Source of the DNA: Bispira polyomma | Taxonomy: Eukaryota | Assembly (NCBI GenBank): GCA_965649765.1 | Contig: OZ287759.1 | Coordinates: 5,766,001-5,830,000 of the forward strand | Direction of reading: 5' to 3' | Length of the DNA: 64,000 nucleotides | Part shown: positions 1 to 64,000 of the stretch, one piece after another | Layout of the letters: each line of letters starts with the position of its first letter | Position numbering within the stretch: position 1 is the first letter of the stretch | Translations under genes and position numbers: made by a program | The notes under the pieces: generated by a model | Database searches by the model: none | Seen by the model: the letters and a program-made list of their open reading frames with translations, nothing else | What the model was told of the DNA's origin: nothing

Positions 1-795
1 AGAATAACTGCAAGGAAAGGATGTAGTTCACAAGATTTAATAGGAGAGGATTTTATGAGTTTTAGAACATCCTGTTCGACAGTGTGCAGAAGTGGAACAG
101 GTTAGAAACCTTATACCTTGGGGTTGAAGGACAGAAATGATACATAGTTAAAAACTGTCACAAATGTTGCTTATTTGATCAATAAAAATGTTTCCAAATT
201 TATCGGCTAAAAATGTAAGACAGTGATTTATGGTAAGAACTTTCTCGGATGTTCGATGCAGATTTTGTTTAAGGAGGCCCATAACCTTTTGGGATTGTCT
301 TGATTGTCACTGATGATAGAGTTGTAGTGTTTCCTTTTAGGACTAGATATTAGCCTGTTGAAATTGTTTGTGGTAATGGCTTCTATCGAAAGAGGATTTG
401 GTACGACACCATTGACGCTCAAGTTGGTATTTGCGTCTTTTAGCCTCTGTGATGGCGGCATTGGTCTATCCATGGGGGGTTGTTTGGGGAAGGGTTTTAG
501 ATACCAAGACGCATGTTTATCAAGGATAGTAAAAAGGCTGTGATTTTATTGTAAGCTCAGGCTATAATCGTTTTTGCATGGATATTTCATCAGATTTGAT
601 TCAAGGATGTCGTCTATGAATTTGTCAATATTTATTTTTTCTGATATTTATTATATTTTATCACACAAGATTTTTGTGAGGCAGGTAGTGACAAATGTAA
701 ATAGGCAAAGGTTCCTAGATGATCCGAAATCCCATCAGTTACCCATGATTCACTGATCAGATCTGAATTTGGTGTTGCAATTACCAGATCAAGTA
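1..795 (-). mobile_element. Decayed L2/CR1-group LINE ORF2 fragment (end of endonuclease to pre-RT region)
   Basis: Minus-strand peptides (…LDLVIA…WVTDGISDHL…; …HYNSIISDNQDNPKRLWASLNKI…) resemble the homologous part of the LINE at ~4200-4990. Frameshifted. Confidence 0.75.
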
Positions 796-800
796 TGGTA

Positions 801-962
801 AAGGTGGTAGTTCCTTACTGTGGGCCGCTGGTTTCTCTGCAGAACCTTGACCGACTGTATGCAGTGTTTCCTCCAGCGTTTCCAACTACCCGTCCCAATA
901 TAACCCAATATAACCGACTAAAAGGTACTAGAGTGGATGTTAAATATCCAAATTCAAATTCA
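801..962 (+). mobile_element. 5'-truncated copy of the local tRNA-derived SINE
   Basis: Near-identical to the 3' half of the SINEs at 10465 and 30038 (aaggtggtagttccttactgtgggccgctgg…taaatatccaaattcaaa). Confidence 0.9.
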
Positions 963-2399
963 GTTTAAACTTATGTACACTTGCTAGTCTTTTTAAAACC
1001 TTTGAAATATATAATTGACGAACACTGCAAATGTATGTGCTTGATTTATATACCAACATGTGGTGATGAAATGGAGGTTCATGTTTTAAGAATCACATGT
1101 AACCACCCCTCAGCAAAATGCTAGCCAAATCAAGCATATTTAAGTGCTTTTGCTTTAGTATCCACCAGAACTACATCCCAGCTGTCAACTTTTTTGGTAC
1201 AGAGACCATAATTTCTGGGGTTTCTATAGACATGTGTTACAATCTATAATATGTGCAATTGTCATGATGAAGATGTTTTTCTCTAATAATATCTTACAGA
1301 CTCAAAGAGATATGTAATAGTTGTTATTTTTTAATCTGGGTTGCACATGCACTAGCCAGAATATTCGTAGCTAGCGAGAGACAGTTAGGTGTAGACAAGT
1401 AGCTCTCGGAACTGGCAGGGAGTTATGGTCTGAAATTTGTGGAAATTTGAAATTTTCGTGGAAAAAAGTTTTTGGACTCTTTGTGACGATCCCGGGGTTT
1501 CCGATTCCCGAGTTTTAGTACCCTCCCGTTTTCCGGTTCACCGCTAGGTCACAGAGATTTGGTAAACAAGGCTGAAATAGGAGTGAGGCGTCAGACTAAG
1601 TAAACAAGTTTGAAATAAACCACAGGGATCCGCGGGAAAGGATGGGTAGATAGCTTGGATAGTTGACGAATGAGAATCCCCCTTTCATCCAGAGATACCC
1701 AACTTTGGGCAGATAAACCAATAGGGCAGTTTGTAACTGTTTTGGGGTGATCTGGAGAAACTTCCCGATGCCTCCTGGTTGATTCAGGTTTTTTTGTGCC
1801 TGGATTTTGGAGGAACAGGACGTGTGGTCAATAATAGGTATGAGTTTTATATGTCTTAATATGTGAGTGTTACCATGTTTGATGGGGATAGGGGGGCCGT
1901 GGGGTATTAGGTATTCATCTGATCATTATTCTAAATTTATTCTGATAAAATCATGTAAACTAGTGGGCTTTAAAATTATTACTTTGAACTTTAGGTTTTT
2001 GTAGGGGAGGTAAATAGTTCTCAGGTAAAAGGCCTATATTTGTGATCTTGACCTCCATTTGCTATTTTCATTCATCCTGGACCTGCATGTCTAAAAACTG
2101 TATTTGAATTCATTCATTGTCATCGTTCATATAAAATACTGGGGCTGGGATTGGTCTTCCCATGCTGGTCAGTTCCCTGTTTAGACCAGAGGAAGGAATT
2201 CTGTCTTAAGTGCAGATGGGCAGGATTGGTATTTTTATTTATTCATTTAAAACTTTGGCAATGATTCAGCTTCCTGTGGTCTCCTCACTGTTACCACTCC
2301 TGGTGGAACTATTACCGCTAGCATTAAGGGCGATATTAAGAAAATGGTTATGGTAACGGTAGGACTAGGTATGAGGGATTTATTGTTGGGATGTTATTG

Positions 2400-5312
2400 T
2401 ATTGTATTGTGCATTTTTAACGCGCCTTATTGATGCTAGGCATCTTCTAAGGTGCAAAATCAGAACCAATCAGCCAATAGAAAAATGAAAAAACATAGCC
2501 AGGTCGTAAGGATGGATGCGTCAGCGCCCAGGAAGAGGACTACAGCGGATAGGCGAGCCTGAAGAGATAGGTTTTAAGCTTTTTCCTAAAACCCGAAAGT
2601 GTTTCAAGCAGTCTAAGTTCAACTGGGAGACTGTTCCACAAACTAGGTGCGGCGACTGAGAAGGCTCTAGATCCAACCCTCTTGGTGGTTTTTTTTGAGG
2701 AAACAGTGAGCCTTTTTCCCCTTTTAAGACTGCTGAGGGAGAGGTTAGAAGCAAGGTAGTAAGGCTGTTGAGAGACAACAGCTTTAAAAATGGTAACGTG
2801 CATTTTAAACAGGATTCGATAGTGAATAGGAAGCCAGTGAAGTTTCTTGAGGTATAAAGTGACATAAGTACGGATTCCCAGACGAAAGATGGCTTTACAT
2901 AGATAGTTTTGAATGGACTGCAACTTGTTAATGTGAGACTTATTGGCTCCATACAAAAGAGAATTACAGTAGTCAAGGCAGCTACTTACAAGAGCGTTGG
3001 CCACAGTGATAGCAGTATTTAGTGACAAAAATTTTTTGATTCTTTTGAGGTCCCGAATGTGATAGTAACAGGTGCGGCGGATGCTGTTAATGTGAGGAAG
3101 AAATGAAAAAGCAGGGTCGAAAGTGACACCTAGGTTTTGACCTGGTCTGAAGGTTGAATCGCATTACCCATCAGTGTGATTGGGAAAAGTGATCCGAAGT
3201 ATTCACTGTGTTTCTTATTTCCAATTAGAATGAATTCAGTTTTGTCAGGGTTTAAGTTCAATTTGGAGTAGTTCATGCAGGGGCGTAGCTACCATTAACG
3301 CCAGTACGCCCAGGCGTACCAATTTATTAACAAGAAAAAAAAAATGAATTTAAATTTCATTTTATTATATTTGTTTTAGTAGTTGTTACACAAATTGCTG
3401 TTGTTAAATAAAAAAATTAATGTTGATGCACCCCCCCCCCCCCCCCCCACGAATTGAATCTTTGGTAGGACAAACAAAAGAACCTAATCTTAATATATTT
3501 GTTTAATTTGGGAGTACCAGATGAACAATCCTGGCTACTCCCCTGTCATCTATGCCTGAACTGAGGAGAGACAGTCAGCAAGTAAATCCAGGTTGTATCC
3601 GGCATTCTAAGTGTTAAGAGAGAGATAGATTTAAGTGTCATCAGCATACATGTGATGTTTAACATTATGATTATTGATGACTGCACTGAGAGGATGGGTG
3701 TAGAGGGTAAACAGTAAAGGACCGAGAACCGACCCTTGGGGTACTCCAAATGGTAGGTTAAAAGAGGATGAAAAGTGGTCGCCCAATTTGATTTTTTGGG
3801 TTCTAAGAGCAAGGTACGATTTGATTCAATCAAGGACAATACCATTAAGACCAAACTACTGTTTTAGGGTGTCAAAGAGTAAGCCATGGTGGATGGTATC
3901 AAAAGCTGCGGAGAGATCGAGAAGGGTGATGGCTACAGTTTCATCACGATCCAAGGCAAGGTTAATGTCATCACTGATTGAAAGGAGGGCACTCTCCGTG
4001 GAGGGAAATTTTCTGTAGGCAGATTTTTTAATTTAGGCATAGTTTTTTCGCCCATTTTTGTCAAGGCCTGGTTTTTTCAGCAAAGGGGCGACATACGTAG
4101 TTTTGAAACAAGAGGGAAAAATACCATCCCTAAGCGAAAAAATTTATGATGTTGGTGATAAGAATTAGGAGAATGTCTAGACATTCTGTGAAAACAGTGG
4201 CAGGGATACGATCCAGTTCACAGGATTTGATGGAGTTGGATTTTATGAGTTTGAGAACATCGTTCTCGGAAAGTGGGTTAAAATGTAGCATATTTGAGAC
4301 TTTATAGCCAGGGGATGGTGGAGAGAACTGTAGCATTGTTGAAAAACCTTCTCGAATTTTAGTTATTTTTTCAATGAAAAATTTTTCTGCAAGAAATGTG
4401 AGGCAGTTATTTTCAGGCAAAACTTTTTCAGCTGTGCGGTGGAGTATCTTATTCATGGAGCTCCATAACCTTTTTGGTGAGTTTGAATTCTAATTGATGA
4501 TTGAATCATAGTGCTCTGTTTTGGCTCTGGTCATTAGTGCATTAAAGTGGTTTGTGGCGATTCTGTAGCGCTTCCTGTCAAGTCATGATTTAGTGCACCA
4601 CCATAGCTGCTCAAGTTGACGTTTATGCCTTTTAGCTTCCTTGATTTCTGGGTTTGTCCATTCATGGGGGTCAGAAAGTGGGAGGGTTTTAAAAACCCAA
4701 GGAGCATGACTGTTAAGGATTGAGGACAAAGTGTAGTTATATTGAAGACTGAGACTTTCTGCATTTTTACAAGGGTGTTTAATGAGGCGAGAAGCAAGTA
4801 TGTCATCCCGAAATTTGGGAAAATTAATTTTCTTGATGTTGCAATATTTTATTACCTTCAGTTTGTGTGAGAGTGGTTTGAGCAGCAGGAGGTGTGCAAA
4901 AGTGGCAAGATGGTCAGACACCCCGTCAGTAACCCATACATCCTGTATCAGCTTGGACTCTGGTCGAGCGATGATCAGGTCAAGAATGTGGTTATGTAGA
5001 TGAGTGGGACAGGAAATAAACTGTTTGAATTTAAAGATATTCAAGAAGCTGTAGAAATCTTAGGTTGTTGTGTTATTGATGTGAACTTTGATGTTGAACA
5101 CCAAGTGCAATTGATTCCAGCGGCAGGAGCTTAATAGATTCAAGGAAACTAGAAAAGTCTTGATTGAAGGCAGATATAGAAGGGTTAGGTGGACGATAGA
5201 GGGAGGAAACTAGACATGATTGAGATCCATTTGAAATTATGCATGTAATACATTCGAAAGATGGAGGGTAGTCAATATTGAGAATTTTGCTCACATTTAC
5301 TAATCCATCCAT
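2400..5312 (-). mobile_element. Decayed L2/CR1-group LINE: ORF2 (APE endonuclease + reverse transcriptase) and 3' UTR
   Basis: Broken ORFs contain LYRPP and HILDLII…SDH (endonuclease), LLDLSAAFDTIHH and YADDT (RT), and C-terminal LDYCNSLL…LHWLP…FSVAAPSLWNSLP…LKTYLF. Many stops and frameshifts. Confidence 0.9.
3278..3545. mobile_element. MITE with CAGGGG terminal inverted repeats (hAT-like), inserted in the LINE
   Basis: Ends are caggggcgtagc and gctactcccctg, flanked by tcatg/tcatc. It interrupts LINE sequence that is contiguous in the related copy at ~33720. Confidence 0.8.
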
Positions 5313-5911
5313 TTTACATATATATTTACCATCTTACACCCAAGTGGGTATCCCATCTCATCAATAAAACTCAATTATTATTATTATTAATACATATTGT
5401 GTTTTACTTGACATGTGTTATATAGATTATTGATTCAAAACAATTTTGTGGTGTGACCTTGATTGGCCTTTACTTTAGTTTAAGTTTCACTTTAAGGTAA
5501 AATTCATATTTAGTAGCTGTCCTTTTATGCTACAACTTAGCTGAAATCTCAGTGCCTGGGCTGCAAAAGTCTCATCTTGCCCATGATTTCCTACTCTACA
5601 GTTTAGCTCGGCAGGTGTAAAGAACAGGGGATGTTCAAGTGTCACGCTACCACGTTTACTTGAACATCCAATCTAGTATACTGGTTTCGTATGATTTAGA
5701 CAGTACCAAGGGATGTGGGATGTAAGGTGGTATAACTTGGAATTGGACTTGTTTGGTGGGATTCTCATGTGGTTGGTGACAGTTTTTTTGGTCTGGAACC
5801 AAAGGGGGAATAGCCACCAATAAGGTTTCAATGAGTTTGGCCATCCCCAGGTATTAAATAATACGGAAATCAGGTGATAAGGCAGATATTTCTAACGGTT
5901 GGTTAAGGAAT

Positions 5912-6070
5912 CACTAGACTACTCTTTGTACAGTGACAGGTAACTGGTGAAGGGTAGTGGGAGCACTAGACTACTCTTGGTACAGTGCTAGGTAACTGGT
6001 TAGGGGTAGCGGGGACACTAAACTACTATTTGTACAGTAACAGGTAACTGGTCAGCAGTAGTGGGAACAG
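5912..6070. repeat. 52-bp minisatellite, 3 units
   Basis: Unit cactagactactctttgtacagtgacaggtaactggtgaagggtagtgggag starts at 5912, 5964 and 6016. Confidence 0.9.
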
Positions 6071-6218
6071 TACGGTTGGTTAAGCCATAATTTAAGCTAC
6101 TTGACTATAAAGTCCCATACTTTATTGGTTTGGCCTAAGCGAACAGGCAATGGCAGAAGCCTGACAAGGGGGCGGTCAGGTTGTATAGTACCAACCGCCT
6201 ACTGACCCATCCTGCTTG

Positions 6219-6663
6219 TTTATAAGTTTCTTCACACTTGGTTTTTTCAAGGTATTTTACCCCATATCTTTCAACTTACAGTAGTTCCTATAATACCAGA
6301 CGCAGTCAAAGTGGTAGTAATTTCCTTGTCGTTTCAAAGTTCTACCCATCTACTCAAAAGTCAGTTAAACAGTTTGTTCACAGTTTTGCTTTTGATGCTC
6401 CCATTGTTTAGAATGCTCTTCCTGATGTGATTCTCCTCCCCCCTCACTAGCCTCTTTTAGAAAGCAGCTTAAAACTCACTTGTACACCAAAGCATACCCA
6501 CCTTAGTCTCAATCATCCCCCGGTGCGCTCTGTGGTGCTCGCCCCTTTTCTGTCCCTTGACATTAGAAATTTAGATTACTGTCTTTTGTGCTGTTGCGCC
6601 TTAGAGTCCCCTTCGTTACGGGGAGATTAAGGGCTATAAAAGTCTAATTACAATTACAATTAT
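6219..6663 (+). mobile_element. 3' end of an L2-type LINE (same family as 20645-22590)
   Basis: Matches the reverse complement of ~20645-21085, including the …TKAYPP stop, the 3' UTR and the (caatta)n tail. Confidence 0.85.
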
Positions 6664-6739
6664 TCAAAAACAAGGTTCAAGATCAGATCAAAGTTGAGGA
6701 AAAAAATTTCAAGTAATCGGTATTAACAAATCAACAAAC

Positions 6740-6890
6740 CACTAGACTACTCTTTGTACAGTGATAGGTAACTGGTTAGGGGTAGTGGGGGCACTAAACT
6801 ACTCTTTAAATATTGATGGGTAATTGGTGAGGGGTAGTGGGAGCACTAGACTATACTTTCGTAATACGATAGGTAATTGGTGAGCAGTTT
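6740..6890. repeat. Second array of the same 52-bp minisatellite, 3 units
   Basis: Units start at 6740, 6792 and 6844 with the same consensus as the 5912 array. Confidence 0.9.
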
Positions 6891-7734
6891 AATAGAAAAA
6901 ACGAGATCTGTGAGGGATAATAGATCGTTTTTTCTATTAGAGTAATTTTTCTTTCCGTAACAATGCTTTGATTTTTACTGATGGTACACTATTTTCGGCC
7001 TAGAGTCTATTTGACCGCCCACCAATGACTGGTCAGTAACTTGCTTTGTTGTGGCATTATCATGATATGGCCGTATGGCCATTTTCCTCTTGTTTTATTA
7101 CATTCAATATTTTTCATAATAAAGCATTCAAACTACAAAATGACTATCCTAACATTGAAATCGAGGCTGGTATTTTCCATCATATTATTTTTTTTACAAA
7201 ATAAAGCATGTCTTTAGAACTACAATGTATTATTACGTGACCATCGAAAATAGACGACTGACGAGATTACGTAACACAAAGGATACCTAGTCCCTATCAA
7301 TGTTCACAAGTCTTGCTTTTCCGATACGCTGGTCACATATCATGTTTTCCATGTGCCGTACGCAAAAAAATCCAACGAACATCATACACAGGTGGTGCTG
7401 GCTTCAGCCTACCCAAGGCCGATGGTAGGCCAAAGTCACCACTCAACACATCATCAACTACTGATGCACTTCTTCACAATGATAGAAATCAATACACTTT
7501 ATGCACACATCTGGAAAGCACCCCTGATATGTGGTTCCCACCAGGGGCGCATGCTGCCTGTTAACCCCCCCCCCCCCCTTCAAAAAAAAAAAAGCAAAAA
7601 AAAGCTGATCTTTTTCTTATTGGTACTCAGATTTCTGTGGTTGTTGTCTATGGAAGCTTATACAACTCATGCATTAAAGTAATTTTATCTTAATAAGTAA
7701 TTAAATTATTATCTTAAAGTAATTTTTAGGTGTT

Positions 7735-7925
7735 TGTCATAATAACAAGATAGCTCTATCATGTAATTACAAAGAAAACCCTATGTTGTAATTACAAAAT
7801 AAGTGTTTCTTGTAATTATAAGATATATCTAGTAATTACTAGAAACACTGATTTTGTTATTACTAGATACACATATCTTGTTATTACAAGTTATATACAG
7901 GATCTTGTAATGACACGATAATATT
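7735..7925. repeat. Palindromic array of cttgtaattacaag-like motifs (MITE-like foldback)
   Basis: Imperfect palindrome centred near 7825: …aagtgtttcttgtaattataagatat|atctagtaattactagaaacactga…. Confidence 0.65.
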
Positions 7926-10464
7926 TGTCTTTAAAGTATAACATATGTAGGCTTAAGTAGTTGTCCAATGTGAGCAGTTTTCAAATTGTCAACGAAACAT
8001 TCTGCTTTTTTTGTAGTCGGTTTGTAGTCGATTATAATTAATTTAAATGTTATCTTTAATTTAAATGTTATCTTTAATTTAACTTAAGGCTACATATAGG
8101 AACATTGAAAAATGTCATCCCTTAAATGTTTGTTCATTAAACGTGAGATCAGATTGTAGTTAAATGTTAAACAGTAGTGAATAACACATACACACAAAAG
8201 AACGTATTACGGTAAAAAAAGTCACCTTTTCATAGAATGTCATACAAATCTGCAGAAATGATAAATAGAGTTGTGAGTACCTGAATGTAAAAAGTTTACA
8301 GTAATTGAAATGCTATTGATCTCAGTTCTTGTTACAGCAAAAAATAGATGTGCTTTCTCTCTAATTATGTATATTTTACTTATTTAGGATGCCACTTGCA
8401 CTACTCTAAACTGTGTTTTTACTTGTTTGTTGAGTCCTATTAATGAATAAGAATTTTAACCATGTTTGAGTTATAGAGATGTAGCTGATGTCATCAATAT
8501 GTACATATGGCATTGTTATGAAGTAGATCTTTTTAGGAAAATAACTTCATGATTGGACTACACATGTCTGCTAAGAATTCTAGTGGCATCAGTCAATACA
8601 AAAAATGATTTGTATTTTTGTTACACATTTGCATTTTTGAACATTCCGATTACTAGCAGTGTGCGACACACTATGGGTAGAGAGCGCTTCCTTATTTTGT
8701 TTCCAATAGGAAATTTGTATTGCAAATAATCTAAATGTGCATTTTTTTAAAACATACAGTACTATATATTATATATTGAATTTTCAGTCATTTTTTGTCT
8801 AAAGTGACTAGGGGATTACCATTTCCCAACTAACCACCTTACATGAGCAAAGTATGTCCTGTGTCTTCGCATCCAAAATTGTTGGCTAATTCTGGTATGA
8901 TATATTATCCATGGTCACGAAATATTCAAATTAAACTCCAAATAGCCCCTTGAATATAAAATACTAAAACTGTCTTGAATTTAAATCAGAATAATTTACT
9001 AAGTCAAGAAATCTGCTTAAATAATTATATTTCATTATGGCTATCTTTATTCAGAATGACTCCTGTGGCTTAATTGTTAGGGAGTTTGGTGATTATATGT
9101 CACGAGTTTAACTTCTGGTTGGGAAAGCCTTGATTGGAAGGTGCTAGCTTCAACTCATGCTACTCAGGCTATGTAACAGGACTCTCCCTTTTAAAGAATG
9201 AGGACCTTTAAGGATGATATATCAATGGGGTGCTTCATAAATGCTTCAATAATAATAATAATGCTTTTCTGCTGGTGCAAGTGAAGAGAAATTGATTAGG
9301 AAAAACTAAGAGAAACTGATTAGGCATCGGTTATGGTTCATAAAGACTTCTGTTTTGATCTTTTCCACAGCATGCATGTGGTAAACTACCCAGGTCTGTA
9401 ATGTTAAACACTTACTAAATCTAAATGTATTATCTTTTCACTCACAACCTTTTAAAAAATATTTTGTCAAAAAGAAACAAAAGCTCAACCCAATTTTATT
9501 TGTGTATTACATTAGAATGGTACTTTAGCCTATTTATATAGGCTTCCTTATATGATTAGTTGAGGCTTGAATCTGTATGTTCGGCATAGAAATGCTCCAT
9601 CACAATTCTAACACAATTCTAACTTGTGTACTGTTAGTTCTGGTACACAGGGCTTCTGTTGCAGGTCCTACACTTCTGTGAAATACTAGAGATAGTGTAT
9701 ACTTATTAGTATCCTCAAATAACTTGGCATTGTCTAAAGGTAACACAAAGTCAACCCTATCTCGTGATGTCGCTGAGCATTTTGACGTGCGAATTCACGT
9801 GCCGGTCATTGTCTATGATGTTCATTTTCACCTCCCAGGAATATAGTTAATAAAACTATAGAAATGTTTTTTTTTAAAAACCTGAAAAAAGTAAAAATAA
9901 AAATTAAGAGTGTGTAAAACATTAATGATCTTAATTAAAACAATGCACATTATATACATTATTTCCATGTAACACACATCTATATAAATACCAGAAAGGT
10001 TTGTTGTAGCAAAAGTTAACTGCTGGAAATAAGTGCTATCAAAAACTGAAGCGAAAGCATATCTCACATGCTATGATTTTTTCACTCAGGAATGTAACAT
10101 TAAAAAAAATAATTGTTACTATAATTTTAATAACTATTCCCGATTCTTTGTTGCAGGTTTGTAGTCAGTTATAATCGACTTCACCTAATGTTCAAAAGAA
10201 AGATATCAGGATGTGTATGTATGCCGTATACTACACATGAATATAACAGGGCATATAAGTCTCAAGCTTATGAATTTGACTTTAATATTTAACATAAACA
10301 AGTTAACATTTGGATCTTACAGTGCATAGTTACATTCAACTGAAAACCTTAGCTTATTGTTAACTGTTCTTATAATAACAACGAAGGACTATGAAATTCC
10401 AGTTTTAGATATGTTAACCCTTTCGACCCCTACATTGTCGACAAGCAGCCAACAGCAATTCTGA

Positions 10465-10711
10465 GGGGCCGCCGTGGCCTAGTGGTTAGCAAGCATTGTA
10501 CTTCACAATCACTGGTCTCTTACCTCTGGGCGGTGTGAGTTCGAATTCCGTCGATGCCTATGTGGGAAAGATGGTAGTTCTTTACTGTGGGCCACTGGTT
10601 TCAGTGCAGAACCTTGATCAACTGTATGCAGTGTTTCCTCTAGCGTTTCCAACTACCCGTCCCAATATAACCTAAACAGGTACTAGAGTGTACCTTAAAT
10701 ATCCAAATTCA
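10465..10711 (+). mobile_element. Full-length tRNA-derived SINE with 14-bp target-site duplication
   Basis: A box tggcctagtgg and B box gttcgaattcc. TSD aacagcaattctga at 10451-10464 and 10712-10725. Confidence 0.93.
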
Positions 10712-10981
10712 AACAGCAATTCTGACTCTCAGAACCTACATGGGGTATATGTCTCTTGGCACTCCAAAAATATTAATTTATTCTTTTGTCAGTTCCTCGC
10801 AATTAGAAAATAATTAGGACAGCAGAATTCTTTGTATAAAAAATTATATGTGATGCCATTATTGATTTGAGGAACAAGTCTGTGGTGTGTGTTTTAGTGA
10901 CTGCAGCTAACTGTAACCAACTACTCACATTTTTCTTCAGTTCTCGGCCATAGTTTTGTTTTGTGGTCAAAAGAGTTGGAC

Positions 10982-10986
<5 letters not shown>

Positions 10987-11015
<29 letters not shown>
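10987..11015. repeat. (TA)n microsatellite
   Basis: Direct read. Confidence 0.95.
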
Positions 11016-11018
<3 letters not shown>

Positions 11019-12164
11019 CCTTTTAGAAATACCATTCCTGAGTTGTTTTTTACTAAACACAAGATCTGTAGATTGTTGTTAAATGCTAAACAATAGTAAA
11101 TAACACACATACACAAACATATTTTAGTAAAAACATTTTTTTTCACAGAATGTCCTATAAAGCAACAGAAAGGATAAATAGTGGTTTGAATCGAATGTAA
11201 AATATTTTACAGTAAAAAGATTTTACAATGACTTGGAATGTTATTAATCGCTGTTCTTATCACAGCAAAAAATATATGTTTTCTCTCAGAATCCTGTTTT
11301 TTATTTTTGTTTTTTACAGTACATGAGTACAATCACGTATAGTCTACTTACTTAAATGTCATTTGTACTACTCCAAATTGTGTTTCTACCTGTTTTCTTT
11401 TCGTGATTTTTGTCTGAGCACACTAATACAAATATTATGAAACACAACAGATATCTTTAATTCTTAAATATAAAACTCCATAAACATAGAATTGGAAAGA
11501 AATTATCTATTCAATCAATTGAAAATATATGATATATAAATTACCTCTAACAATATTGGCCACAATGAATAAAATTTTAACAATATATAATTTAGGTGCT
11601 AACTTTAATTATTCACAAAACGTACAGCCAAATATAAGTTCAATTAAAAATTTCACCTAAAAATAAATAAAAATTGTCATCCTGGCTCAATTATCCGTTA
11701 CTCTGCCCCCAAATGGCTAAGGAAATATATTGGATTACAATGGAATTGTGACATTAAATGACAAACAAACAACAATAACTTAAGTAGATAGAAATATCAA
11801 GATGCATATTAAAAGTAGGCCCTAGCGTCAGAGATGCCAAAAAAAGAACCGATTGCCTGAATGGGCATACAGTCAGCCTCATCCTCAACGTTAAAAAAAA
11901 AATCAGAAAGTTTATGTTTAAGTATATGTATATAGCTTTTGATATTGTTATGATCGAAAGACATTTTCTTTCGCTGTTAACTCTATATCTATTCCATGTC
12001 GGCACTAAGTATTTATGATGAATAAAAATAAAGTAAATCTTGAACCTAAAATAACAAGACAACAACCATTTATTAACAAACTTTAAATTTCAATGGTCAT
12101 GCTTAAGGTTAGAGCAGGAAGATAGGTCTGGCATGGTCAGCCAGTCTGAATTAGAGGACAGGTC

Positions 12165-12320
12165 TGGCTCCTCCTGTAAGAGAACTGCACCAAGACCAAC
12201 ATCACTTGCATCTGTTTCTACTATAAACTTCTTGGACGGTTCCGGATAAGCCAGGATTGTAGAGCTGACCAGGGCCTTCTTCAGCGAATTAAACGCTTCC
12301 TGGCCCATGTCACAAATGTC
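12165..12320 (-). mobile_element. Ty3/gypsy LTR retrotransposon pol fragment (RT-RNase H connection)
   Basis: QEAFNSLKKALVSSTILAYPEPSKKFIVETDASDVGLGAVLLQ is the characteristic gypsy TDAS…GLGAVL motif. Confidence 0.85.
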
Positions 12321-15300
12321 AGACAGTCCTAATGTTAGACTGCGATACCATTTCATTGTTTAAGAAGACTAATAAAGTCTTACCTATACTTCAAATGAAT
12401 CCTATGTATTAAAACACAATATATGCAATCGATTCCAATACACTACACCATATATTATCTAAAATAATTAATTATTTCATGCCCCCCCAAAAAAAAAAAT
12501 TTACTTCCCTCCAATACTGTTTTTGTGCACATGATTTTATGTTCTGGATTTATTATTGTATAAACCAAATGCAACACAATAAATCAATTGTCCTTCTTTT
12601 ACTGCAATATGAAAATAAATATATGTATACTTTTAATGACGTAAATTTGACTTCATTAAAATATTGTGTGTGTATAAATCGTAGCAGCCATTCTGAAGAG
12701 CAGTTGGTTTTAATTTCTTGAAATTTGTCAAAGTTTATTGCAGTAAACATCAATTTTCTTCAAATATGGAATATTATAATTCAGCATTTATTTAATAGAA
12801 CCTTGTAAAATTGCGTTTTTATTTACAAAGTGGTTGGTTTAATTTATATTAGGCATTGCTTAAGGTTTTCTATGTAAATGACTGCCGTTGCCATATATGG
12901 AACAAATCAATATTTGAATTTGTGGTGGAAAAAATTTACAGTAATCTATAGAAAATGTGCTATCAGACTGAAACTATTACGGTATAGTTATAACATCATT
13001 GCATTAATGCCATCGCAGGTTAACACTGCAAGATGGACATCGCACCTTAACACTGCAAGATGGACAGAAAACAAATATGTGCTAAGGAAATGATGTATGG
13101 TGAATAAGCATTTAAAAATCCAGTGGTAGCAGTGAGATAAATTAAGTTATATATGATATGGTGTTCATAAACTTGTATTGTAAAAGTTATTAAGGAAATT
13201 AATTTAGTAGACCAATTGTATACATGATAATAATTGCGAAATTGGTTAAAATAATGTCAATATTGAACATTGTTGTTACTAAATGTAATTAAATAAAAGT
13301 ACTTTTGTACATTGTTGTTACTAAATATAATTAAATAAAAGTACTTTTGTAATGTGTTTTAAAAATTAAATTGATGTATTAATAGTTCCCAATAATTAGA
13401 TACATTATATATACAAAAGTACATATAGTTTTTAATTGCATGGTTTATATGTATATATAAATACATATATATGCATACATTACATATTATATTATATATA
13501 TTAAAACACCCACCTTTTTTATATTTTTCTGAAGAAATGGTCATATTACGAGTGGAGAAGCATTAATGGTTAATCAAGTTCCAAAGCGTACTGTATAGCA
13601 CCATGCCAGGACTAGTGAGGCTGGAGAGCCAGTTCTTCAAAAACCGGGCACTAAATTTTGGAGTGAAGAGCATGAAAATAGGTCTCGCTGAGTATATGAG
13701 GTTAGCAGTTGGTGTTAAATTGAATACTAATATCAAATATATAAAAATATCAATTGTTTTTATAACATGGTAAAATGATTTTACATTTAACCCTTTTAAG
13801 TCCAAACTCAAGAGAAATGTAAGAAGGACTTATACTGCTAGACGCTCCAACAAAATGCCTTTGCTGGGCCATACATTGTTATTCAATATAAGAGGAACAG
13901 TGAATTAACACAGTTTTACTTATAGGAATTCAATTGCACATATGTATGTGTAAGTGATATATTTCAGATGGTTTGAGGATGGAAGTATACCTTTTACATA
14001 AGCATTGCTGAAGTTTTTTGCTTCACAGATTTTAGGAGTTCGTGGAGTTGTGAGAAAGGTACATCATGGCCTAATTCAAAGTTGTTGCGAAATTTACCTG
14101 TAATGCACTATTTCACATAAGTTAACAATTTTTCTCTTATATTAATGTAGGGATTTGTATTTCTTAAGAATGATGCTGCATGTTTATCCAAATGTTTATC
14201 TTTATGTAAGTGACATCTGATAGACCTGTTTCATGTATACCTTATCAGCAAATGTCATGTGTTTGTATGTATAATACAATATTAAAACTCTGACTTTTGT
14301 TCTAGCAGCTTACTTACACAACTCTGCACAACTCATACATATAGTAATATGTGTAGATATATGTATAACATTGTTTCTAGCTCTTTGTTGGTGTACACAA
14401 CTGTAGATCCTGTTCTAGATCTGTCAGTCTCTGATATATGTAATGTGTGTGTATATATAATTGATGTGACAGGAGCAGTTCATTGCAGTGCTGTTTGAAG
14501 GTCTACCAACATGTATATTTTACATTGTACTATGTTATTGTCAATAGACAGAAACTAAAATTATAAAAAAGTTTGAAGGAATTTTCAGTGGTTATATTAG
14601 GAATTGTTTTATCGGAACTGATAATATAATGAAGGTAACATCAGAATTGTTACTAGCAATATGTTACAGTGGCCGAACCAGCTTATTTAGAACTGCAACT
14701 AAGCATCTCCAAAAGGAAGCCAAGGTACATCCCTAGGGAGAAAAAGGCTGCATACAACAACGCAGACAATATAGTTCACTATTTTCACTGACTGTTAGAA
14801 CAGATGGCGAAGAACCAACTGACCGACACCCACAGCTGATTTGGAACGTAGAAGAAAAGGACTGGTGGAAAGAACATGCACTCCAACGACCAGTCATGTG
14901 CCCAACTGGCCTTTATCAGGTGAAAGGCTTAAGTCATTTTAGCTGCATGTAAAAGTATTTGTGAATATCAAATTGACATCTATATTTTTGCTCAACATTC
15001 AAAGTAATGCCTGTATGATCAATGCTTTTATATGCCATTGACAAATATTGAGCAAGACACTCAATTGGGAATGCACATGATCTGGGTTCAATCCCAGCCG
15101 TGGGCTAGACAGAGTCCTAGTAGCACAGATGGTTGGAAACAGTGATCATCATCCACCACATGTCTTCATTTTCGGCTTCTACTGCTGGTTGGCTGTAATC
15201 GGGCAAAAAGGATGATTAGTGCTTTCAATACCAGGAAATGGTAGATAAAAATCAAGCCTTTCCTCCTTTTTTTTTACTGAAACAATGTATGATAAACAAT

Positions 15301-15434
15301 GTATGATAATGAGTTACTCCTTAAATGCATTATAGAATGTCACAATGATGTAGACTTGTTATTGACAAAAAAATATGGATGTTTATATACCATGTTTATG
15401 TAATCCAGCATATCAATTTTTTAATTTTATTCTA

Positions 15435-15655
15435 AAGGCAAAGACAAAGCAAATCTTCGCTAATCAGCACACAACAACTGTTTACTGCATTAGTACATCT
15501 GGCCAGGTACTTGCACCGTATGTTATTATTAACAAAAATATTCCCACCGACATAGTCGTCAGAAGTTTGCCTGATGACTGGCATTTTGGCTGCTCTGTAA
15601 GTGTTTTTTTTAAACACAGAGCTCTTCTTCATGTGGTGCAAGTAATCATTTTTGA
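15435..15655 (+). mobile_element. pogo/Tc1-mariner DDE transposase fragment
   Basis: HTTTVYCISTSGQVLAPYVII…LPDDWHFGCS resembles the pogo DDE_1 core (TV..C.SASG..LPP.II). Confidence 0.65.
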
Positions 15656-16229
15656 TAATGTTATTTGTCTAAAAAGAAAAATATGCCTTTCACTTATGTG
15701 CTTATTAATTACTAAATATAGCATATTGTAATAATAATTTTTTGAGAGTTTTGAGTCTTTTTATTTAAAGAGGATTTCAACGTAATGGTGCTATTCCACG
15801 AAAGGTCGAGGAAAATCCCTGATTATGCGATCGTGAACAATCCTTTGCATTTCCCCACAATGTTTTGATAAAAGGGCGGGAAAAAATGAGTCACCACGAC
15901 CTGTAAGATAAGTAGTACAATCGATCAGCCTGATTTGTATTCATGATCACATTTTTTGGCATCCGACCTCTCTGATTACTAAAGATAAGTAGTTGAAACT
16001 GATTAAGATCCAAAAGATAGGTCATAAGGGCATTATGATCCAGTTGTTGGACACTAAGATAAGTCGACCGATGGAATGTCTGATCCAGATCCATATCCAG
16101 GTAATAACAATTGATTGGTACTGTTTCGATCAAACACTATATAAACGAGGGTTGAAACTTGAATCCAGGCAGCTTTATTTCAGCTGTCAAGTGATTAACA
16201 TGATTCCACAAAAAAACTAAATCTAACAA

Positions 16230-17478
16230 ATGGACTTAAGGCTGTAATTACCTACATGCAAACACAACTGATGGTTATTATGGACAATAAAGGCAGAATA
16301 AGAGGACTAAGAAGGCAAAGGGAAGCACTGAATGTACAGCTTCAGCTTTAGGCTCAGGCTCAGGTGGCTAGAAGATGAAGGGCAAGGCCAAGGTTCTGGA
16401 TCAAGCCATGGCTAAGGGAAAGGGCAGAACATGGACACTACACAGCACTCATGCTACGCCTGGAGCAGAAAGATCTTTAGTCGTACAGCAACTTCCTCAG
16501 GATGCCCCCCACATATTCCAGGAGATAGAGAGGAGGGTGGGGCACAAGACACAGAGACACACCACCTGGTACAGGAAGGCACTGCCCCCTGGACTTAAGA
16601 TAGCCATCAATTTAAGGCATTTGGCTACTGGGTAGTCCTACACATTGTTGTAATACTCGTTAGTAGGCAGGTCCACCATGACCAAGTTCATGCCAGAAGT
16701 TTGCCAGGCCATCATCGCCGCGTTCCAGGAAGAATTCCTCACATGCTCCACCAGCCCTGATGACTGGAAGAAGCTCTAGTCCATGTTCCGGAACACATGG
16801 AATGTTCCTAATGCCCTGAGGGGCATAGACGGCAAATACATTGATATAAGATATACATATTCTTAAGTACAAGGGGTACCAATCAATTGTCATGCTTGCC
16901 ATAGTAGATGGGGATTACCATTTCCTGTAGGTCGACATATGTGCAAGCAACTCATGCTCGGATGCCACGATTTTTAACAGATCCAAAATAAAAAAAGAAA
17001 AGAGAGGACCACTGAATCAACTCCCCCCACCTGAAACAATTAGCCCTGTCCCCTACTTTATCCTAGGAGATTATGTGTTTGCCCTAAAGACATGGTTTAT
17101 CAAACCCTACTCCTGACGGGGGATCGACATGACAAAAGGTTATTCAATTATAGGTTCTCTAGAGGCCGAAGGGTGGTCGCAAATGCATTTGGTATTTTAG
17201 TCCAGCGATTCTGGGTGCTTCTGTCAACAATGCAGCAGGAACTACCAGTGCTGGCAACTGTAACTTTAGGATATGTGGTCATGCACAATGTGATGAGGAC
17301 CGCAGCTATCAACATGGCTAATCCAGGTAATCCAGAAGATGACAGACTTGTCCCACCGATAGCAGCACATATTGGAGGAAACAACCCACCCAACTGTATA
17401 AATCCTGGCAGGGCAGCAAAAGAACAGAAAGGGCTAATCATGCAATATTTCACCAATGAGGGGGCAGTCTATACCTGA
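16230..17478 (+). pseudogene. Harbinger (HARBI1-like DDE) transposase pseudogene
   Basis: ALPPGLKIAINLRHLATG, WNVPNALRGIDGKYI, SIVMLAIVDGDYHF and FNYRFSRGRRVVANAFGILVQRFWVL…MHNVM. Several in-frame stops and frameshifts. Confidence 0.9.
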
Positions 17479-17593
17479 GCCTGAGCCAACAACAAACCTA
17501 AAAGGCCCTTTTCAGGTATTGTATCTGGGGTTGTGGCTGGTACTGCTGATGCTGCTGGAACTGTGGCACAGGTTGTAGCCTGGCCAGCCGGTC

Positions 17594-18240
17594 TTGGATA
17601 GTGCTCACAAGTTTGAATGCCTCCTTCTGAAGTGGTTGAAATGTTTATCTGGCAATTTCTCAGCCTCCAATGGCAACCAGTTGAGAAATTCCCCCCTGGA
17701 TCCCTTAATCATGGGCTTGATTGCATCCTTGAAGAAGCCTAAGATGGCGTCCTGCATCGTAGCCAGCATGTCCCTCAGCTCAGAAGACAGTGCTGACTCC
17801 GGGTTCGGGGGTTGATCTGGCATAGACTGAAGACTGCAAAGAGGCGGATGCGACGGGTCAGAAGCCAGATGTTCTCAAAACATGTGCGTATAATGTGAGG
17901 TTTTAAAACATCAAAGGTGTTCTTGACCCAGTGCTGCCTCTCTGTCAACTCAGGTGTTGCCTGGCTGGACTTCCTAATGCTCAGCTTGCCATAGATGGTC
18001 CTCTGTGATTGAAACCACTCCAATACCTTGCCTGAACAGAACTTCAGCCACAACATGAATTTACCCTGGGTGTCTTTGTATTATGGATCTCTCTTGTTGT
18101 ATAGCCATTAATGGTCCGGCAAAAAGTCCACCAGCACCTCCTCCTCTGCGTTACTAAACATGACCGTACACATCTTTCCCTTCTTCTGTTTCCTCAATAT
18201 GGAAGCCACCTCCCCATCCCCAGCTATGTCAATCTCATCC
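17594..18240 (-). pseudogene. Harbinger accessory DNA-binding (MADF/Myb-SANT-like) pseudogene
   Basis: FSNAEEEVLVDFL…LYNKRDP*YKD…LW…WFQSQRTIYGKL…TERQHWV shows MADF-like spacing of aromatic residues and occupies the typical position of a Harbinger second ORF. Confidence 0.7.
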
Positions 18241-19669
18241 TCCACATAAGGCTCCTAGGTTTCCGTCTGCTCAATCACAAGCGTCTGTGAAAGCTGTTTC
18301 TGTGGAATGACAAGGGCATTCCCACATCAGATTGTTGGTTCTCCTCATCTTTTGCCTCCACATGCTCCTCCATCCTCCCCTTCCTGTTCTTTCTCTTTTG
18401 TTTAAAATTTTCCTGTAACATTTATTCTCAAAAAAAGTTCTATTCTGAATAATAATCTCAATCATAATCTGTGTCTGTAGAATTGTTGATAGTTGTGATG
18501 TCTTCAAGATGCTGTAGCTAGATCTCTGTCACGGCTGCCTTTATATACCCTCAGGCCGACTCCCGAAGTGCACGCCAACCAATACGAATTCATTTTTCAA
18601 TTTGCCCCATCCAATCAAACTCATTGTCCATAATATGCAGAGCAAACGATAGGGTCTCTAGCATATTGAGCTTGCACACAGACAGAACAAGAGCAAAATT
18701 CCCACCACTAGCCCTTAAGCTCAGCTTTAAATTTTTTTGTAGATTTAGTAGTAAGGAGATATGTAATGAAAGTAACAATGTAATGTATAGTATTTATAAT
18801 TCTATGTCTTAACTGAAGCGACGAGCAGGCTAAATTGAATCACAGCAGAGTTCGAACCGGGAACTGTGTGGGGGGCAGATCCTTTCTTGTAACCTACCCC
18901 TGGTGTGGGCTACCAGGGTGTTTAATAGCTCTGCAAGGAGGGACCTGGCTGCTGCTAGGCGATTAGATGCCACAAGTCCTGGATTCCTAGCCTTGCCTGA
19001 TGAATTCAATTGTAGGCCTGTATGACCTCAGACTTATATCTGGTATTTTAAAAATATCAAATATATTTTAAATTTTACACCTAATCCTGAAACTGTACAC
19101 AAACTAAGTACCATGTAAATAAAATATCTCAAACATGGTTGCTCTCTCCACATAATTGAAATGCATGAAACATCAAAAACATCACAACTTTGAACTTCAT
19201 CAACTCTTAGGCCAATAGCTTACGACCTTTATATGACCTTTGACCAAATTCTAACTACAACTGTAGAAACTAATATTTCTCACGATTGAATGATACTTTA
19301 AACTCACAAGTAAAGCTGTCACATATTTGCCTATATTTTTTGCATCATAATTGCAGGGCTATGGAGGTAAATGATATAATTGATAATTGAAGTATTTATA
19401 GTGTTTTGTAATAAGTCTTGTATTAAATAGTATCAAAAACCTCAGAGAGGTTAACAAAAGATCAAAATCACATTATACTTTAACCCATCGCTCCCTATTG
19501 CCTTAGAAAGGTTTTAGTGTTTAATATACCATTATTTGAGTTAATATAACATAGGCTAGGTCAAAGTATTTTATTTATATTATGTTATACTTAAGTACTG
19601 GTACATTCAGATAGATAGATAAAGTACTGGTACATTCAGATAGATAGATACATTTATTTATATAGTTAT

Positions 19670-19930
19670 TTTTATTCTCTAGGTATAAGCAGTTACAGAC
19701 ATACAAACTGATGATGCCTCTTGTATTCTGTTGTTATTAAAGTGATGCTGTTGTATTTGAAAAACAACTGTACACAGAAGATGTCATGATGAGAATATAT
19801 AATCCACACATCATCATCAAGCAAAGTATCTCAAACATGTGATGAAATTTAGTTGCGGCTTCAGCAGTATTCTTGATTCCACGGAATGTTGCGTTGGTAA
19901 TAAGTTCCTTAAAAGCAATAGCACATTTTT
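19670..19930 (-). pseudogene. Decayed DEG/ENaC N-terminal fragment (inverted paralog)
   Basis: AFKELITNATFRGIKNTAEAATKF…LMMMCGLYILIMTSSVYS aligns to SCKDFINHTTLHGIRNTAEATKP…LFLFGLYLSITITSIQS of the 447-aa ORF. Frameshift after TM1. Confidence 0.8.
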
Positions 19931-20644
19931 CTGTACAAGCATTGAGCAAGTGTGGGCTTGCTTTTCCTAAGTGTAGGATTTTAATGTCACCGTAATATAC
20001 AGATCACAAGTTTAGGCCCTGATACATTAACATGTCAATTGAATTAAATTTGTTCAGTTATCGTGTGACCATGTTGTCACTTATATGATATGGTTATTTA
20101 TTGTCATTCTCACTTATATTATTTGTTAACTCATTGTGATTGTCACTTATACTATTTGATAATTTATTCAGCCCAAAGAAGACTGATTACCATTGGTAGA
20201 TCATATAATATAAAAGACTAACACATGGATAACAGGCATCACAATTATAACTGTATTGGCCACACCCCTTCAGTAAAGTTGGTGGAGGTAGGTACTCCAT
20301 GGTGTATTATTGGTAATCATTAAAACATTGGACATGGACGATCGATGGTCTGCAACCTGTCTTTGGTTATATAACACCTGTCACACACATCAATAAGGCA
20401 TTCACACACATTTAGCAAAACCATTAATTCCTTACAAATCTGAAACTGGTCATCCACTGATGCTAAGACTGGTTGTTCAGTAATCGCCCACCAAAATGTA
20501 TGTGTGGCTGCTATTGTCAGAGATCTGGGTATCCGGTCCTATACATTCTCTGGTGATATTCTAAAATATCCCATTTTTTAAGTTTGTGGGAAATCTGGGA
20601 CTGGTATTATAATTACTTTATCTCAGTTTGGCTTTTAGTTGTCA

Positions 20645-22590
20645 TTATTGTAATTGTAATTAGACTTTTATAGCGCTTAATCTCACCTTAACGAAGGGGA
20701 CTCTAAAGTGCAACAACACAAAAGACAGTAATCCAATTTCCAATATCAAGGGACAGAAAAGGGTCAGCACCACATAGCGCGCCGGGGGATGATTGAGACT
20801 AAGGTGGGTATGCTTTGGTGCACAAATGGATTTTAAGCTGCTTTCTAAAACAGGCTAGTGAGGGGGAAGCACAAATCACATCAGGAAGATCATTCCAAAC
20901 AATGGGAGCATCAAAAGCTAAGCTGTGACTAAATTGTTTAACCGATTTTTGAGTAGATGGGTGCAACTTTTGAAAGACAAGGAAATTACTACCACTCTGA
21001 CTACGTCTAGTATTGTAGGAACTACTGTAAGTGAAAAAATATGGGGCAAAATACTTTTGAAACCCAGTGTGAAGAAACCTATAAACAAGTGTAGCTGTTT
21101 TAAACACTGAATGTTGTTCAACAGGGAGCCAATGCAATTTCTTAAGAACAGGAGTTATACTGGTGTATCGACTGGTGTTTGAAACAATTCTAGCTGCACT
21201 ATTTTGAATACATTGTAATTTACGTAAATTAAACTTTGAGAGACTCCTGAATACCGAATTGCAGTAATCCATGTATTGAAGCATCATAAGTGAGAAAACG
21301 TCTGACGTCTAAAGTCCCGGAGTTGCACAAAACAACTTTTGCAGACATTCTGAATGTGTTTAGAGAAAGAAAAGTCAGAGTCAAACCATACACCCAGGTT
21401 CTTAACAGAATCAACTGGGCTGAAAGGGCTACCCAGGATGTTAACTGGAAACAATGATTTCAACTTATCCCTCTATTGTTTTGAGCCAAAGATTATAAAC
21501 TCAGTCTTGTTGGGATTAAGTTTGAGTTTACCAGTTGACATCCACTCTTTCACATCGTCAAGGCACCTGTTCAACTGTTCAAAGGCAAGAGATGTGTTCT
21601 TATGGGATAAGTGCACATATATTTGGGTATCATCTGCATAAAAATGATACTTAATACCTTTGTATTTGCCGATAACCAATCTGAGAGGGGCAGTGTAGAG
21701 TGAAAACAACAGAGGGCCCAAACCAGGGCAAAGTAGAGCCAATTTTTATCGACTGATAATGATCAGTTAAGTAGGAAGTGAACCATTTAAGGACAGAGCC
21801 CCCAACTCCAAACCAAGTCTGAAGATAACTGAGAAGAGTGGAATGATCAATGGTGTCAAAGGCAGCAGAGAGGTCGAGCAATACCAGGGCAGTAGGTTCA
21901 CCTCTTGACAAGGATAGGTGAACTTTATTTTTTATAGAGAGAAGAGCTGTCTCAGTCGAATGACTGTTTTATACGCAGATTGGTATGGGTTGTCTAAGTC
22001 GTGGACAAAGATATGATCTAACAGTTGCCTAGTAACCACACGTTCAACCAGTTTTTGGCAATAATTCTTTAAGTCATTAACTGGAAGAGAAGCCTTCTTA
22101 ATAAGAGGAGTAACCACAGCTGTTTTAAAACCATCAGGTACATGTCCCTCAGTAAGTGAGCAGTTTACAAGCTTTGTAATGGATGGGAGTAATATATCAC
22201 CAAATTCTTTAATGAGAGATGTTGGCCATGAGTCCAACATGCAGGATTTTGTAGGCGAGTTCCTAATTATTTTACTTACATCGTCTTCAGAGACTCTGGT
22301 AAAGGCAGTAATTTCTGGAGGATCAGAAAGAGGATGAACATCAATTTTACTTCCAGAAACAACAAAAGTATCTCTAATTCTCTTAATTTTGTCTGAAAAA
22401 AAGGAAGCAAACTTGTCATCTAGTGGCTTATCAGATTCATGGGACGGGAGTGCCACATTGGTATCCATATTGAGGGTCTTGCACAGTTCGTGCCATAGCT
22501 TCCTGGAGTTGGGACTGTTGTCAGAGATAATTTTGCTATAATACTCCGACTTATCCTCGTTAACAAGTACATTACACCGAGCAATCAGGC
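20645..22590 (-). mobile_element. 5'-truncated L2-type LINE (RT and 3' UTR)
   Basis: [41 protein letters not shown] and LHWLPV motifs, (caatta)n tail, frameshifts. Confidence 0.92.
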
Positions 22591-23086
22591 AATTCTAACT
22601 ATAACTTAGTCTATGATTTACATGCCCCAGGTTTGTCAATGAAAAGTTGACTAACACCATATTATTTTATACTCGGACCAAAACATCGCGTATTTATACT
22701 GGATTTAGTTTTAACACCACTGCCTCAGCTCTAAGACATGAAAGCGTCACAAGAAAACTGAAGTAATATTTCACAAATTTGTTTCAAGTTGGCACGTTGG
22801 TGTATCAGCGCCTAAATTGGTGATCTGTATATTAAGGTGACATTAAACTCCGACACGTAAGAAAACCAGGGCCACACTTTGTTTTATACTCCCCCCCCCT
22901 CCCATTTCCCACAAAAACACACCCACTGCTTATTGAATTTTTAAAGTGACAGCGAGTTCATTCTTTTTTTGTTTGTAGTTAATCTTGCTTTCAACGCATT
23001 TTGCGTCCTAATTACAAGAAAATAAAATTCGTTTTCCAAATCCAGGCGTTACCTTTATTTGTCTCCATTCATCCCTGTATTTTTAT

Positions 23087-23224
23087 GCACCAAATGTCAA
23101 TCTATTTGGCCATAACATTAACTAATGTTTGTCCTGACATTTAAACAGTAAATTTGTGCATCAAATGTCAATCTATTTGCCCATAACATTACCTAATGCT
23201 TGTTCTGGCATTTAAGCAGTAAAT
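23087..23224. repeat. 70-bp tandem duplication
   Basis: tgcaccaaatgtcaatctatttggccataacatta… occurs twice with a few mismatches. Confidence 0.85.
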
Positions 23225-23834
23225 AGTCTAAAAGGTTGCAAAATGTTTCAAAAAAAGTATGTTATATTATTAATGTCACTATCTTAATAACACAACCTTT
23301 GTTAAATTGTCTGTATGATTTTAAGGTTGTAGGGCACGTGACTACCACTTTCTGATAGGGAAAAAAAAACTTCAGATTTTCACGTTTAACGGGATTTGTT
23401 ATAAAGGCTATCGTAATGTGTAACACTTCACTGCTTATTTTATGAACAATGATTTAAGTGTGCAATTCTTTAAAAAAAAATCTTAAAACTTTTCAAAAAC
23501 AGCATGGTATCACATGTTCACTTTACCGAAATTGATCTGCTGTGCTTGACCTAATCAGACATACATTTCAACTGTCATCGGGTTTATGACCAGTCAATGC
23601 TCAGACAGAATTGTATCAACAACAAAACATTACTACCAAAAATGTAGCAAATTAATGCAGAAAGATAAATAAGCATTACATCTAATTACTTTTCATTTCT
23701 TTTGCAAATTTGCTGGCGGTACTGTTGTCTTCTTATTCCATAACAGAAAGAAATAACTAAGTGTGAACACTGTGTGGCAAAAATGAAGTAAGTCTGCAAA
23801 TTTTCTATTGTGAATTGATAGGATAAAATATGCC

Positions 23835-24082
23835 ATGGCTTTCAAAGAATTTATTAATAACACAACATTTTGCGGAATCAAAGGTACTACAGTGCCGCCA
23901 CAAAATTCCAATGCATTTTTGAGATGCTTTGCTTGGTGTTGATGTGTGGATTATATATTCTCATCATGACATCTTCTTTGTGCAGTTGTTATTCAAGTTA
24001 CAACAGCATCACCTTTATAACAACAGAATACAAGGTGTATCATCAGTTTTATGTCTGTATCTGCTTACACCTAAAAAATTAA
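23835..24082 (+). pseudogene. Decayed DEG/ENaC N-terminal fragment (unit 1)
   Basis: MAFKEFINNTTFCGIKGT, a frameshift, then AATKFQCIFEMLCLVLMCGLYILIMTSSLCS…SITFITTEYKVYHQF. Aligns to residues 1-~72 of the 447-aa ORF and ends at a (TA)n tract. Confidence 0.8.
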
Positions 24083-24084
24083 AA

Positions 24085-24089
<5 letters not shown>

Positions 24090-24135
<46 letters not shown>

Positions 24136-24150
24136 CAAATATATATATCT
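24090..24150. repeat. (TA)n microsatellite (also ~37417 and ~50744)
   Basis: Direct read; 2 bp shorter in unit 3. Confidence 0.95.
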
Positions 24151-26383
24151 AGATGTCACAGTACTTCAGTATGGCCCTATCTAGATAGCCCAACCAAACT
24201 AACACAAATACGATACTTTGACCTATCTTATATTAATTCATATAATGATATATTTAAGACAAAACCAAACCTTTCTAAGACACTAGGAAGATGTGGGTTC
24301 CAGTGTAATACGATTTCAATCTTTTATTAACCTCCCTGAGGCTTTGGGTAGTATTTGCCATAAATAGACAACCATTTTAAGTGATGTATTAACTTCACTA
24401 AACAGTCACATTTGGACAATGGGGCAATGCAATCAAATTGCCAGTGCAAAAACTGTACCTTAGGGGATAAGTAAAAATAAATCTGTAACCTATGATGAGA
24501 CTATCTAAGAAAAGGGTTGAAAAATATTCAAAGTCAGACGTGTATCTAAGGTTAATTTGCGTGACCAATACAAGACGTTTTACAAGACACTCTTGCTTTT
24601 AATTATCAATTATATTATTACCTTTTTCTACAGCCCTGCAATTATGAGGTTAAAATATAATATGCGAAAGCCTTATTCCTGAGTTTAAAGTATCATTAAA
24701 TCATGATAAATACATTCAGGCTGTGCAGAGGTATAAAATACCATGGAAAAATATATTGCATCCAGTGATTAAATGATGCACTTAGGATTTGTATTAGTCA
24801 ACAACTCTGATACTAAGTTGAATGTTTAATGAGAAATTTGTGTAAATTTGGTGTGGATTTTAATACTGTTCCCTGTCTATTTTCAAGTGCATATTGTTAT
24901 GTAAGAAACCATATTCTTAACCAATTCTGTATGTCACTTTATGGTTCTGTATTATGAGATCTAATATCCCATTTTGTACATAAAATTTACACTAAATGGA
25001 GAATTGCTATACAGAAAATATGTAAGTTATCTTACCATACTAAATGTACTATGGGAATACTATAACTGGAGCTATCTGTAGATTTTTCATATCTTACCAA
25101 ATAAATTTGTATTGTCCAAATCTGTATTGTCCAAAATATGGTCATACTTGTAAAAATTTCAGAACGTCTATACTCTGATTTGACTTAAGGTCACAATATA
25201 TTGATCCAGTGGCATCTTTTATGTCTGATTATCATTTTAACAAGGGTATGTACCAAAACTATGGTGTAGGACCATCTCAGTCAGAAAATGAGCACCATAG
25301 AGGATGAAATATTAATAGTGGGTGAATAAATGCTTCAATACTAATAATAAAAGTTATCGCAAAAACACCCACATGGGAGAGATGTTATGGTCGTGGTTAG
25401 GCTCATTTTGATATGCTTCTCACATCAATTTGTGACCTTATATTCACTAGTAGGCAAAGGCATGTTCACATTTTACCCAAAGATGTTATCCCATCAATGA
25501 TCCCAACAGCATTAATCGGGGACGGGCCAGGGACTTTACAATCACTAGAACAACTCCCCAAATGTGAGTCTAACCATTGACCTTCTGATTATTATAATAA
25601 TAAAGTAATTGAATTAAAGCACTTTAATTTGTGACTTATTGGATTCAGTTAAACAAAGTAACTGTTTTGATATTGTCTAACGATGATCACATACCTTTGT
25701 TTTCAAGTAAGATAATACAGGATATTAGTACTGCTGTACTGATTTCTAATTCAAAGTTACAAGTCATACATACCATTTTATTGAACTACCTCTAAAATGG
25801 ACAATTTCAAAGCTTCGTGAGAACAATATTAGGGCCATATTATAATTTTAACTTGATCATGTGTTATTACCAATACACATTTACTGTGATGTCTACTGAG
25901 ATATTGCATAAGTTATCGGCATCGACCATGCAAAATTATAAGACAAATTTTACTTGCAAAATACTAAAACTATAATATTCATGCATTCTGTTTTCTAGTG
26001 AAACAGAATATTGTATGAGTAAATAATGAACACACAAAACATACCATTTACCCATTAGTTAATATCCGGTTTATGTATTGACAGACATTAGTAGAATAAA
26101 CATTCCAATGGAAAGCTTCTGTTTGATGTTAGCAGATATTTTCCCATAAATACGCCTGTAATGGTAGAATATAAACCCATACAGAAGGAAAACACACTGA
26201 AAAACAATGCATATATTCTAGGATATTGTATTTGGAGAGATCTATTATGTGTGAATTTATCATATGATTTCAATATAGGATTAAGTCAGATGAATACAAC
26301 TCAAGAAATTTAAAATAAAATGGATTTTGATATCTATGCTGACACTAAAATAAAAAACCAGTAATATTAACAAAACAAAAATC

Positions 26384-27727
26384 ATGTCTTGCAAGGATTT
26401 TATTAACCATACTACATTACATGGAATCAGAAATACAGCAGAAGCCACAAAACCATGCAGAGTTATTTGGGTTGTATGCATGCTGTTCTTGTTTGGACTG
26501 TATCTTAGCATCACTATCACGTCTATCCAGTCATACTTAAAGTATGAAAGTGTGACCAGTATATCCACCACTTACAAGGCATACCAGGAATTTCCAGGCG
26601 TCACAATTTGCAATGTTAATACGTTTCAAAAATCAGTAACAAGGAGTAAATATCCATCAGTTTGGGAATATTATGAAAAAGTTATGATGGGATCTCAAGG
26701 AACAGATTACAAGCTTCCTGATTTACTGCACAACATCACTTTTCTAGAGTATTACCAAAATGCTGCACAGACAGTTAAAGATGTATTTGTTAATTGTCTC
26801 AATAAACAGGCTTCCTTCAATTGTACACCATTCATTGATTCTCATTTTACCAATTATGGAATGTGTTATACATTTCACTCAAATACTTATGTCAAAGGCA
26901 ATGGTGCCATTAAGATATATAATTATGGTTTATCCAATTCTATTGCATTTGTACTCAATGCAGATCAAGAGCAATACTTTATTCCAAGAACCGATGCAGT
27001 GGGTTTCTTTGTATCAATCCACGATTCCTTTTACTACTCACAGATGGAAACTGATCTCATTCTGGCTTCTGTAGGTAAAGAAACCCACATTTCTCTCAAA
27101 AAGAATGTGATGCATAGATTGCCCAGACCATACTCTTCATTGGATTGTGTTGATACAAGTATCAAGGAAAACCTGGATTATTGTCAAACAACCTGCCTTT
27201 GGAAATGTTCAGAAAGAAAGATTTACAGGGATAGCTGTAACTGTACAATTTTTGGTTCTGATACTAAGAAGTGCTCCCTGTATGACCTTTATGGTTGTGC
27301 ATTTTTTGCAATGACAGAAACAAAGAGAAATATAAGTGATGTGGAAAGTTGTGGTTGTATGCCCCATTGTGATGAAACTACCTATTCCACAAAGGTGACA
27401 TCTGCTGAATTTCCCAATACACCTACAATGGAATACACATCTGTTGTTGGCCAATGGCCAAACAGAAATGAAAGTTACATCAAAGAGAATTATGCTAAAG
27501 TTGTCATCTACTTTGATACATTAGAAGAAACTGCTTACTACCAAAGGAAAGTGATATCTGAAAATCAGCTAGTTGCCGAGTTTGGGGGCTTGCTTGGGTT
27601 ATTTCTTGGTGCAAGTGTTGTGACACTTTTGGAATTAATAGAATTTGGACTTTTATCCTGTCTGACATCTGCAAAAGCAAAAGTGTGTAAGAGACAGGTG
27701 AAGGATGGTGGGCAGAAAACATATTGA
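26384..27727 (+). CDS. DEG/ENaC (amiloride-sensitive channel family) subunit, single-exon ORF, 447 aa, copy 1
   Basis: Pre-TM1 TTLHG gating motif, TM1 (RVIWVVCMLFLFGLYL), FPGVTICNVN, YGMCYTF, Cys-rich thumb (CQTTC…CNC…CGCMPHC), and TM2 with GAS filter (AEFGGLLGLFLGASVVTLLE). A at -3 of ATG; AATAAA at 27931. Confidence 0.95.
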   Translation: MSCKDFINHTTLHGIRNTAEATKPCRVIWVVCMLFLFGLYLSITITSIQSYLKYESVTSISTTYKAYQEFPGVTICNVNTFQKSVTRSKYPSVWEYYEKVMMGSQGTDYKLPDLLHNITFLEYYQNAAQTVKDVFVNCLNKQASFNCTPFIDSHFTNYGMCYTFHSNTYVKGNGAIKIYNYGLSNSIAFVLNADQEQYFIPRTDAVGFFVSIHDSFYYSQMETDLILASVGKETHISLKKNVMHRLPRPYSSLDCVDTSIKENLDYCQTTCLWKCSERKIYRDSCNCTIFGSDTKKCSLYDLYGCAFFAMTETKRNISDVESCGCMPHCDETTYSTKVTSAEFPNTPTMEYTSVVGQWPNRNESYIKENYAKVVIYFDTLEETAYYQRKVISENQLVAEFGGLLGLFLGASVVTLLELIEFGLLSCLTSAKAKVCKRQVKDGGQKTY

Positions 27728-28344
27728 TCACTTGTGAAAATTGTTTATACTTATAGATTGCACTAGTGATTCTGCATAAAATACTTCTGATTGATTAATC
27801 GAATAGTAAATGCTTGTGTGCACTTGTTTGAAATATTAATTGATGTTGTTTTAGATAGTTTTGTTTACAAACATTAAATTAATGTTTGTAGTATTTTAAA
27901 AAACACTGGTAAAGGCTATATTACATAAAAAATAAAAGGAATTTTGGAATAGTCAATTTTATAAATGGTTAAAATTTTACCTTTAAATTGACAGGATTTA
28001 TTTTTGATAATTTTTTTAGATGTATCTACATACTTGGAATATATCCTTGATATCTTCCTGATTAGTTTTAGTGTTGAGAGTCTTGATGGCAAATTTAAAA
28101 CACCAGTGTTTGTTTGCATCAGTGTGCGTTTCCCACAATTTCTTTAAAACTCAAAATTCTTAAAATCTACTGCAAATATACCTTTAATTATCTGTAGCTC
28201 TTAAGTACAACGGTAGGCCATTTACTTTAAAGCATGTAAAAATCATATAAAGGTCACCTTAACAAAATTACTAATGCTTGAATTTTTCCTATTTTTCCTG
28301 TACAAACTACTCTTTCTTTGAGAATAGTTTTTCTTCAAAAGTAG

Positions 28345-28520
28345 TGTTCTAGATAATTTGTTAATGTTAACGTGGATTATATACTCTAATCATGGTCATT
28401 TATGTGCAGTCTCTTTTTCGAGTATGTCAGCATCACTTTTATAACAACAATAAAATGTGTATCATTAGTTTATATATCAATGTTCACATTTTCACTATCT
28501 TCTATCTCATACCCTTAAAT
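28345..28520 (+). pseudogene. Highly decayed DEG/ENaC TM1-region relic (also ~41672-41847 and ~54989-55164)
   Basis: gtggattatatactctaatcatg…cagcatcacttttataacaacaataaaatgtgtatcattagttt matches gtggattatatattctcatcatg…cagcatcacctttataacaacagaatacaaggtgtatcatcagttt at ~23946-24050. Confidence 0.65.
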
Positions 28521-28983
28521 CTACAACATCTACACAAATGACCAACCAAGAAGTGAAGGTACCAGTCGTTTCATCTATGCAACCTTTGCATAACTGCCCA
28601 AGACAGTGACTTTTGTGTTGTTGAAGAAAGACTTTCAAATGCTTTCAACAAACCTTTATCTGGTATTCATAGCACTAAAACTTTTTCCGAAACAGAGATA
28701 CTTGACTATGACCACTTATCAAAACCGCTAAAGAATCTTGAGCCAGCAACTAGGGAATAGGACCAAGTGACAGAGGACCACCATCTGAAGTGTTTACCTG
28801 AACTACTAGGCACTAGCATATTATAGCCCGCTCTGGATTATGTAATCACCAGTGGTTCTCCAGCAGGGGTCTCACTCCGTGGGTTGCTTCTGGGTGTGTG
28901 CTGGTGACCTTGCATAATGTCTAACATGGACAGTAGGCCAGAGGCATTTAGGCCACCAAAGTTGGTCTGTAAAACGTTCAGTT

Positions 28984-29310
28984 AGCCTATGCTTCCTTTC
29001 GGCAAATTACGACATCGGCCGATCCGATCCAACATTGGGCAATGTTTTGCTTTGGATTTTGGTGGGACAAAAACACAGTAATCACAATAAAATAAGCTTT
29101 CTCGTGCCATTTTTAAAGTCAAAATCTGACGAATATTGAGTATATATAGGATGAAAACTATATCTATATCTTTGAGAATAGTGTATTTGTCCAGTTTTGA
29201 TTTAAAATCAGACAGTCCTCCTGATTTTTCCCTCCCTGACAGATAAAATATGTTGGCCAAACAGACGTCGGCTGATCTGATGCAAATCTGCTGAAAGGAA
29301 GCACTTGGTT
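28984..29310. mobile_element. MITE-like element with terminal inverted repeats (also ~42311-42637 and ~55628-55954)
   Basis: Left end agcctatgcttcctttcggcaaatt is an inverted repeat of right end aaatctgctgaaaggaagcacttggtt. Confidence 0.6.
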
Positions 29311-29734
29311 GTATTATGTAATGACGAAAAAAATCGGCTGAGAAAACCATGCTGAAAGGAAGTGTAGACTTGTGGTGGTGGTGACCAAACTGGCTGTATA
29401 ATCAATGGCTGTAGCAGCATGTGAGTTGTGGTCTGTGTTTGATACTGGCTACCTGTTATCTGTGTTTTCATAACATATCTACATAACTACAATATACATA
29501 ACTAAGTATATTAAATACATTTACTCAACTTTTACATAACTACAATATACAGCTAGTTACAGAACCACTAAATCGAATCATTATAGTAGTAACAAGTACC
29601 ATTAAACTGTAACACAAATAATAATAAAAATTCATAGAAAAGAGGTCACAGTGAATATAACAGTTAATACAAAAGCATAAAACAAAATCTTTAATGAAAT
29701 ATTCCAAAATCCTAATTTTTTACCATAATTCATG

Positions 29735-31145
29735 AGCAGGTGCAAGACAAATATGTAACAAGTGGATTGACAAATAAAAAAGGCGAACACAGTATCATTT
29801 ATATTGACTTTTTTACAGCCTATATTTAACATGCAAAACTTTTGCAGAATATTACTATTTTCTTGCTTTTTACCAATGTTTTTGTGTATTTATTGGTAAA
29901 TATATTGCCTGATAGAACCTATAACAACTGTGTGTGAGTTCAGTTTTGGGTTCTTACGAACAAACTTATCTACTAGACAGCTAACAAAAGTTTCTATTTA
30001 CCCAACACTTTCCCAACTAAGGTTTAACTCTTTCGACGGGCCGCTATGGCCTAGTGGTTAGCAAGCATTGCGCTTCACAATCACTGGTCTCTCACCTCTG
30101 GGCGGCGTGAGTTCGAATCCCGTCGATGCCTATGTGGGAAAGGTGGTAGTTCCTTACTGTGGGCCGCTGGTTTCAGTGCAGAACCTTGACTGACTGTATG
30201 CAGTGTTTCCTCCAGCGTTTCCAAATACCCGTCCCAATATAACCTACTAAAAGGTACTAGAGTGGACGTTAAATATCCAAATTCAAAAAAAATTCAAAAA
30301 CCTTATCTCGGAGACCAATTATCCAGGGGCCTGTACATCCAAGCACTTAAGCACTTAAGCCAGCGAACACACTAAGTCTTGTTTAAGCCTTAGTTGGGTA
30401 AGTGTTGGGTAAATAGGAACCTTCGTTAATTGTCAGTTACTTTTGTTCGTAAAACCCCTAAAATTGAACCACAACTTGAACCCTGTGTTTGGGTATCAGT
30501 TAGGCAACATATTCACCAATATTTCAATGAAAACAATAGTGAAAACTTCTAAAAGCAAAAAAATGGTAATTATGCATTGTATTTTAGCTTTTATATTTAA
30601 AAATAGCCTGTAAAAATCAATATAAATATTGTTGGTTCGCCACCTTATTTGCCAATGCACTCGTACATATTTGTCATGATATCTGTCCTAAGATTTGTTG
30701 GGAGATGTGGATGTTTATGTATAGTTTAAAGTTCTAGATACATGATACACATAACTTAGTGTTATCCTAGATGGATCAATTACTCTGTGCACGACATATA
30801 AAAGCTTAATGTTTGTTAAATTGACCATAATTTCTACATTTATATTCTAACCACATCATATGGTGTCATAGAACCATACTGGTTAGACCTTTGTTTGGTT
30901 AGGTTTCAGTTAGTTCACCTTTAACAAAGGTCTAACTAATGTGGTTGTATGGCATCATTTGATGTGGTTATAATATAAATGTAGAAAATATGCCGCTTTT
31001 ATTAATCCATCTAGTGCAACAATAAGTTAAGTGTATCATATATATAGAATTTTTAAATATACGTAAAACACAATGTACTCATGAACATCTCCCAACAAAT
31101 CCTATGGCATATACGCCGACATATATGTACGAGTGCATTGGCCAT
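29735..31145. repeat. Two overlapping long imperfect palindromes (also ~43062-44472 and ~56379-57789)
   Basis: First arm pair ~29735-30028 / ~30383-30688; second arm pair ~30651-30895 / ~30923-31143. Confidence 0.85.
30038..30300 (+). mobile_element. Full-length tRNA-derived SINE (unit 1)
   Basis: A box tggcctagtgg, B box gttcgaatccc, A-rich tail. Same family as 10465. Confidence 0.92.
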
Positions 31146-31564
31146 ATAAACACGTGAACCAGTGTTAGTTTTATGGATTTTCATCAAGATGTTGCATCTT
31201 AGATTACGCGACAGAGAAAATCCAATCGTGAGGACAGCACTTTCTACCATCTCTTTATATCATTTTTAATTCATTTTTCGTACTTAATATTGTTTGGTAC
31301 TAAGTGTGTGTAGAGATTTTACCGTTACTGCTCCCCTGGGAAAACTTATATGCCTAGGCTCCTGAAATTTACAGGAAATGTTATTTATTACAAAAGCTTG
31401 CCTGGGAGTAATTTTGGCCTTATTTTGACAAACAAGATTGCCACCACTGGCGTTTCTTTGAAACTAATCAGGCTCTTAACTGTGTCTGTTTCTTAGCTGT
31501 AGAAGGTTGAATCTCTTTACGGATGATATGTTTAACGGATATATATGTCCTTTATAAACATGCA

Positions 31565-31950
31565 TACATTTGACCTTGAATCTCCTCATTCAAGGTCATC
31601 CATGTGCATCCAAGTGACCGATTTTGGCCATACTTTCCCTGGTGCCTATACCTCGCTTAATATTGGTCCTACAGATTTGTGATCTTAAAGAAACCTATAC
31701 AAAATCATGGGCTGGGAATCTTTTCATGTAGTCGGATTTGACCTTGGGCAACTCGTTCAAGGTCAAATACGAATGGCCAAACTTAAAAATGCCTATATCT
31801 CGCTTAAAATTGTCCTACAGGTGTGGGTTCTCTAACCAACCTATAGGAAATCATAATCAGGGAATTTTTTGATGTGGTCCAATTTGACCTGGCCTCTCGA
31901 TCAAGGTCAAACAGGGATGGCCAAACTTAAAAGTGCCTATATCTTACTTA
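31565..31950. repeat. ~146-168-bp tandem repeat (about 2.5 units) with tttgacctt…aaggtcaaa hairpins (also in units 2 and 3)
   Basis: Units begin at ~31568, ~31736 and ~31882. They resemble core repeats of non-autonomous Helitron-like elements (inference). Confidence 0.7.
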
Positions 31951-32179
31951 TCCACTCTAGTACCTGTTTAGGTTATATTGGGACGGGTAGTTGGAAACGC
32001 TGGAGGAAACACTGCATACAGTTGATCAAGGTTCTACACTGAAACCAGCAGCCCACAGTAAGGAACTACCACCTTTCCCACATGGGCATTGACGGGAGTT
32101 GAACTCACGCCGCCCAGAGGTGAGAGACCAGTGATTGTGAAGCGCAATGCTTGCTAACCACTAGGCCACAGTGGTCCCC
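31951..32179 (-). mobile_element. SINE in reverse orientation, tail missing (unit 1)
   Basis: Reverse complement of the family consensus. Confidence 0.92.
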
Positions 32180-32829
32180 GACGAGTATGTGAGCACATTG
32201 CCTTTGATCTAAGTTTAACGTTCTATAGTAGTGCCTTCTCCCATAACATTTTGGAAGCTCGGCAGTCATTGAAATTATGCTTTTTATAACCTTTCAGGCT
32301 ATTTGCTGCTCAAAACAGTTTCCTGGAAAAGGCATACCTATGCTCAGACAAACGAGAGTTAATGTTCTGTGCAAATATATTGACATCTGATGCATAAATA
32401 TACAGGGATAGATAGAGACAAAAAAAAGGTAACGCCTGGATTAACTTTGGTTTACTAAATTTTATTTCTTTGCAATTAGGCCTGGAACATAGAGGTGGGT
32501 ACTCTGTATTGAAGCTTGTGATGCACATGCGTTAGGTTTTTACACACATCACTATCTCTTGTTTGCAAACAGAAACCTGAAGAATTAAGTTTAGCTATAA
32601 TAGGATAGTAAACATTTAATTTCCAAGTAAATATGTATTTAAACTTGTGTTAATAATTTCACTCAACAAAATGGAAATCATCACCCAAGAAATGCATTTA
32701 AGCTAATATGAGATGGGAGATAGTGACAATGTGAACACTGTTATTGGTCTTTGAACTGTGACAAAGAGCCAACTGTGAACACACAAGTTTGCCTAGTGGC
32801 TGGGATGACCACTGTAAACTTACAAAGAT

Positions 32830-32915
32830 TCTTGCCTTTGCTGGGATTAGAACCGGGGCTCTTTGGATCTTAAGATTAGTAGTCCAGTACACTAATATTT
32901 GAGCTAAAGTGGAAA
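32830..32915 (-). mobile_element. Degenerate tRNA-like head of an older SINE (also in units 2 and 3)
   Basis: Minus strand reads ttagctcaaat… (A-box-like) and ggttctaatccc (B-box-like). Confidence 0.45.
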
Positions 32916-33684
32916 ACCTAGAAGCTTGAGTGTTTATGTGTAAATATACACGGATATTACACCACTTGAAATGGCGGTACTCTGTCACTGAGTACTATCT
33001 CCAGTGGCAGATTAATAAAATCCCGACGACATAGTTAAATGATCATCCTCAAGCACACCTCCGTGCCCATATAGTGGCTGCCCATGATGAAGCGTATTTG
33101 AAATGACCCTGTGTTGTATAAGTGCACAATAACAAATGTCCTATTTCATTTCAAAAGCAAATTCCAGTGAACCTTTCCAAAACATTTTGCCAAATTAATT
33201 TCCACTCTTACAGTAGGGGCATTTTATTGGGACGTCCTCAGGTTTTCGGGAAAAAGAATTGCTGTTGTTTGTTTGTGGCCGATTCTGTTTTTAGTACTCT
33301 TATAAAGCACTCCGGTTTCCCAAGCAGAATGCACATATGTCACATGATAAAGTGAAAAGACAGTTTGTGGATAAAAAAATACAATTTGAGAAAGAACAAT
33401 GTAAAACATATATACAATTACATCTTGATCACGTAATCAATTTTAAGAATACATGTTTAATGATACATTTAATTAGTACCAAAGTATTCAATAATAACAT
33501 ATAACTCATTACCTGTAAATTTATTATTTGTATCTCTTAATAGGATACAGTCACTCAAGATCACCATAATTTATCAAATGATTTTCACTGTACAAGTTAC
33601 ATATTTTTTGATTAACTAATTGACAGAGGAAGTTGTAACTAACATTGTATCTATTAATTTGAGATGGAAACTATGAGACTGGCT

Positions 33685-34480
33685 GATACAAATATTCAAC
33701 TACTTGCAGACTGTCTGTCCGCTGTCCAGGCGTGGATGAACTACTCCAAATTAAAACCTAACCCTGACAAAACGGAATTCATCCTCATAGGAAACAAGAA
33801 AAACAGTGAACTCCTAACATCTTTGTTTCCCATCTCCCAGCTGGGAAAAGACATACTACCTTCCAAAAAAAATTTATCTGTGGCTAATGCCCTTGTGAGC
33901 AGCCGCCTCGACTACTGCAACTCTCTTCTGCACGGAGCAAAAAAGTCACACATTAAAGCTCCAGTCTTTTCCAAACTACCTATGCAGGGTTATTTTTCGT
34001 CTGTTTTGTCGCAAAGATGTCACTCCTTACCTCAAAAAAAATTCCACTGGCTACCTATTTCATTCTCGTACTCATTCTCGTTCAAGATTCATGTTACCAC
34101 TTTTAAGGCTGTAGTCACTCGACAGCCCCCTACCTTGCTTCCTTTTTCTCCATCAGTAACCGTAAGAGAGACAACAGACTCTCTGTCTCCTTGGTCAGAC
34201 CCATCAGAAAGGTGGGATCCAGAGCATTCTCCACTACAGCTCCATTGTTATGGAACAGTCTCCCAGTTGACCTCAGATTAGTTGACATACTTATTGGTTT
34301 TAGGAAAAAGCTTAAAATCTATATTTTTTAACCTTGCCTACCCACCTTAACTTTCCTCATACACGTTCCCACTTCCTTCCTTACGACTTTGCCCTGTCCA
34401 TGGACTTAATCATTCTGCTGTTGCGCTTTAGAATATGCCTAACATCAATAAAGCACGTCAAAAATTAATCATAATAATAA
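33685..34480 (+). mobile_element. Internally deleted 3' fragment of an L2/CR1-group LINE (unit 1)
   Basis: WMNYSKLKPNPDKTEFILIG, ALVSSRLDYCNSLL and HWLP motifs. The 3' UTR matches the LINE end at ~2415-2460. Confidence 0.88.
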
Positions 34481-34644
34481 TTACATTATTAACGCAGACA
34501 TAAAAAGTTGTGTGCAGCATTCTTTATATTTACATTAGTATCACAGGAACAATACAAAGATGGTGGGCACTTGTTTTAGTTTTCATAAATATATTATTGA
34601 ATTTTAAGCCATCTATAGCCTGTAATTTTGTATAGTGTAATAAC

Positions 34645-34975
34645 TGATATTCATCAGGATTAAATTATACATTGTAATCGGCACTAAATCTATCACATAC
34701 GTTAAGCATCATATGTAATGAAGCTAATGTGGGGCTTAAAAGAATGATGTCACCAGCATAGCTAAAGCTGCCCATATATTTAATCCCAATATGACATCCA
34801 CAACCAGAATCTCTCACCTGAATTAGTAATTACTGAATTAGCAATTGATCTATATATATACAATGAAAAATAGTGAGGAGAGCACACCACCTTGATGTAC
34901 ACCATTACTTAATGTGCATGCGTTAGACAGACTATTACCCCATTTAACATAAAGGGGTCGGTGTGTGTACATATA
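34645..34975 (-). mobile_element. RT fragment of a different non-LTR clade, RTE/RTEX-like (also ~47972-48302 and ~61289-61619)
   Basis: VKWGNSLS…NGVHQGGVLSSLFFIVYI followed by GCHIGIKYMGSFSYAGDIILLSPT (degenerate YADD). Confidence 0.75.
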
Positions 34976-37161
34976 AATAAATAAAGAAAGAAATAAAAAA
35001 TCCACTGAACTAAGTTCAAAACAACCAAATACAATGACGTCGCAACAATAACGTTGTACAAACATTTGTATTTGCCTCCTTATTACCCAGAACAATACAT
35101 ACTAGCACATTATACAACAGGAAAGTGAACACCATATGATTTACTTACAGATAATGGATGTTATAACACTGGGAAGTAGGACACCAATAAATGTACCATG
35201 CTCTCTGTGCCTTAGAATTCATATATACATATATATATATATCACTTTAACAAACATTTGATCAGGCTGATTTGGCAATCTATGGCCCAGCAATTACTGG
35301 TCTGTGTGTATTTCTACAGTCATTTGAACAACATAACTAATCACTTGACCTGTGATATTGTCGAATCATTTCAAATCCCATTGGATTCTGTTTGACTGGA
35401 ACACATGTTTTGAACAATCTACAAACAGAGCTATTATATACATCCTATACAACAGAGAATAAAAAATATAAAATGATTAGGGGAGTATAAATATTATTCC
35501 AATGGCCAAAGAGTATCAAAAGCTTGTGGGCTGTCTCTAAATGTAACATGACATTCTCACATGAATTATTCTGTTAAGTGGTGGTGTGAAAAAAGAAAAA
35601 GAAATTATTGTTTTTCTCCTGTATTTCACATAAAACTAAATATGCCATATTTTCATAAGCTCATATAGTTATTAGATATTACTAAAATTATATATATAAA
35701 TGTGTTTCTATGTTTATATGTACAAAAATTTGAGTTTGCCTTTAACTTTTCTTTACCTTTTAATAAGCCCTACATTTCTCACATTAGTCATAAAAGTTGC
35801 TTTAATGATATAGTAGTATTCAGCAAACCTTCAACATGTACTGAATATAATATCTAGGTATCATTCAGACGGATGGCCATCACAAACACACCCACAGACA
35901 TCTTTTAAGCGATCAGTGACAGTAGGTTGCATCTTCGTTTGTTTACATAAGGAGCGCTTCGGAAGTTTTCGTTGATATTCATGTGCATTAGTCGGGCCAT
36001 CACAAAAGTGATTTTAGTGGGGAAGGGTGTGGAGGGGTATACATCTTGATTTGTTTTGGATTGACTCTTGTCAGTACCAGGCTGTGTTGGCTTGATGTGG
36101 CTCGTTTGCATTAGTGTCAATTAGTAGCAGTTAGGGAACATTCGCTGATGTTAGTGATGTATTAGTGGGTGCTTGTTATTATCGTTCATGTCTTCGTTTA
36201 TTATTAGTGGCCGTCACAGTTTGCTTTCAAACTCGCCTCACGTTAGTGATATACGTGGTGTAAAAACAGTCCGTTCATGGTGTAAGCTCCCGCAACGAAG
36301 GGTCACAGATGCACATCTAAATGAGACCAGGCCTTAATGCATACAACCAAAAAATGAAAATCAAATGAAAAATAAAGTTAAAACATATTAAATCCTCAAA
36401 AATGCGCCCTTAGTAAATACTGTGTTTTCAAGTGATATTTTACCTGAGAAAAAAATAACAAAAAAAATCCATTAAAATAGGCTCATTATTCTAGTTTAAA
36501 AATATGAATACAAATTTTCACTGGAAATGAATTAATTTTCACTCTATATTCAAGCTAGTTTTTAACCTTTTTTTTGTCCATCTATGCCCTTTGCCCATTT
36601 ATAGAATTGTATTGTTTTTCTACAATTGTTCGTCCAATTGCTAATGAAATATGTTTAAATAAAAAAGCAAACTCAAATAAATTCCCAGTGAAAATTTCCA
36701 ATACATACTCTATTTCTAAGATTTGTTATAAAGGCTATCGTAATGTGTAACACTTCACTGCTTATTTTATGAACAATGATTTAAGTGTGCAATTCTTTAA
36801 AAAAAAATCTTAAAACTTTTCAAAAACAGCATGGTATCACATGTTCACTTTACCGAAATTGATCTGCTGTGCTTGACCTAATCAGACATACATTTCAACT
36901 GTCATCGGGTTTATGACCAGTCAATGCTCAGACAGAATTGTATCAACAACAAAACATTACTACCAAAAATGTAGCAAATTAATGCAGAAAGATAAATAAG
37001 CATTACATCTAATTACTTTTCATTTCTTTTGCAAATTTGCTGGCGGTACTGTTGTCTTCTTATTCCATAACAGAAAGAAATAACTAAGTGTGAACACTGT
37101 GTGGCAAAAATGAAGTAAGTCTGCAAATTTTCTATTGTGAATTGATAGGATAAAATATGCC

Positions 37162-37409
37162 ATGGCTTTCAAAGAATTTATTAATAACACAACATTTTGC
37201 GGAATCAAAGGTACTACAGTGCCGCCACAAAATTCCAATGCATTTTTGAGATGCTTTGCTTGGTGTTGATGTGTGGATTATATATTCTCATCATGACATC
37301 TTCTTTGTGCAGTTGTTATTCAAGTTACAACAGCATCACCTTTATAACAACAGAATACAAGGTGTATCATCAGTTTTATGTCTGTATCTGCTTACACCTA
37401 AAAAATTAA
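37162..37409 (+). pseudogene. Decayed DEG/ENaC N-terminal fragment (unit 2)
   Basis: Copy of 23835-24082. Confidence 0.8.
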
Positions 37410-37411
37410 AA

Positions 37412-37462
<51 letters not shown>

Positions 37463-39710
37463 CAAATATATATATCTAGATGTCACAGTACTTCAGTATG
37501 GCCCTATCTAGATAGCCCAACCAAACTAACACAAATACGATACTTTGACCTATCTTATATTAATTCATATAATGATATATTTAAGACAAAACCAAACCTT
37601 TCTAAGACACTAGGAAGATGTGGGTTCCAGTGTAATACGATTTCAATCTTTTATTAACCTCCCTGAGGCTTTGGGTAGTATTTGCCATAAATAGACAACC
37701 ATTTTAAGTGATGTATTAACTTCACTAAACAGTCACATTTGGACAATGGGGCAATGCAATCAAATTGCCAGTGCAAAAACTGTACCTTAGGGGATAAGTA
37801 AAAATAAATCTGTAACCTATGATGAGACTATCTAAGAAAAGGGTTGAAAAATATTCAAAGTCAGACGTGTATCTAAGGTTAATTTGCGTGACCAATACAA
37901 GACGTTTTACAAGACACTCTTGCTTTTAATTATCAATTATATTATTACCTTTTTCTACAGCCCTGCAATTATGAGGTTAAAATATAATATGCGAAAGCCT
38001 TATTCCTGAGTTTAAAGTATCATTAAATCATGATAAATACATTCAGGCTGTGCAGAGGTATAAAATACCATGGAAAAATATATTGCATCCAGTGATTAAA
38101 TGATGCACTTAGGATTTGTATTAGTCAACAACTCTGATACTAAGTTGAATGTTTAATGAGAAATTTGTGTAAATTTGGTGTGGATTTTAATACTGTTCCC
38201 TGTCTATTTTCAAGTGCATATTGTTATGTAAGAAACCATATTCTTAACCAATTCTGTATGTCACTTTATGGTTCTGTATTATGAGATCTAATATCCCATT
38301 TTGTACATAAAATTTACACTAAATGGAGAATTGCTATACAGAAAATATGTAAGTTATCTTACCATACTAAATGTACTATGGGAATACTATAACTGGAGCT
38401 ATCTGTAGATTTTTCATATCTTACCAAATAAATTTGTATTGTCCAAATCTGTATTGTCCAAAATATGGTCATACTTGTAAAAATTTCAGAACGTCTATAC
38501 TCTGATTTGACTTAAGGTCACAATATATTGATCCAGTGGCATCTTTTATGTCTGATTATCATTTTAACAAGGGTATGTACCAAAACTATGGTGTAGGACC
38601 ATCTCAGTCAGAAAATGAGCACCATAGAGGATGAAATATTAATAGTGGGTGAATAAATGCTTCAATACTAATAATAAAAGTTATCGCAAAAACACCCACA
38701 TGGGAGAGATGTTATGGTCGTGGTTAGGCTCATTTTGATATGCTTCTCACATCAATTTGTGACCTTATATTCACTAGTAGGCAAAGGCATGTTCACATTT
38801 TACCCAAAGATGTTATCCCATCAATGATCCCAACAGCATTAATCGGGGACGGGCCAGGGACTTTACAATCACTAGAACAACTCCCCAAATGTGAGTCTAA
38901 CCATTGACCTTCTGATTATTATAATAATAAAGTAATTGAATTAAAGCACTTTAATTTGTGACTTATTGGATTCAGTTAAACAAAGTAACTGTTTTGATAT
39001 TGTCTAACGATGATCACATACCTTTGTTTTCAAGTAAGATAATACAGGATATTAGTACTGCTGTACTGATTTCTAATTCAAAGTTACAAGTCATACATAC
39101 CATTTTATTGAACTACCTCTAAAATGGACAATTTCAAAGCTTCGTGAGAACAATATTAGGGCCATATTATAATTTTAACTTGATCATGTGTTATTACCAA
39201 TACACATTTACTGTGATGTCTACTGAGATATTGCATAAGTTATCGGCATCGACCATGCAAAATTATAAGACAAATTTTACTTGCAAAATACTAAAACTAT
39301 AATATTCATGCATTCTGTTTTCTAGTGAAACAGAATATTGTATGAGTAAATAATGAACACACAAAACATACCATTTACCCATTAGTTAATATCCGGTTTA
39401 TGTATTGACAGACATTAGTAGAATAAACATTCCAATGGAAAGCTTCTGTTTGATGTTAGCAGATATTTTCCCATAAATACGCCTGTAATGGTAGAATATA
39501 AACCCATACAGAAGGAAAACACACTGAAAAACAATGCATATATTCTAGGATATTGTATTTGGAGAGATCTATTATGTGTGAATTTATCATATGATTTCAA
39601 TATAGGATTAAGTCAGATGAATACAACTCAAGAAATTTAAAATAAAATGGATTTTGATATCTATGCTGACACTAAAATAAAAAACCAGTAATATTAACAA
39701 AACAAAAATC

Positions 39711-41054
39711 ATGTCTTGCAAGGATTTTATTAACCATACTACATTACATGGAATCAGAAATACAGCAGAAGCCACAAAACCATGCAGAGTTATTTGGGTT
39801 GTATGCATGCTGTTCTTGTTTGGACTGTATCTTAGCATCACTATCACGTCTATCCAGTCATACTTAAAGTATGAAAGTGTGACCAGTATATCCACCACTT
39901 ACAAGGCATACCAGGAATTTCCAGGCGTCACAATTTGCAATGTTAATACGTTTCAAAAATCAGTAACAAGGAGTAAATATCCATCAGTTTGGGAATATTA
40001 TGAAAAAGTTATGATGGGATCTCAAGGAACAGATTACAAGCTTCCTGATTTACTGCACAACATCACTTTTCTAGAGTATTACCAAAATGCTGCACAGACA
40101 GTTAAAGATGTATTTGTTAATTGTCTCAATAAACAGGCTTCCTTCAATTGTACACCATTCATTGATTCTCATTTTACCAATTATGGAATGTGTTATACAT
40201 TTCACTCAAATACTTATGTCAAAGGCAATGGTGCCATTAAGATATATAATTATGGTTTATCCAATTCTATTGCATTTGTACTCAATGCAGATCAAGAGCA
40301 ATACTTTATTCCAAGAACCGATGCAGTGGGTTTCTTTGTATCAATCCACGATTCCTTTTACTACTCACAGATGGAAACTGATCTCATTCTGGCTTCTGTA
40401 GGTAAAGAAACCCACATTTCTCTCAAAAAGAATGTGATGCATAGATTGCCCAGACCATACTCTTCATTGGATTGTGTTGATACAAGTATCAAGGAAAACC
40501 TGGATTATTGTCAAACAACCTGCCTTTGGAAATGTTCAGAAAGAAAGATTTACAGGGATAGCTGTAACTGTACAATTTTTGGTTCTGATACTAAGAAGTG
40601 CTCCCTGTATGACCTTTATGGTTGTGCATTTTTTGCAATGACAGAAACAAAGAGAAATATAAGTGATGTGGAAAGTTGTGGTTGTATGCCCCATTGTGAT
40701 GAAACTACCTATTCCACAAAGGTGACATCTGCTGAATTTCCCAATACACCTACAATGGAATACACATCTGTTGTTGGCCAATGGCCAAACAGAAATGAAA
40801 GTTACATCAAAGAGAATTATGCTAAAGTTGTCATCTACTTTGATACATTAGAAGAAACTGCTTACTACCAAAGGAAAGTGATATCTGAAAATCAGCTAGT
40901 TGCCGAGTTTGGGGGCTTGCTTGGGTTATTTCTTGGTGCAAGTGTTGTGACACTTTTGGAATTAATAGAATTTGGACTTTTATCCTGTCTGACATCTGCA
41001 AAAGCAAAAGTGTGTAAGAGACAGGTGAAGGATGGTGGGCAGAAAACATATTGA
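39711..41054 (+). CDS. DEG/ENaC subunit, copy 2 (identical protein)
   Basis: Identical translation to copy 1. Confidence 0.95.
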   Translation: MSCKDFINHTTLHGIRNTAEATKPCRVIWVVCMLFLFGLYLSITITSIQSYLKYESVTSISTTYKAYQEFPGVTICNVNTFQKSVTRSKYPSVWEYYEKVMMGSQGTDYKLPDLLHNITFLEYYQNAAQTVKDVFVNCLNKQASFNCTPFIDSHFTNYGMCYTFHSNTYVKGNGAIKIYNYGLSNSIAFVLNADQEQYFIPRTDAVGFFVSIHDSFYYSQMETDLILASVGKETHISLKKNVMHRLPRPYSSLDCVDTSIKENLDYCQTTCLWKCSERKIYRDSCNCTIFGSDTKKCSLYDLYGCAFFAMTETKRNISDVESCGCMPHCDETTYSTKVTSAEFPNTPTMEYTSVVGQWPNRNESYIKENYAKVVIYFDTLEETAYYQRKVISENQLVAEFGGLLGLFLGASVVTLLELIEFGLLSCLTSAKAKVCKRQVKDGGQKTY

Positions 41055-43364
41055 TCACTTGTGAAAATTGTTTATACTTATAGATTGCACTAGTGATTCT
41101 GCATAAAATACTTCTGATTGATTAATCGAATAGTAAATGCTTGTGTGCACTTGTTTGAAATATTAATTGATGTTGTTTTAGATAGTTTTGTTTACAAACA
41201 TTAAATTAATGTTTGTAGTATTTTAAAAAACACTGGTAAAGGCTATATTACATAAAAAATAAAAGGAATTTTGGAATAGTCAATTTTATAAATGGTTAAA
41301 ATTTTACCTTTAAATTGACAGGATTTATTTTTGATAATTTTTTTAGATGTATCTACATACTTGGAATATATCCTTGATATCTTCCTGATTAGTTTTAGTG
41401 TTGAGAGTCTTGATGGCAAATTTAAAACACCAGTGTTTGTTTGCATCAGTGTGCGTTTCCCACAATTTCTTTAAAACTCAAAATTCTTAAAATCTACTGC
41501 AAATATACCTTTAATTATCTGTAGCTCTTAAGTACAACGGTAGGCCATTTACTTTAAAGCATGTAAAAATCATATAAAGGTCACCTTAACAAAATTACTA
41601 ATGCTTGAATTTTTCCTATTTTTCCTGTACAAACTACTCTTTCTTTGAGAATAGTTTTTCTTCAAAAGTAGTGTTCTAGATAATTTGTTAATGTTAACGT
41701 GGATTATATACTCTAATCATGGTCATTTATGTGCAGTCTCTTTTTCGAGTATGTCAGCATCACTTTTATAACAACAATAAAATGTGTATCATTAGTTTAT
41801 ATATCAATGTTCACATTTTCACTATCTTCTATCTCATACCCTTAAATCTACAACATCTACACAAATGACCAACCAAGAAGTGAAGGTACCAGTCGTTTCA
41901 TCTATGCAACCTTTGCATAACTGCCCAAGACAGTGACTTTTGTGTTGTTGAAGAAAGACTTTCAAATGCTTTCAACAAACCTTTATCTGGTATTCATAGC
42001 ACTAAAACTTTTTCCGAAACAGAGATACTTGACTATGACCACTTATCAAAACCGCTAAAGAATCTTGAGCCAGCAACTAGGGAATAGGACCAAGTGACAG
42101 AGGACCACCATCTGAAGTGTTTACCTGAACTACTAGGCACTAGCATATTATAGCCCGCTCTGGATTATGTAATCACCAGTGGTTCTCCAGCAGGGGTCTC
42201 ACTCCGTGGGTTGCTTCTGGGTGTGTGCTGGTGACCTTGCATAATGTCTAACATGGACAGTAGGCCAGAGGCATTTAGGCCACCAAAGTTGGTCTGTAAA
42301 ACGTTCAGTTAGCCTATGCTTCCTTTCGGCAAATTACGACATCGGCCGATCCGATCCAACATTGGGCAATGTTTTGCTTTGGATTTTGGTGGGACAAAAA
42401 CACAGTAATCACAATAAAATAAGCTTTCTCGTGCCATTTTTAAAGTCAAAATCTGACGAATATTGAGTATATATAGGATGAAAACTATATCTATATCTTT
42501 GAGAATAGTGTATTTGTCCAGTTTTGATTTAAAATCAGACAGTCCTCCTGATTTTTCCCTCCCTGACAGATAAAATATGTTGGCCAAACAGACGTCGGCT
42601 GATCTGATGCAAATCTGCTGAAAGGAAGCACTTGGTTGTATTATGTAATGACGAAAAAAATCGGCTGAGAAAACCATGCTGAAAGGAAGTGTAGACTTGT
42701 GGTGGTGGTGACCAGACTGGCTGTATAATCAATGGCTGTAGCAGCATGTGAGTTGTGGTCTGTGTTTGATACTGGCTACCTGTTATCTGTGTTTTCATAA
42801 CATATCTACATAACTACAATATACATAACTAAGTATATTAAATACATTTACTCAACTTTTACATAACTACAATATACAGCTAGTTACAGAACCACTAAAT
42901 CGAATCATTATAGTAGTAACAAGTACCATTAAACTGTAACACAAATAATAATAAAAATTCATAGAAAAGAGGTCACAGTGAATATAACAGTTAATACAAA
43001 AGCATAAAACAAAATCTTTAATGAAATATTCCAAAATCCTAATTTTTTACCATAATTCATGAGCAGGTGCAAGACAAATATGTAACAAGTGGATTGACAA
43101 ATAAAAAAGGCGAACACAGTATCATTTATATTGACTTTTTTACAGCCTATATTTAACATGCAAAACTTTTGCAGAATATTACTATTTTCTTGCTTTTTAC
43201 CAATGTTTTTGTGTATTTATTGGTAAATATATTGCCTGATAGAACCTATAACAACTGTGTGTGAGTTCAGTTTTGGGTTCTTACGAACAAACTTATCTAC
43301 TAGACAGCTAACAAAAGTTTCTATTTACCCAACACTTTCCCAACTAAGGTTTAACTCTTTCGAC

Positions 43365-43627
43365 GGGCCGCTATGGCCTAGTGGTTAGCAAGCATTGCGC
43401 TTCACAATCACTGGTCTCTCACCTCTGGGCGGCGTGAGTTCGAATCCCGTCGATGCCTATGTGGGAAAGGTGGTAGTTCCTTACTGTGGGCCGCTGGTTT
43501 CAGTGCAGAACCTTGACTGACTGTATGCAGTGTTTCCTCCAGCGTTTCCAAATACCCGTCCCAATATAACCTACTAAAAGGTACTAGAGTGGACGTTAAA
43601 TATCCAAATTCAAAAAAAATTCAAAAA
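43365..43627 (+). mobile_element. SINE (unit 2)
   Basis: Copy of 30038-30300. Confidence 0.92.
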
Positions 43628-45277
43628 CCTTATCTCGGAGACCAATTATCCAGGGGCCTGTACATCCAAGCACTTAAGCACTTAAGCCAGCGAACACACT
43701 AAGTCTTGTTTAAGCCTTAGTTGGGTAAGTGTTGGGTAAATAGGAACCTTCGTTAATTGTCAGTTACTTTTGTTCGTAAAACCCCTAAAATTGAACCACA
43801 ACTTGAACCCTGTGTTTGGGTATCAGTTAGGCAACATATTCACCAATATTTCAATGAAAACAATAGTGAAAACTTCTAAAAGCAAAAAAATGGTAATTAT
43901 GCATTGTATTTTAGCTTTTATATTTAAAAATAGCCTGTAAAAATCAATATAAATATTGTTGGTTCGCCACCTTATTTGCCAATGCACTCGTACATATTTG
44001 TCATGATATCTGTCCTAAGATTTGTTGGGAGATGTGGATGTTTATGTATAGTTTAAAGTTCTAGATACATGATACACATAACTTAGTGTTATCCTAGATG
44101 GATCAATTACTCTGTGCACGACATATAAAAGCTTAATGTTTGTTAAATTGACCATAATTTCTACATTTATATTCTAACCACATCATATGGTGTCATAGAA
44201 CCATACTGGTTAGACCTTTGTTTGGTTAGGTTTCAGTTAGTTCACCTTTAACAAAGGTCTAACTAATGTGGTTGTATGGCATCATTTGATGTGGTTATAA
44301 TATAAATGTAGAAAATATGCCGCTTTTATTAATCCATCTAGTGCAACAATAAGTTAAGTGTATCATATATATAGAATTTTTAAATATACGTAAAACACAA
44401 TGTACTCATGAACATCTCCCAACAAATCCTATGGCATATACGCCGACATATATGTACGAGTGCATTGGCCATATAAACACGTGAACCAGTGTTAGTTTTA
44501 TGGATTTTCATCAAGATGTTGCATCTTAGATTACGCGACAGAGAAAATCCAATCGTGAGGACAGCACTTTCTACCATCTCTTTATATCATTTTTAATTCA
44601 TTTTTCGTACTTAATATTGTTTGGTACTAAGTGTGTGTAGAGATTTTACCGTTACTGCTCCCCTGGGAAAACTTATATGCCTAGGCTCCTGAAATTTACA
44701 GGAAATGTTATTTATTACAAAAGCTTGCCTGGGAGTAATTTTGGCCTTATTTTGACAAACAAGATTGCCACCACTGGCGTTTCTTTGAAACTAATCAGGC
44801 TCTTAACTGTGTCTGTTTCTTAGCTGTAGAAGGTTGAATCTCTTTACGGATGATATGTTTAACGGATATATATGTCCTTTATAAACATGCATACATTTGA
44901 CCTTGAATCTCCTCATTCAAGGTCATCCATGTGCATCCAAGTGACCGATTTTGGCCATACTTTCCCTGGTGCCTATACCTCGCTTAATATTGGTCCTACA
45001 GATTTGTGATCTTAAAGAAACCTATACAAAATCATGGGCTGGGAATCTTTTCATGTAGTCGGATTTGACCTTGGGCAACTCGTTCAAGGTCAAATACGAA
45101 TGGCCAAACTTAAAAATGCCTATATCTCGCTTAAAATTGTCCTACAGGTGTGGGTTCTCTAACCAACCTATAGGAAATCATAATCAGGGAATTTTTTGAT
45201 GTGGTCCAATTTGACCTGGCCTCTCGATCAAGGTCAAACAGGGATGGCCAAACTTAAAAGTGCCTATATCTTACTTA

Positions 45278-45506
45278 TCCACTCTAGTACCTGTTTAGGT
45301 TATATTGGGACGGGTAGTTGGAAACGCTGGAGGAAACACTGCATACAGTTGATCAAGGTTCTACACTGAAACCAGCAGCCCACAGTAAGGAACTACCACC
45401 TTTCCCACATGGGCATTGACGGGAGTTGAACTCACGCCGCCCAGAGGTGAGAGACCAGTGATTGTGAAGCGCAATGCTTGCTAACCACTAGGCCACAGTG
45501 GCCCCC
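45278..45506 (-). mobile_element. SINE, reverse (unit 2)
   Basis: Copy of 31951-32179. Confidence 0.92.
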
Positions 45507-47011
45507 GACGAGTATGTGAGCACATTGCCTTTGATCTAAGTTTAACGTTCTATAGTAGTGCCTTCTCCCATAACATTTTGGAAGCTCGGCAGTCATTGAA
45601 ATTATGCTTTTTATAACCTTTCAGGCTATTTGCTGCTCAAAACAGTTTCCTGGAAAAGGCATACCTATGCTCAGACAAACGAGAGTTAATGTTCTGTGCA
45701 AATATATTGACATCTGATGCATAAATATACAGGGATAGATAGAGACAAAAAAAAGGTAACGCCTGGATTAACTTTGGTTTACTAAATTTTATTTCTTTGC
45801 AATTAGGCCTGGAACATAGAGGTGGGTACTCTGTATTGAAGCTTGTGATGCACATGCGTTAGGTTTTTACACACATCACTATCTCTTGTTTGCAAACAGA
45901 AACCTGAAGAATTAAGTTTAGCTATAATAGGATAGTAAACATTTAATTTCCAAGTAAATATGTATTTAAACTTGTGTTAATAATTTAACTCAACAAAATG
46001 GAAATCATCACCCAAGAAATGCATTTAAGCTAATATGAGATGGGAGATAGTGACAATGTGAACACTGTTATTGGTCTTTGAACTGTGACAAAGAGCCAAC
46101 TGTGAACACACAAGTTTGCCTAGTGGCTGGGATGACCACTGTAAACTTACAAAGATTCTTGCCTTTGCTGGGATTAGAACCGGGGCTCTTTGGATCTTAA
46201 GATTAGTAGTCCAGTACACTAATATTTGAGCTAAAGTGGAAAACCTAGAAGCTTGAGTGTTTATGTGTAAATATACACGGATATTACACCACTTGAAATG
46301 GCGGTACTCTGTCACTGAGTACTATCTCCAGTGGCAGATTAATAAAATCCCGACGACATAGTTAAATGATCATCCTCAAGCACACCTCCGTGCCCATATA
46401 GTGGCTGCCCATGATGAAGCGTATTTGAAATGACCCTGTGTTGTATAAGTGCACAATAACAAATGTCCTATTTCATTTCAAAAGCAAATTCCAGTGAACC
46501 TTTCCAAAACATTTTGCCAAATTAATTTCCACTCTTACAGTAGGGGCATTTTATTGGGACGTCCTCAGGTTTTCGGGAAAAAGAATTGCTGTTGTTTGTT
46601 TGTGGCCGATTCTGTTTTTAGTACTCTTATAAAGCACTCCGGTTTCCCAAGCAGAATGCACATATGTCACATGATAAAGTGAAAAGACAGTTTGTGGATA
46701 AAAAAATACAATTTGAGAAAGAACAATGTAAAACATATATACAATTACATCTTGATCACGTAATCAATTTTAAGAATACATGTTTAATGATACATTTAAT
46801 TAGTACCAAAGTATTCAATAATAACATATAACTCATTACCTGTAAATTTATTATTTGTATCTCTTAATAGGATACAGTCACTCAAGATCACCATAATTTA
46901 TCAAATGATTTTCACTGTACAAGTTACATATTTTTTGATTAACTAATTGACAGAGGAAGTTGTAACTAACATTGTATCTATTAATTTGAGATGGAAACTA
47001 TGAGACTGGCT

Positions 47012-47807
47012 GATACAAATATTCAACTACTTGCAGACTGTCTGTCCGCTGTCCAGGCGTGGATGAACTACTCCAAATTAAAACCTAACCCTGACAAAAC
47101 GGAATTCATCCTCATAGGAAACAAGAAAAACAGTGAACTCCTAACATCTTTGTTTCCCATCTCCCAGCTGGGAAAAGACATACTACCTTCCAAAAAAAAT
47201 TTATCTGTGGCTAATGCCCTTGTGAGCAGCCGCCTCGACTACTGCAACTTTCTTCTGCACGGAGCAAAAAAGTCACACATTAAAGCTCCAGTCTTTTCCA
47301 AACTACCTATGCAGGGTTATTTTTCGTCTGTTTTGTCGCAAAGATGTCACTCCTTACCTCAAAAAAAATTCCACTGGCTACCCATTTCATTCTCGTACTC
47401 ATTCTCGTTCAAGATTCATGTTACCACTTTTAAGGCTGTAGTCACTCGACAGCCCCCTACCTTGCTTCCTTTTTCTCCATCAGTAACCGTAAGAGAGACA
47501 ACAGACTCTCTGTCTCCTTGGTCAGACCCATCAGAAAGGTGGGATCCAGAGCATTCTCCACTACAGCTCCATTGTTATGGAACAGTCTCCCAGTTGACCT
47601 CAGATTAGTTGACATACTTATTGGTTTTAGGAAAAAGCTTAAAATCTATATTTTTTAACCTTGCCTACCCACCTTAACTTTCCTCATACACGTTCCCACT
47701 TCCTTCCTTACGACTTTGCCCTGTCCATGGACTTAATCATTCTGCTGTTGCGCTTTAGAATATGCCTAACATCAATAAAGCACGTCAAAAATTAATCATA
47801 ATAATAA
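47012..47807 (+). mobile_element. LINE 3' fragment (unit 2)
   Basis: Copy of 33685-34480. Confidence 0.88.
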
Positions 47808-50488
47808 TTACATTATTAACGCAGACATAAAAAGTTGTGTGCAGCATTCTTTATATTTACATTAGTATCACAGGAACAATACAAAGATGGTGGGCACTTG
47901 TTTTAGTTTTCATAAATATATTATTGAATTTTAAGCCATCTATAGCCTGTAATTTTGTATAGTGTAATAACTGATATTCATCAGGATTAAATTATACATT
48001 GTAATCGGCACTAAATCTATCACATACGTTAAGCATCATATGTAATGAAGCTAATGTGGGGCTTAAAAGAATGATGTCACCAGCATAGCTAAAGCTGCCC
48101 ATATATTTAATCCCAATATGACATCCACAACCAGAATCTCTCACCTGAATTAGTAATTACTGAATTAGCAATTGATCTATATATATACAATGAAAAATAG
48201 TGAGGAGAGCACACCACCTTGATGTACACCATTACTTAATGTGCATGCGTTAGACAGACTATTACCCCATTTAACATAAAGGGGTCGGTGTGTGTACATA
48301 TAAATAAATAAAGAAAGAAATAAAAAATCCACTGAACTAAGTTCAAAACAACCAAATACAATGACGTCGCAACAATAACGTTGTACAAACATTTGTATTT
48401 GCCTCCTTATTACCCAGAACAATACATACTAGCACATTATACAACAGGAAAGTGAACACCATATGATTTACTTACAGATAATGGATGTTATAACACTGGG
48501 AAGTAGGACACCAATAAATGTACCATGCTCTCTGTGCCTTAGAATTCATATATACATATATATATATATCACTTTAACAAACATTTGATCAGGCTGATTT
48601 GGCAATCTATGGCCCAGCAATTACTGGTCTGTGTGTATTTCTACAGTCATTTGAACAACATAACTAATCACTTGACCTGTGATATTGTCGAATCATTTCA
48701 AATCCCATTGGATTCTGTTTGACTGGAACACATGTTTTGAACAATCTACAAACAGAGCTATTATATACATCCTATACAACAGAGAATAAAAAATATAAAA
48801 TGATTAGGGGAGTATAAATATTATTCCAATGGCCAAAGAGTATCAAAAGCTTGTGGGCTGTCTCTAAATGTAACATGACATTCTCACATGAATTATTCTG
48901 TTAAGTGGTGGTGTGAAAAAAGAAAAAGAAATTATTGTTTTTCTCCTGTATTTCACATAAAACTAAATATGCCATATTTTCATAAGCTCATATAGTTATT
49001 AGATATTACTAAAATTATATATATAAATGTGTTTCTATGTTTATATGTACAAAAATTTGAGTTTGCCTTTAACTTTTCTTTACCTTTTAATAAGCCCTAC
49101 ATTTCTCACATTAGTCATAAAAGTTGCTTTAATGATATAGTAGTATTCAGCAAACCTTCAACATGTACTGAATATAATATCTAGGTATCATTCAGACGGA
49201 TGGCCGTCACAAACACACCCACAGACATCTTTTAAGCGATCAGTGACAGTAGGTTGCATCTTCGTTTGTTTACATAAGGAGCGCTTCGGAAGTTTTCGTT
49301 GATATTCATGTGCATTAGTCGGGCCATCACAAAAGTGATTTTAGTGGGGAAGGGTGTGGAGGGGTATACATCTTGATTTGTTTTGGATTGACTCTTGTCA
49401 GTACCAGGCTGTGTTGGCTTGATGTGGCTCGTTTGCATTAGTGTCAATTAGTAGCAGTTAGGGAACATTCGCTGATGTTAGTGATGTATTAGTGGGTGCT
49501 TGTTATTATCGTTCATGTCTTCGTTTATTATTAGTGGCCGTCACAGTTTGCTTTCAAACTCGCCTCACGTTAGTGATATACGTGGTGTAAAAACAGTCCG
49601 TTCATGGTGTAAGCTCCCGCAACGAAGGGTCACAGATGCACATCTAAATGAGACCAGGCCTTAATGCATACAACCAAAAAATGAAAATCAAATGAAAAAT
49701 AAAGTTAAAACATATTAAATCCTCAAAAATGCGCCCTTAGTAAATACTGTGTTTTCAAGTGATATTTTACCTGAGAAAAAAATAACAAAAAAAATCCATT
49801 AAAATAGGCTCATTATTCTAGTTTAAAAATATGAATACAAATTTTCACTGGAAATGAATTAATTTTCACTCTATATTCAAGCTAGTTTTTAACCTTTTTT
49901 TTGTCCATCTATGCCCTTTGCCCATTTATAGAATTGTATTGTTTTTCTACAATTGTTCGTCCAATTGCTAATGAAATATGTTTAAATAAAAAAGCAAACT
50001 CAAATAAATTCCCAGTGAAAATTTCCAATACATACTCTATTTCTAAGATTTGTTATAAAGGCTATCGTAATGTGTAACACTTCACTGCTTATTTTATGAA
50101 CAATGATTTAAGTGTGCAATTCTTTAAAAAAAAATCTTAAAACTTTTCAAAAACAGCATGGTATCACATGTTCACTTTACCGAAATTGATCTGCTGTGCT
50201 TGACCTAATCAGACATACATTTCAACTGTCATCGGGTTTATGACCAGTCAATGCTCAGACAGAATTGTATCAACAACAAAACATTACTACCAAAAATGTA
50301 GCAAATTAATGCAGAAAGATAAATAAGCATTACATCTAATTACTTTTCATTTCTTTTGCAAATTTGCTGGCGGTACTGTTGTCTTCTTATTCCATAACAG
50401 AAAGAAATAACTAAGTGTGAACACTGTGTGGCAAAAATGAAGTAAGTCTGCAAATTTTCTATTGTGAATTGATAGGATAAAATATGCC

Positions 50489-50736
50489 ATGGCTTTCAAA
50501 GAATTTATTAATAACACAACATTTTGCGGAATCAAAGGTACTACAGTGCCGCCACAAAATTCCAATGCATTTTTGAGATGCTTTGCTTGGTGTTGATGTG
50601 TGGATTATATATTCTCATCATGACATCTTCTTTGTGCAGTTGTTATTCAAGTTACAACAGCATCACCTTTATAACAACAGAATACAAGGTGTATCATCAG
50701 TTTTATGTCTGTATCTGCTTACACCTAAAAAATTAA
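50489..50736 (+). pseudogene. Decayed DEG/ENaC N-terminal fragment (unit 3)
   Basis: Copy of 23835-24082. Confidence 0.8.
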
Positions 50737-50738
50737 AA

Positions 50739-50787
<49 letters not shown>

Positions 50788-53027
50788 CAAATATATATAT
50801 CTAGATGTCACAGTACTTCAGTATGGCCCTATCTAGATAGCCCAACCAAACTAACACAAATACGATACTTTGACCTATCTTATATTAATTCATATAATGA
50901 TATATTTAAGACAAAACCAAACCTTTCTAAGACACTAGGAAGATGTGGGTTCCAGTGTAATACGATTTCAATCTTTTATTAACCTCCCTGAGGCTTTGGG
51001 TAGTATTTGCCATAAATAGACAACCATTTTAAGTGATGTATTAACTTCACTAAACAGTCACATTTGGACAATGGGGCAATGCAATCAAATTGCCAGTGCA
51101 AAAACTGTACCTTAGGGGATAAGTAAAAATAAATCTGTAACCTATGATGAGACTATCTAAGAAAAGGGTTGAAAAATATTCAAAGTCAGACGTGTATCTA
51201 AGGTTAATTTGCGTGACCAATACAAGACGTTTTACAAGACACTCTTGCTTTTAATTATCAATTATATTATTACCTTTTTCTACAGCCCTGCAATTATGAG
51301 GTTAAAATATAATATGCGAAAGCCTTATTCCTGAGTTTAAAGTATCATTAAATCATGATAAATACATTCAGGCTGTGCAGAGGTATAAAATACCATGGAA
51401 AAATATATTGCATCCAGTGATTAAATGATGCACTTAGGATTTGTATTAGTCAACAACTCTGATACTAAGTTGAATGTTTAATGAGAAATTTGTGTAAATT
51501 TGGTGTGGATTTTAATACTGTTCCCTGTCTATTTTCAAGTGCATATTGTTATGTAAGAAACCATATTCTTAACCAATTCTGTATGTCACTTTATGGTTCT
51601 GTATTATGAGATCTAATATCCCATTTTGTACATAAAATTTACACTAAATGGAGAATTGCTATACAGAAAATATGTAAGTTATCTTACCATACTAAATGTA
51701 CTATGGGAATACTATAACTGGAGCTATCTGTAGATTTTTCATATCTTACCAAATAAATTTGTATTGTCCAAATCTGTATTGTCCAAAATATGGTCATACT
51801 TGTAAAAATTTCAGAACGTCTATACTCTGATTTGACTTAAGGTCACAATATATTGATCCAGTGGCATCTTTTATGTCTGATTATCATTTTAACAAGGGTA
51901 TGTACCAAAACTATGGTGTAGGACCATCTCAGTCAGAAAATGAGCACCATAGAGGATGAAATATTAATAGTGGGTGAATAAATGCTTCAATACTAATAAT
52001 AAAAGTTATCGCAAAAACACCCACATGGGAGAGATGTTATGGTCGTGGTTAGGCTCATTTTGATATGCTTCTCACATCAATTTGTGACCTTATATTCACT
52101 AGTAGGCAAAGGCATGTTCACATTTTACCCAAAGATGTTATCCCATCAATGATCCCAACAGCATTAATCGGGGACGGGCCAGGGACTTTACAATCACTAG
52201 AACAACTCCCCAAATGTGAGTCTAACCATTGACCTTCTGATTATTATAATAATAAAGTAATTGAATTAAAGCACTTTAATTTGTGACTTATTGGATTCAG
52301 TTAAACAAAGTAACTGTTTTGATATTGTCTAACGATGATCACATACCTTTGTTTTCAAGTAAGATAATACAGGATATTAGTACTGCTGTACTGATTTCTA
52401 ATTCAAAGTTACAAGTCATACATACCATTTTATTGAACTACCTCTAAAATGGACAATTTCAAAGCTTCGTGAGAACAATATTAGGGCCATATTATAATTT
52501 TAACTTGATCATGTGTTATTACCAATACACATTTACTGTGATGTCTACTGAGATATTGCATAAGTTATCGGCATCGACCATGCAAAATTATAAGACAAAT
52601 TTTACTTGCAAAATACTAAAACTATAATATTCATGCATTCTGTTTTCTAGTGAAACAGAATATTGTATGAGTAAATAATGAACACACAAAACATACCATT
52701 TACCCATTAGTTAATATCCGGTTTATGTATTGACAGACATTAGTAGAATAAACATTCCAATGGAAAGCTTCTGTTTGATGTTAGCAGATATTTTCCCATA
52801 AATACGCCTGTAATGGTAGAATATAAACCCATACAGAAGGAAAACACACTGAAAAACAATGCATATATTCTAGGATATTGTATTTGGAGAGATCTATTAT
52901 GTGTGAATTTATTTCAATATAGGATTAAGTCAGATGAATACAACTCAAGAAATTTAAAATAAAATGGATTTTGATATCTATGCTGACACTAAAATAAAAA
53001 ACCAGTAATATTAACAAAACAAAAATC

Positions 53028-54371
53028 ATGTCTTGCAAGGATTTTATTAACCATACTACATTACATGGAATCAGAAATACAGCAGAAGCCACAAAACCAT
53101 GCAGAGTTATTTGGGTTGTATGCATGCTGTTCTTGTTTGGACTGTATCTTAGCATCACTATCACGTCTATCCAGTCATACTTAAAGTATGAAAGTGTGAC
53201 CAGTATATCCACCACTTACAAGGCATACCAGGAATTTCCAGGCGTCACAATTTGCAATGTTAATACGTTTCAAAAATCAGTAACAAGGAGTAAATATCCA
53301 TCAGTTTGGGAATATTATGAAAAAGTTATGATGGGATCTCAAGGAACAGATTACAAGCTTCCTGATTTACTGCACAACATCACTTTTCTAGAGTATTACC
53401 AAAATGCTGCACAGACAGTTAAAGATGTATTTGTTAATTGTCTCAATAAACAGGCTTCCTTCAATTGTACACCATTCATTGATTCTCATTTTACCAATTA
53501 TGGAATGTGTTATACATTTCACTCAAATACTTATGTCAAAGGCAATGGTGCCATTAAGATATATAATTATGGTTTATCCAATTCTATTGCATTTGTACTC
53601 AATGCAGATCAAGAGCAATACTTTATTCCAAGAACCGATGCAGTGGGTTTCTTTGTATCAATCCACGATTCCTTTTACTACTCACAGATGGAAACTGATC
53701 TCATTCTGGCTTCTGTAGGTAAAGAAACCCACATTTCTCTCAAAAAGAATGTGATGCATAGATTGCCCAGACCATACTCTTCATTGGATTGTGTTGATAC
53801 AAGTATCAAGGAAAACCTGGATTATTGTCAAACAACCTGCCTTTGGAAATGTTCAGAAAGAAAGATTTACAGGGATAGCTGTAACTGTACAATTTTTGGT
53901 TCTGATACTAAGAAGTGCTCCCTGTATGACCTTTATGGTTGTGCATTTTTTGCAATGACAGAAACAAAGAGAAATATAAGTGATGTGGAAAGTTGTGGTT
54001 GTATGCCCCATTGTGATGAAACTACCTATTCCACAAAGGTGACATCTGCTGAATTTCCCAATACACCTACAATGGAATACACATCTGTTGTTGGCCAATG
54101 GCCAAACAGAAATGAAAGTTACATCAAAGAGAATTATGCTAAAGTTGTCATCTACTTTGATACATTAGAAGAAACTGCTTACTACCAAAGGAAAGTGATA
54201 TCTGAAAATCAGCTAGTTGCCGAGTTTGGGGGCTTGCTTGGGTTATTTCTTGGTGCAAGTGTTGTGACACTTTTGGAATTAATAGAATTTGGACTTTTAT
54301 CCTGTCTGACATCTGCAAAAGCAAAAGTGTGTAAGAGACAGGTGAAGGATGGTGGGCAGAAAACATATTGA
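53028..54371 (+). CDS. DEG/ENaC subunit, copy 3 (identical protein)
   Basis: Identical translation to copy 1. Confidence 0.95.
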   Translation: MSCKDFINHTTLHGIRNTAEATKPCRVIWVVCMLFLFGLYLSITITSIQSYLKYESVTSISTTYKAYQEFPGVTICNVNTFQKSVTRSKYPSVWEYYEKVMMGSQGTDYKLPDLLHNITFLEYYQNAAQTVKDVFVNCLNKQASFNCTPFIDSHFTNYGMCYTFHSNTYVKGNGAIKIYNYGLSNSIAFVLNADQEQYFIPRTDAVGFFVSIHDSFYYSQMETDLILASVGKETHISLKKNVMHRLPRPYSSLDCVDTSIKENLDYCQTTCLWKCSERKIYRDSCNCTIFGSDTKKCSLYDLYGCAFFAMTETKRNISDVESCGCMPHCDETTYSTKVTSAEFPNTPTMEYTSVVGQWPNRNESYIKENYAKVVIYFDTLEETAYYQRKVISENQLVAEFGGLLGLFLGASVVTLLELIEFGLLSCLTSAKAKVCKRQVKDGGQKTY

Positions 54372-56681
54372 TCACTTGTGAAAATTGTTTATACTTATAG
54401 ATTGCACTAGTGATTCTGCATAAAATACTTCTGATTGATTAATCGAATAGTAAATGCTTGTGTGCACTTGTTTGAAATATTAATTGATGTTGTTTTAGAT
54501 AGTTTTGTTTACAAACATTAAATTAATGTTTGTAGTATTTTAAAAAACACTGGTAAAGGCTATATTACATAAAAAATAAAAGGAATTTTGGAATAGTCAA
54601 TTTTATAAATGGTTAAAATTTTACCTTTAAATTGACAGGATTTATTTTTGATAATTTTTTTAGATGTATCTACATACTTGGAATATATCCTTGATATCTT
54701 CCTGATTAGTTTTAGTGTTGAGAGTCTTGATGGCAAATTTAAAACACCAGTGTTTGTTTGCATCAGTGTGCGTTTCCCACAATTTCTTTAAAACTCAAAA
54801 TTCTTAAAATCTACTGCAAATATACCTTTAATTATCTGTAGCTCTTAAGTACAACGGTAGGCCATTTACTTTAAAGCATGTAAAAATCATATAAAGGTCA
54901 CCTTAACAAAATTACTAATGCTTGAATTTTTCCTATTTTTCCTGTACAAACTACTCTTTCTTTAAGAATAGTTTTTCTTCAAAAGTAGTGTTCTAGATAA
55001 TTTGTTAATGTTAACGTGGATTATATACTCTAATCATGGTCATTTATGTGCAGTCTCTTTTTCGAGTATGTCAGCATCACTTTTATAACAACAATAAAAT
55101 GTGTATCATTAGTTTATATATCAATGTTCACATTTTCACTATCTTCTATCTCATACCCTTAAATCTACAACATCTACACAAATGACCAACCAAGAAGTGA
55201 AGGTACCAGTCGTTTCATCTATGCAACCTTTGCATAACTGCCCAAGACAGTGACTTTTGTGTTGTTGAAGAAAGACTTTCAAATGCTTTCAACAAACCTT
55301 TATCTGGTATTCATAGCACTAAAACTTTTTCCGAAACAGAGATACTTGACTATGACCACTTATCAAAACCGCTAAAGAATCTTGAGCCAGCAACTAGGGA
55401 ATAGGACCAAGTGACAGAGGACCACCATCTGAAGTGTTTACCTGAACTACTAGGCACTAGCATATTATAGCCCGCTCTGGATTATGTAATCACCAGTGGT
55501 TCTCCAGCAGGGGTCTCACTCCGTGGGTTGCTTCTGGGTGTGTGCTGGTGACCTTGCATAATGTCTAACATGGACAGTAGGCCAGAGGCATTTAGGCCAC
55601 CAAAGTTGGTCTGTAAAACGTTCAGTTAGCCTATGCTTCCTTTCGGCAAATTACGACATCGGCCGATCCGATCCAACATTGGGCAATGTTTTGCTTTGGA
55701 TTTTGGTGGGACAAAAACACAGTAATCACAATAAAATAAGCTTTCTCGTGCCATTTTTAAAGTCAAAATCTGACGAATATTGAGTATATATAGGATGAAA
55801 ACTATATCTATATCTTTGAGAATAGTGTATTTGTCCAGTTTTGATTTAAAATCAGACAGTCCTCCTGATTTTTCCCTCCCTGACAGATAAAATATGTTGG
55901 CCAAACAGACGTCGGCTGATCTGATGCAAATCTGCTGAAAGGAAGCACTTGGTTGTATTATGTAATGACGAAAAAAATCGGCTGAGAAAACCATGCTGAA
56001 AGGAAGTGTAGACTTGTGGTGGTGGTGACCAGACTGGCTGTATAATCAATGGCTGTAGCAGCATGTGAGTTGTGGTCTGTGTTTGATACTGGCTACCTGT
56101 TATCTGTGTTTTCATAACATATCTACATAACTACAATATACATAACTAAGTATATTAAATACATTTACTCAACTTTTACATAACTACAATATACAGCTAG
56201 TTACAGAACCACTAAATCGAATCATTATAGTAGTAACAAGTACCATTAAACTGTAACACAAATAATAATAAAAATTCATAGAAAAGAGGTCACAGTGAAT
56301 ATAACAGTTAATACAAAAGCATAAAACAAAATCTTTAATGAAATATTCCAAAATCCTAATTTTTTACCATAATTCATGAGCAGGTGCAAGACAAATATGT
56401 AACAAGTGGATTGACAAATAAAAAAGGCGAACACAGTATCATTTATATTGACTTTTTTACAGCCTATATTTAACATGCAAAACTTTTGCAGAATATTACT
56501 ATTTTCTTGCTTTTTACCAATGTTTTTGTGTATTTATTGGTAAATATATTGCCTGATAGAACCTATAACAACTGTGTGTGAGTTCAGTTTTGGGTTCTTA
56601 CGAACAAACTTATCTACTAGACAGCTAACAAAAGTTTCTATTTACCCAACACTTTCCCAACTAAGGTTTAACTCTTTCGAC

Positions 56682-56944
56682 GGGCCGCTATGGCCTAGTG
56701 GTTAGCAAGCATTGCGCTTCACAATCACTGGTCTCTCACCTCTGGGCGGCGTGAGTTCGAATCCCGTCGATGCCTATGTGGGAAAGGTGGTAGTTCCTTA
56801 CTGTGGGCCGCTGGTTTCAGTGCAGAACCTTGACTGACTGTATGCAGTGTTTCCTCCAGCGTTTCCAAATACCCGTCCCAATATAACCTACTAAAAGGTA
56901 CTAGAGTGGACGTTAAATATCCAAATTCAAAAAAAATTCAAAAA
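56682..56944 (+). mobile_element. SINE (unit 3)
   Basis: Copy of 30038-30300. Confidence 0.92.
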
Positions 56945-58594
56945 CCTTATCTCGGAGACCAATTATCCAGGGGCCTGTACATCCAAGCACTTAAGCACTT
57001 AAGCCAGCGAACACACTAAGTCTTGTTTAAGCCTTAGTTGGGTAAGTGTTGGGTAAATAGGAACCTTCGTTAATTGTCAGTTACTTTTGTTCGTAAAACC
57101 CCTAAAATTGAACCACAACTTGAACCCTGTGTTTGGGTATCAGTTAGGCAACATATTCACCAATATTTCAATGAAAACAATAGTGAAAACTTCTAAAAGC
57201 AAAAAAATGGTAATTATGCATTGTATTTTAGCTTTTATATTTAAAAATAGCCTGTAAAAATCAATATAAATATTGTTGGTTCGCCACCTTATTTGCCAAT
57301 GCACTCGTACATATTTGTCATGATATCTGTCCTAAGATTTGTTGGGAGATGTGGATGTTTATGTATAGTTTAAAGTTCTAGATACATGATACACATAACT
57401 TAGTGTTATCCTAGATGGATCAATTACTCTGTGCACGACATATAAAAGCTTAATGTTTGTTAAATTGACCATAATTTCTACATTTATATTCTAACCACAT
57501 CATATGGTGTCATAGAACCATACTGGTTAGACCTTTGTTTGGTTAGGTTTCAGTTAGTTCACCTTTAACAAAGGTCTAACTAATGTGGTTGTATGGCATC
57601 ATTTGATGTGGTTATAATATAAATGTAGAAAATATGCCGCTTTTATTAATCCATCTAGTGCAACAATAAGTTAAGTGTATCATATATATAGAATTTTTAA
57701 ATATACGTAAAACACAATGTACTCATGAACATCTCCCAACAAATCCTATGGCATATACGCCGACATATATGTACGAGTGCATTGGCCATATAAACACGTG
57801 AACCAGTGTTAGTTTTATGGATTTTCATCAAGATGTTGCATCTTAGATTACGCGACAGAGAAAATCCAATCGTGAGGACAGCACTTTCTACCATCTCTTT
57901 ATATCATTTTTAATTCATTTTTCGTACTTAATATTGTTTGGTACTAAGTGTGTGTAGAGATTTTACCGTTACTGCTCCCCTGGGAAAACTTATATGCCTA
58001 GGCTCCTGAAATTTACAGGAAATGTTATTTATTACAAAAGCTTGCCTGGGAGTAATTTTGGCCTTATTTTGACAAACAAGATTGCCACCACTGGCGTTTC
58101 TTTGAAACTAATCAGGCTCTTAACTGTGTCTGTTTCTTAGCTGTAGAAGGTTGAATCTCTTTACGGATGATATGTTTAACGGATATATATGTCCTTTATA
58201 AACATGCATACATTTGACCTTGAATCTCCTCATTCAAGGTCATCCATGTGCATCCAAGTGACCGATTTTGGCCATACTTTCCCTGGTGCCTATACCTCGC
58301 TTAATATTGGTCCTACAGATTTGTGATCTTAAAGAAACCTATACAAAATCATGGGCTGGGAATCTTTTCATGTAGTCGGATTTGACCTTGGGCAACTCGT
58401 TCAAGGTCAAATACGAATGGCCAAACTTAAAAATGCCTATATCTCGCTTAAAATTGTCCTACAGGTGTGGGTTCTCTAACCAACCTATAGGAAATCATAA
58501 TCAGGGAATTTTTTGATGTGGTCCAATTTGACCTGGCCTCTCGATCAAGGTCAAACAGGGATGGCCAAACTTAAAAGTGCCTATATCTTACTTA

Positions 58595-58823
58595 TCCACT
58601 CTAGTACCTGTTTAGGTTATATTGGGACGGGTAGTTGGAAACGCTGGAGGAAACACTGCATACAGTTGATCAAGGTTCTACACTGAAACCAGCAGCCCAC
58701 AGTAAGGAACTACCACCTTTCCCACATGGGCATTGACGGGAGTTGAACTCACGCCGCCCAGAGGTGAGAGACCAGTGATTGTGAAGCGCAATGCTTGCTA
58801 ACCACTAGGCCACAGTGGCCCCC
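58595..58823 (-). mobile_element. SINE, reverse (unit 3)
   Basis: Copy of 31951-32179. Confidence 0.92.
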
Positions 58824-60328
58824 GACGAGTATGTGAGCACATTGCCTTTGATCTAAGTTTAACGTTCTATAGTAGTGCCTTCTCCCATAACATTTTGGAA
58901 GCTCGGCAGTCATTGAAATTATGCTTTTTATAACCTTTCAGGCTATTTGCTGCTCAAAACAGTTTCCTGGAAAAGGCATACCTATGCTCAGACAAACGAG
59001 AGTTAATGTTCTGTGCAAATATATTGACATCTGATGCATAAATATACAGGGATAGATAGAGACAAAAAAAAGGTAACGCCTGGATTAACTTTGGTTTACT
59101 AAATTTTATTTCTTTGCAATTAGGCCTGGAACATAGAGGTGGGTACTCTGTATTGAAGCTTGTGATGCACATGCGTTAGGTTTTTACACACATCACTATC
59201 TCTTGTTTGCAAACAGAAACCTGAAGAATTAAGTTTAGCTATAATAGGATAGTAAACATTTAATTTCCAAGTAAATATGTATTTAAACTTGTGTTAATAA
59301 TTTAACTCAACAAAATGGAAATCATCACCCAAGAAATGCATTTAAGCTAATATGAGATGGGAGATAGTGACAATGTGAACACTGTTATTGGTCTTTGAAC
59401 TGTGACAAAGAGCCAACTGTGAACACACAAGTTTGCCTAGTGGCTGGGATGACCACTGTAAACTTACAAAGATTCTTGCCTTTGCTGGGATTAGAACCGG
59501 GGCTCTTTGGATCTTAAGATTAGTAGTCCAGTACACTAATATTTGAGCTAAAGTGGAAAACCTAGAAGCTTGAGTGTTTATGTGTAAATATACACGGATA
59601 TTACACCACTTGAAATGGCGGTACTCTGTCACTGAGTACTATCTCCAGTGGCAGATTAATAAAATCCCGACGACATAGTTAAATGATCATCCTCAAGCAC
59701 ACCTCCGTGCCCATATAGTGGCTGCCCATGATGAAGCGTATTTGAAATGACCCTGTGTTGTATAAGTGCACAATAACAAATGTCCTATTTCATTTCAAAA
59801 GCAAATTCCAGTGAACCTTTCCAAAACATTTTGCCAAATTAATTTCCACTCTTACAGTAGGGGCATTTTATTGGGACGTCCTCAGGTTTTCGGGAAAAAG
59901 AATTGCTGTTGTTTGTTTGTGGCCGATTCTGTTTTTAGTACTCTTATAAAGCACTCCGGTTTCCCAAGCAGAATGCACATATGTCACATGATAAAGTGAA
60001 AAGACAGTTTGTGGATAAAAAAATACAATTTGAGAAAGAACAATGTAAAACATATATACAATTACATCTTGATCACGTAATCAATTTTAAGAATACATGT
60101 TTAATGATACATTTAATTAGTACCAAAGTATTCAATAATAACATATAACTCATTACCTGTAAATTTATTATTTGTATCTCTTAATAGGATACAGTCACTC
60201 AAGATCACCATAATTTATCAAATGATTTTCACTGTACAAGTTACATATTTTTTGATTAACTAATTGACAGAGGAAGTTGTAACTAACATTGTATCTATTA
60301 ATTTGAGATGGAAACTATGAGACTGGCT

Positions 60329-61124
60329 GATACAAATATTCAACTACTTGCAGACTGTCTGTCCGCTGTCCAGGCGTGGATGAACTACTCCAAATTAAAA
60401 CCTAACCCTGACAAAACGGAATTCATCCTCATAGGAAACAAGAAAAACAGTGAACTCCTAACATCTTTGTTTCCCATCTCCCAGCTGGGAAAAGACATAC
60501 TACCTTCCAAAAAAAATTTATCTGTGGCTAATGCCCTTGTGAGCAGCCGCCTCGACTACTGCAACTCTCTTCTGCACGGAGCAAAAAAGTCACACATTAA
60601 AGCTCCAGTCTTTTCCAAACTACCTATGCAGGGTTATTTTTCGTCTGTTTTGTCGCAAAGATGTCACTCCTTACCTCAAAAAAAATTCCACTGGCTACCC
60701 ATTTCATTCTCGTACTCATTCTCGTTCAAGATTCATGTTACCACTTTTAAGGCTGTAGTCACTCGACAGCCCCCTACCTTGCTTCCTTTTTCTCCATCAG
60801 TAACCGTAAGAGAGACAACAGACTCTCTGTCTCCTTGGTCAGACCCATCAGAAAGGTGGGATCCAGAGCATTCTCCACTACAGCTCCATTGTTATGGAAC
60901 AGTCTCCCAGTTGACCTCAGATTAGTTGACATACTTATTGGTTTTAGGAAAAAGCTTAAAATCTATATTTTTTAACCTTGCCTACCCACCTTAACTTTCC
61001 TCATACACGTTCCCACTTCCTTCCTTACGACTTTGCCCTGTCCATGGACTTAATCATTCTGCTGTTGCGCTTTAGAATATGCCTAACATCAATAAAGCAC
61101 GTCAAAAATTAATCATAATAATAA
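60329..61124 (+). mobile_element. LINE 3' fragment (unit 3)
   Basis: Copy of 33685-34480. Confidence 0.88.
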
Positions 61125-63363
61125 TTACATTATTAACGCAGACATAAAAAGTTGTGTGCAGCATTCTTTATATTTACATTAGTATCACAGGAACAATACA
61201 AAGATGGTGGGCACTTGTTTTAGTTTTCATAAATATATTATTGAATTTTAAGCCATCTATAGCCTGTAATTTTGTATAGTGTAATAACTGATATTCATCA
61301 GGATTAAATTATACATTGTAATCGGCACTAAATCTATCACATACGTTAAGCATCATATGTAATGAAGCTAATGTGGGGCTTAAAAGAATGATGTCACCAG
61401 CATAGCTAAAGCTGCCCATATATTTAATCCCAATATGACATCCACAACCAGAATCTCTCACCTGAATTAGTAATTACTGAATTAGCAATTGATCTATATA
61501 TATACAATGAAAAATAGTGAGGAGAGCACACCACCTTGATGTACACCATTACTTAATGTGCATGCGTTAGACAGACTATTACCCCATTTAACATAAAGGG
61601 GTCGGTGTGTGTACATATAAATAAATAAAGAAAGAAATAAAAAATCCACTGAACTAAGTTCAAAACAACCAAATACAATGACGTCGCAACAATAACGTTG
61701 TACAAACATTTGTATTTGCCTCCTTATTACCCAGAACAATACATACTAGCACATTATACAACAGGAAAGTGAACACCATATGATTTACTTACAGATAATG
61801 GATGTTATAACACTGGGAAGTAGGACACCAATAAATGTACCATGCTCTCTGTGCCTTAGAATTCATATATACATATATATATATATCACTTTAACAAACA
61901 TTTGATCAGGCTGATTTGGCAATCTATGGCCCAGCAATTACTGGTCTGTGTGTATTTCTACAGTCATTTGAACAACATAACTAATCACTTGACCTGTGAT
62001 ATTGTCGAATCATTTCAAATCCCATTGGATTCTGTTTGACTGGAACACATGTTTTGAACAATCTACAAACAGAGCTATTATATACATCCTATACAACAGA
62101 GAATAAAAAATATAAAATGATTAGGGGAGTATAAATATTATTCCAATGGCCAAAGAGTATCAAAAGCTTGTGGGCTGTCTCTAAATGTAACATGACATTC
62201 TCACATGAATTATTCTGTTAAGTGGTGGTGTGAAAAAAGAAAAAGAAATTATTGTTTTTCTCCTGTATTTCACATAAAACTAAATATGCCATATTTTCAT
62301 AAGCTCATATAGTTATTAGATATTACTAAAATTATATATATAAATGTGTTTCTATGTTTATATGTACAAAAATTTGAGTTTGCCTTTAACTTTTCTTTAC
62401 CTTTTAATAAGCCCTACATTTCTCACATTAGTCATAAAAGTTGCTTTAATGATATAGTAGTATTCAGCAAACCTTCAACATGTACTGAATATAATATCTA
62501 GGTATCATTCAGACGGATGGCCATCACAAACACACCCACAGACATCTTTTAAGCGATCAGTGACAGTAGGTTGCATCTTCGTTTGTTTACATAAGGAGCG
62601 CTTCGGAAGTTTTCGTTGATATTCATGTGCATTAGTCGGGCCATCACAAAAGTGATTTTAGTGGGGAAGGGTGTGGAGGGGTATACATCTTGATTTGTTT
62701 TGGATTGACTCTTGTCAGTACCAGGCTGTGTTGGCTTGATGTGGCTCGTTTGCATTAGTGTCAATTAGTAGCAGTTAGGGAACATTCGCTGATGTTAGTG
62801 ATGTATTAGTGGGTGCTTGTTATTATCGTTCATGTCTTCGTTTATTATTAGTGGCCGTCACAGTTTGCTTTCAAACTCGCCTCACGTTAGTGATATACGT
62901 GGTGTAAAAACAGTCCGTTCATGGTGTAAGCTCCCGCAACGAAGGGTCACAGATGCACATCTAAATGAGACCAGGCCTTAATGCATACAACCAAAAAATG
63001 AAAATCAAATGAAAAATAAAGTTAAAACATATTAAATCCTCAAAAATGCGCCCTTAGTAAATACTGTGTTTTCAAGTGATATTTTACCTGAGAAAAAAAT
63101 AACAAAAAAAATCCATTAAAATAGGCTCATTATTCTAGTTTAAAAATATGAATACAAATTTTCACTGGAAATGAATTAATTTTCACTCTATATTCAAGCT
63201 AGTTTTTAACCTTTTTTTTGTCCATCTATGCCCTTTGCCCATTTATAGAATTGTATTGTTTTTCTACAATTGTTCGTCCAATTGCTAATGAAATATGTTT
63301 AAATAAAAAAGCAAACTCAAATAAATTCCCAGTGAAAATTTCCAATACATACTCTATTTCTAA

Positions 63364-64000
63364 GATTTGTTATAAAGGCTATCGTAATGTGTAACACTTC
63401 ACTGCTTATTTTATGAACAATGATTTAAGTGTGCAATTCTTTAAAAAAAAATCTTAAAACTTTTCAAAAACAGCATGGTATCACATGTTCACTTTACCGA
63501 AATTGATCTGCTGTGCTTGACCTAATCAGACATACATTTCAACTGTCATCGGGTTTATGACCAGTCAATGCTCAGACAGAATTGTATCAACAACAAAACA
63601 TTACTACCAAAAATGTAGCAAATTAATGCAGAAAGATAAATAAGCATTACATCTAATTACTTTTCATTTCTTTTGCAAATTTGCTGGCGGTACTGTTGTC
63701 TTCTTATTCCATAACAGAAAGAAATAACTAAGTGTGAACACTGTGTGGCAAAAATGAAGTAAGTCTGCAAATTTTCTATTGTGAATTGATAGGATAAAAT
63801 ATGCCATGGCTTTCAAAGAATTTATTAATAACACAACATTTTGCGGAATCAAAGGTACTACAGTGCCGCCACAAAATTCCAATGCATTTTTGAGATGCTT
63901 TGCTTGGTGTTGATGTGTGGATTATATATTCTCATCATGACATCTTCTTTGTGCAGTTGTTATTCAAGTTACAACAGCATCACCTTTATAACAACAGAAT
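63364..64000 (+). repeat. Start of tandem unit 4, running off the window
   Basis: Same junction (tatttctaa|gatttgttat) and matching following sequence. Confidence 0.95.
63806..64000 (+). pseudogene. Decayed DEG/ENaC N-terminal fragment (unit 4, cut by window end)
   Basis: Copy of sequence from 23835 onward. Confidence 0.8.

What the first reader, a model, noticed from the sequence alone, without database searches (positions are those of the whole stretch)
23393..64000. Very recent head-to-tail amplification (3 full units plus the start of a 4th) of a 13.3-kb unit whose only intact gene is a DEG/ENaC channel
Seen: exact junctions at 36720, 50047 and 63364, and a single intact host ORF per unit with identical protein. 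Established: near-identical tandem gene arrays are typical of recent copy-number expansion, for example by unequal crossover or circular-DNA reintegration. Inference: this is a young, possibly polymorphic and dosage-selected expansion of an uncharacterised sensory or ion-transport channel.
Basis: partly seen in the sequence, partly recalled or inferred. Interest (0 to 1): 0.85.

Follow-up and report, generated by a model that had tools for sequence, protein, structure and literature searches.

The report
Seven-copy tandem sodium-channel gene array
A 13.3-kb stretch holding one intact ENaC/ASIC-type ion-channel gene is repeated head to tail seven times in this invertebrate chromosome, and the pattern of small differences shows that a four-copy array grew to seven through one very recent unequal crossover; this is a clean example of an ordinary process.

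Summary
The array has exactly seven units of 13,317-13,328 bp, 93.3 kb in all (window 23393 to 52,662 bases past the window's end, C12:5789393-5882662). Each unit carries an identical, intronless 447-aa DEG/ENaC gene, and nothing else recognisable.

Units 2 and 5 are identical, and so are units 3 and 6. Unit 4 matches unit 7 on its left and unit 1 on its right. That pattern is what one unequal crossover between the last and first unit of a four-unit array would leave. The two 39,971-bp blocks it produced differ at only three sites, all explained by the chimera, so the event is very recent.

The outer breakpoints lie in unique DNA and share only 2 bp, so the first duplication was not mediated by repeats.

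Read-derived contigs from two samples confirm both the unit-to-unit and the flank-to-unit junction. They cannot give a copy number, so over-traversal of an assembly loop (true array of four units) is not excluded.

No RNA data were available. Polymorphism and dosage selection remain untested.

This is a new member of a known kind (a young tandem gene amplification in an expanding channel family). The scan holds no earlier follow-up of this array.

The parts
23393..64000 (+). In-window part of the tandem array. The whole array is seven units and ends 52,662 bases beyond the window (C12:5789393-5882662).
23393..36719 (+). Unit 1 (13,327 bp). One private base at 29388 (unit position 5996).
36720..50046 (+). 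Unit 2 (13,327 bp), identical to unit 5.
50047..63363 (+). Unit 3 (13,317 bp), identical to unit 6. It lacks 2 bp in a TA run and 8 bp that lie 118-125 bp upstream of the start codon.
63364..64000 (+). Start of unit 4, the chimeric unit (unit-7-like up to unit position 7030, unit-1-like from 8517).
26384..27727 (+). Intronless 447-aa DEG/ENaC gene, copy 1. Full ASC domain, HG at residues 13-14, GAS at 409-411, 20 cysteines.
39711..41054 (+). Same gene, copy 2 (100% identical). Contigs of sample S1 also carry a synonymous T>C at 39872 that is in none of the assembled copies.
53028..54371 (+). Same gene, copy 3 (100% identical).
25743..26383 (+). About 640 bp upstream of the gene that is still alignable (70-81%) with the upstream DNA of the nearest paralogs at C12:11.33 Mb. 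Likely 5' regulatory region copied with the gene (inferred).
23861..24064 (+). Decayed N-terminal fragment of another DEG/ENaC gene (aa 9-76, 36%), carried in every unit.
19767..19910 (-). Inverted partner of that fragment in the left flank (aa 4-50, 40%). The arms 19274-19929 and 23825-24712 are 75-77% alike.
30038..32193 (.). Foldback-like dispersed repeat inside the unit. Inverted arms 30038-30266 and 31951-32178 are 93% alike; the inner part has many copies at 85-87%.
33658..34278 (+). 207-aa open frame, probably the tail of a retroelement reverse transcriptase. RVT_1 match is faint (E 0.1, below cut-off).
20647..22593 (.). Dispersed repeat in the left flank (many copies at 83-93%). The 800 bp between it and the array are unique.

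Best explanation
This is a real, young tandem segmental amplification of a 13.3-kb stretch that carries one functional-looking, intronless DEG/ENaC (ASIC/BASIC-like) channel gene with its upstream DNA. The proposed history has four steps. (1) A gene copy related to the cluster at C12:11.33 Mb came to lie at 5.79 Mb (dS about 0.25). (2) A non-homologous or microhomology-mediated event, with only 2 bp shared at the breakpoints and both breakpoints in unique DNA, made the first tandem copy. (3) Unequal exchanges built an array of four units (units 1, 2, 3, 7), which differ by 0.05-0.13%. (4) One unequal crossover paired unit 7 of one chromatid or homologue with unit 1 of the other. The exchange lay between unit positions 7030 and 8517 and gave the present order 1-2-3-(7/1 chimera)-2-3-7. 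The result is seven identical coding sequences, each with its own upstream region, so up to seven-fold gene dosage if all are transcribed. Shown here: the anatomy, the chimera, the junctions, the intact gene. Inferred: the order of events, the ages, the dosage effect.
For: Seven units with exact junctions and no partial unit. Units 2=5 and 3=6 are identical. At the 17 sites where units 1 and 7 differ, unit 4 follows unit 7 at the three leftmost and unit 1 at the other fourteen; the chance of that ordering is 0.003. The two 39,971-bp blocks differ at 3 sites, all explained by the chimera. The breakpoints share only 'GA', and both flanks next to the array are unique in the genome. The unit as a whole occurs nowhere else. 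A contig of run X3 (sample S2) bridges the unit-to-unit junction (36677-37296, no differences). In X1 and X2 (sample S1) a contig begins exactly at 36720, and the loose letters before it equal the last 30 letters of the left flank. Gene integrity: full ASC profile at E 3e-69; HG, GAS and post-TM1 motifs aligned to ASIC1; dN/dS 0.31 against the nearest paralog.
Against: Copy number rests on the assembly alone. The runs were available only as contigs, whose depth the tool says must not be read as copy number. The duplicated block (40 kb, identical) is longer than ordinary long reads, so an assembler could have gone round a loop once too often or too seldom. No RNA run was found, so transcription of any copy is unshown. 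The last 545 bp of unit 7 are about 1.3% diverged, which does not fit a uniformly young array.
Confidence: 0.7

Rival explanations
1. Assembly artefact. The true array has four units (or four per haplotype), and the assembler joined two haplotypes or traversed a graph loop twice. 'Unit 4' would then be the allelic form of unit 1.
For: Units 2=5 and 3=6 are identical, and the repeated block of 40 kb exceeds normal read length. The left 8.5 kb of unit 4 is identical to unit 7, so reads leaving unit 3 fit both. Contig data give no usable copy number.
Against: If unit 4 were only an allele of unit 1, it would be a coincidence that both sites where it departs from units 1-3 (1654, 7030) carry the unit-7 letter, and that all three of its differences from unit 1 are the leftmost of the 17 sites (P 0.003). 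Two haplotypes differing at 3 of 40,000 sites would be unusually alike for a genome whose contig graphs are so fragmented (mean contig 110-160 bp). Sample S1 also holds a variant (39872 T>C) absent from all seven copies, which points to a separate second haplotype. There is no N or gap in the array.
Confidence: 0.15
2. An older array kept uniform by concerted evolution (gene conversion and repeated unequal exchange), not a very recent amplification. Near-identity would then reflect homogenisation, not age.
For: The last 545 bp of unit 7 differ at 7 sites (about 1.3%). Old repeat copies elsewhere side with units 1-6 at two of these sites and with unit 7 at two others, so both lineages have changed. 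The outermost end of an array cannot be replaced by crossover.
Against: The left end of unit 1, which should be equally protected, shows no old divergence: there is no difference from unit 2 in the first 5,995 bp. An allelic crossover with an unduplicated haplotype near the right edge explains the patch equally well. The last step (4 to 7 units) is recent in either case.
Confidence: 0.1
3. The array arose from an extrachromosomal circle or rolling-circle copy that re-integrated, or the unit is itself a mobile element that captured the gene.
For: All unit-to-unit junctions are identical, as a circle's junction would be.
Against: Identical junctions follow equally from unequal exchange after one duplication. 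The array sits exactly between the two breakpoints of its own unit, with no second insertion site. The unit occurs nowhere else in 1.03 Gb. Its ends show no terminal repeats, target duplication or Helitron-type termini. The chimeric unit needs a crossover in any case.
Confidence: 0.04

Closest known systems
Young tandem gene amplifications made by unequal crossover (textbook cases from my own knowledge: human AMY1 arrays, amplified esterase genes of aphids and mosquitoes)
   Same: Head-to-tail units of about 10 kb or more, near-identical copies, one gene per unit, growth in multi-unit steps that leave a higher-order pattern and a chimeric unit.
   Different: No evidence here of copy-number variation between individuals or of a selective agent. 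The gene is an ion channel of unknown stimulus.
Lineage-specific expansions of DEG/ENaC channels (C. elegans degenerins, Drosophila pickpocket genes, sea-anemone NeNaCs; PMC9822975)
   Same: The genome holds at least 60 mostly single-exon DEG/ENaC matches, many in tandem clusters. The paper describes extensive lineage-specific diversification from two ancestral clades.
   Different: Those expansions are old and diverged. Here the copies are identical, so this catches an expansion step before any divergence.
ASIC / BASIC (ASIC5) channels, clade A of DEG/ENaC
   Same: Best solved-structure matches are ASIC1 and ASIC5 (E 2e-35 to 5e-35, aligned end to end), with conserved HG, post-TM1 and GAS motifs. 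The nearest feature-space clusters are arthropod pickpocket channels, also clade A.
   Different: Best named homolog is only 26% identical. The protein is 447 aa with very short termini. Proton gating or any other stimulus is untested.

Membership tests
DEG/ENaC channel subunit (Pfam PF00858, ASC) | Full-length ASC domain above the curated cut-off | tested here: met
   234.5 bits against a cut-off of 23.6, profile positions 1-455 of 455, residues 6-421
DEG/ENaC channel subunit (Pfam PF00858, ASC) | N-terminal HG motif, post-TM1 motif, and GAS selectivity-filter motif in TM2, with two hydrophobic segments flanking a cysteine-rich ectodomain | tested here: met
   HG at 13-14, FPGVT at 70, GAS at 409-411, 20 cysteines. 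All aligned to the same motifs of ASIC1.
DEG/ENaC channel subunit (Pfam PF00858, ASC) | Forms a trimeric, amiloride-sensitive cation channel | not testable with these tools
   Needs expression and electrophysiology.
ASIC (proton-gated) subfamily | Orthology to deuterostome ASICs and proton gating | not tested
   Only similarity is shown (E 2e-35 to ASIC1; best named hit 26%). No tree was built and no function is known.
Tandem amplification by unequal crossover | Identical head-to-tail junctions and a whole number of units between one pair of breakpoints | tested here: met
   Seven units, exact junctions, no partial unit.
Tandem amplification by unequal crossover | A recombinant unit whose two parts match two different parental units at a single switch point, followed by duplicated neighbours | tested here: met
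   Unit 4 follows unit 7 at 3 sites, then unit 1 at 14 sites. Units 5=2 and 6=3.
Tandem amplification by unequal crossover | Copy number confirmed by reads independent of the assembly | tested here: inconclusive
   Junctions are confirmed in contigs of two samples, but only contigs were available and their depth is not a copy number.
Mobile element or Helitron-type rolling-circle array | Unit present at other sites in the genome; defined termini or target-site duplication | tested here: not met
   Only repeat fragments and the gene's paralogs match elsewhere. The ends share 2 bp only.

The most novel reading that the evidence does not exclude
The seven-unit array is a still-segregating allele alongside the four-unit ancestor (and perhaps others), and copy number of this lineage-specific channel is under dosage selection. 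That would be an adaptive amplification of a sensory or ion-transport channel caught within a few thousand generations of its origin. The synonymous variant seen only in sample S1, and the different contig breaks inside the gene in sample S2, hint that individuals differ at this locus.
Probability: 0.12. Interest if true: 0.55.

Novelty: new member of a known kind. Interest (0 to 1): 0.3.

Why it matters
The array is a tidy natural record of how gene families grow. One can read off the first non-homologous duplication, the small array, and the single unequal crossover that nearly doubled it, before any copy has diverged. For the biology of the animal it marks one lineage-specific DEG/ENaC channel (no relative above 59% identity among 5.8 billion proteins) whose dosage may recently have risen up to seven-fold. 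That makes it a reasonable candidate for expression and copy-number surveys. It does not reveal a new mechanism.

Tried and rejected
(1) Copy number from reads. Reads were laid on the junction-plus-gene stretch, and all three runs were Logan contigs. Unit contigs have a word depth several times that of small side contigs, but the tool states that contig depth is not a copy number, and no flank baseline was obtained, so I do not use it.

(2) RNA evidence. No RNA run holds the stretch.

(3) Repeat-mediated origin. Rejected, because both breakpoints lie in unique DNA.

(4) Mobile element or Helitron. Rejected.

(5) Ectopic conversion as the source of the unit-7 end patch. Not supported, because the changes lie on both lineages.

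(6) Other genes in the unit. Ten further frames gave nothing above Pfam cut-offs, and there is no tRNA or Rfam hit.

(7) Taxon. COX1 on the mitochondrial contig has 9 in-frame TGA codons, so no stop-free piece of at least 90 aa in its frame was available to search by reference. I left the species unidentified.

(8) 'Identical protein means selection'. Rejected: P = 0.15 by chance alone.
Full report
THE OBSERVATION

Self-comparison of the window shows a direct repeat with period 13,327 or 13,317 bp from 23393 to the window's end. Identity is 99.89-100%, and the junctions at 36720, 50047 and 63364 are exact. The window is G000:C12:5766001-5830000, on a 49.3-Mb chromosome-scale contig of a 1.035-Gb assembly. 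The gene occurs seven times at this site.

I fetched 80 kb to the right. The array has exactly seven units, from window coordinate 23393 to 52,662 bases past the window's end (C12:5789393-5882662, 93,270 bp). There is no partial unit on either side and no N.

WHAT A UNIT CONTAINS

Each unit has one long open frame (window 26384-27727 in unit 1). It encodes 447 aa and is 100% identical in all seven copies.

- It matches Pfam PF00858 (amiloride-sensitive sodium channel) over the entire profile, at E 3e-69.
- Against solved structures it aligns end to end with ASIC1 and ASIC5 (E 2e-35 to 5e-35). The HG motif, the post-TM1 motif and the GAS selectivity filter are all conserved.
- By language-model features its nearest clusters are arthropod pickpocket channels.
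- By similarity to these members I place it provisionally in clade A of the family as drawn in PMC9822975; I built no tree.

The rest of the unit is repeat debris:

- a foldback-like dispersed repeat (30038-32193);
- a probable reverse-transcriptase tail (33658-34278, only a faint RVT_1 match);
- an old dispersed repeat near the unit's right end;
- a decayed N-terminal fragment of another DEG/ENaC gene (23861-24064), whose inverted partner lies in the left flank.

There is no tRNA, no Rfam family, and no other frame above a Pfam cut-off.

HISTORY READ FROM THE DIFFERENCES

A seven-way alignment has 29 variable columns, about 19 events.

- Units 2 and 5 are identical, and so are units 3 and 6.
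- Units 1 and 7 differ at 17 sites. Unit 4 carries the unit-7 letter at the three leftmost (unit positions 1654, 5996, 7030) and the unit-1 letter at all fourteen others (8517 onward).
- The chance that the three unit-7-like sites are the outermost three is 0.003.

This is what one unequal crossover predicts. Unit 7 of one copy of a four-unit array (1-2-3-7) pairs with unit 1 of another, and the exchange falls between positions 7030 and 8517. The product is 1-2-3-(7/1)-2-3-7.

The two resulting 39,971-bp blocks differ at three sites only, all accounted for by the chimera. No mutation has therefore accumulated since the event. Mutation rates for this species are unknown. If I assume 1e-9 to 1e-8 per site per generation, the 95% upper bound on its age is about 3,800-38,000 generations (inference).

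The four parental units differ by 0.05-0.13%.

THE FIRST DUPLICATION

The left flank, the unit start, the unit end and the right flank share only the dinucleotide GA at the breakpoints. The 800 bp left of the array and the 1.5 kb right of it are unique in the genome. The founding event was therefore non-homologous or microhomology-mediated, not recombination between repeats. The unit as a whole occurs nowhere else, which rules out a mobile element.

WHERE THE GENE CAME FROM

The genome has at least 60 mostly single-exon DEG/ENaC matches, many in tandem clusters. The nearest are two tandem paralogs at C12:11.33 Mb, 84-85% identical in protein. One has a frame break near residue 315, and the other has a stop at codon 438.

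Homology to them covers the ORF plus about 640 bp upstream and ends at the stop codon. Against the full-length paralog dS is 0.25 and dN/dS is 0.31, so the gene has evolved under constraint.

Outside this genome the best relatives are 55-59% identical. They are unnamed proteins, four of the five on one 3-Mb ENA contig. The best named hit is a starfish ASIC-like protein at 26%.

INDEPENDENT SUPPORT FROM READS

Three runs of one study and two samples hold the stretch, all as Logan contigs. I laid them on 35055-41054.

- Run X3 (sample S2) has a contig that bridges the unit-to-unit junction (36677-37296) without a difference.
- In X1 and X2 (sample S1) a contig begins exactly at 36720. The loose letters before that place equal the last 30 letters of the left flank.
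- Both kinds of junction therefore exist in reads.
- Contigs of all three runs break at about 36706. That is where unit 7's private base (unit position 13316) would make the graph branch (inference).
- S1 also carries a synonymous T>C at 39872 (codon 54) that is in none of the seven assembled copies. It probably comes from the other haplotype.

Contig depth is not a copy number, as the tool itself states, and I obtained no flank baseline.

UNEXPLAINED

Seven of unit 7's ten private differences lie in its last 545 bp, about 1.3%. Old repeat copies elsewhere agree with units 1-6 at two of these sites and with unit 7 at two others, so both lineages have changed. There are two possible readings. 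An allelic crossover may have brought in the end of an unduplicated, diverged haplotype. Alternatively the array is older than its interior suggests and is being homogenised.

VERDICT

The interpretation as a young amplification of the unequal-crossover type is supported by internal evidence. Polymorphism, dosage selection and expression are untested. Identity of the protein across copies is no sign of selection (P 0.15 by chance).

The main rival is an assembly loop error, which I put at about 15%. The phenomenon is well known, so this is a new, unusually legible instance in a lineage-specific channel gene.

Noticed in passing
window 19274-19929 (-) and 23825-24712 (+): Old inverted duplication (75-77%) that straddles the left edge of the array. 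Each arm holds a decayed N-terminal DEG/ENaC fragment (aa 4-50 at 19767-19910, aa 9-76 at 23861-24064). The site therefore held channel genes long before the present array.
   Followed up: partly
G000:C12:11322001-11342000 (L019, L020): The two nearest paralogs form an older tandem pair (86% alike over 2.1 kb, 8.8 kb apart). One has a frame break near residue 315, the other a stop at codon 438. Two further paralogs (47-49%) lie at C12:11.26-11.29 Mb.
   Followed up: partly
whole genome: At least 60 DEG/ENaC matches, most as single open frames of 430-540 aa, many in tandem clusters (C3:19.58 Mb x3, C10:23.97-24.05 Mb, C12:12.60-12.62 Mb x3, C4:35.38-35.40 Mb). This is a large, mostly intronless family.
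   Followed up: no
last unit, C12:5882118-5882662 (L014:2118-2662): A cluster of 7 private differences in the last 545 bp of unit 7 (about 1.3%), with changes on both lineages. Either an allelic crossover at the array's edge or a remnant of an older array.
   Followed up: partly
window 39872: Synonymous T>C (codon 54 TAT>TAC) in contigs of sample S1 only, absent from all seven assembled copies and from sample S2. It suggests further unit variants on the unassembled haplotype.
   Followed up: partly
window 23082-23224: Two copies of a 71-bp tandem repeat 170 bp left of the array boundary (88% match).
   Followed up: no
window 2521-5044 (-), 20799-22468 (-), 17092-17478 (+): Open frames of retroelement and transposase type in the left flank. 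2540-3028 and 20799-21287 share a C-terminal motif with the 33664-34281 frame inside the unit. None reaches a Pfam cut-off.
   Followed up: no
G000:C75:4864-6204 (L018): Mitochondrial COX1 with nine in-frame TGA codons, as expected for an animal mitochondrial code. No stop-free piece of 90 aa or more in its frame was available to search for the species.
   Followed up: no

What the first reader, a model, noticed from the sequence alone, without database searches (positions are those of the whole stretch)
26384..27727. Compact, intronless, non-ASIC-like DEG/ENaC subunit with unknown gating stimulus
Seen: the whole channel is one 1344-bp ORF with only 12 residues before the HG motif and a short C-tail. 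Post-TM1 reads YLKYESVT, where ASIC1a has YHHVT, whose His is needed for proton gating. TM2 reads VAEFGGLLGLFLGAS versus ASIC LGDIGGQMGLFIGAS, so the degenerin site is Ala, the gate Asp is replaced by Glu, and GAS is intact. Most characterised DEG/ENaC genes are multi-exon. Inference: a retrogene-derived, lineage-specific subfamily gated by something other than protons (peptide, chemical or constitutive).
Basis: partly seen in the sequence, partly recalled or inferred. Interest (0 to 1): 0.7.

Follow-up and report, generated by a model that had tools for sequence, protein, structure and literature searches.

The report
Sevenfold-amplified intronless DEG/ENaC channel gene
This sodium-channel-family gene without coding introns sits in seven identical side-by-side copies and belongs to a large, unnamed family expansion in what is likely a marine worm; it likely serves sensory or salt-handling roles, a pattern already known from mites and leeches.

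Summary
It missed the context. The gene is copy 1 of a 7-unit, 13.3-kb head-to-tail array with identical proteins, and sequencing-contig depth supports several real copies. It belongs to a well-supported clade (99/98) outside ASIC, a BASIC-like group and FaNaC. I modelled 38 genes of that clade in this genome, and 15 have no coding intron. Its nearest paralogues share about 1.5 kb of collinear 5' flank, so it spread by DNA duplication. Intron loss is ancient and no close intron-bearing parent was found. dN/dS is 0.31 against the nearest paralogue. The ASIC proton sensors are absent, but several proton-activated non-ASIC channels lack them too (PMC10507113). The Ala and Glu pore residues are common or tolerated. 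Gating therefore stays open, and expression is untested. Verdict: an uncharacterised member of a known kind, a birth-and-death intronless ENaC expansion as in spider mites.

The parts
26384..27727 (+). DEG/ENaC subunit ORF, copy 1 (447 aa, single coding exon)
39711..41054 (+). ORF copy 2, identical to copy 1
53028..54371 (+). ORF copy 3, identical to copy 1
23393..36719 (+). tandem unit 1 of 7 (13,327 bp); left edge of the array
36720..50046 (+). tandem unit 2 (identical to unit 5 outside the window)
50047..63363 (+). tandem unit 3 (13,317 bp; identical to unit 6)
63364..64000 (+). start of unit 4; the array continues to G000:C12:5882662
24866..26383 (+). 5' flank with collinear blocks (70-82% identity) shared with paralogues L008/L009, the mark of a DNA-level duplication
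26420..26425 (+). HG motif codons (residues 13-14)
27575..27616 (+). TM2 from the degenerin site A398 and gate E399 to the GAS belt (409-411)
27931..27936 (+). AATAAA, candidate polyadenylation signal in a 3' flank not shared with L008/L009
   Evidence: function inferred
23835..24049 (+). decayed 5' fragment of a paralogous channel gene, carried in every unit (140/205 identical to the ORF)
   Evidence: score 107 vs shuffle maximum 51
19708..19915 (-). decayed 5' fragment of a paralogous channel gene outside the array (132/197 identical)
   Evidence: score 88 vs shuffle maximum 49
28345..28478 (+). third decayed fragment; matches the 23835 fragment but not significantly the ORF itself
   Evidence: score 125 to the fragment; 36 to the ORF vs shuffle maximum 57

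Best explanation
This is an intact single-coding-exon DEG/ENaC subunit gene, assembled as seven identical tandem copies, from a large intron-poor clade outside the ASICs, and it likely forms a trimeric sodium-selective channel acting as a sensory (most likely chemosensory) receptor subunit. Shown: the fold and pore motifs (HG, GAS, E18', 14 extracellular cysteines shared with the nearest paralogue), loss of ASIC-type proton sensors, purifying selection, clade membership, spread by DNA duplication, and neighbouring pseudogenes. Inferred: intron loss happened once or a few times deep in the clade; the 13.3-kb unit arose by one tandem duplication at a 2-bp microhomology and grew by unequal crossing-over, most recently by copying a block of three units; the copy number is a by-product of birth-and-death turnover rather than selected dosage. 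Predicted mechanism: the channel is closed at rest, opened or modulated by an external chemical acting on the divergent finger/thumb region, passes Na+, is blocked by amiloride, and may need a paralogous partner subunit.
For: Fold: Pfam; model pLDDT 79.8 matching ASIC1, BASIC and FaNaC structures at TM 0.61-0.68. Array: 7 hits at 100% protein identity; units differ by 0-16 substitutions, u2=u5 and u3=u6; an exact 41,457-bp repeat at period 39,971; GA microhomology at the ends; contig depth unit/left flank 7.8, 5.4 and 4.4 in three runs. Clade: 41 of 70 rows form one group at 99/98 support, separate from the ASIC group (100/99) and the FaNaC-like group; of 38 genome models, 15 have 0, 11 have 1 and 12 have 2 coding introns, against 6-10 in eight outgroup genes. 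Selection: dS 0.253, dN 0.078 against L008. Turnover: broken paralogues L009/L016, L017, L028, L029 and three fragments in the window. Four close relatives from another assembly share one longest-contig length, which suggests a parallel cluster. Precedent: 106 lineage-specific spider-mite ENaCs, 92.5% intronless, clustered with pseudogenes and proposed as chemoreceptors (PMC5203786 passages).
Against: No expression or physiology data. The chemosensory role rests on analogy of gene-family dynamics, and it is unproven even in the mite. No domain shows dN/dS above 1 (0.14-0.66), so there is no sign of diversifying selection against L008. The exact three-unit repeat could be assembly doubling, and contig depth is a crude guide (unit/right-flank ratios range from 6.3 to 14.8). 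Related clade A channels are leak channels blocked by protons or Ca2+, or are proton-activated without ASIC residues (PMC6827283 abstract; PMC10507113). Leech DEG/ENaCs are enriched in mechanosensory neurons (PMC7992859 passages). The reference set lacked HyNaC, NeNaC, TadNaC, PPK and vertebrate BASIC/ENaC sequences.
Confidence: 0.55

Rival explanations
1. It is an epithelial Na+ leak channel, open at rest and blocked by Ca2+ or protons like BASIC, TadNaC6 and ACD-1, and the seven copies raise dosage for salt or pH balance.
For: Similarity to solved BASIC (124 bits) equals that to ASIC1 (125 bits). Clade A holds several such leak channels (PMC6827283 abstract; PMC10507113 section 6). All seven ORFs are intact and identical. 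E393 and E399 near the outer pore are Gly and Asp in L008.
Against: It does not group with the BASIC-like reference. Intact copies are expected from the youth of the array alone (0-16 differences per 13.3 kb). Many 25-35% divergent paralogues and pseudogenes fit a receptor repertoire better than a housekeeping channel (inference).
Confidence: 0.22
2. It is proton-activated through non-ASIC residues, as happened independently in TadNaC2, NeNaC2 and PPK1.
For: Published cases lack H73 and K211. The protein has extracellular histidines at 116, 154, 165, 213, 235, 244 and 328. None of the genome genes placed in my trees fell in the ASIC clade, and an Owenia ASIC-like query found at best 41% identity, on one short exon, so acid sensing may fall to other subunits.
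Against: The equivalents of H74, D79, E80, K212, E220, D346, D350, D408 and E417 are all non-acidic or changed, and the acidic loop is about 6 residues shorter (read). The genome search scored only 87 of 216 candidates, so an ASIC may have been missed.
Confidence: 0.13
3. The gene is a recent retrocopy of an intron-bearing parent.
For: Single coding exon; outgroup genes have 6-10 introns; the 3' flank changes one base after the stop codon.
Against: Collinear 5' flank shared with L008/L009; all nearest relatives (85%, 49%, 47%, 28-35%) are also single-exon; no A-run longer than 6 downstream. An ancient retroposition at the base of the clade is not excluded.
Confidence: 0.04
4. The array is partly an assembly artefact: four real units, with one three-unit block traversed twice.
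For: A 41,457-bp stretch is repeated with no difference. Depth ratios of 4.4-5.4 in runs X2 and X3 could fit fewer units.
Against: Run X1 gives 6.3-7.8. In X2/X3 the right flank has about half the depth of the left, which implies roughly 9-11 copies over two haplotypes, with a synonymous variant at 26545 in about a quarter of the depth. A contig that starts at the unit's first base with 43 extra leading bases has depth 325 against 53-96 for the flank. This rival changes the count, not the nature of the gene.
Confidence: 0.2

Closest known systems
Tetranychus urticae lineage-specific ENaC expansion (PMC5203786; passages read)
   Same: Intronless lineage-specific clade beside intron-rich ancestral genes; clusters, pseudogenes and transposon insertions; proposed chemoreceptors.
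   Different: Different phylum, presumably an independent origin (not tested). Mite genes are far more divergent (29% lack a detectable PF00858). Here many members keep 1-2 introns, and a 7-copy array of identical proteins is present.
ASIC1 and Group A/B ASICs (PDB 6ave, 9e4a; PMC9949801 passages)
   Same: Best-scoring solved relatives (125 bits, TM about 0.67); similar domain layout, HG, GAS, L7' and E18'.
   Different: Separate clade; lacks H73, D78, K211, E416 and the acidic pocket; shorter finger and N-terminus; no coding introns.
BASIC/ASIC5, TadNaC6 and other clade A leak channels
   Same: Clade A-type affinity (BASIC 124 bits, against ENaC 59-70 and FaNaC 42-56); no ASIC proton sensors.
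   Different: Does not group with the amphioxus BASIC-like reference; no functional data; TadNaC sequences were not in my tree.
FaNaC/WaNaC peptide-gated channels (PMC9234716 passages; PDB 8on7, 7yvb)
   Same: Spiralian DEG/ENaCs. This genome's FaNaC-like genes are also single-exon (L053-L055).
   Different: Other major clade; much longer finger. L055 scores 600 bits to Malacoceros FaNaC1, whereas this protein scores 42.
Leech (Helobdella) ENaC expansion, about 65 genes (PMC4085046, PMC7992859; passages read)
   Same: Large annelid DEG/ENaC repertoire with suggested sensory roles.
   Different: Relationship to this clade untested: no named leech sequence was identified among my hits.

Membership tests
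DEG/ENaC superfamily | PF00858 domain with two TM helices around a Cys-rich extracellular loop | tested here: met
   15 extracellular Cys, 11 invariant in 21 sequences
DEG/ENaC superfamily | HG motif, G-x-S belt, E18' | tested here: met
   H13-G14, G409-A410-S411, E417
DEG/ENaC superfamily | ASIC-like fold | tested here: met
   Foldseek E 5e-32, probability 1.0, TM 0.66
DEG/ENaC superfamily | trimeric, Na+-selective, amiloride-sensitive conduction | not testable with these tools
ASIC | falls in the ASIC Group A/B clade | tested here: not met
   the ASIC group of 7 rows (100/99) excludes it
ASIC | H73, D78, K211, E416 conserved | tested here: not met
   S56, S61, N180, T383 at the aligned positions; feature list from PMC9949801
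ASIC | proton activation | not testable with these tools
   residue loss does not exclude it (PMC10507113)
FaNaC/WaNaC | falls in the clade B FaNaC branch | tested here: not met
   the branch was represented by this genome's own FaNaC-like genes
BASIC | groups with BASIC | tested here: inconclusive
   separate from amphioxus BASIC-like P0088, but no vertebrate BASIC or TadNaC was in the tree
HyNaC / NeNaC / PPK | clade membership | not tested
   no named reference sequences retrieved; PPK structures score 31-50 bits only
Retrogene (recent) | no coding introns | tested here: met
Retrogene (recent) | close intron-bearing parent | tested here: not met
   nearest relatives are all single-exon; searches scored 94 of 203 and 93 of 535 candidates
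Retrogene (recent) | no shared flanks; poly-A remnant | tested here: not met
   5' flank shared over about 1.5 kb; longest downstream A-run is 6
Birth-and-death chemoreceptor-like ENaC expansion | lineage-restricted clade, clusters, pseudogenes, few introns | tested here: met
Birth-and-death chemoreceptor-like ENaC expansion | expression in sensory cells | not testable with these tools
   needs RNA data or in situ hybridisation

The most novel reading that the evidence does not exclude
An undescribed annelid chemoreceptor family of about 40 intron-poor DEG/ENaC channels, gated by a ligand class not yet known for the superfamily, in which this subunit is undergoing selected, still-polymorphic dosage amplification. 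The clade-private intron positions would also make it a clean case of recent intron gain in a retroposed founder.
Probability: 0.2. Interest if true: 0.6.

Novelty: new member of a known kind. Interest (0 to 1): 0.3.

Why it matters
DEG/ENaC gating stimuli have been re-invented many times, and most spiralian members are orphans. This clade gives a compact set of single-exon channels that can be cloned from genomic DNA for deorphanisation, including an 85%-identical pair that differs at the gate (Asp/Glu). It is also a further case of an intron-poor ENaC expansion that resembles chemoreceptor families. A specialist would find it useful rather than surprising: expansions, intron loss and tandem copy-number changes are all in print for other animals.

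Tried and rejected
Expression: the one run search listed three holders and no RNA holder, which is no evidence either way. The ESM Atlas gave no answer in five tries. Naming the clade: 20 of 20 looked-up clade proteins were unnamed ENA or Logan entries; 10 of 10 outside picks were named. Host identity: COX1 had no match above 76%, so only a loose lineage call is made. A second gene driving the amplification: 43 of the 48 frames of at least 70 aa in 15001-36719 were scanned (the five on or antisense to the channel ORF were left out); only RVT_1 fragments and one sub-threshold CG-1 hit were found, all outside the unit; a multi-exon gene with short exons could be missed. A displaced original 3' flank: only L008 and L009 carry it. 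Positive selection: no domain above 1; dS to L010 is saturated, and the L011 comparison failed on a script error and was not repeated. The sigma-70 promoter scan is meaningless for an animal and was discarded. A trimer prediction was not run. The C2_12.35 and C8_19.01 gene models were unreliable and were left out of the trees; 19 near-duplicate or partial genome models were dropped from the 103- and 70-row trees. The '_i0' labels on L057, L061-L063 and L066-L068 mark partial frames, and these were not counted as single-exon. No description of this clade or array appeared in ten literature searches, and the Lindaspio genome paper has no ENaC mention. Published trees in the supplements of PMC10507113, PMC9822975, PMC9234716 and PMC4085046 were not opened and may contain members from other annelids. 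Earlier findings by sequence and by words: none.

Full report
Observation. Window 26384-27727 (+) translates to 447 aa without a break. It matches Pfam ASC across the whole model. Its best solved relatives are ASIC1 (125 bits) and BASIC (124), then ENaC (59-70), FaNaC (42-56) and PPK (31-50). An AlphaFold2 model (pLDDT 79.8) matches ASIC1 at TM about 0.66. The quoted motifs are correct. An in-frame stop 11 codons upstream and a shared Met position in close relatives support the short N-terminus. UTR introns could not be tested.

The array. The ORF occurs three times in the window with no nucleotide difference and seven times on contig C12 at 100% protein identity. The unit is 13.3 kb, starts at window 23393 and ends at C12:5882662; the only homology across its ends is GA. 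Units differ by 0-16 substitutions; u2 equals u5 and u3 equals u6, giving an exact 41,457-bp repeat at period 39,971. That is either a very recent unequal crossover or assembly doubling. Logan contigs of three runs (two samples, one study, possibly the source of the assembly) give unit/left-flank depth ratios of 7.8, 5.4 and 4.4 and unit/right-flank ratios of 6.3, 14.8 and 7.2. The tool warns that such depth is not a copy number, so I take it as support for several real copies, not for exactly seven. A synonymous T>C at 26545 appears at about a quarter of the depth in two runs of one sample and in none of the assembled copies, a hint of a second haplotype. The channel is the only intact gene I found in the unit.

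The family. Genome searches found many paralogues (94 of 203 and 93 of 535 candidates scored, so counts are lower bounds). Spliced alignment gave 38 models in the gene's clade, counting the array once: 15 with no coding intron (one with a premature stop), 11 with one and 12 with two; two of the one-intron models lack their first exon. Eight other genes have 6-10 introns; four of them share positions 26/2, 82/2, 137/2, 182/1 and 311/1, and three of those four also 242/0 (P0001 numbering). In a 70-row IQ-TREE tree the clade has 99/98 support. It is sister to Lottia and Crassostrea proteins plus one multi-intron gene (100/99), and separate from ASICs (100/99), a BASIC-like group and the FaNaC-like genes. 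All 20 clade proteins looked up are unnamed. Eleven further full-length single-frame genes, including FaNaC-like ones, lie outside the clade, so lack of introns is ordinary here.

Origin. The nearest paralogues lie 5.5 Mb away on the opposite strand: L008 (85%), the frameshifted L009, L010 (49%) and L011 (47%). The window copy shares collinear upstream blocks with L008/L009 over about 1.5 kb, so it spread by DNA duplication. The shared sequence ends one base after the stop codon, while L008 and L009 share about 500 bp beyond it; the window copy therefore has a new 3' flank. Three decayed 5' fragments lie nearby. Intron presence changes at least 6 times over 43 genome genes on the tree. Positions 142/0, 188/1, 265/0 and 337/0 are private to sub-branches, which suggests gains. 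Position 182/1 matches the ancestral Gly intron and needs 3 changes; 53/2 and 61/0 each occur in more than one branch. A retroposed founder with regains and stepwise loss both remain possible; a recent retrocopy does not.

Function. dN/dS against L008 is 0.31 over 446 codons, so the protein has been conserved. The pore keeps HG, G3', L7', GAS and E18'; E18' is reported as a main Na/K determinant (PMC8536179 passages). The Asp at the gate forms a Ca2+ site in ASIC and HyNaC (PMC3457691 passages). In lamprey ASIC1, D433E resembles the parent channel with partial desensitisation, and G432A increases current (PMC3047608 passages). Ala and Glu occur at these sites in 46 and 10 of 197 aligned sequences, and within the clade the gate is Asp 19, Asn 14, Glu 2, other 3 of 38. 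The ASIC sensors of the wrist, palm and acidic pocket are absent, but so they are in several proton-activated non-ASIC channels (PMC10507113 passages and section 6). I commit to a ligand-modulated sensory Na+ channel subunit as most likely, by analogy with the mite expansion (PMC5203786 passages) and the leech repertoire (PMC4085046, PMC7992859 passages). Leak-channel and non-ASIC proton-gating rivals stay open.

Host. The genome is 1.035 Gb in 75 contigs, and its mitochondrial genes read under table 5. COX1 is at most 76% identical to anything, with annelids on top. L055 scores 600 bits to Malacoceros FaNaC1 against 173 to Aplysia FaNaC. An annelid is likely; this is inferred.

Papers seen. 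Passages: PMC10507113 (plus section 6), PMC3457691, PMC8536179, PMC3047608, PMC4085046, PMC9234716, PMC9949801, PMC5203786, bioRxiv 10.1101/261990, PMC10148893, PMC7992859. First part of the text: PMC9822975. Abstract and outline: PMC6827283. Term search with no hits: PMC11730519. No supplements were opened. Transposon labels given without a call are from memory.

Verdict. A real, conserved, uncharacterised DEG/ENaC in a fresh tandem array and a large intron-poor clade. It is a new member of a known kind; interest 0.3.

Noticed in passing
L064 (C11:42.77 Mb), L065 (C6:26.43 Mb) and C14:21.29-21.31 Mb: Two single-frame clade B channels of about 900 aa with a long finger insertion; L064 is sister (100/100) to a 10-intron gene. 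A better retrocopy-and-parent candidate than the window gene.
   Followed up: partly
L053, L054, L055 (C13, C6, C7): Single-exon FaNaC/WaNaC-like genes; L055 scores 600 bits to Malacoceros FaNaC1.
   Followed up: partly
L066-L068 (C10:57.70 Mb, C2:0.11-0.28 Mb, C13:29.93 Mb): Near-identical partial FaNaC-like copies, several close to contig ends and several with stops, suggesting segmental or subtelomeric duplication.
   Followed up: no
window 27728 onward: Homology with L008/L009 stops one base after the stop codon; the 3' flank is new and no displaced original was found.
   Followed up: yes
window 30038-30266 and 31951-32178: 230-bp inverted repeats (93%) about 2.1 kb apart, enclosing a roughly 147-bp tandem repeat; probably a non-autonomous DNA transposon in each unit (label from memory).
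   Followed up: no
window 20799-22468 (-) and 33664-34281 (+): Decayed non-LTR retroelement fragments; RVT_1 hits at 21476-21968 and very high contig depth.
   Followed up: partly
window 17044-17478 (+): 128-aa ORF recalling the end of a Harbinger-type transposase (from memory); no Pfam hit.
   Followed up: partly
window 29388: The only assembled unit with A here is unit 1; all three runs show G at full depth, so it may be an assembly error or a rare copy.
   Followed up: no
P0001 residue 267: An extra extracellular Cys (Ser in L008) gives an odd count of 15.
   Followed up: no
L008 (C12:11.34 Mb): A premature TAA trims the last ten codons after TM2; the gene is otherwise intact.
   Followed up: partly
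L123-L124 (C75): 15.5-kb mitochondrial contig with genes on both strands and a divergent COX1.
   Followed up: partly
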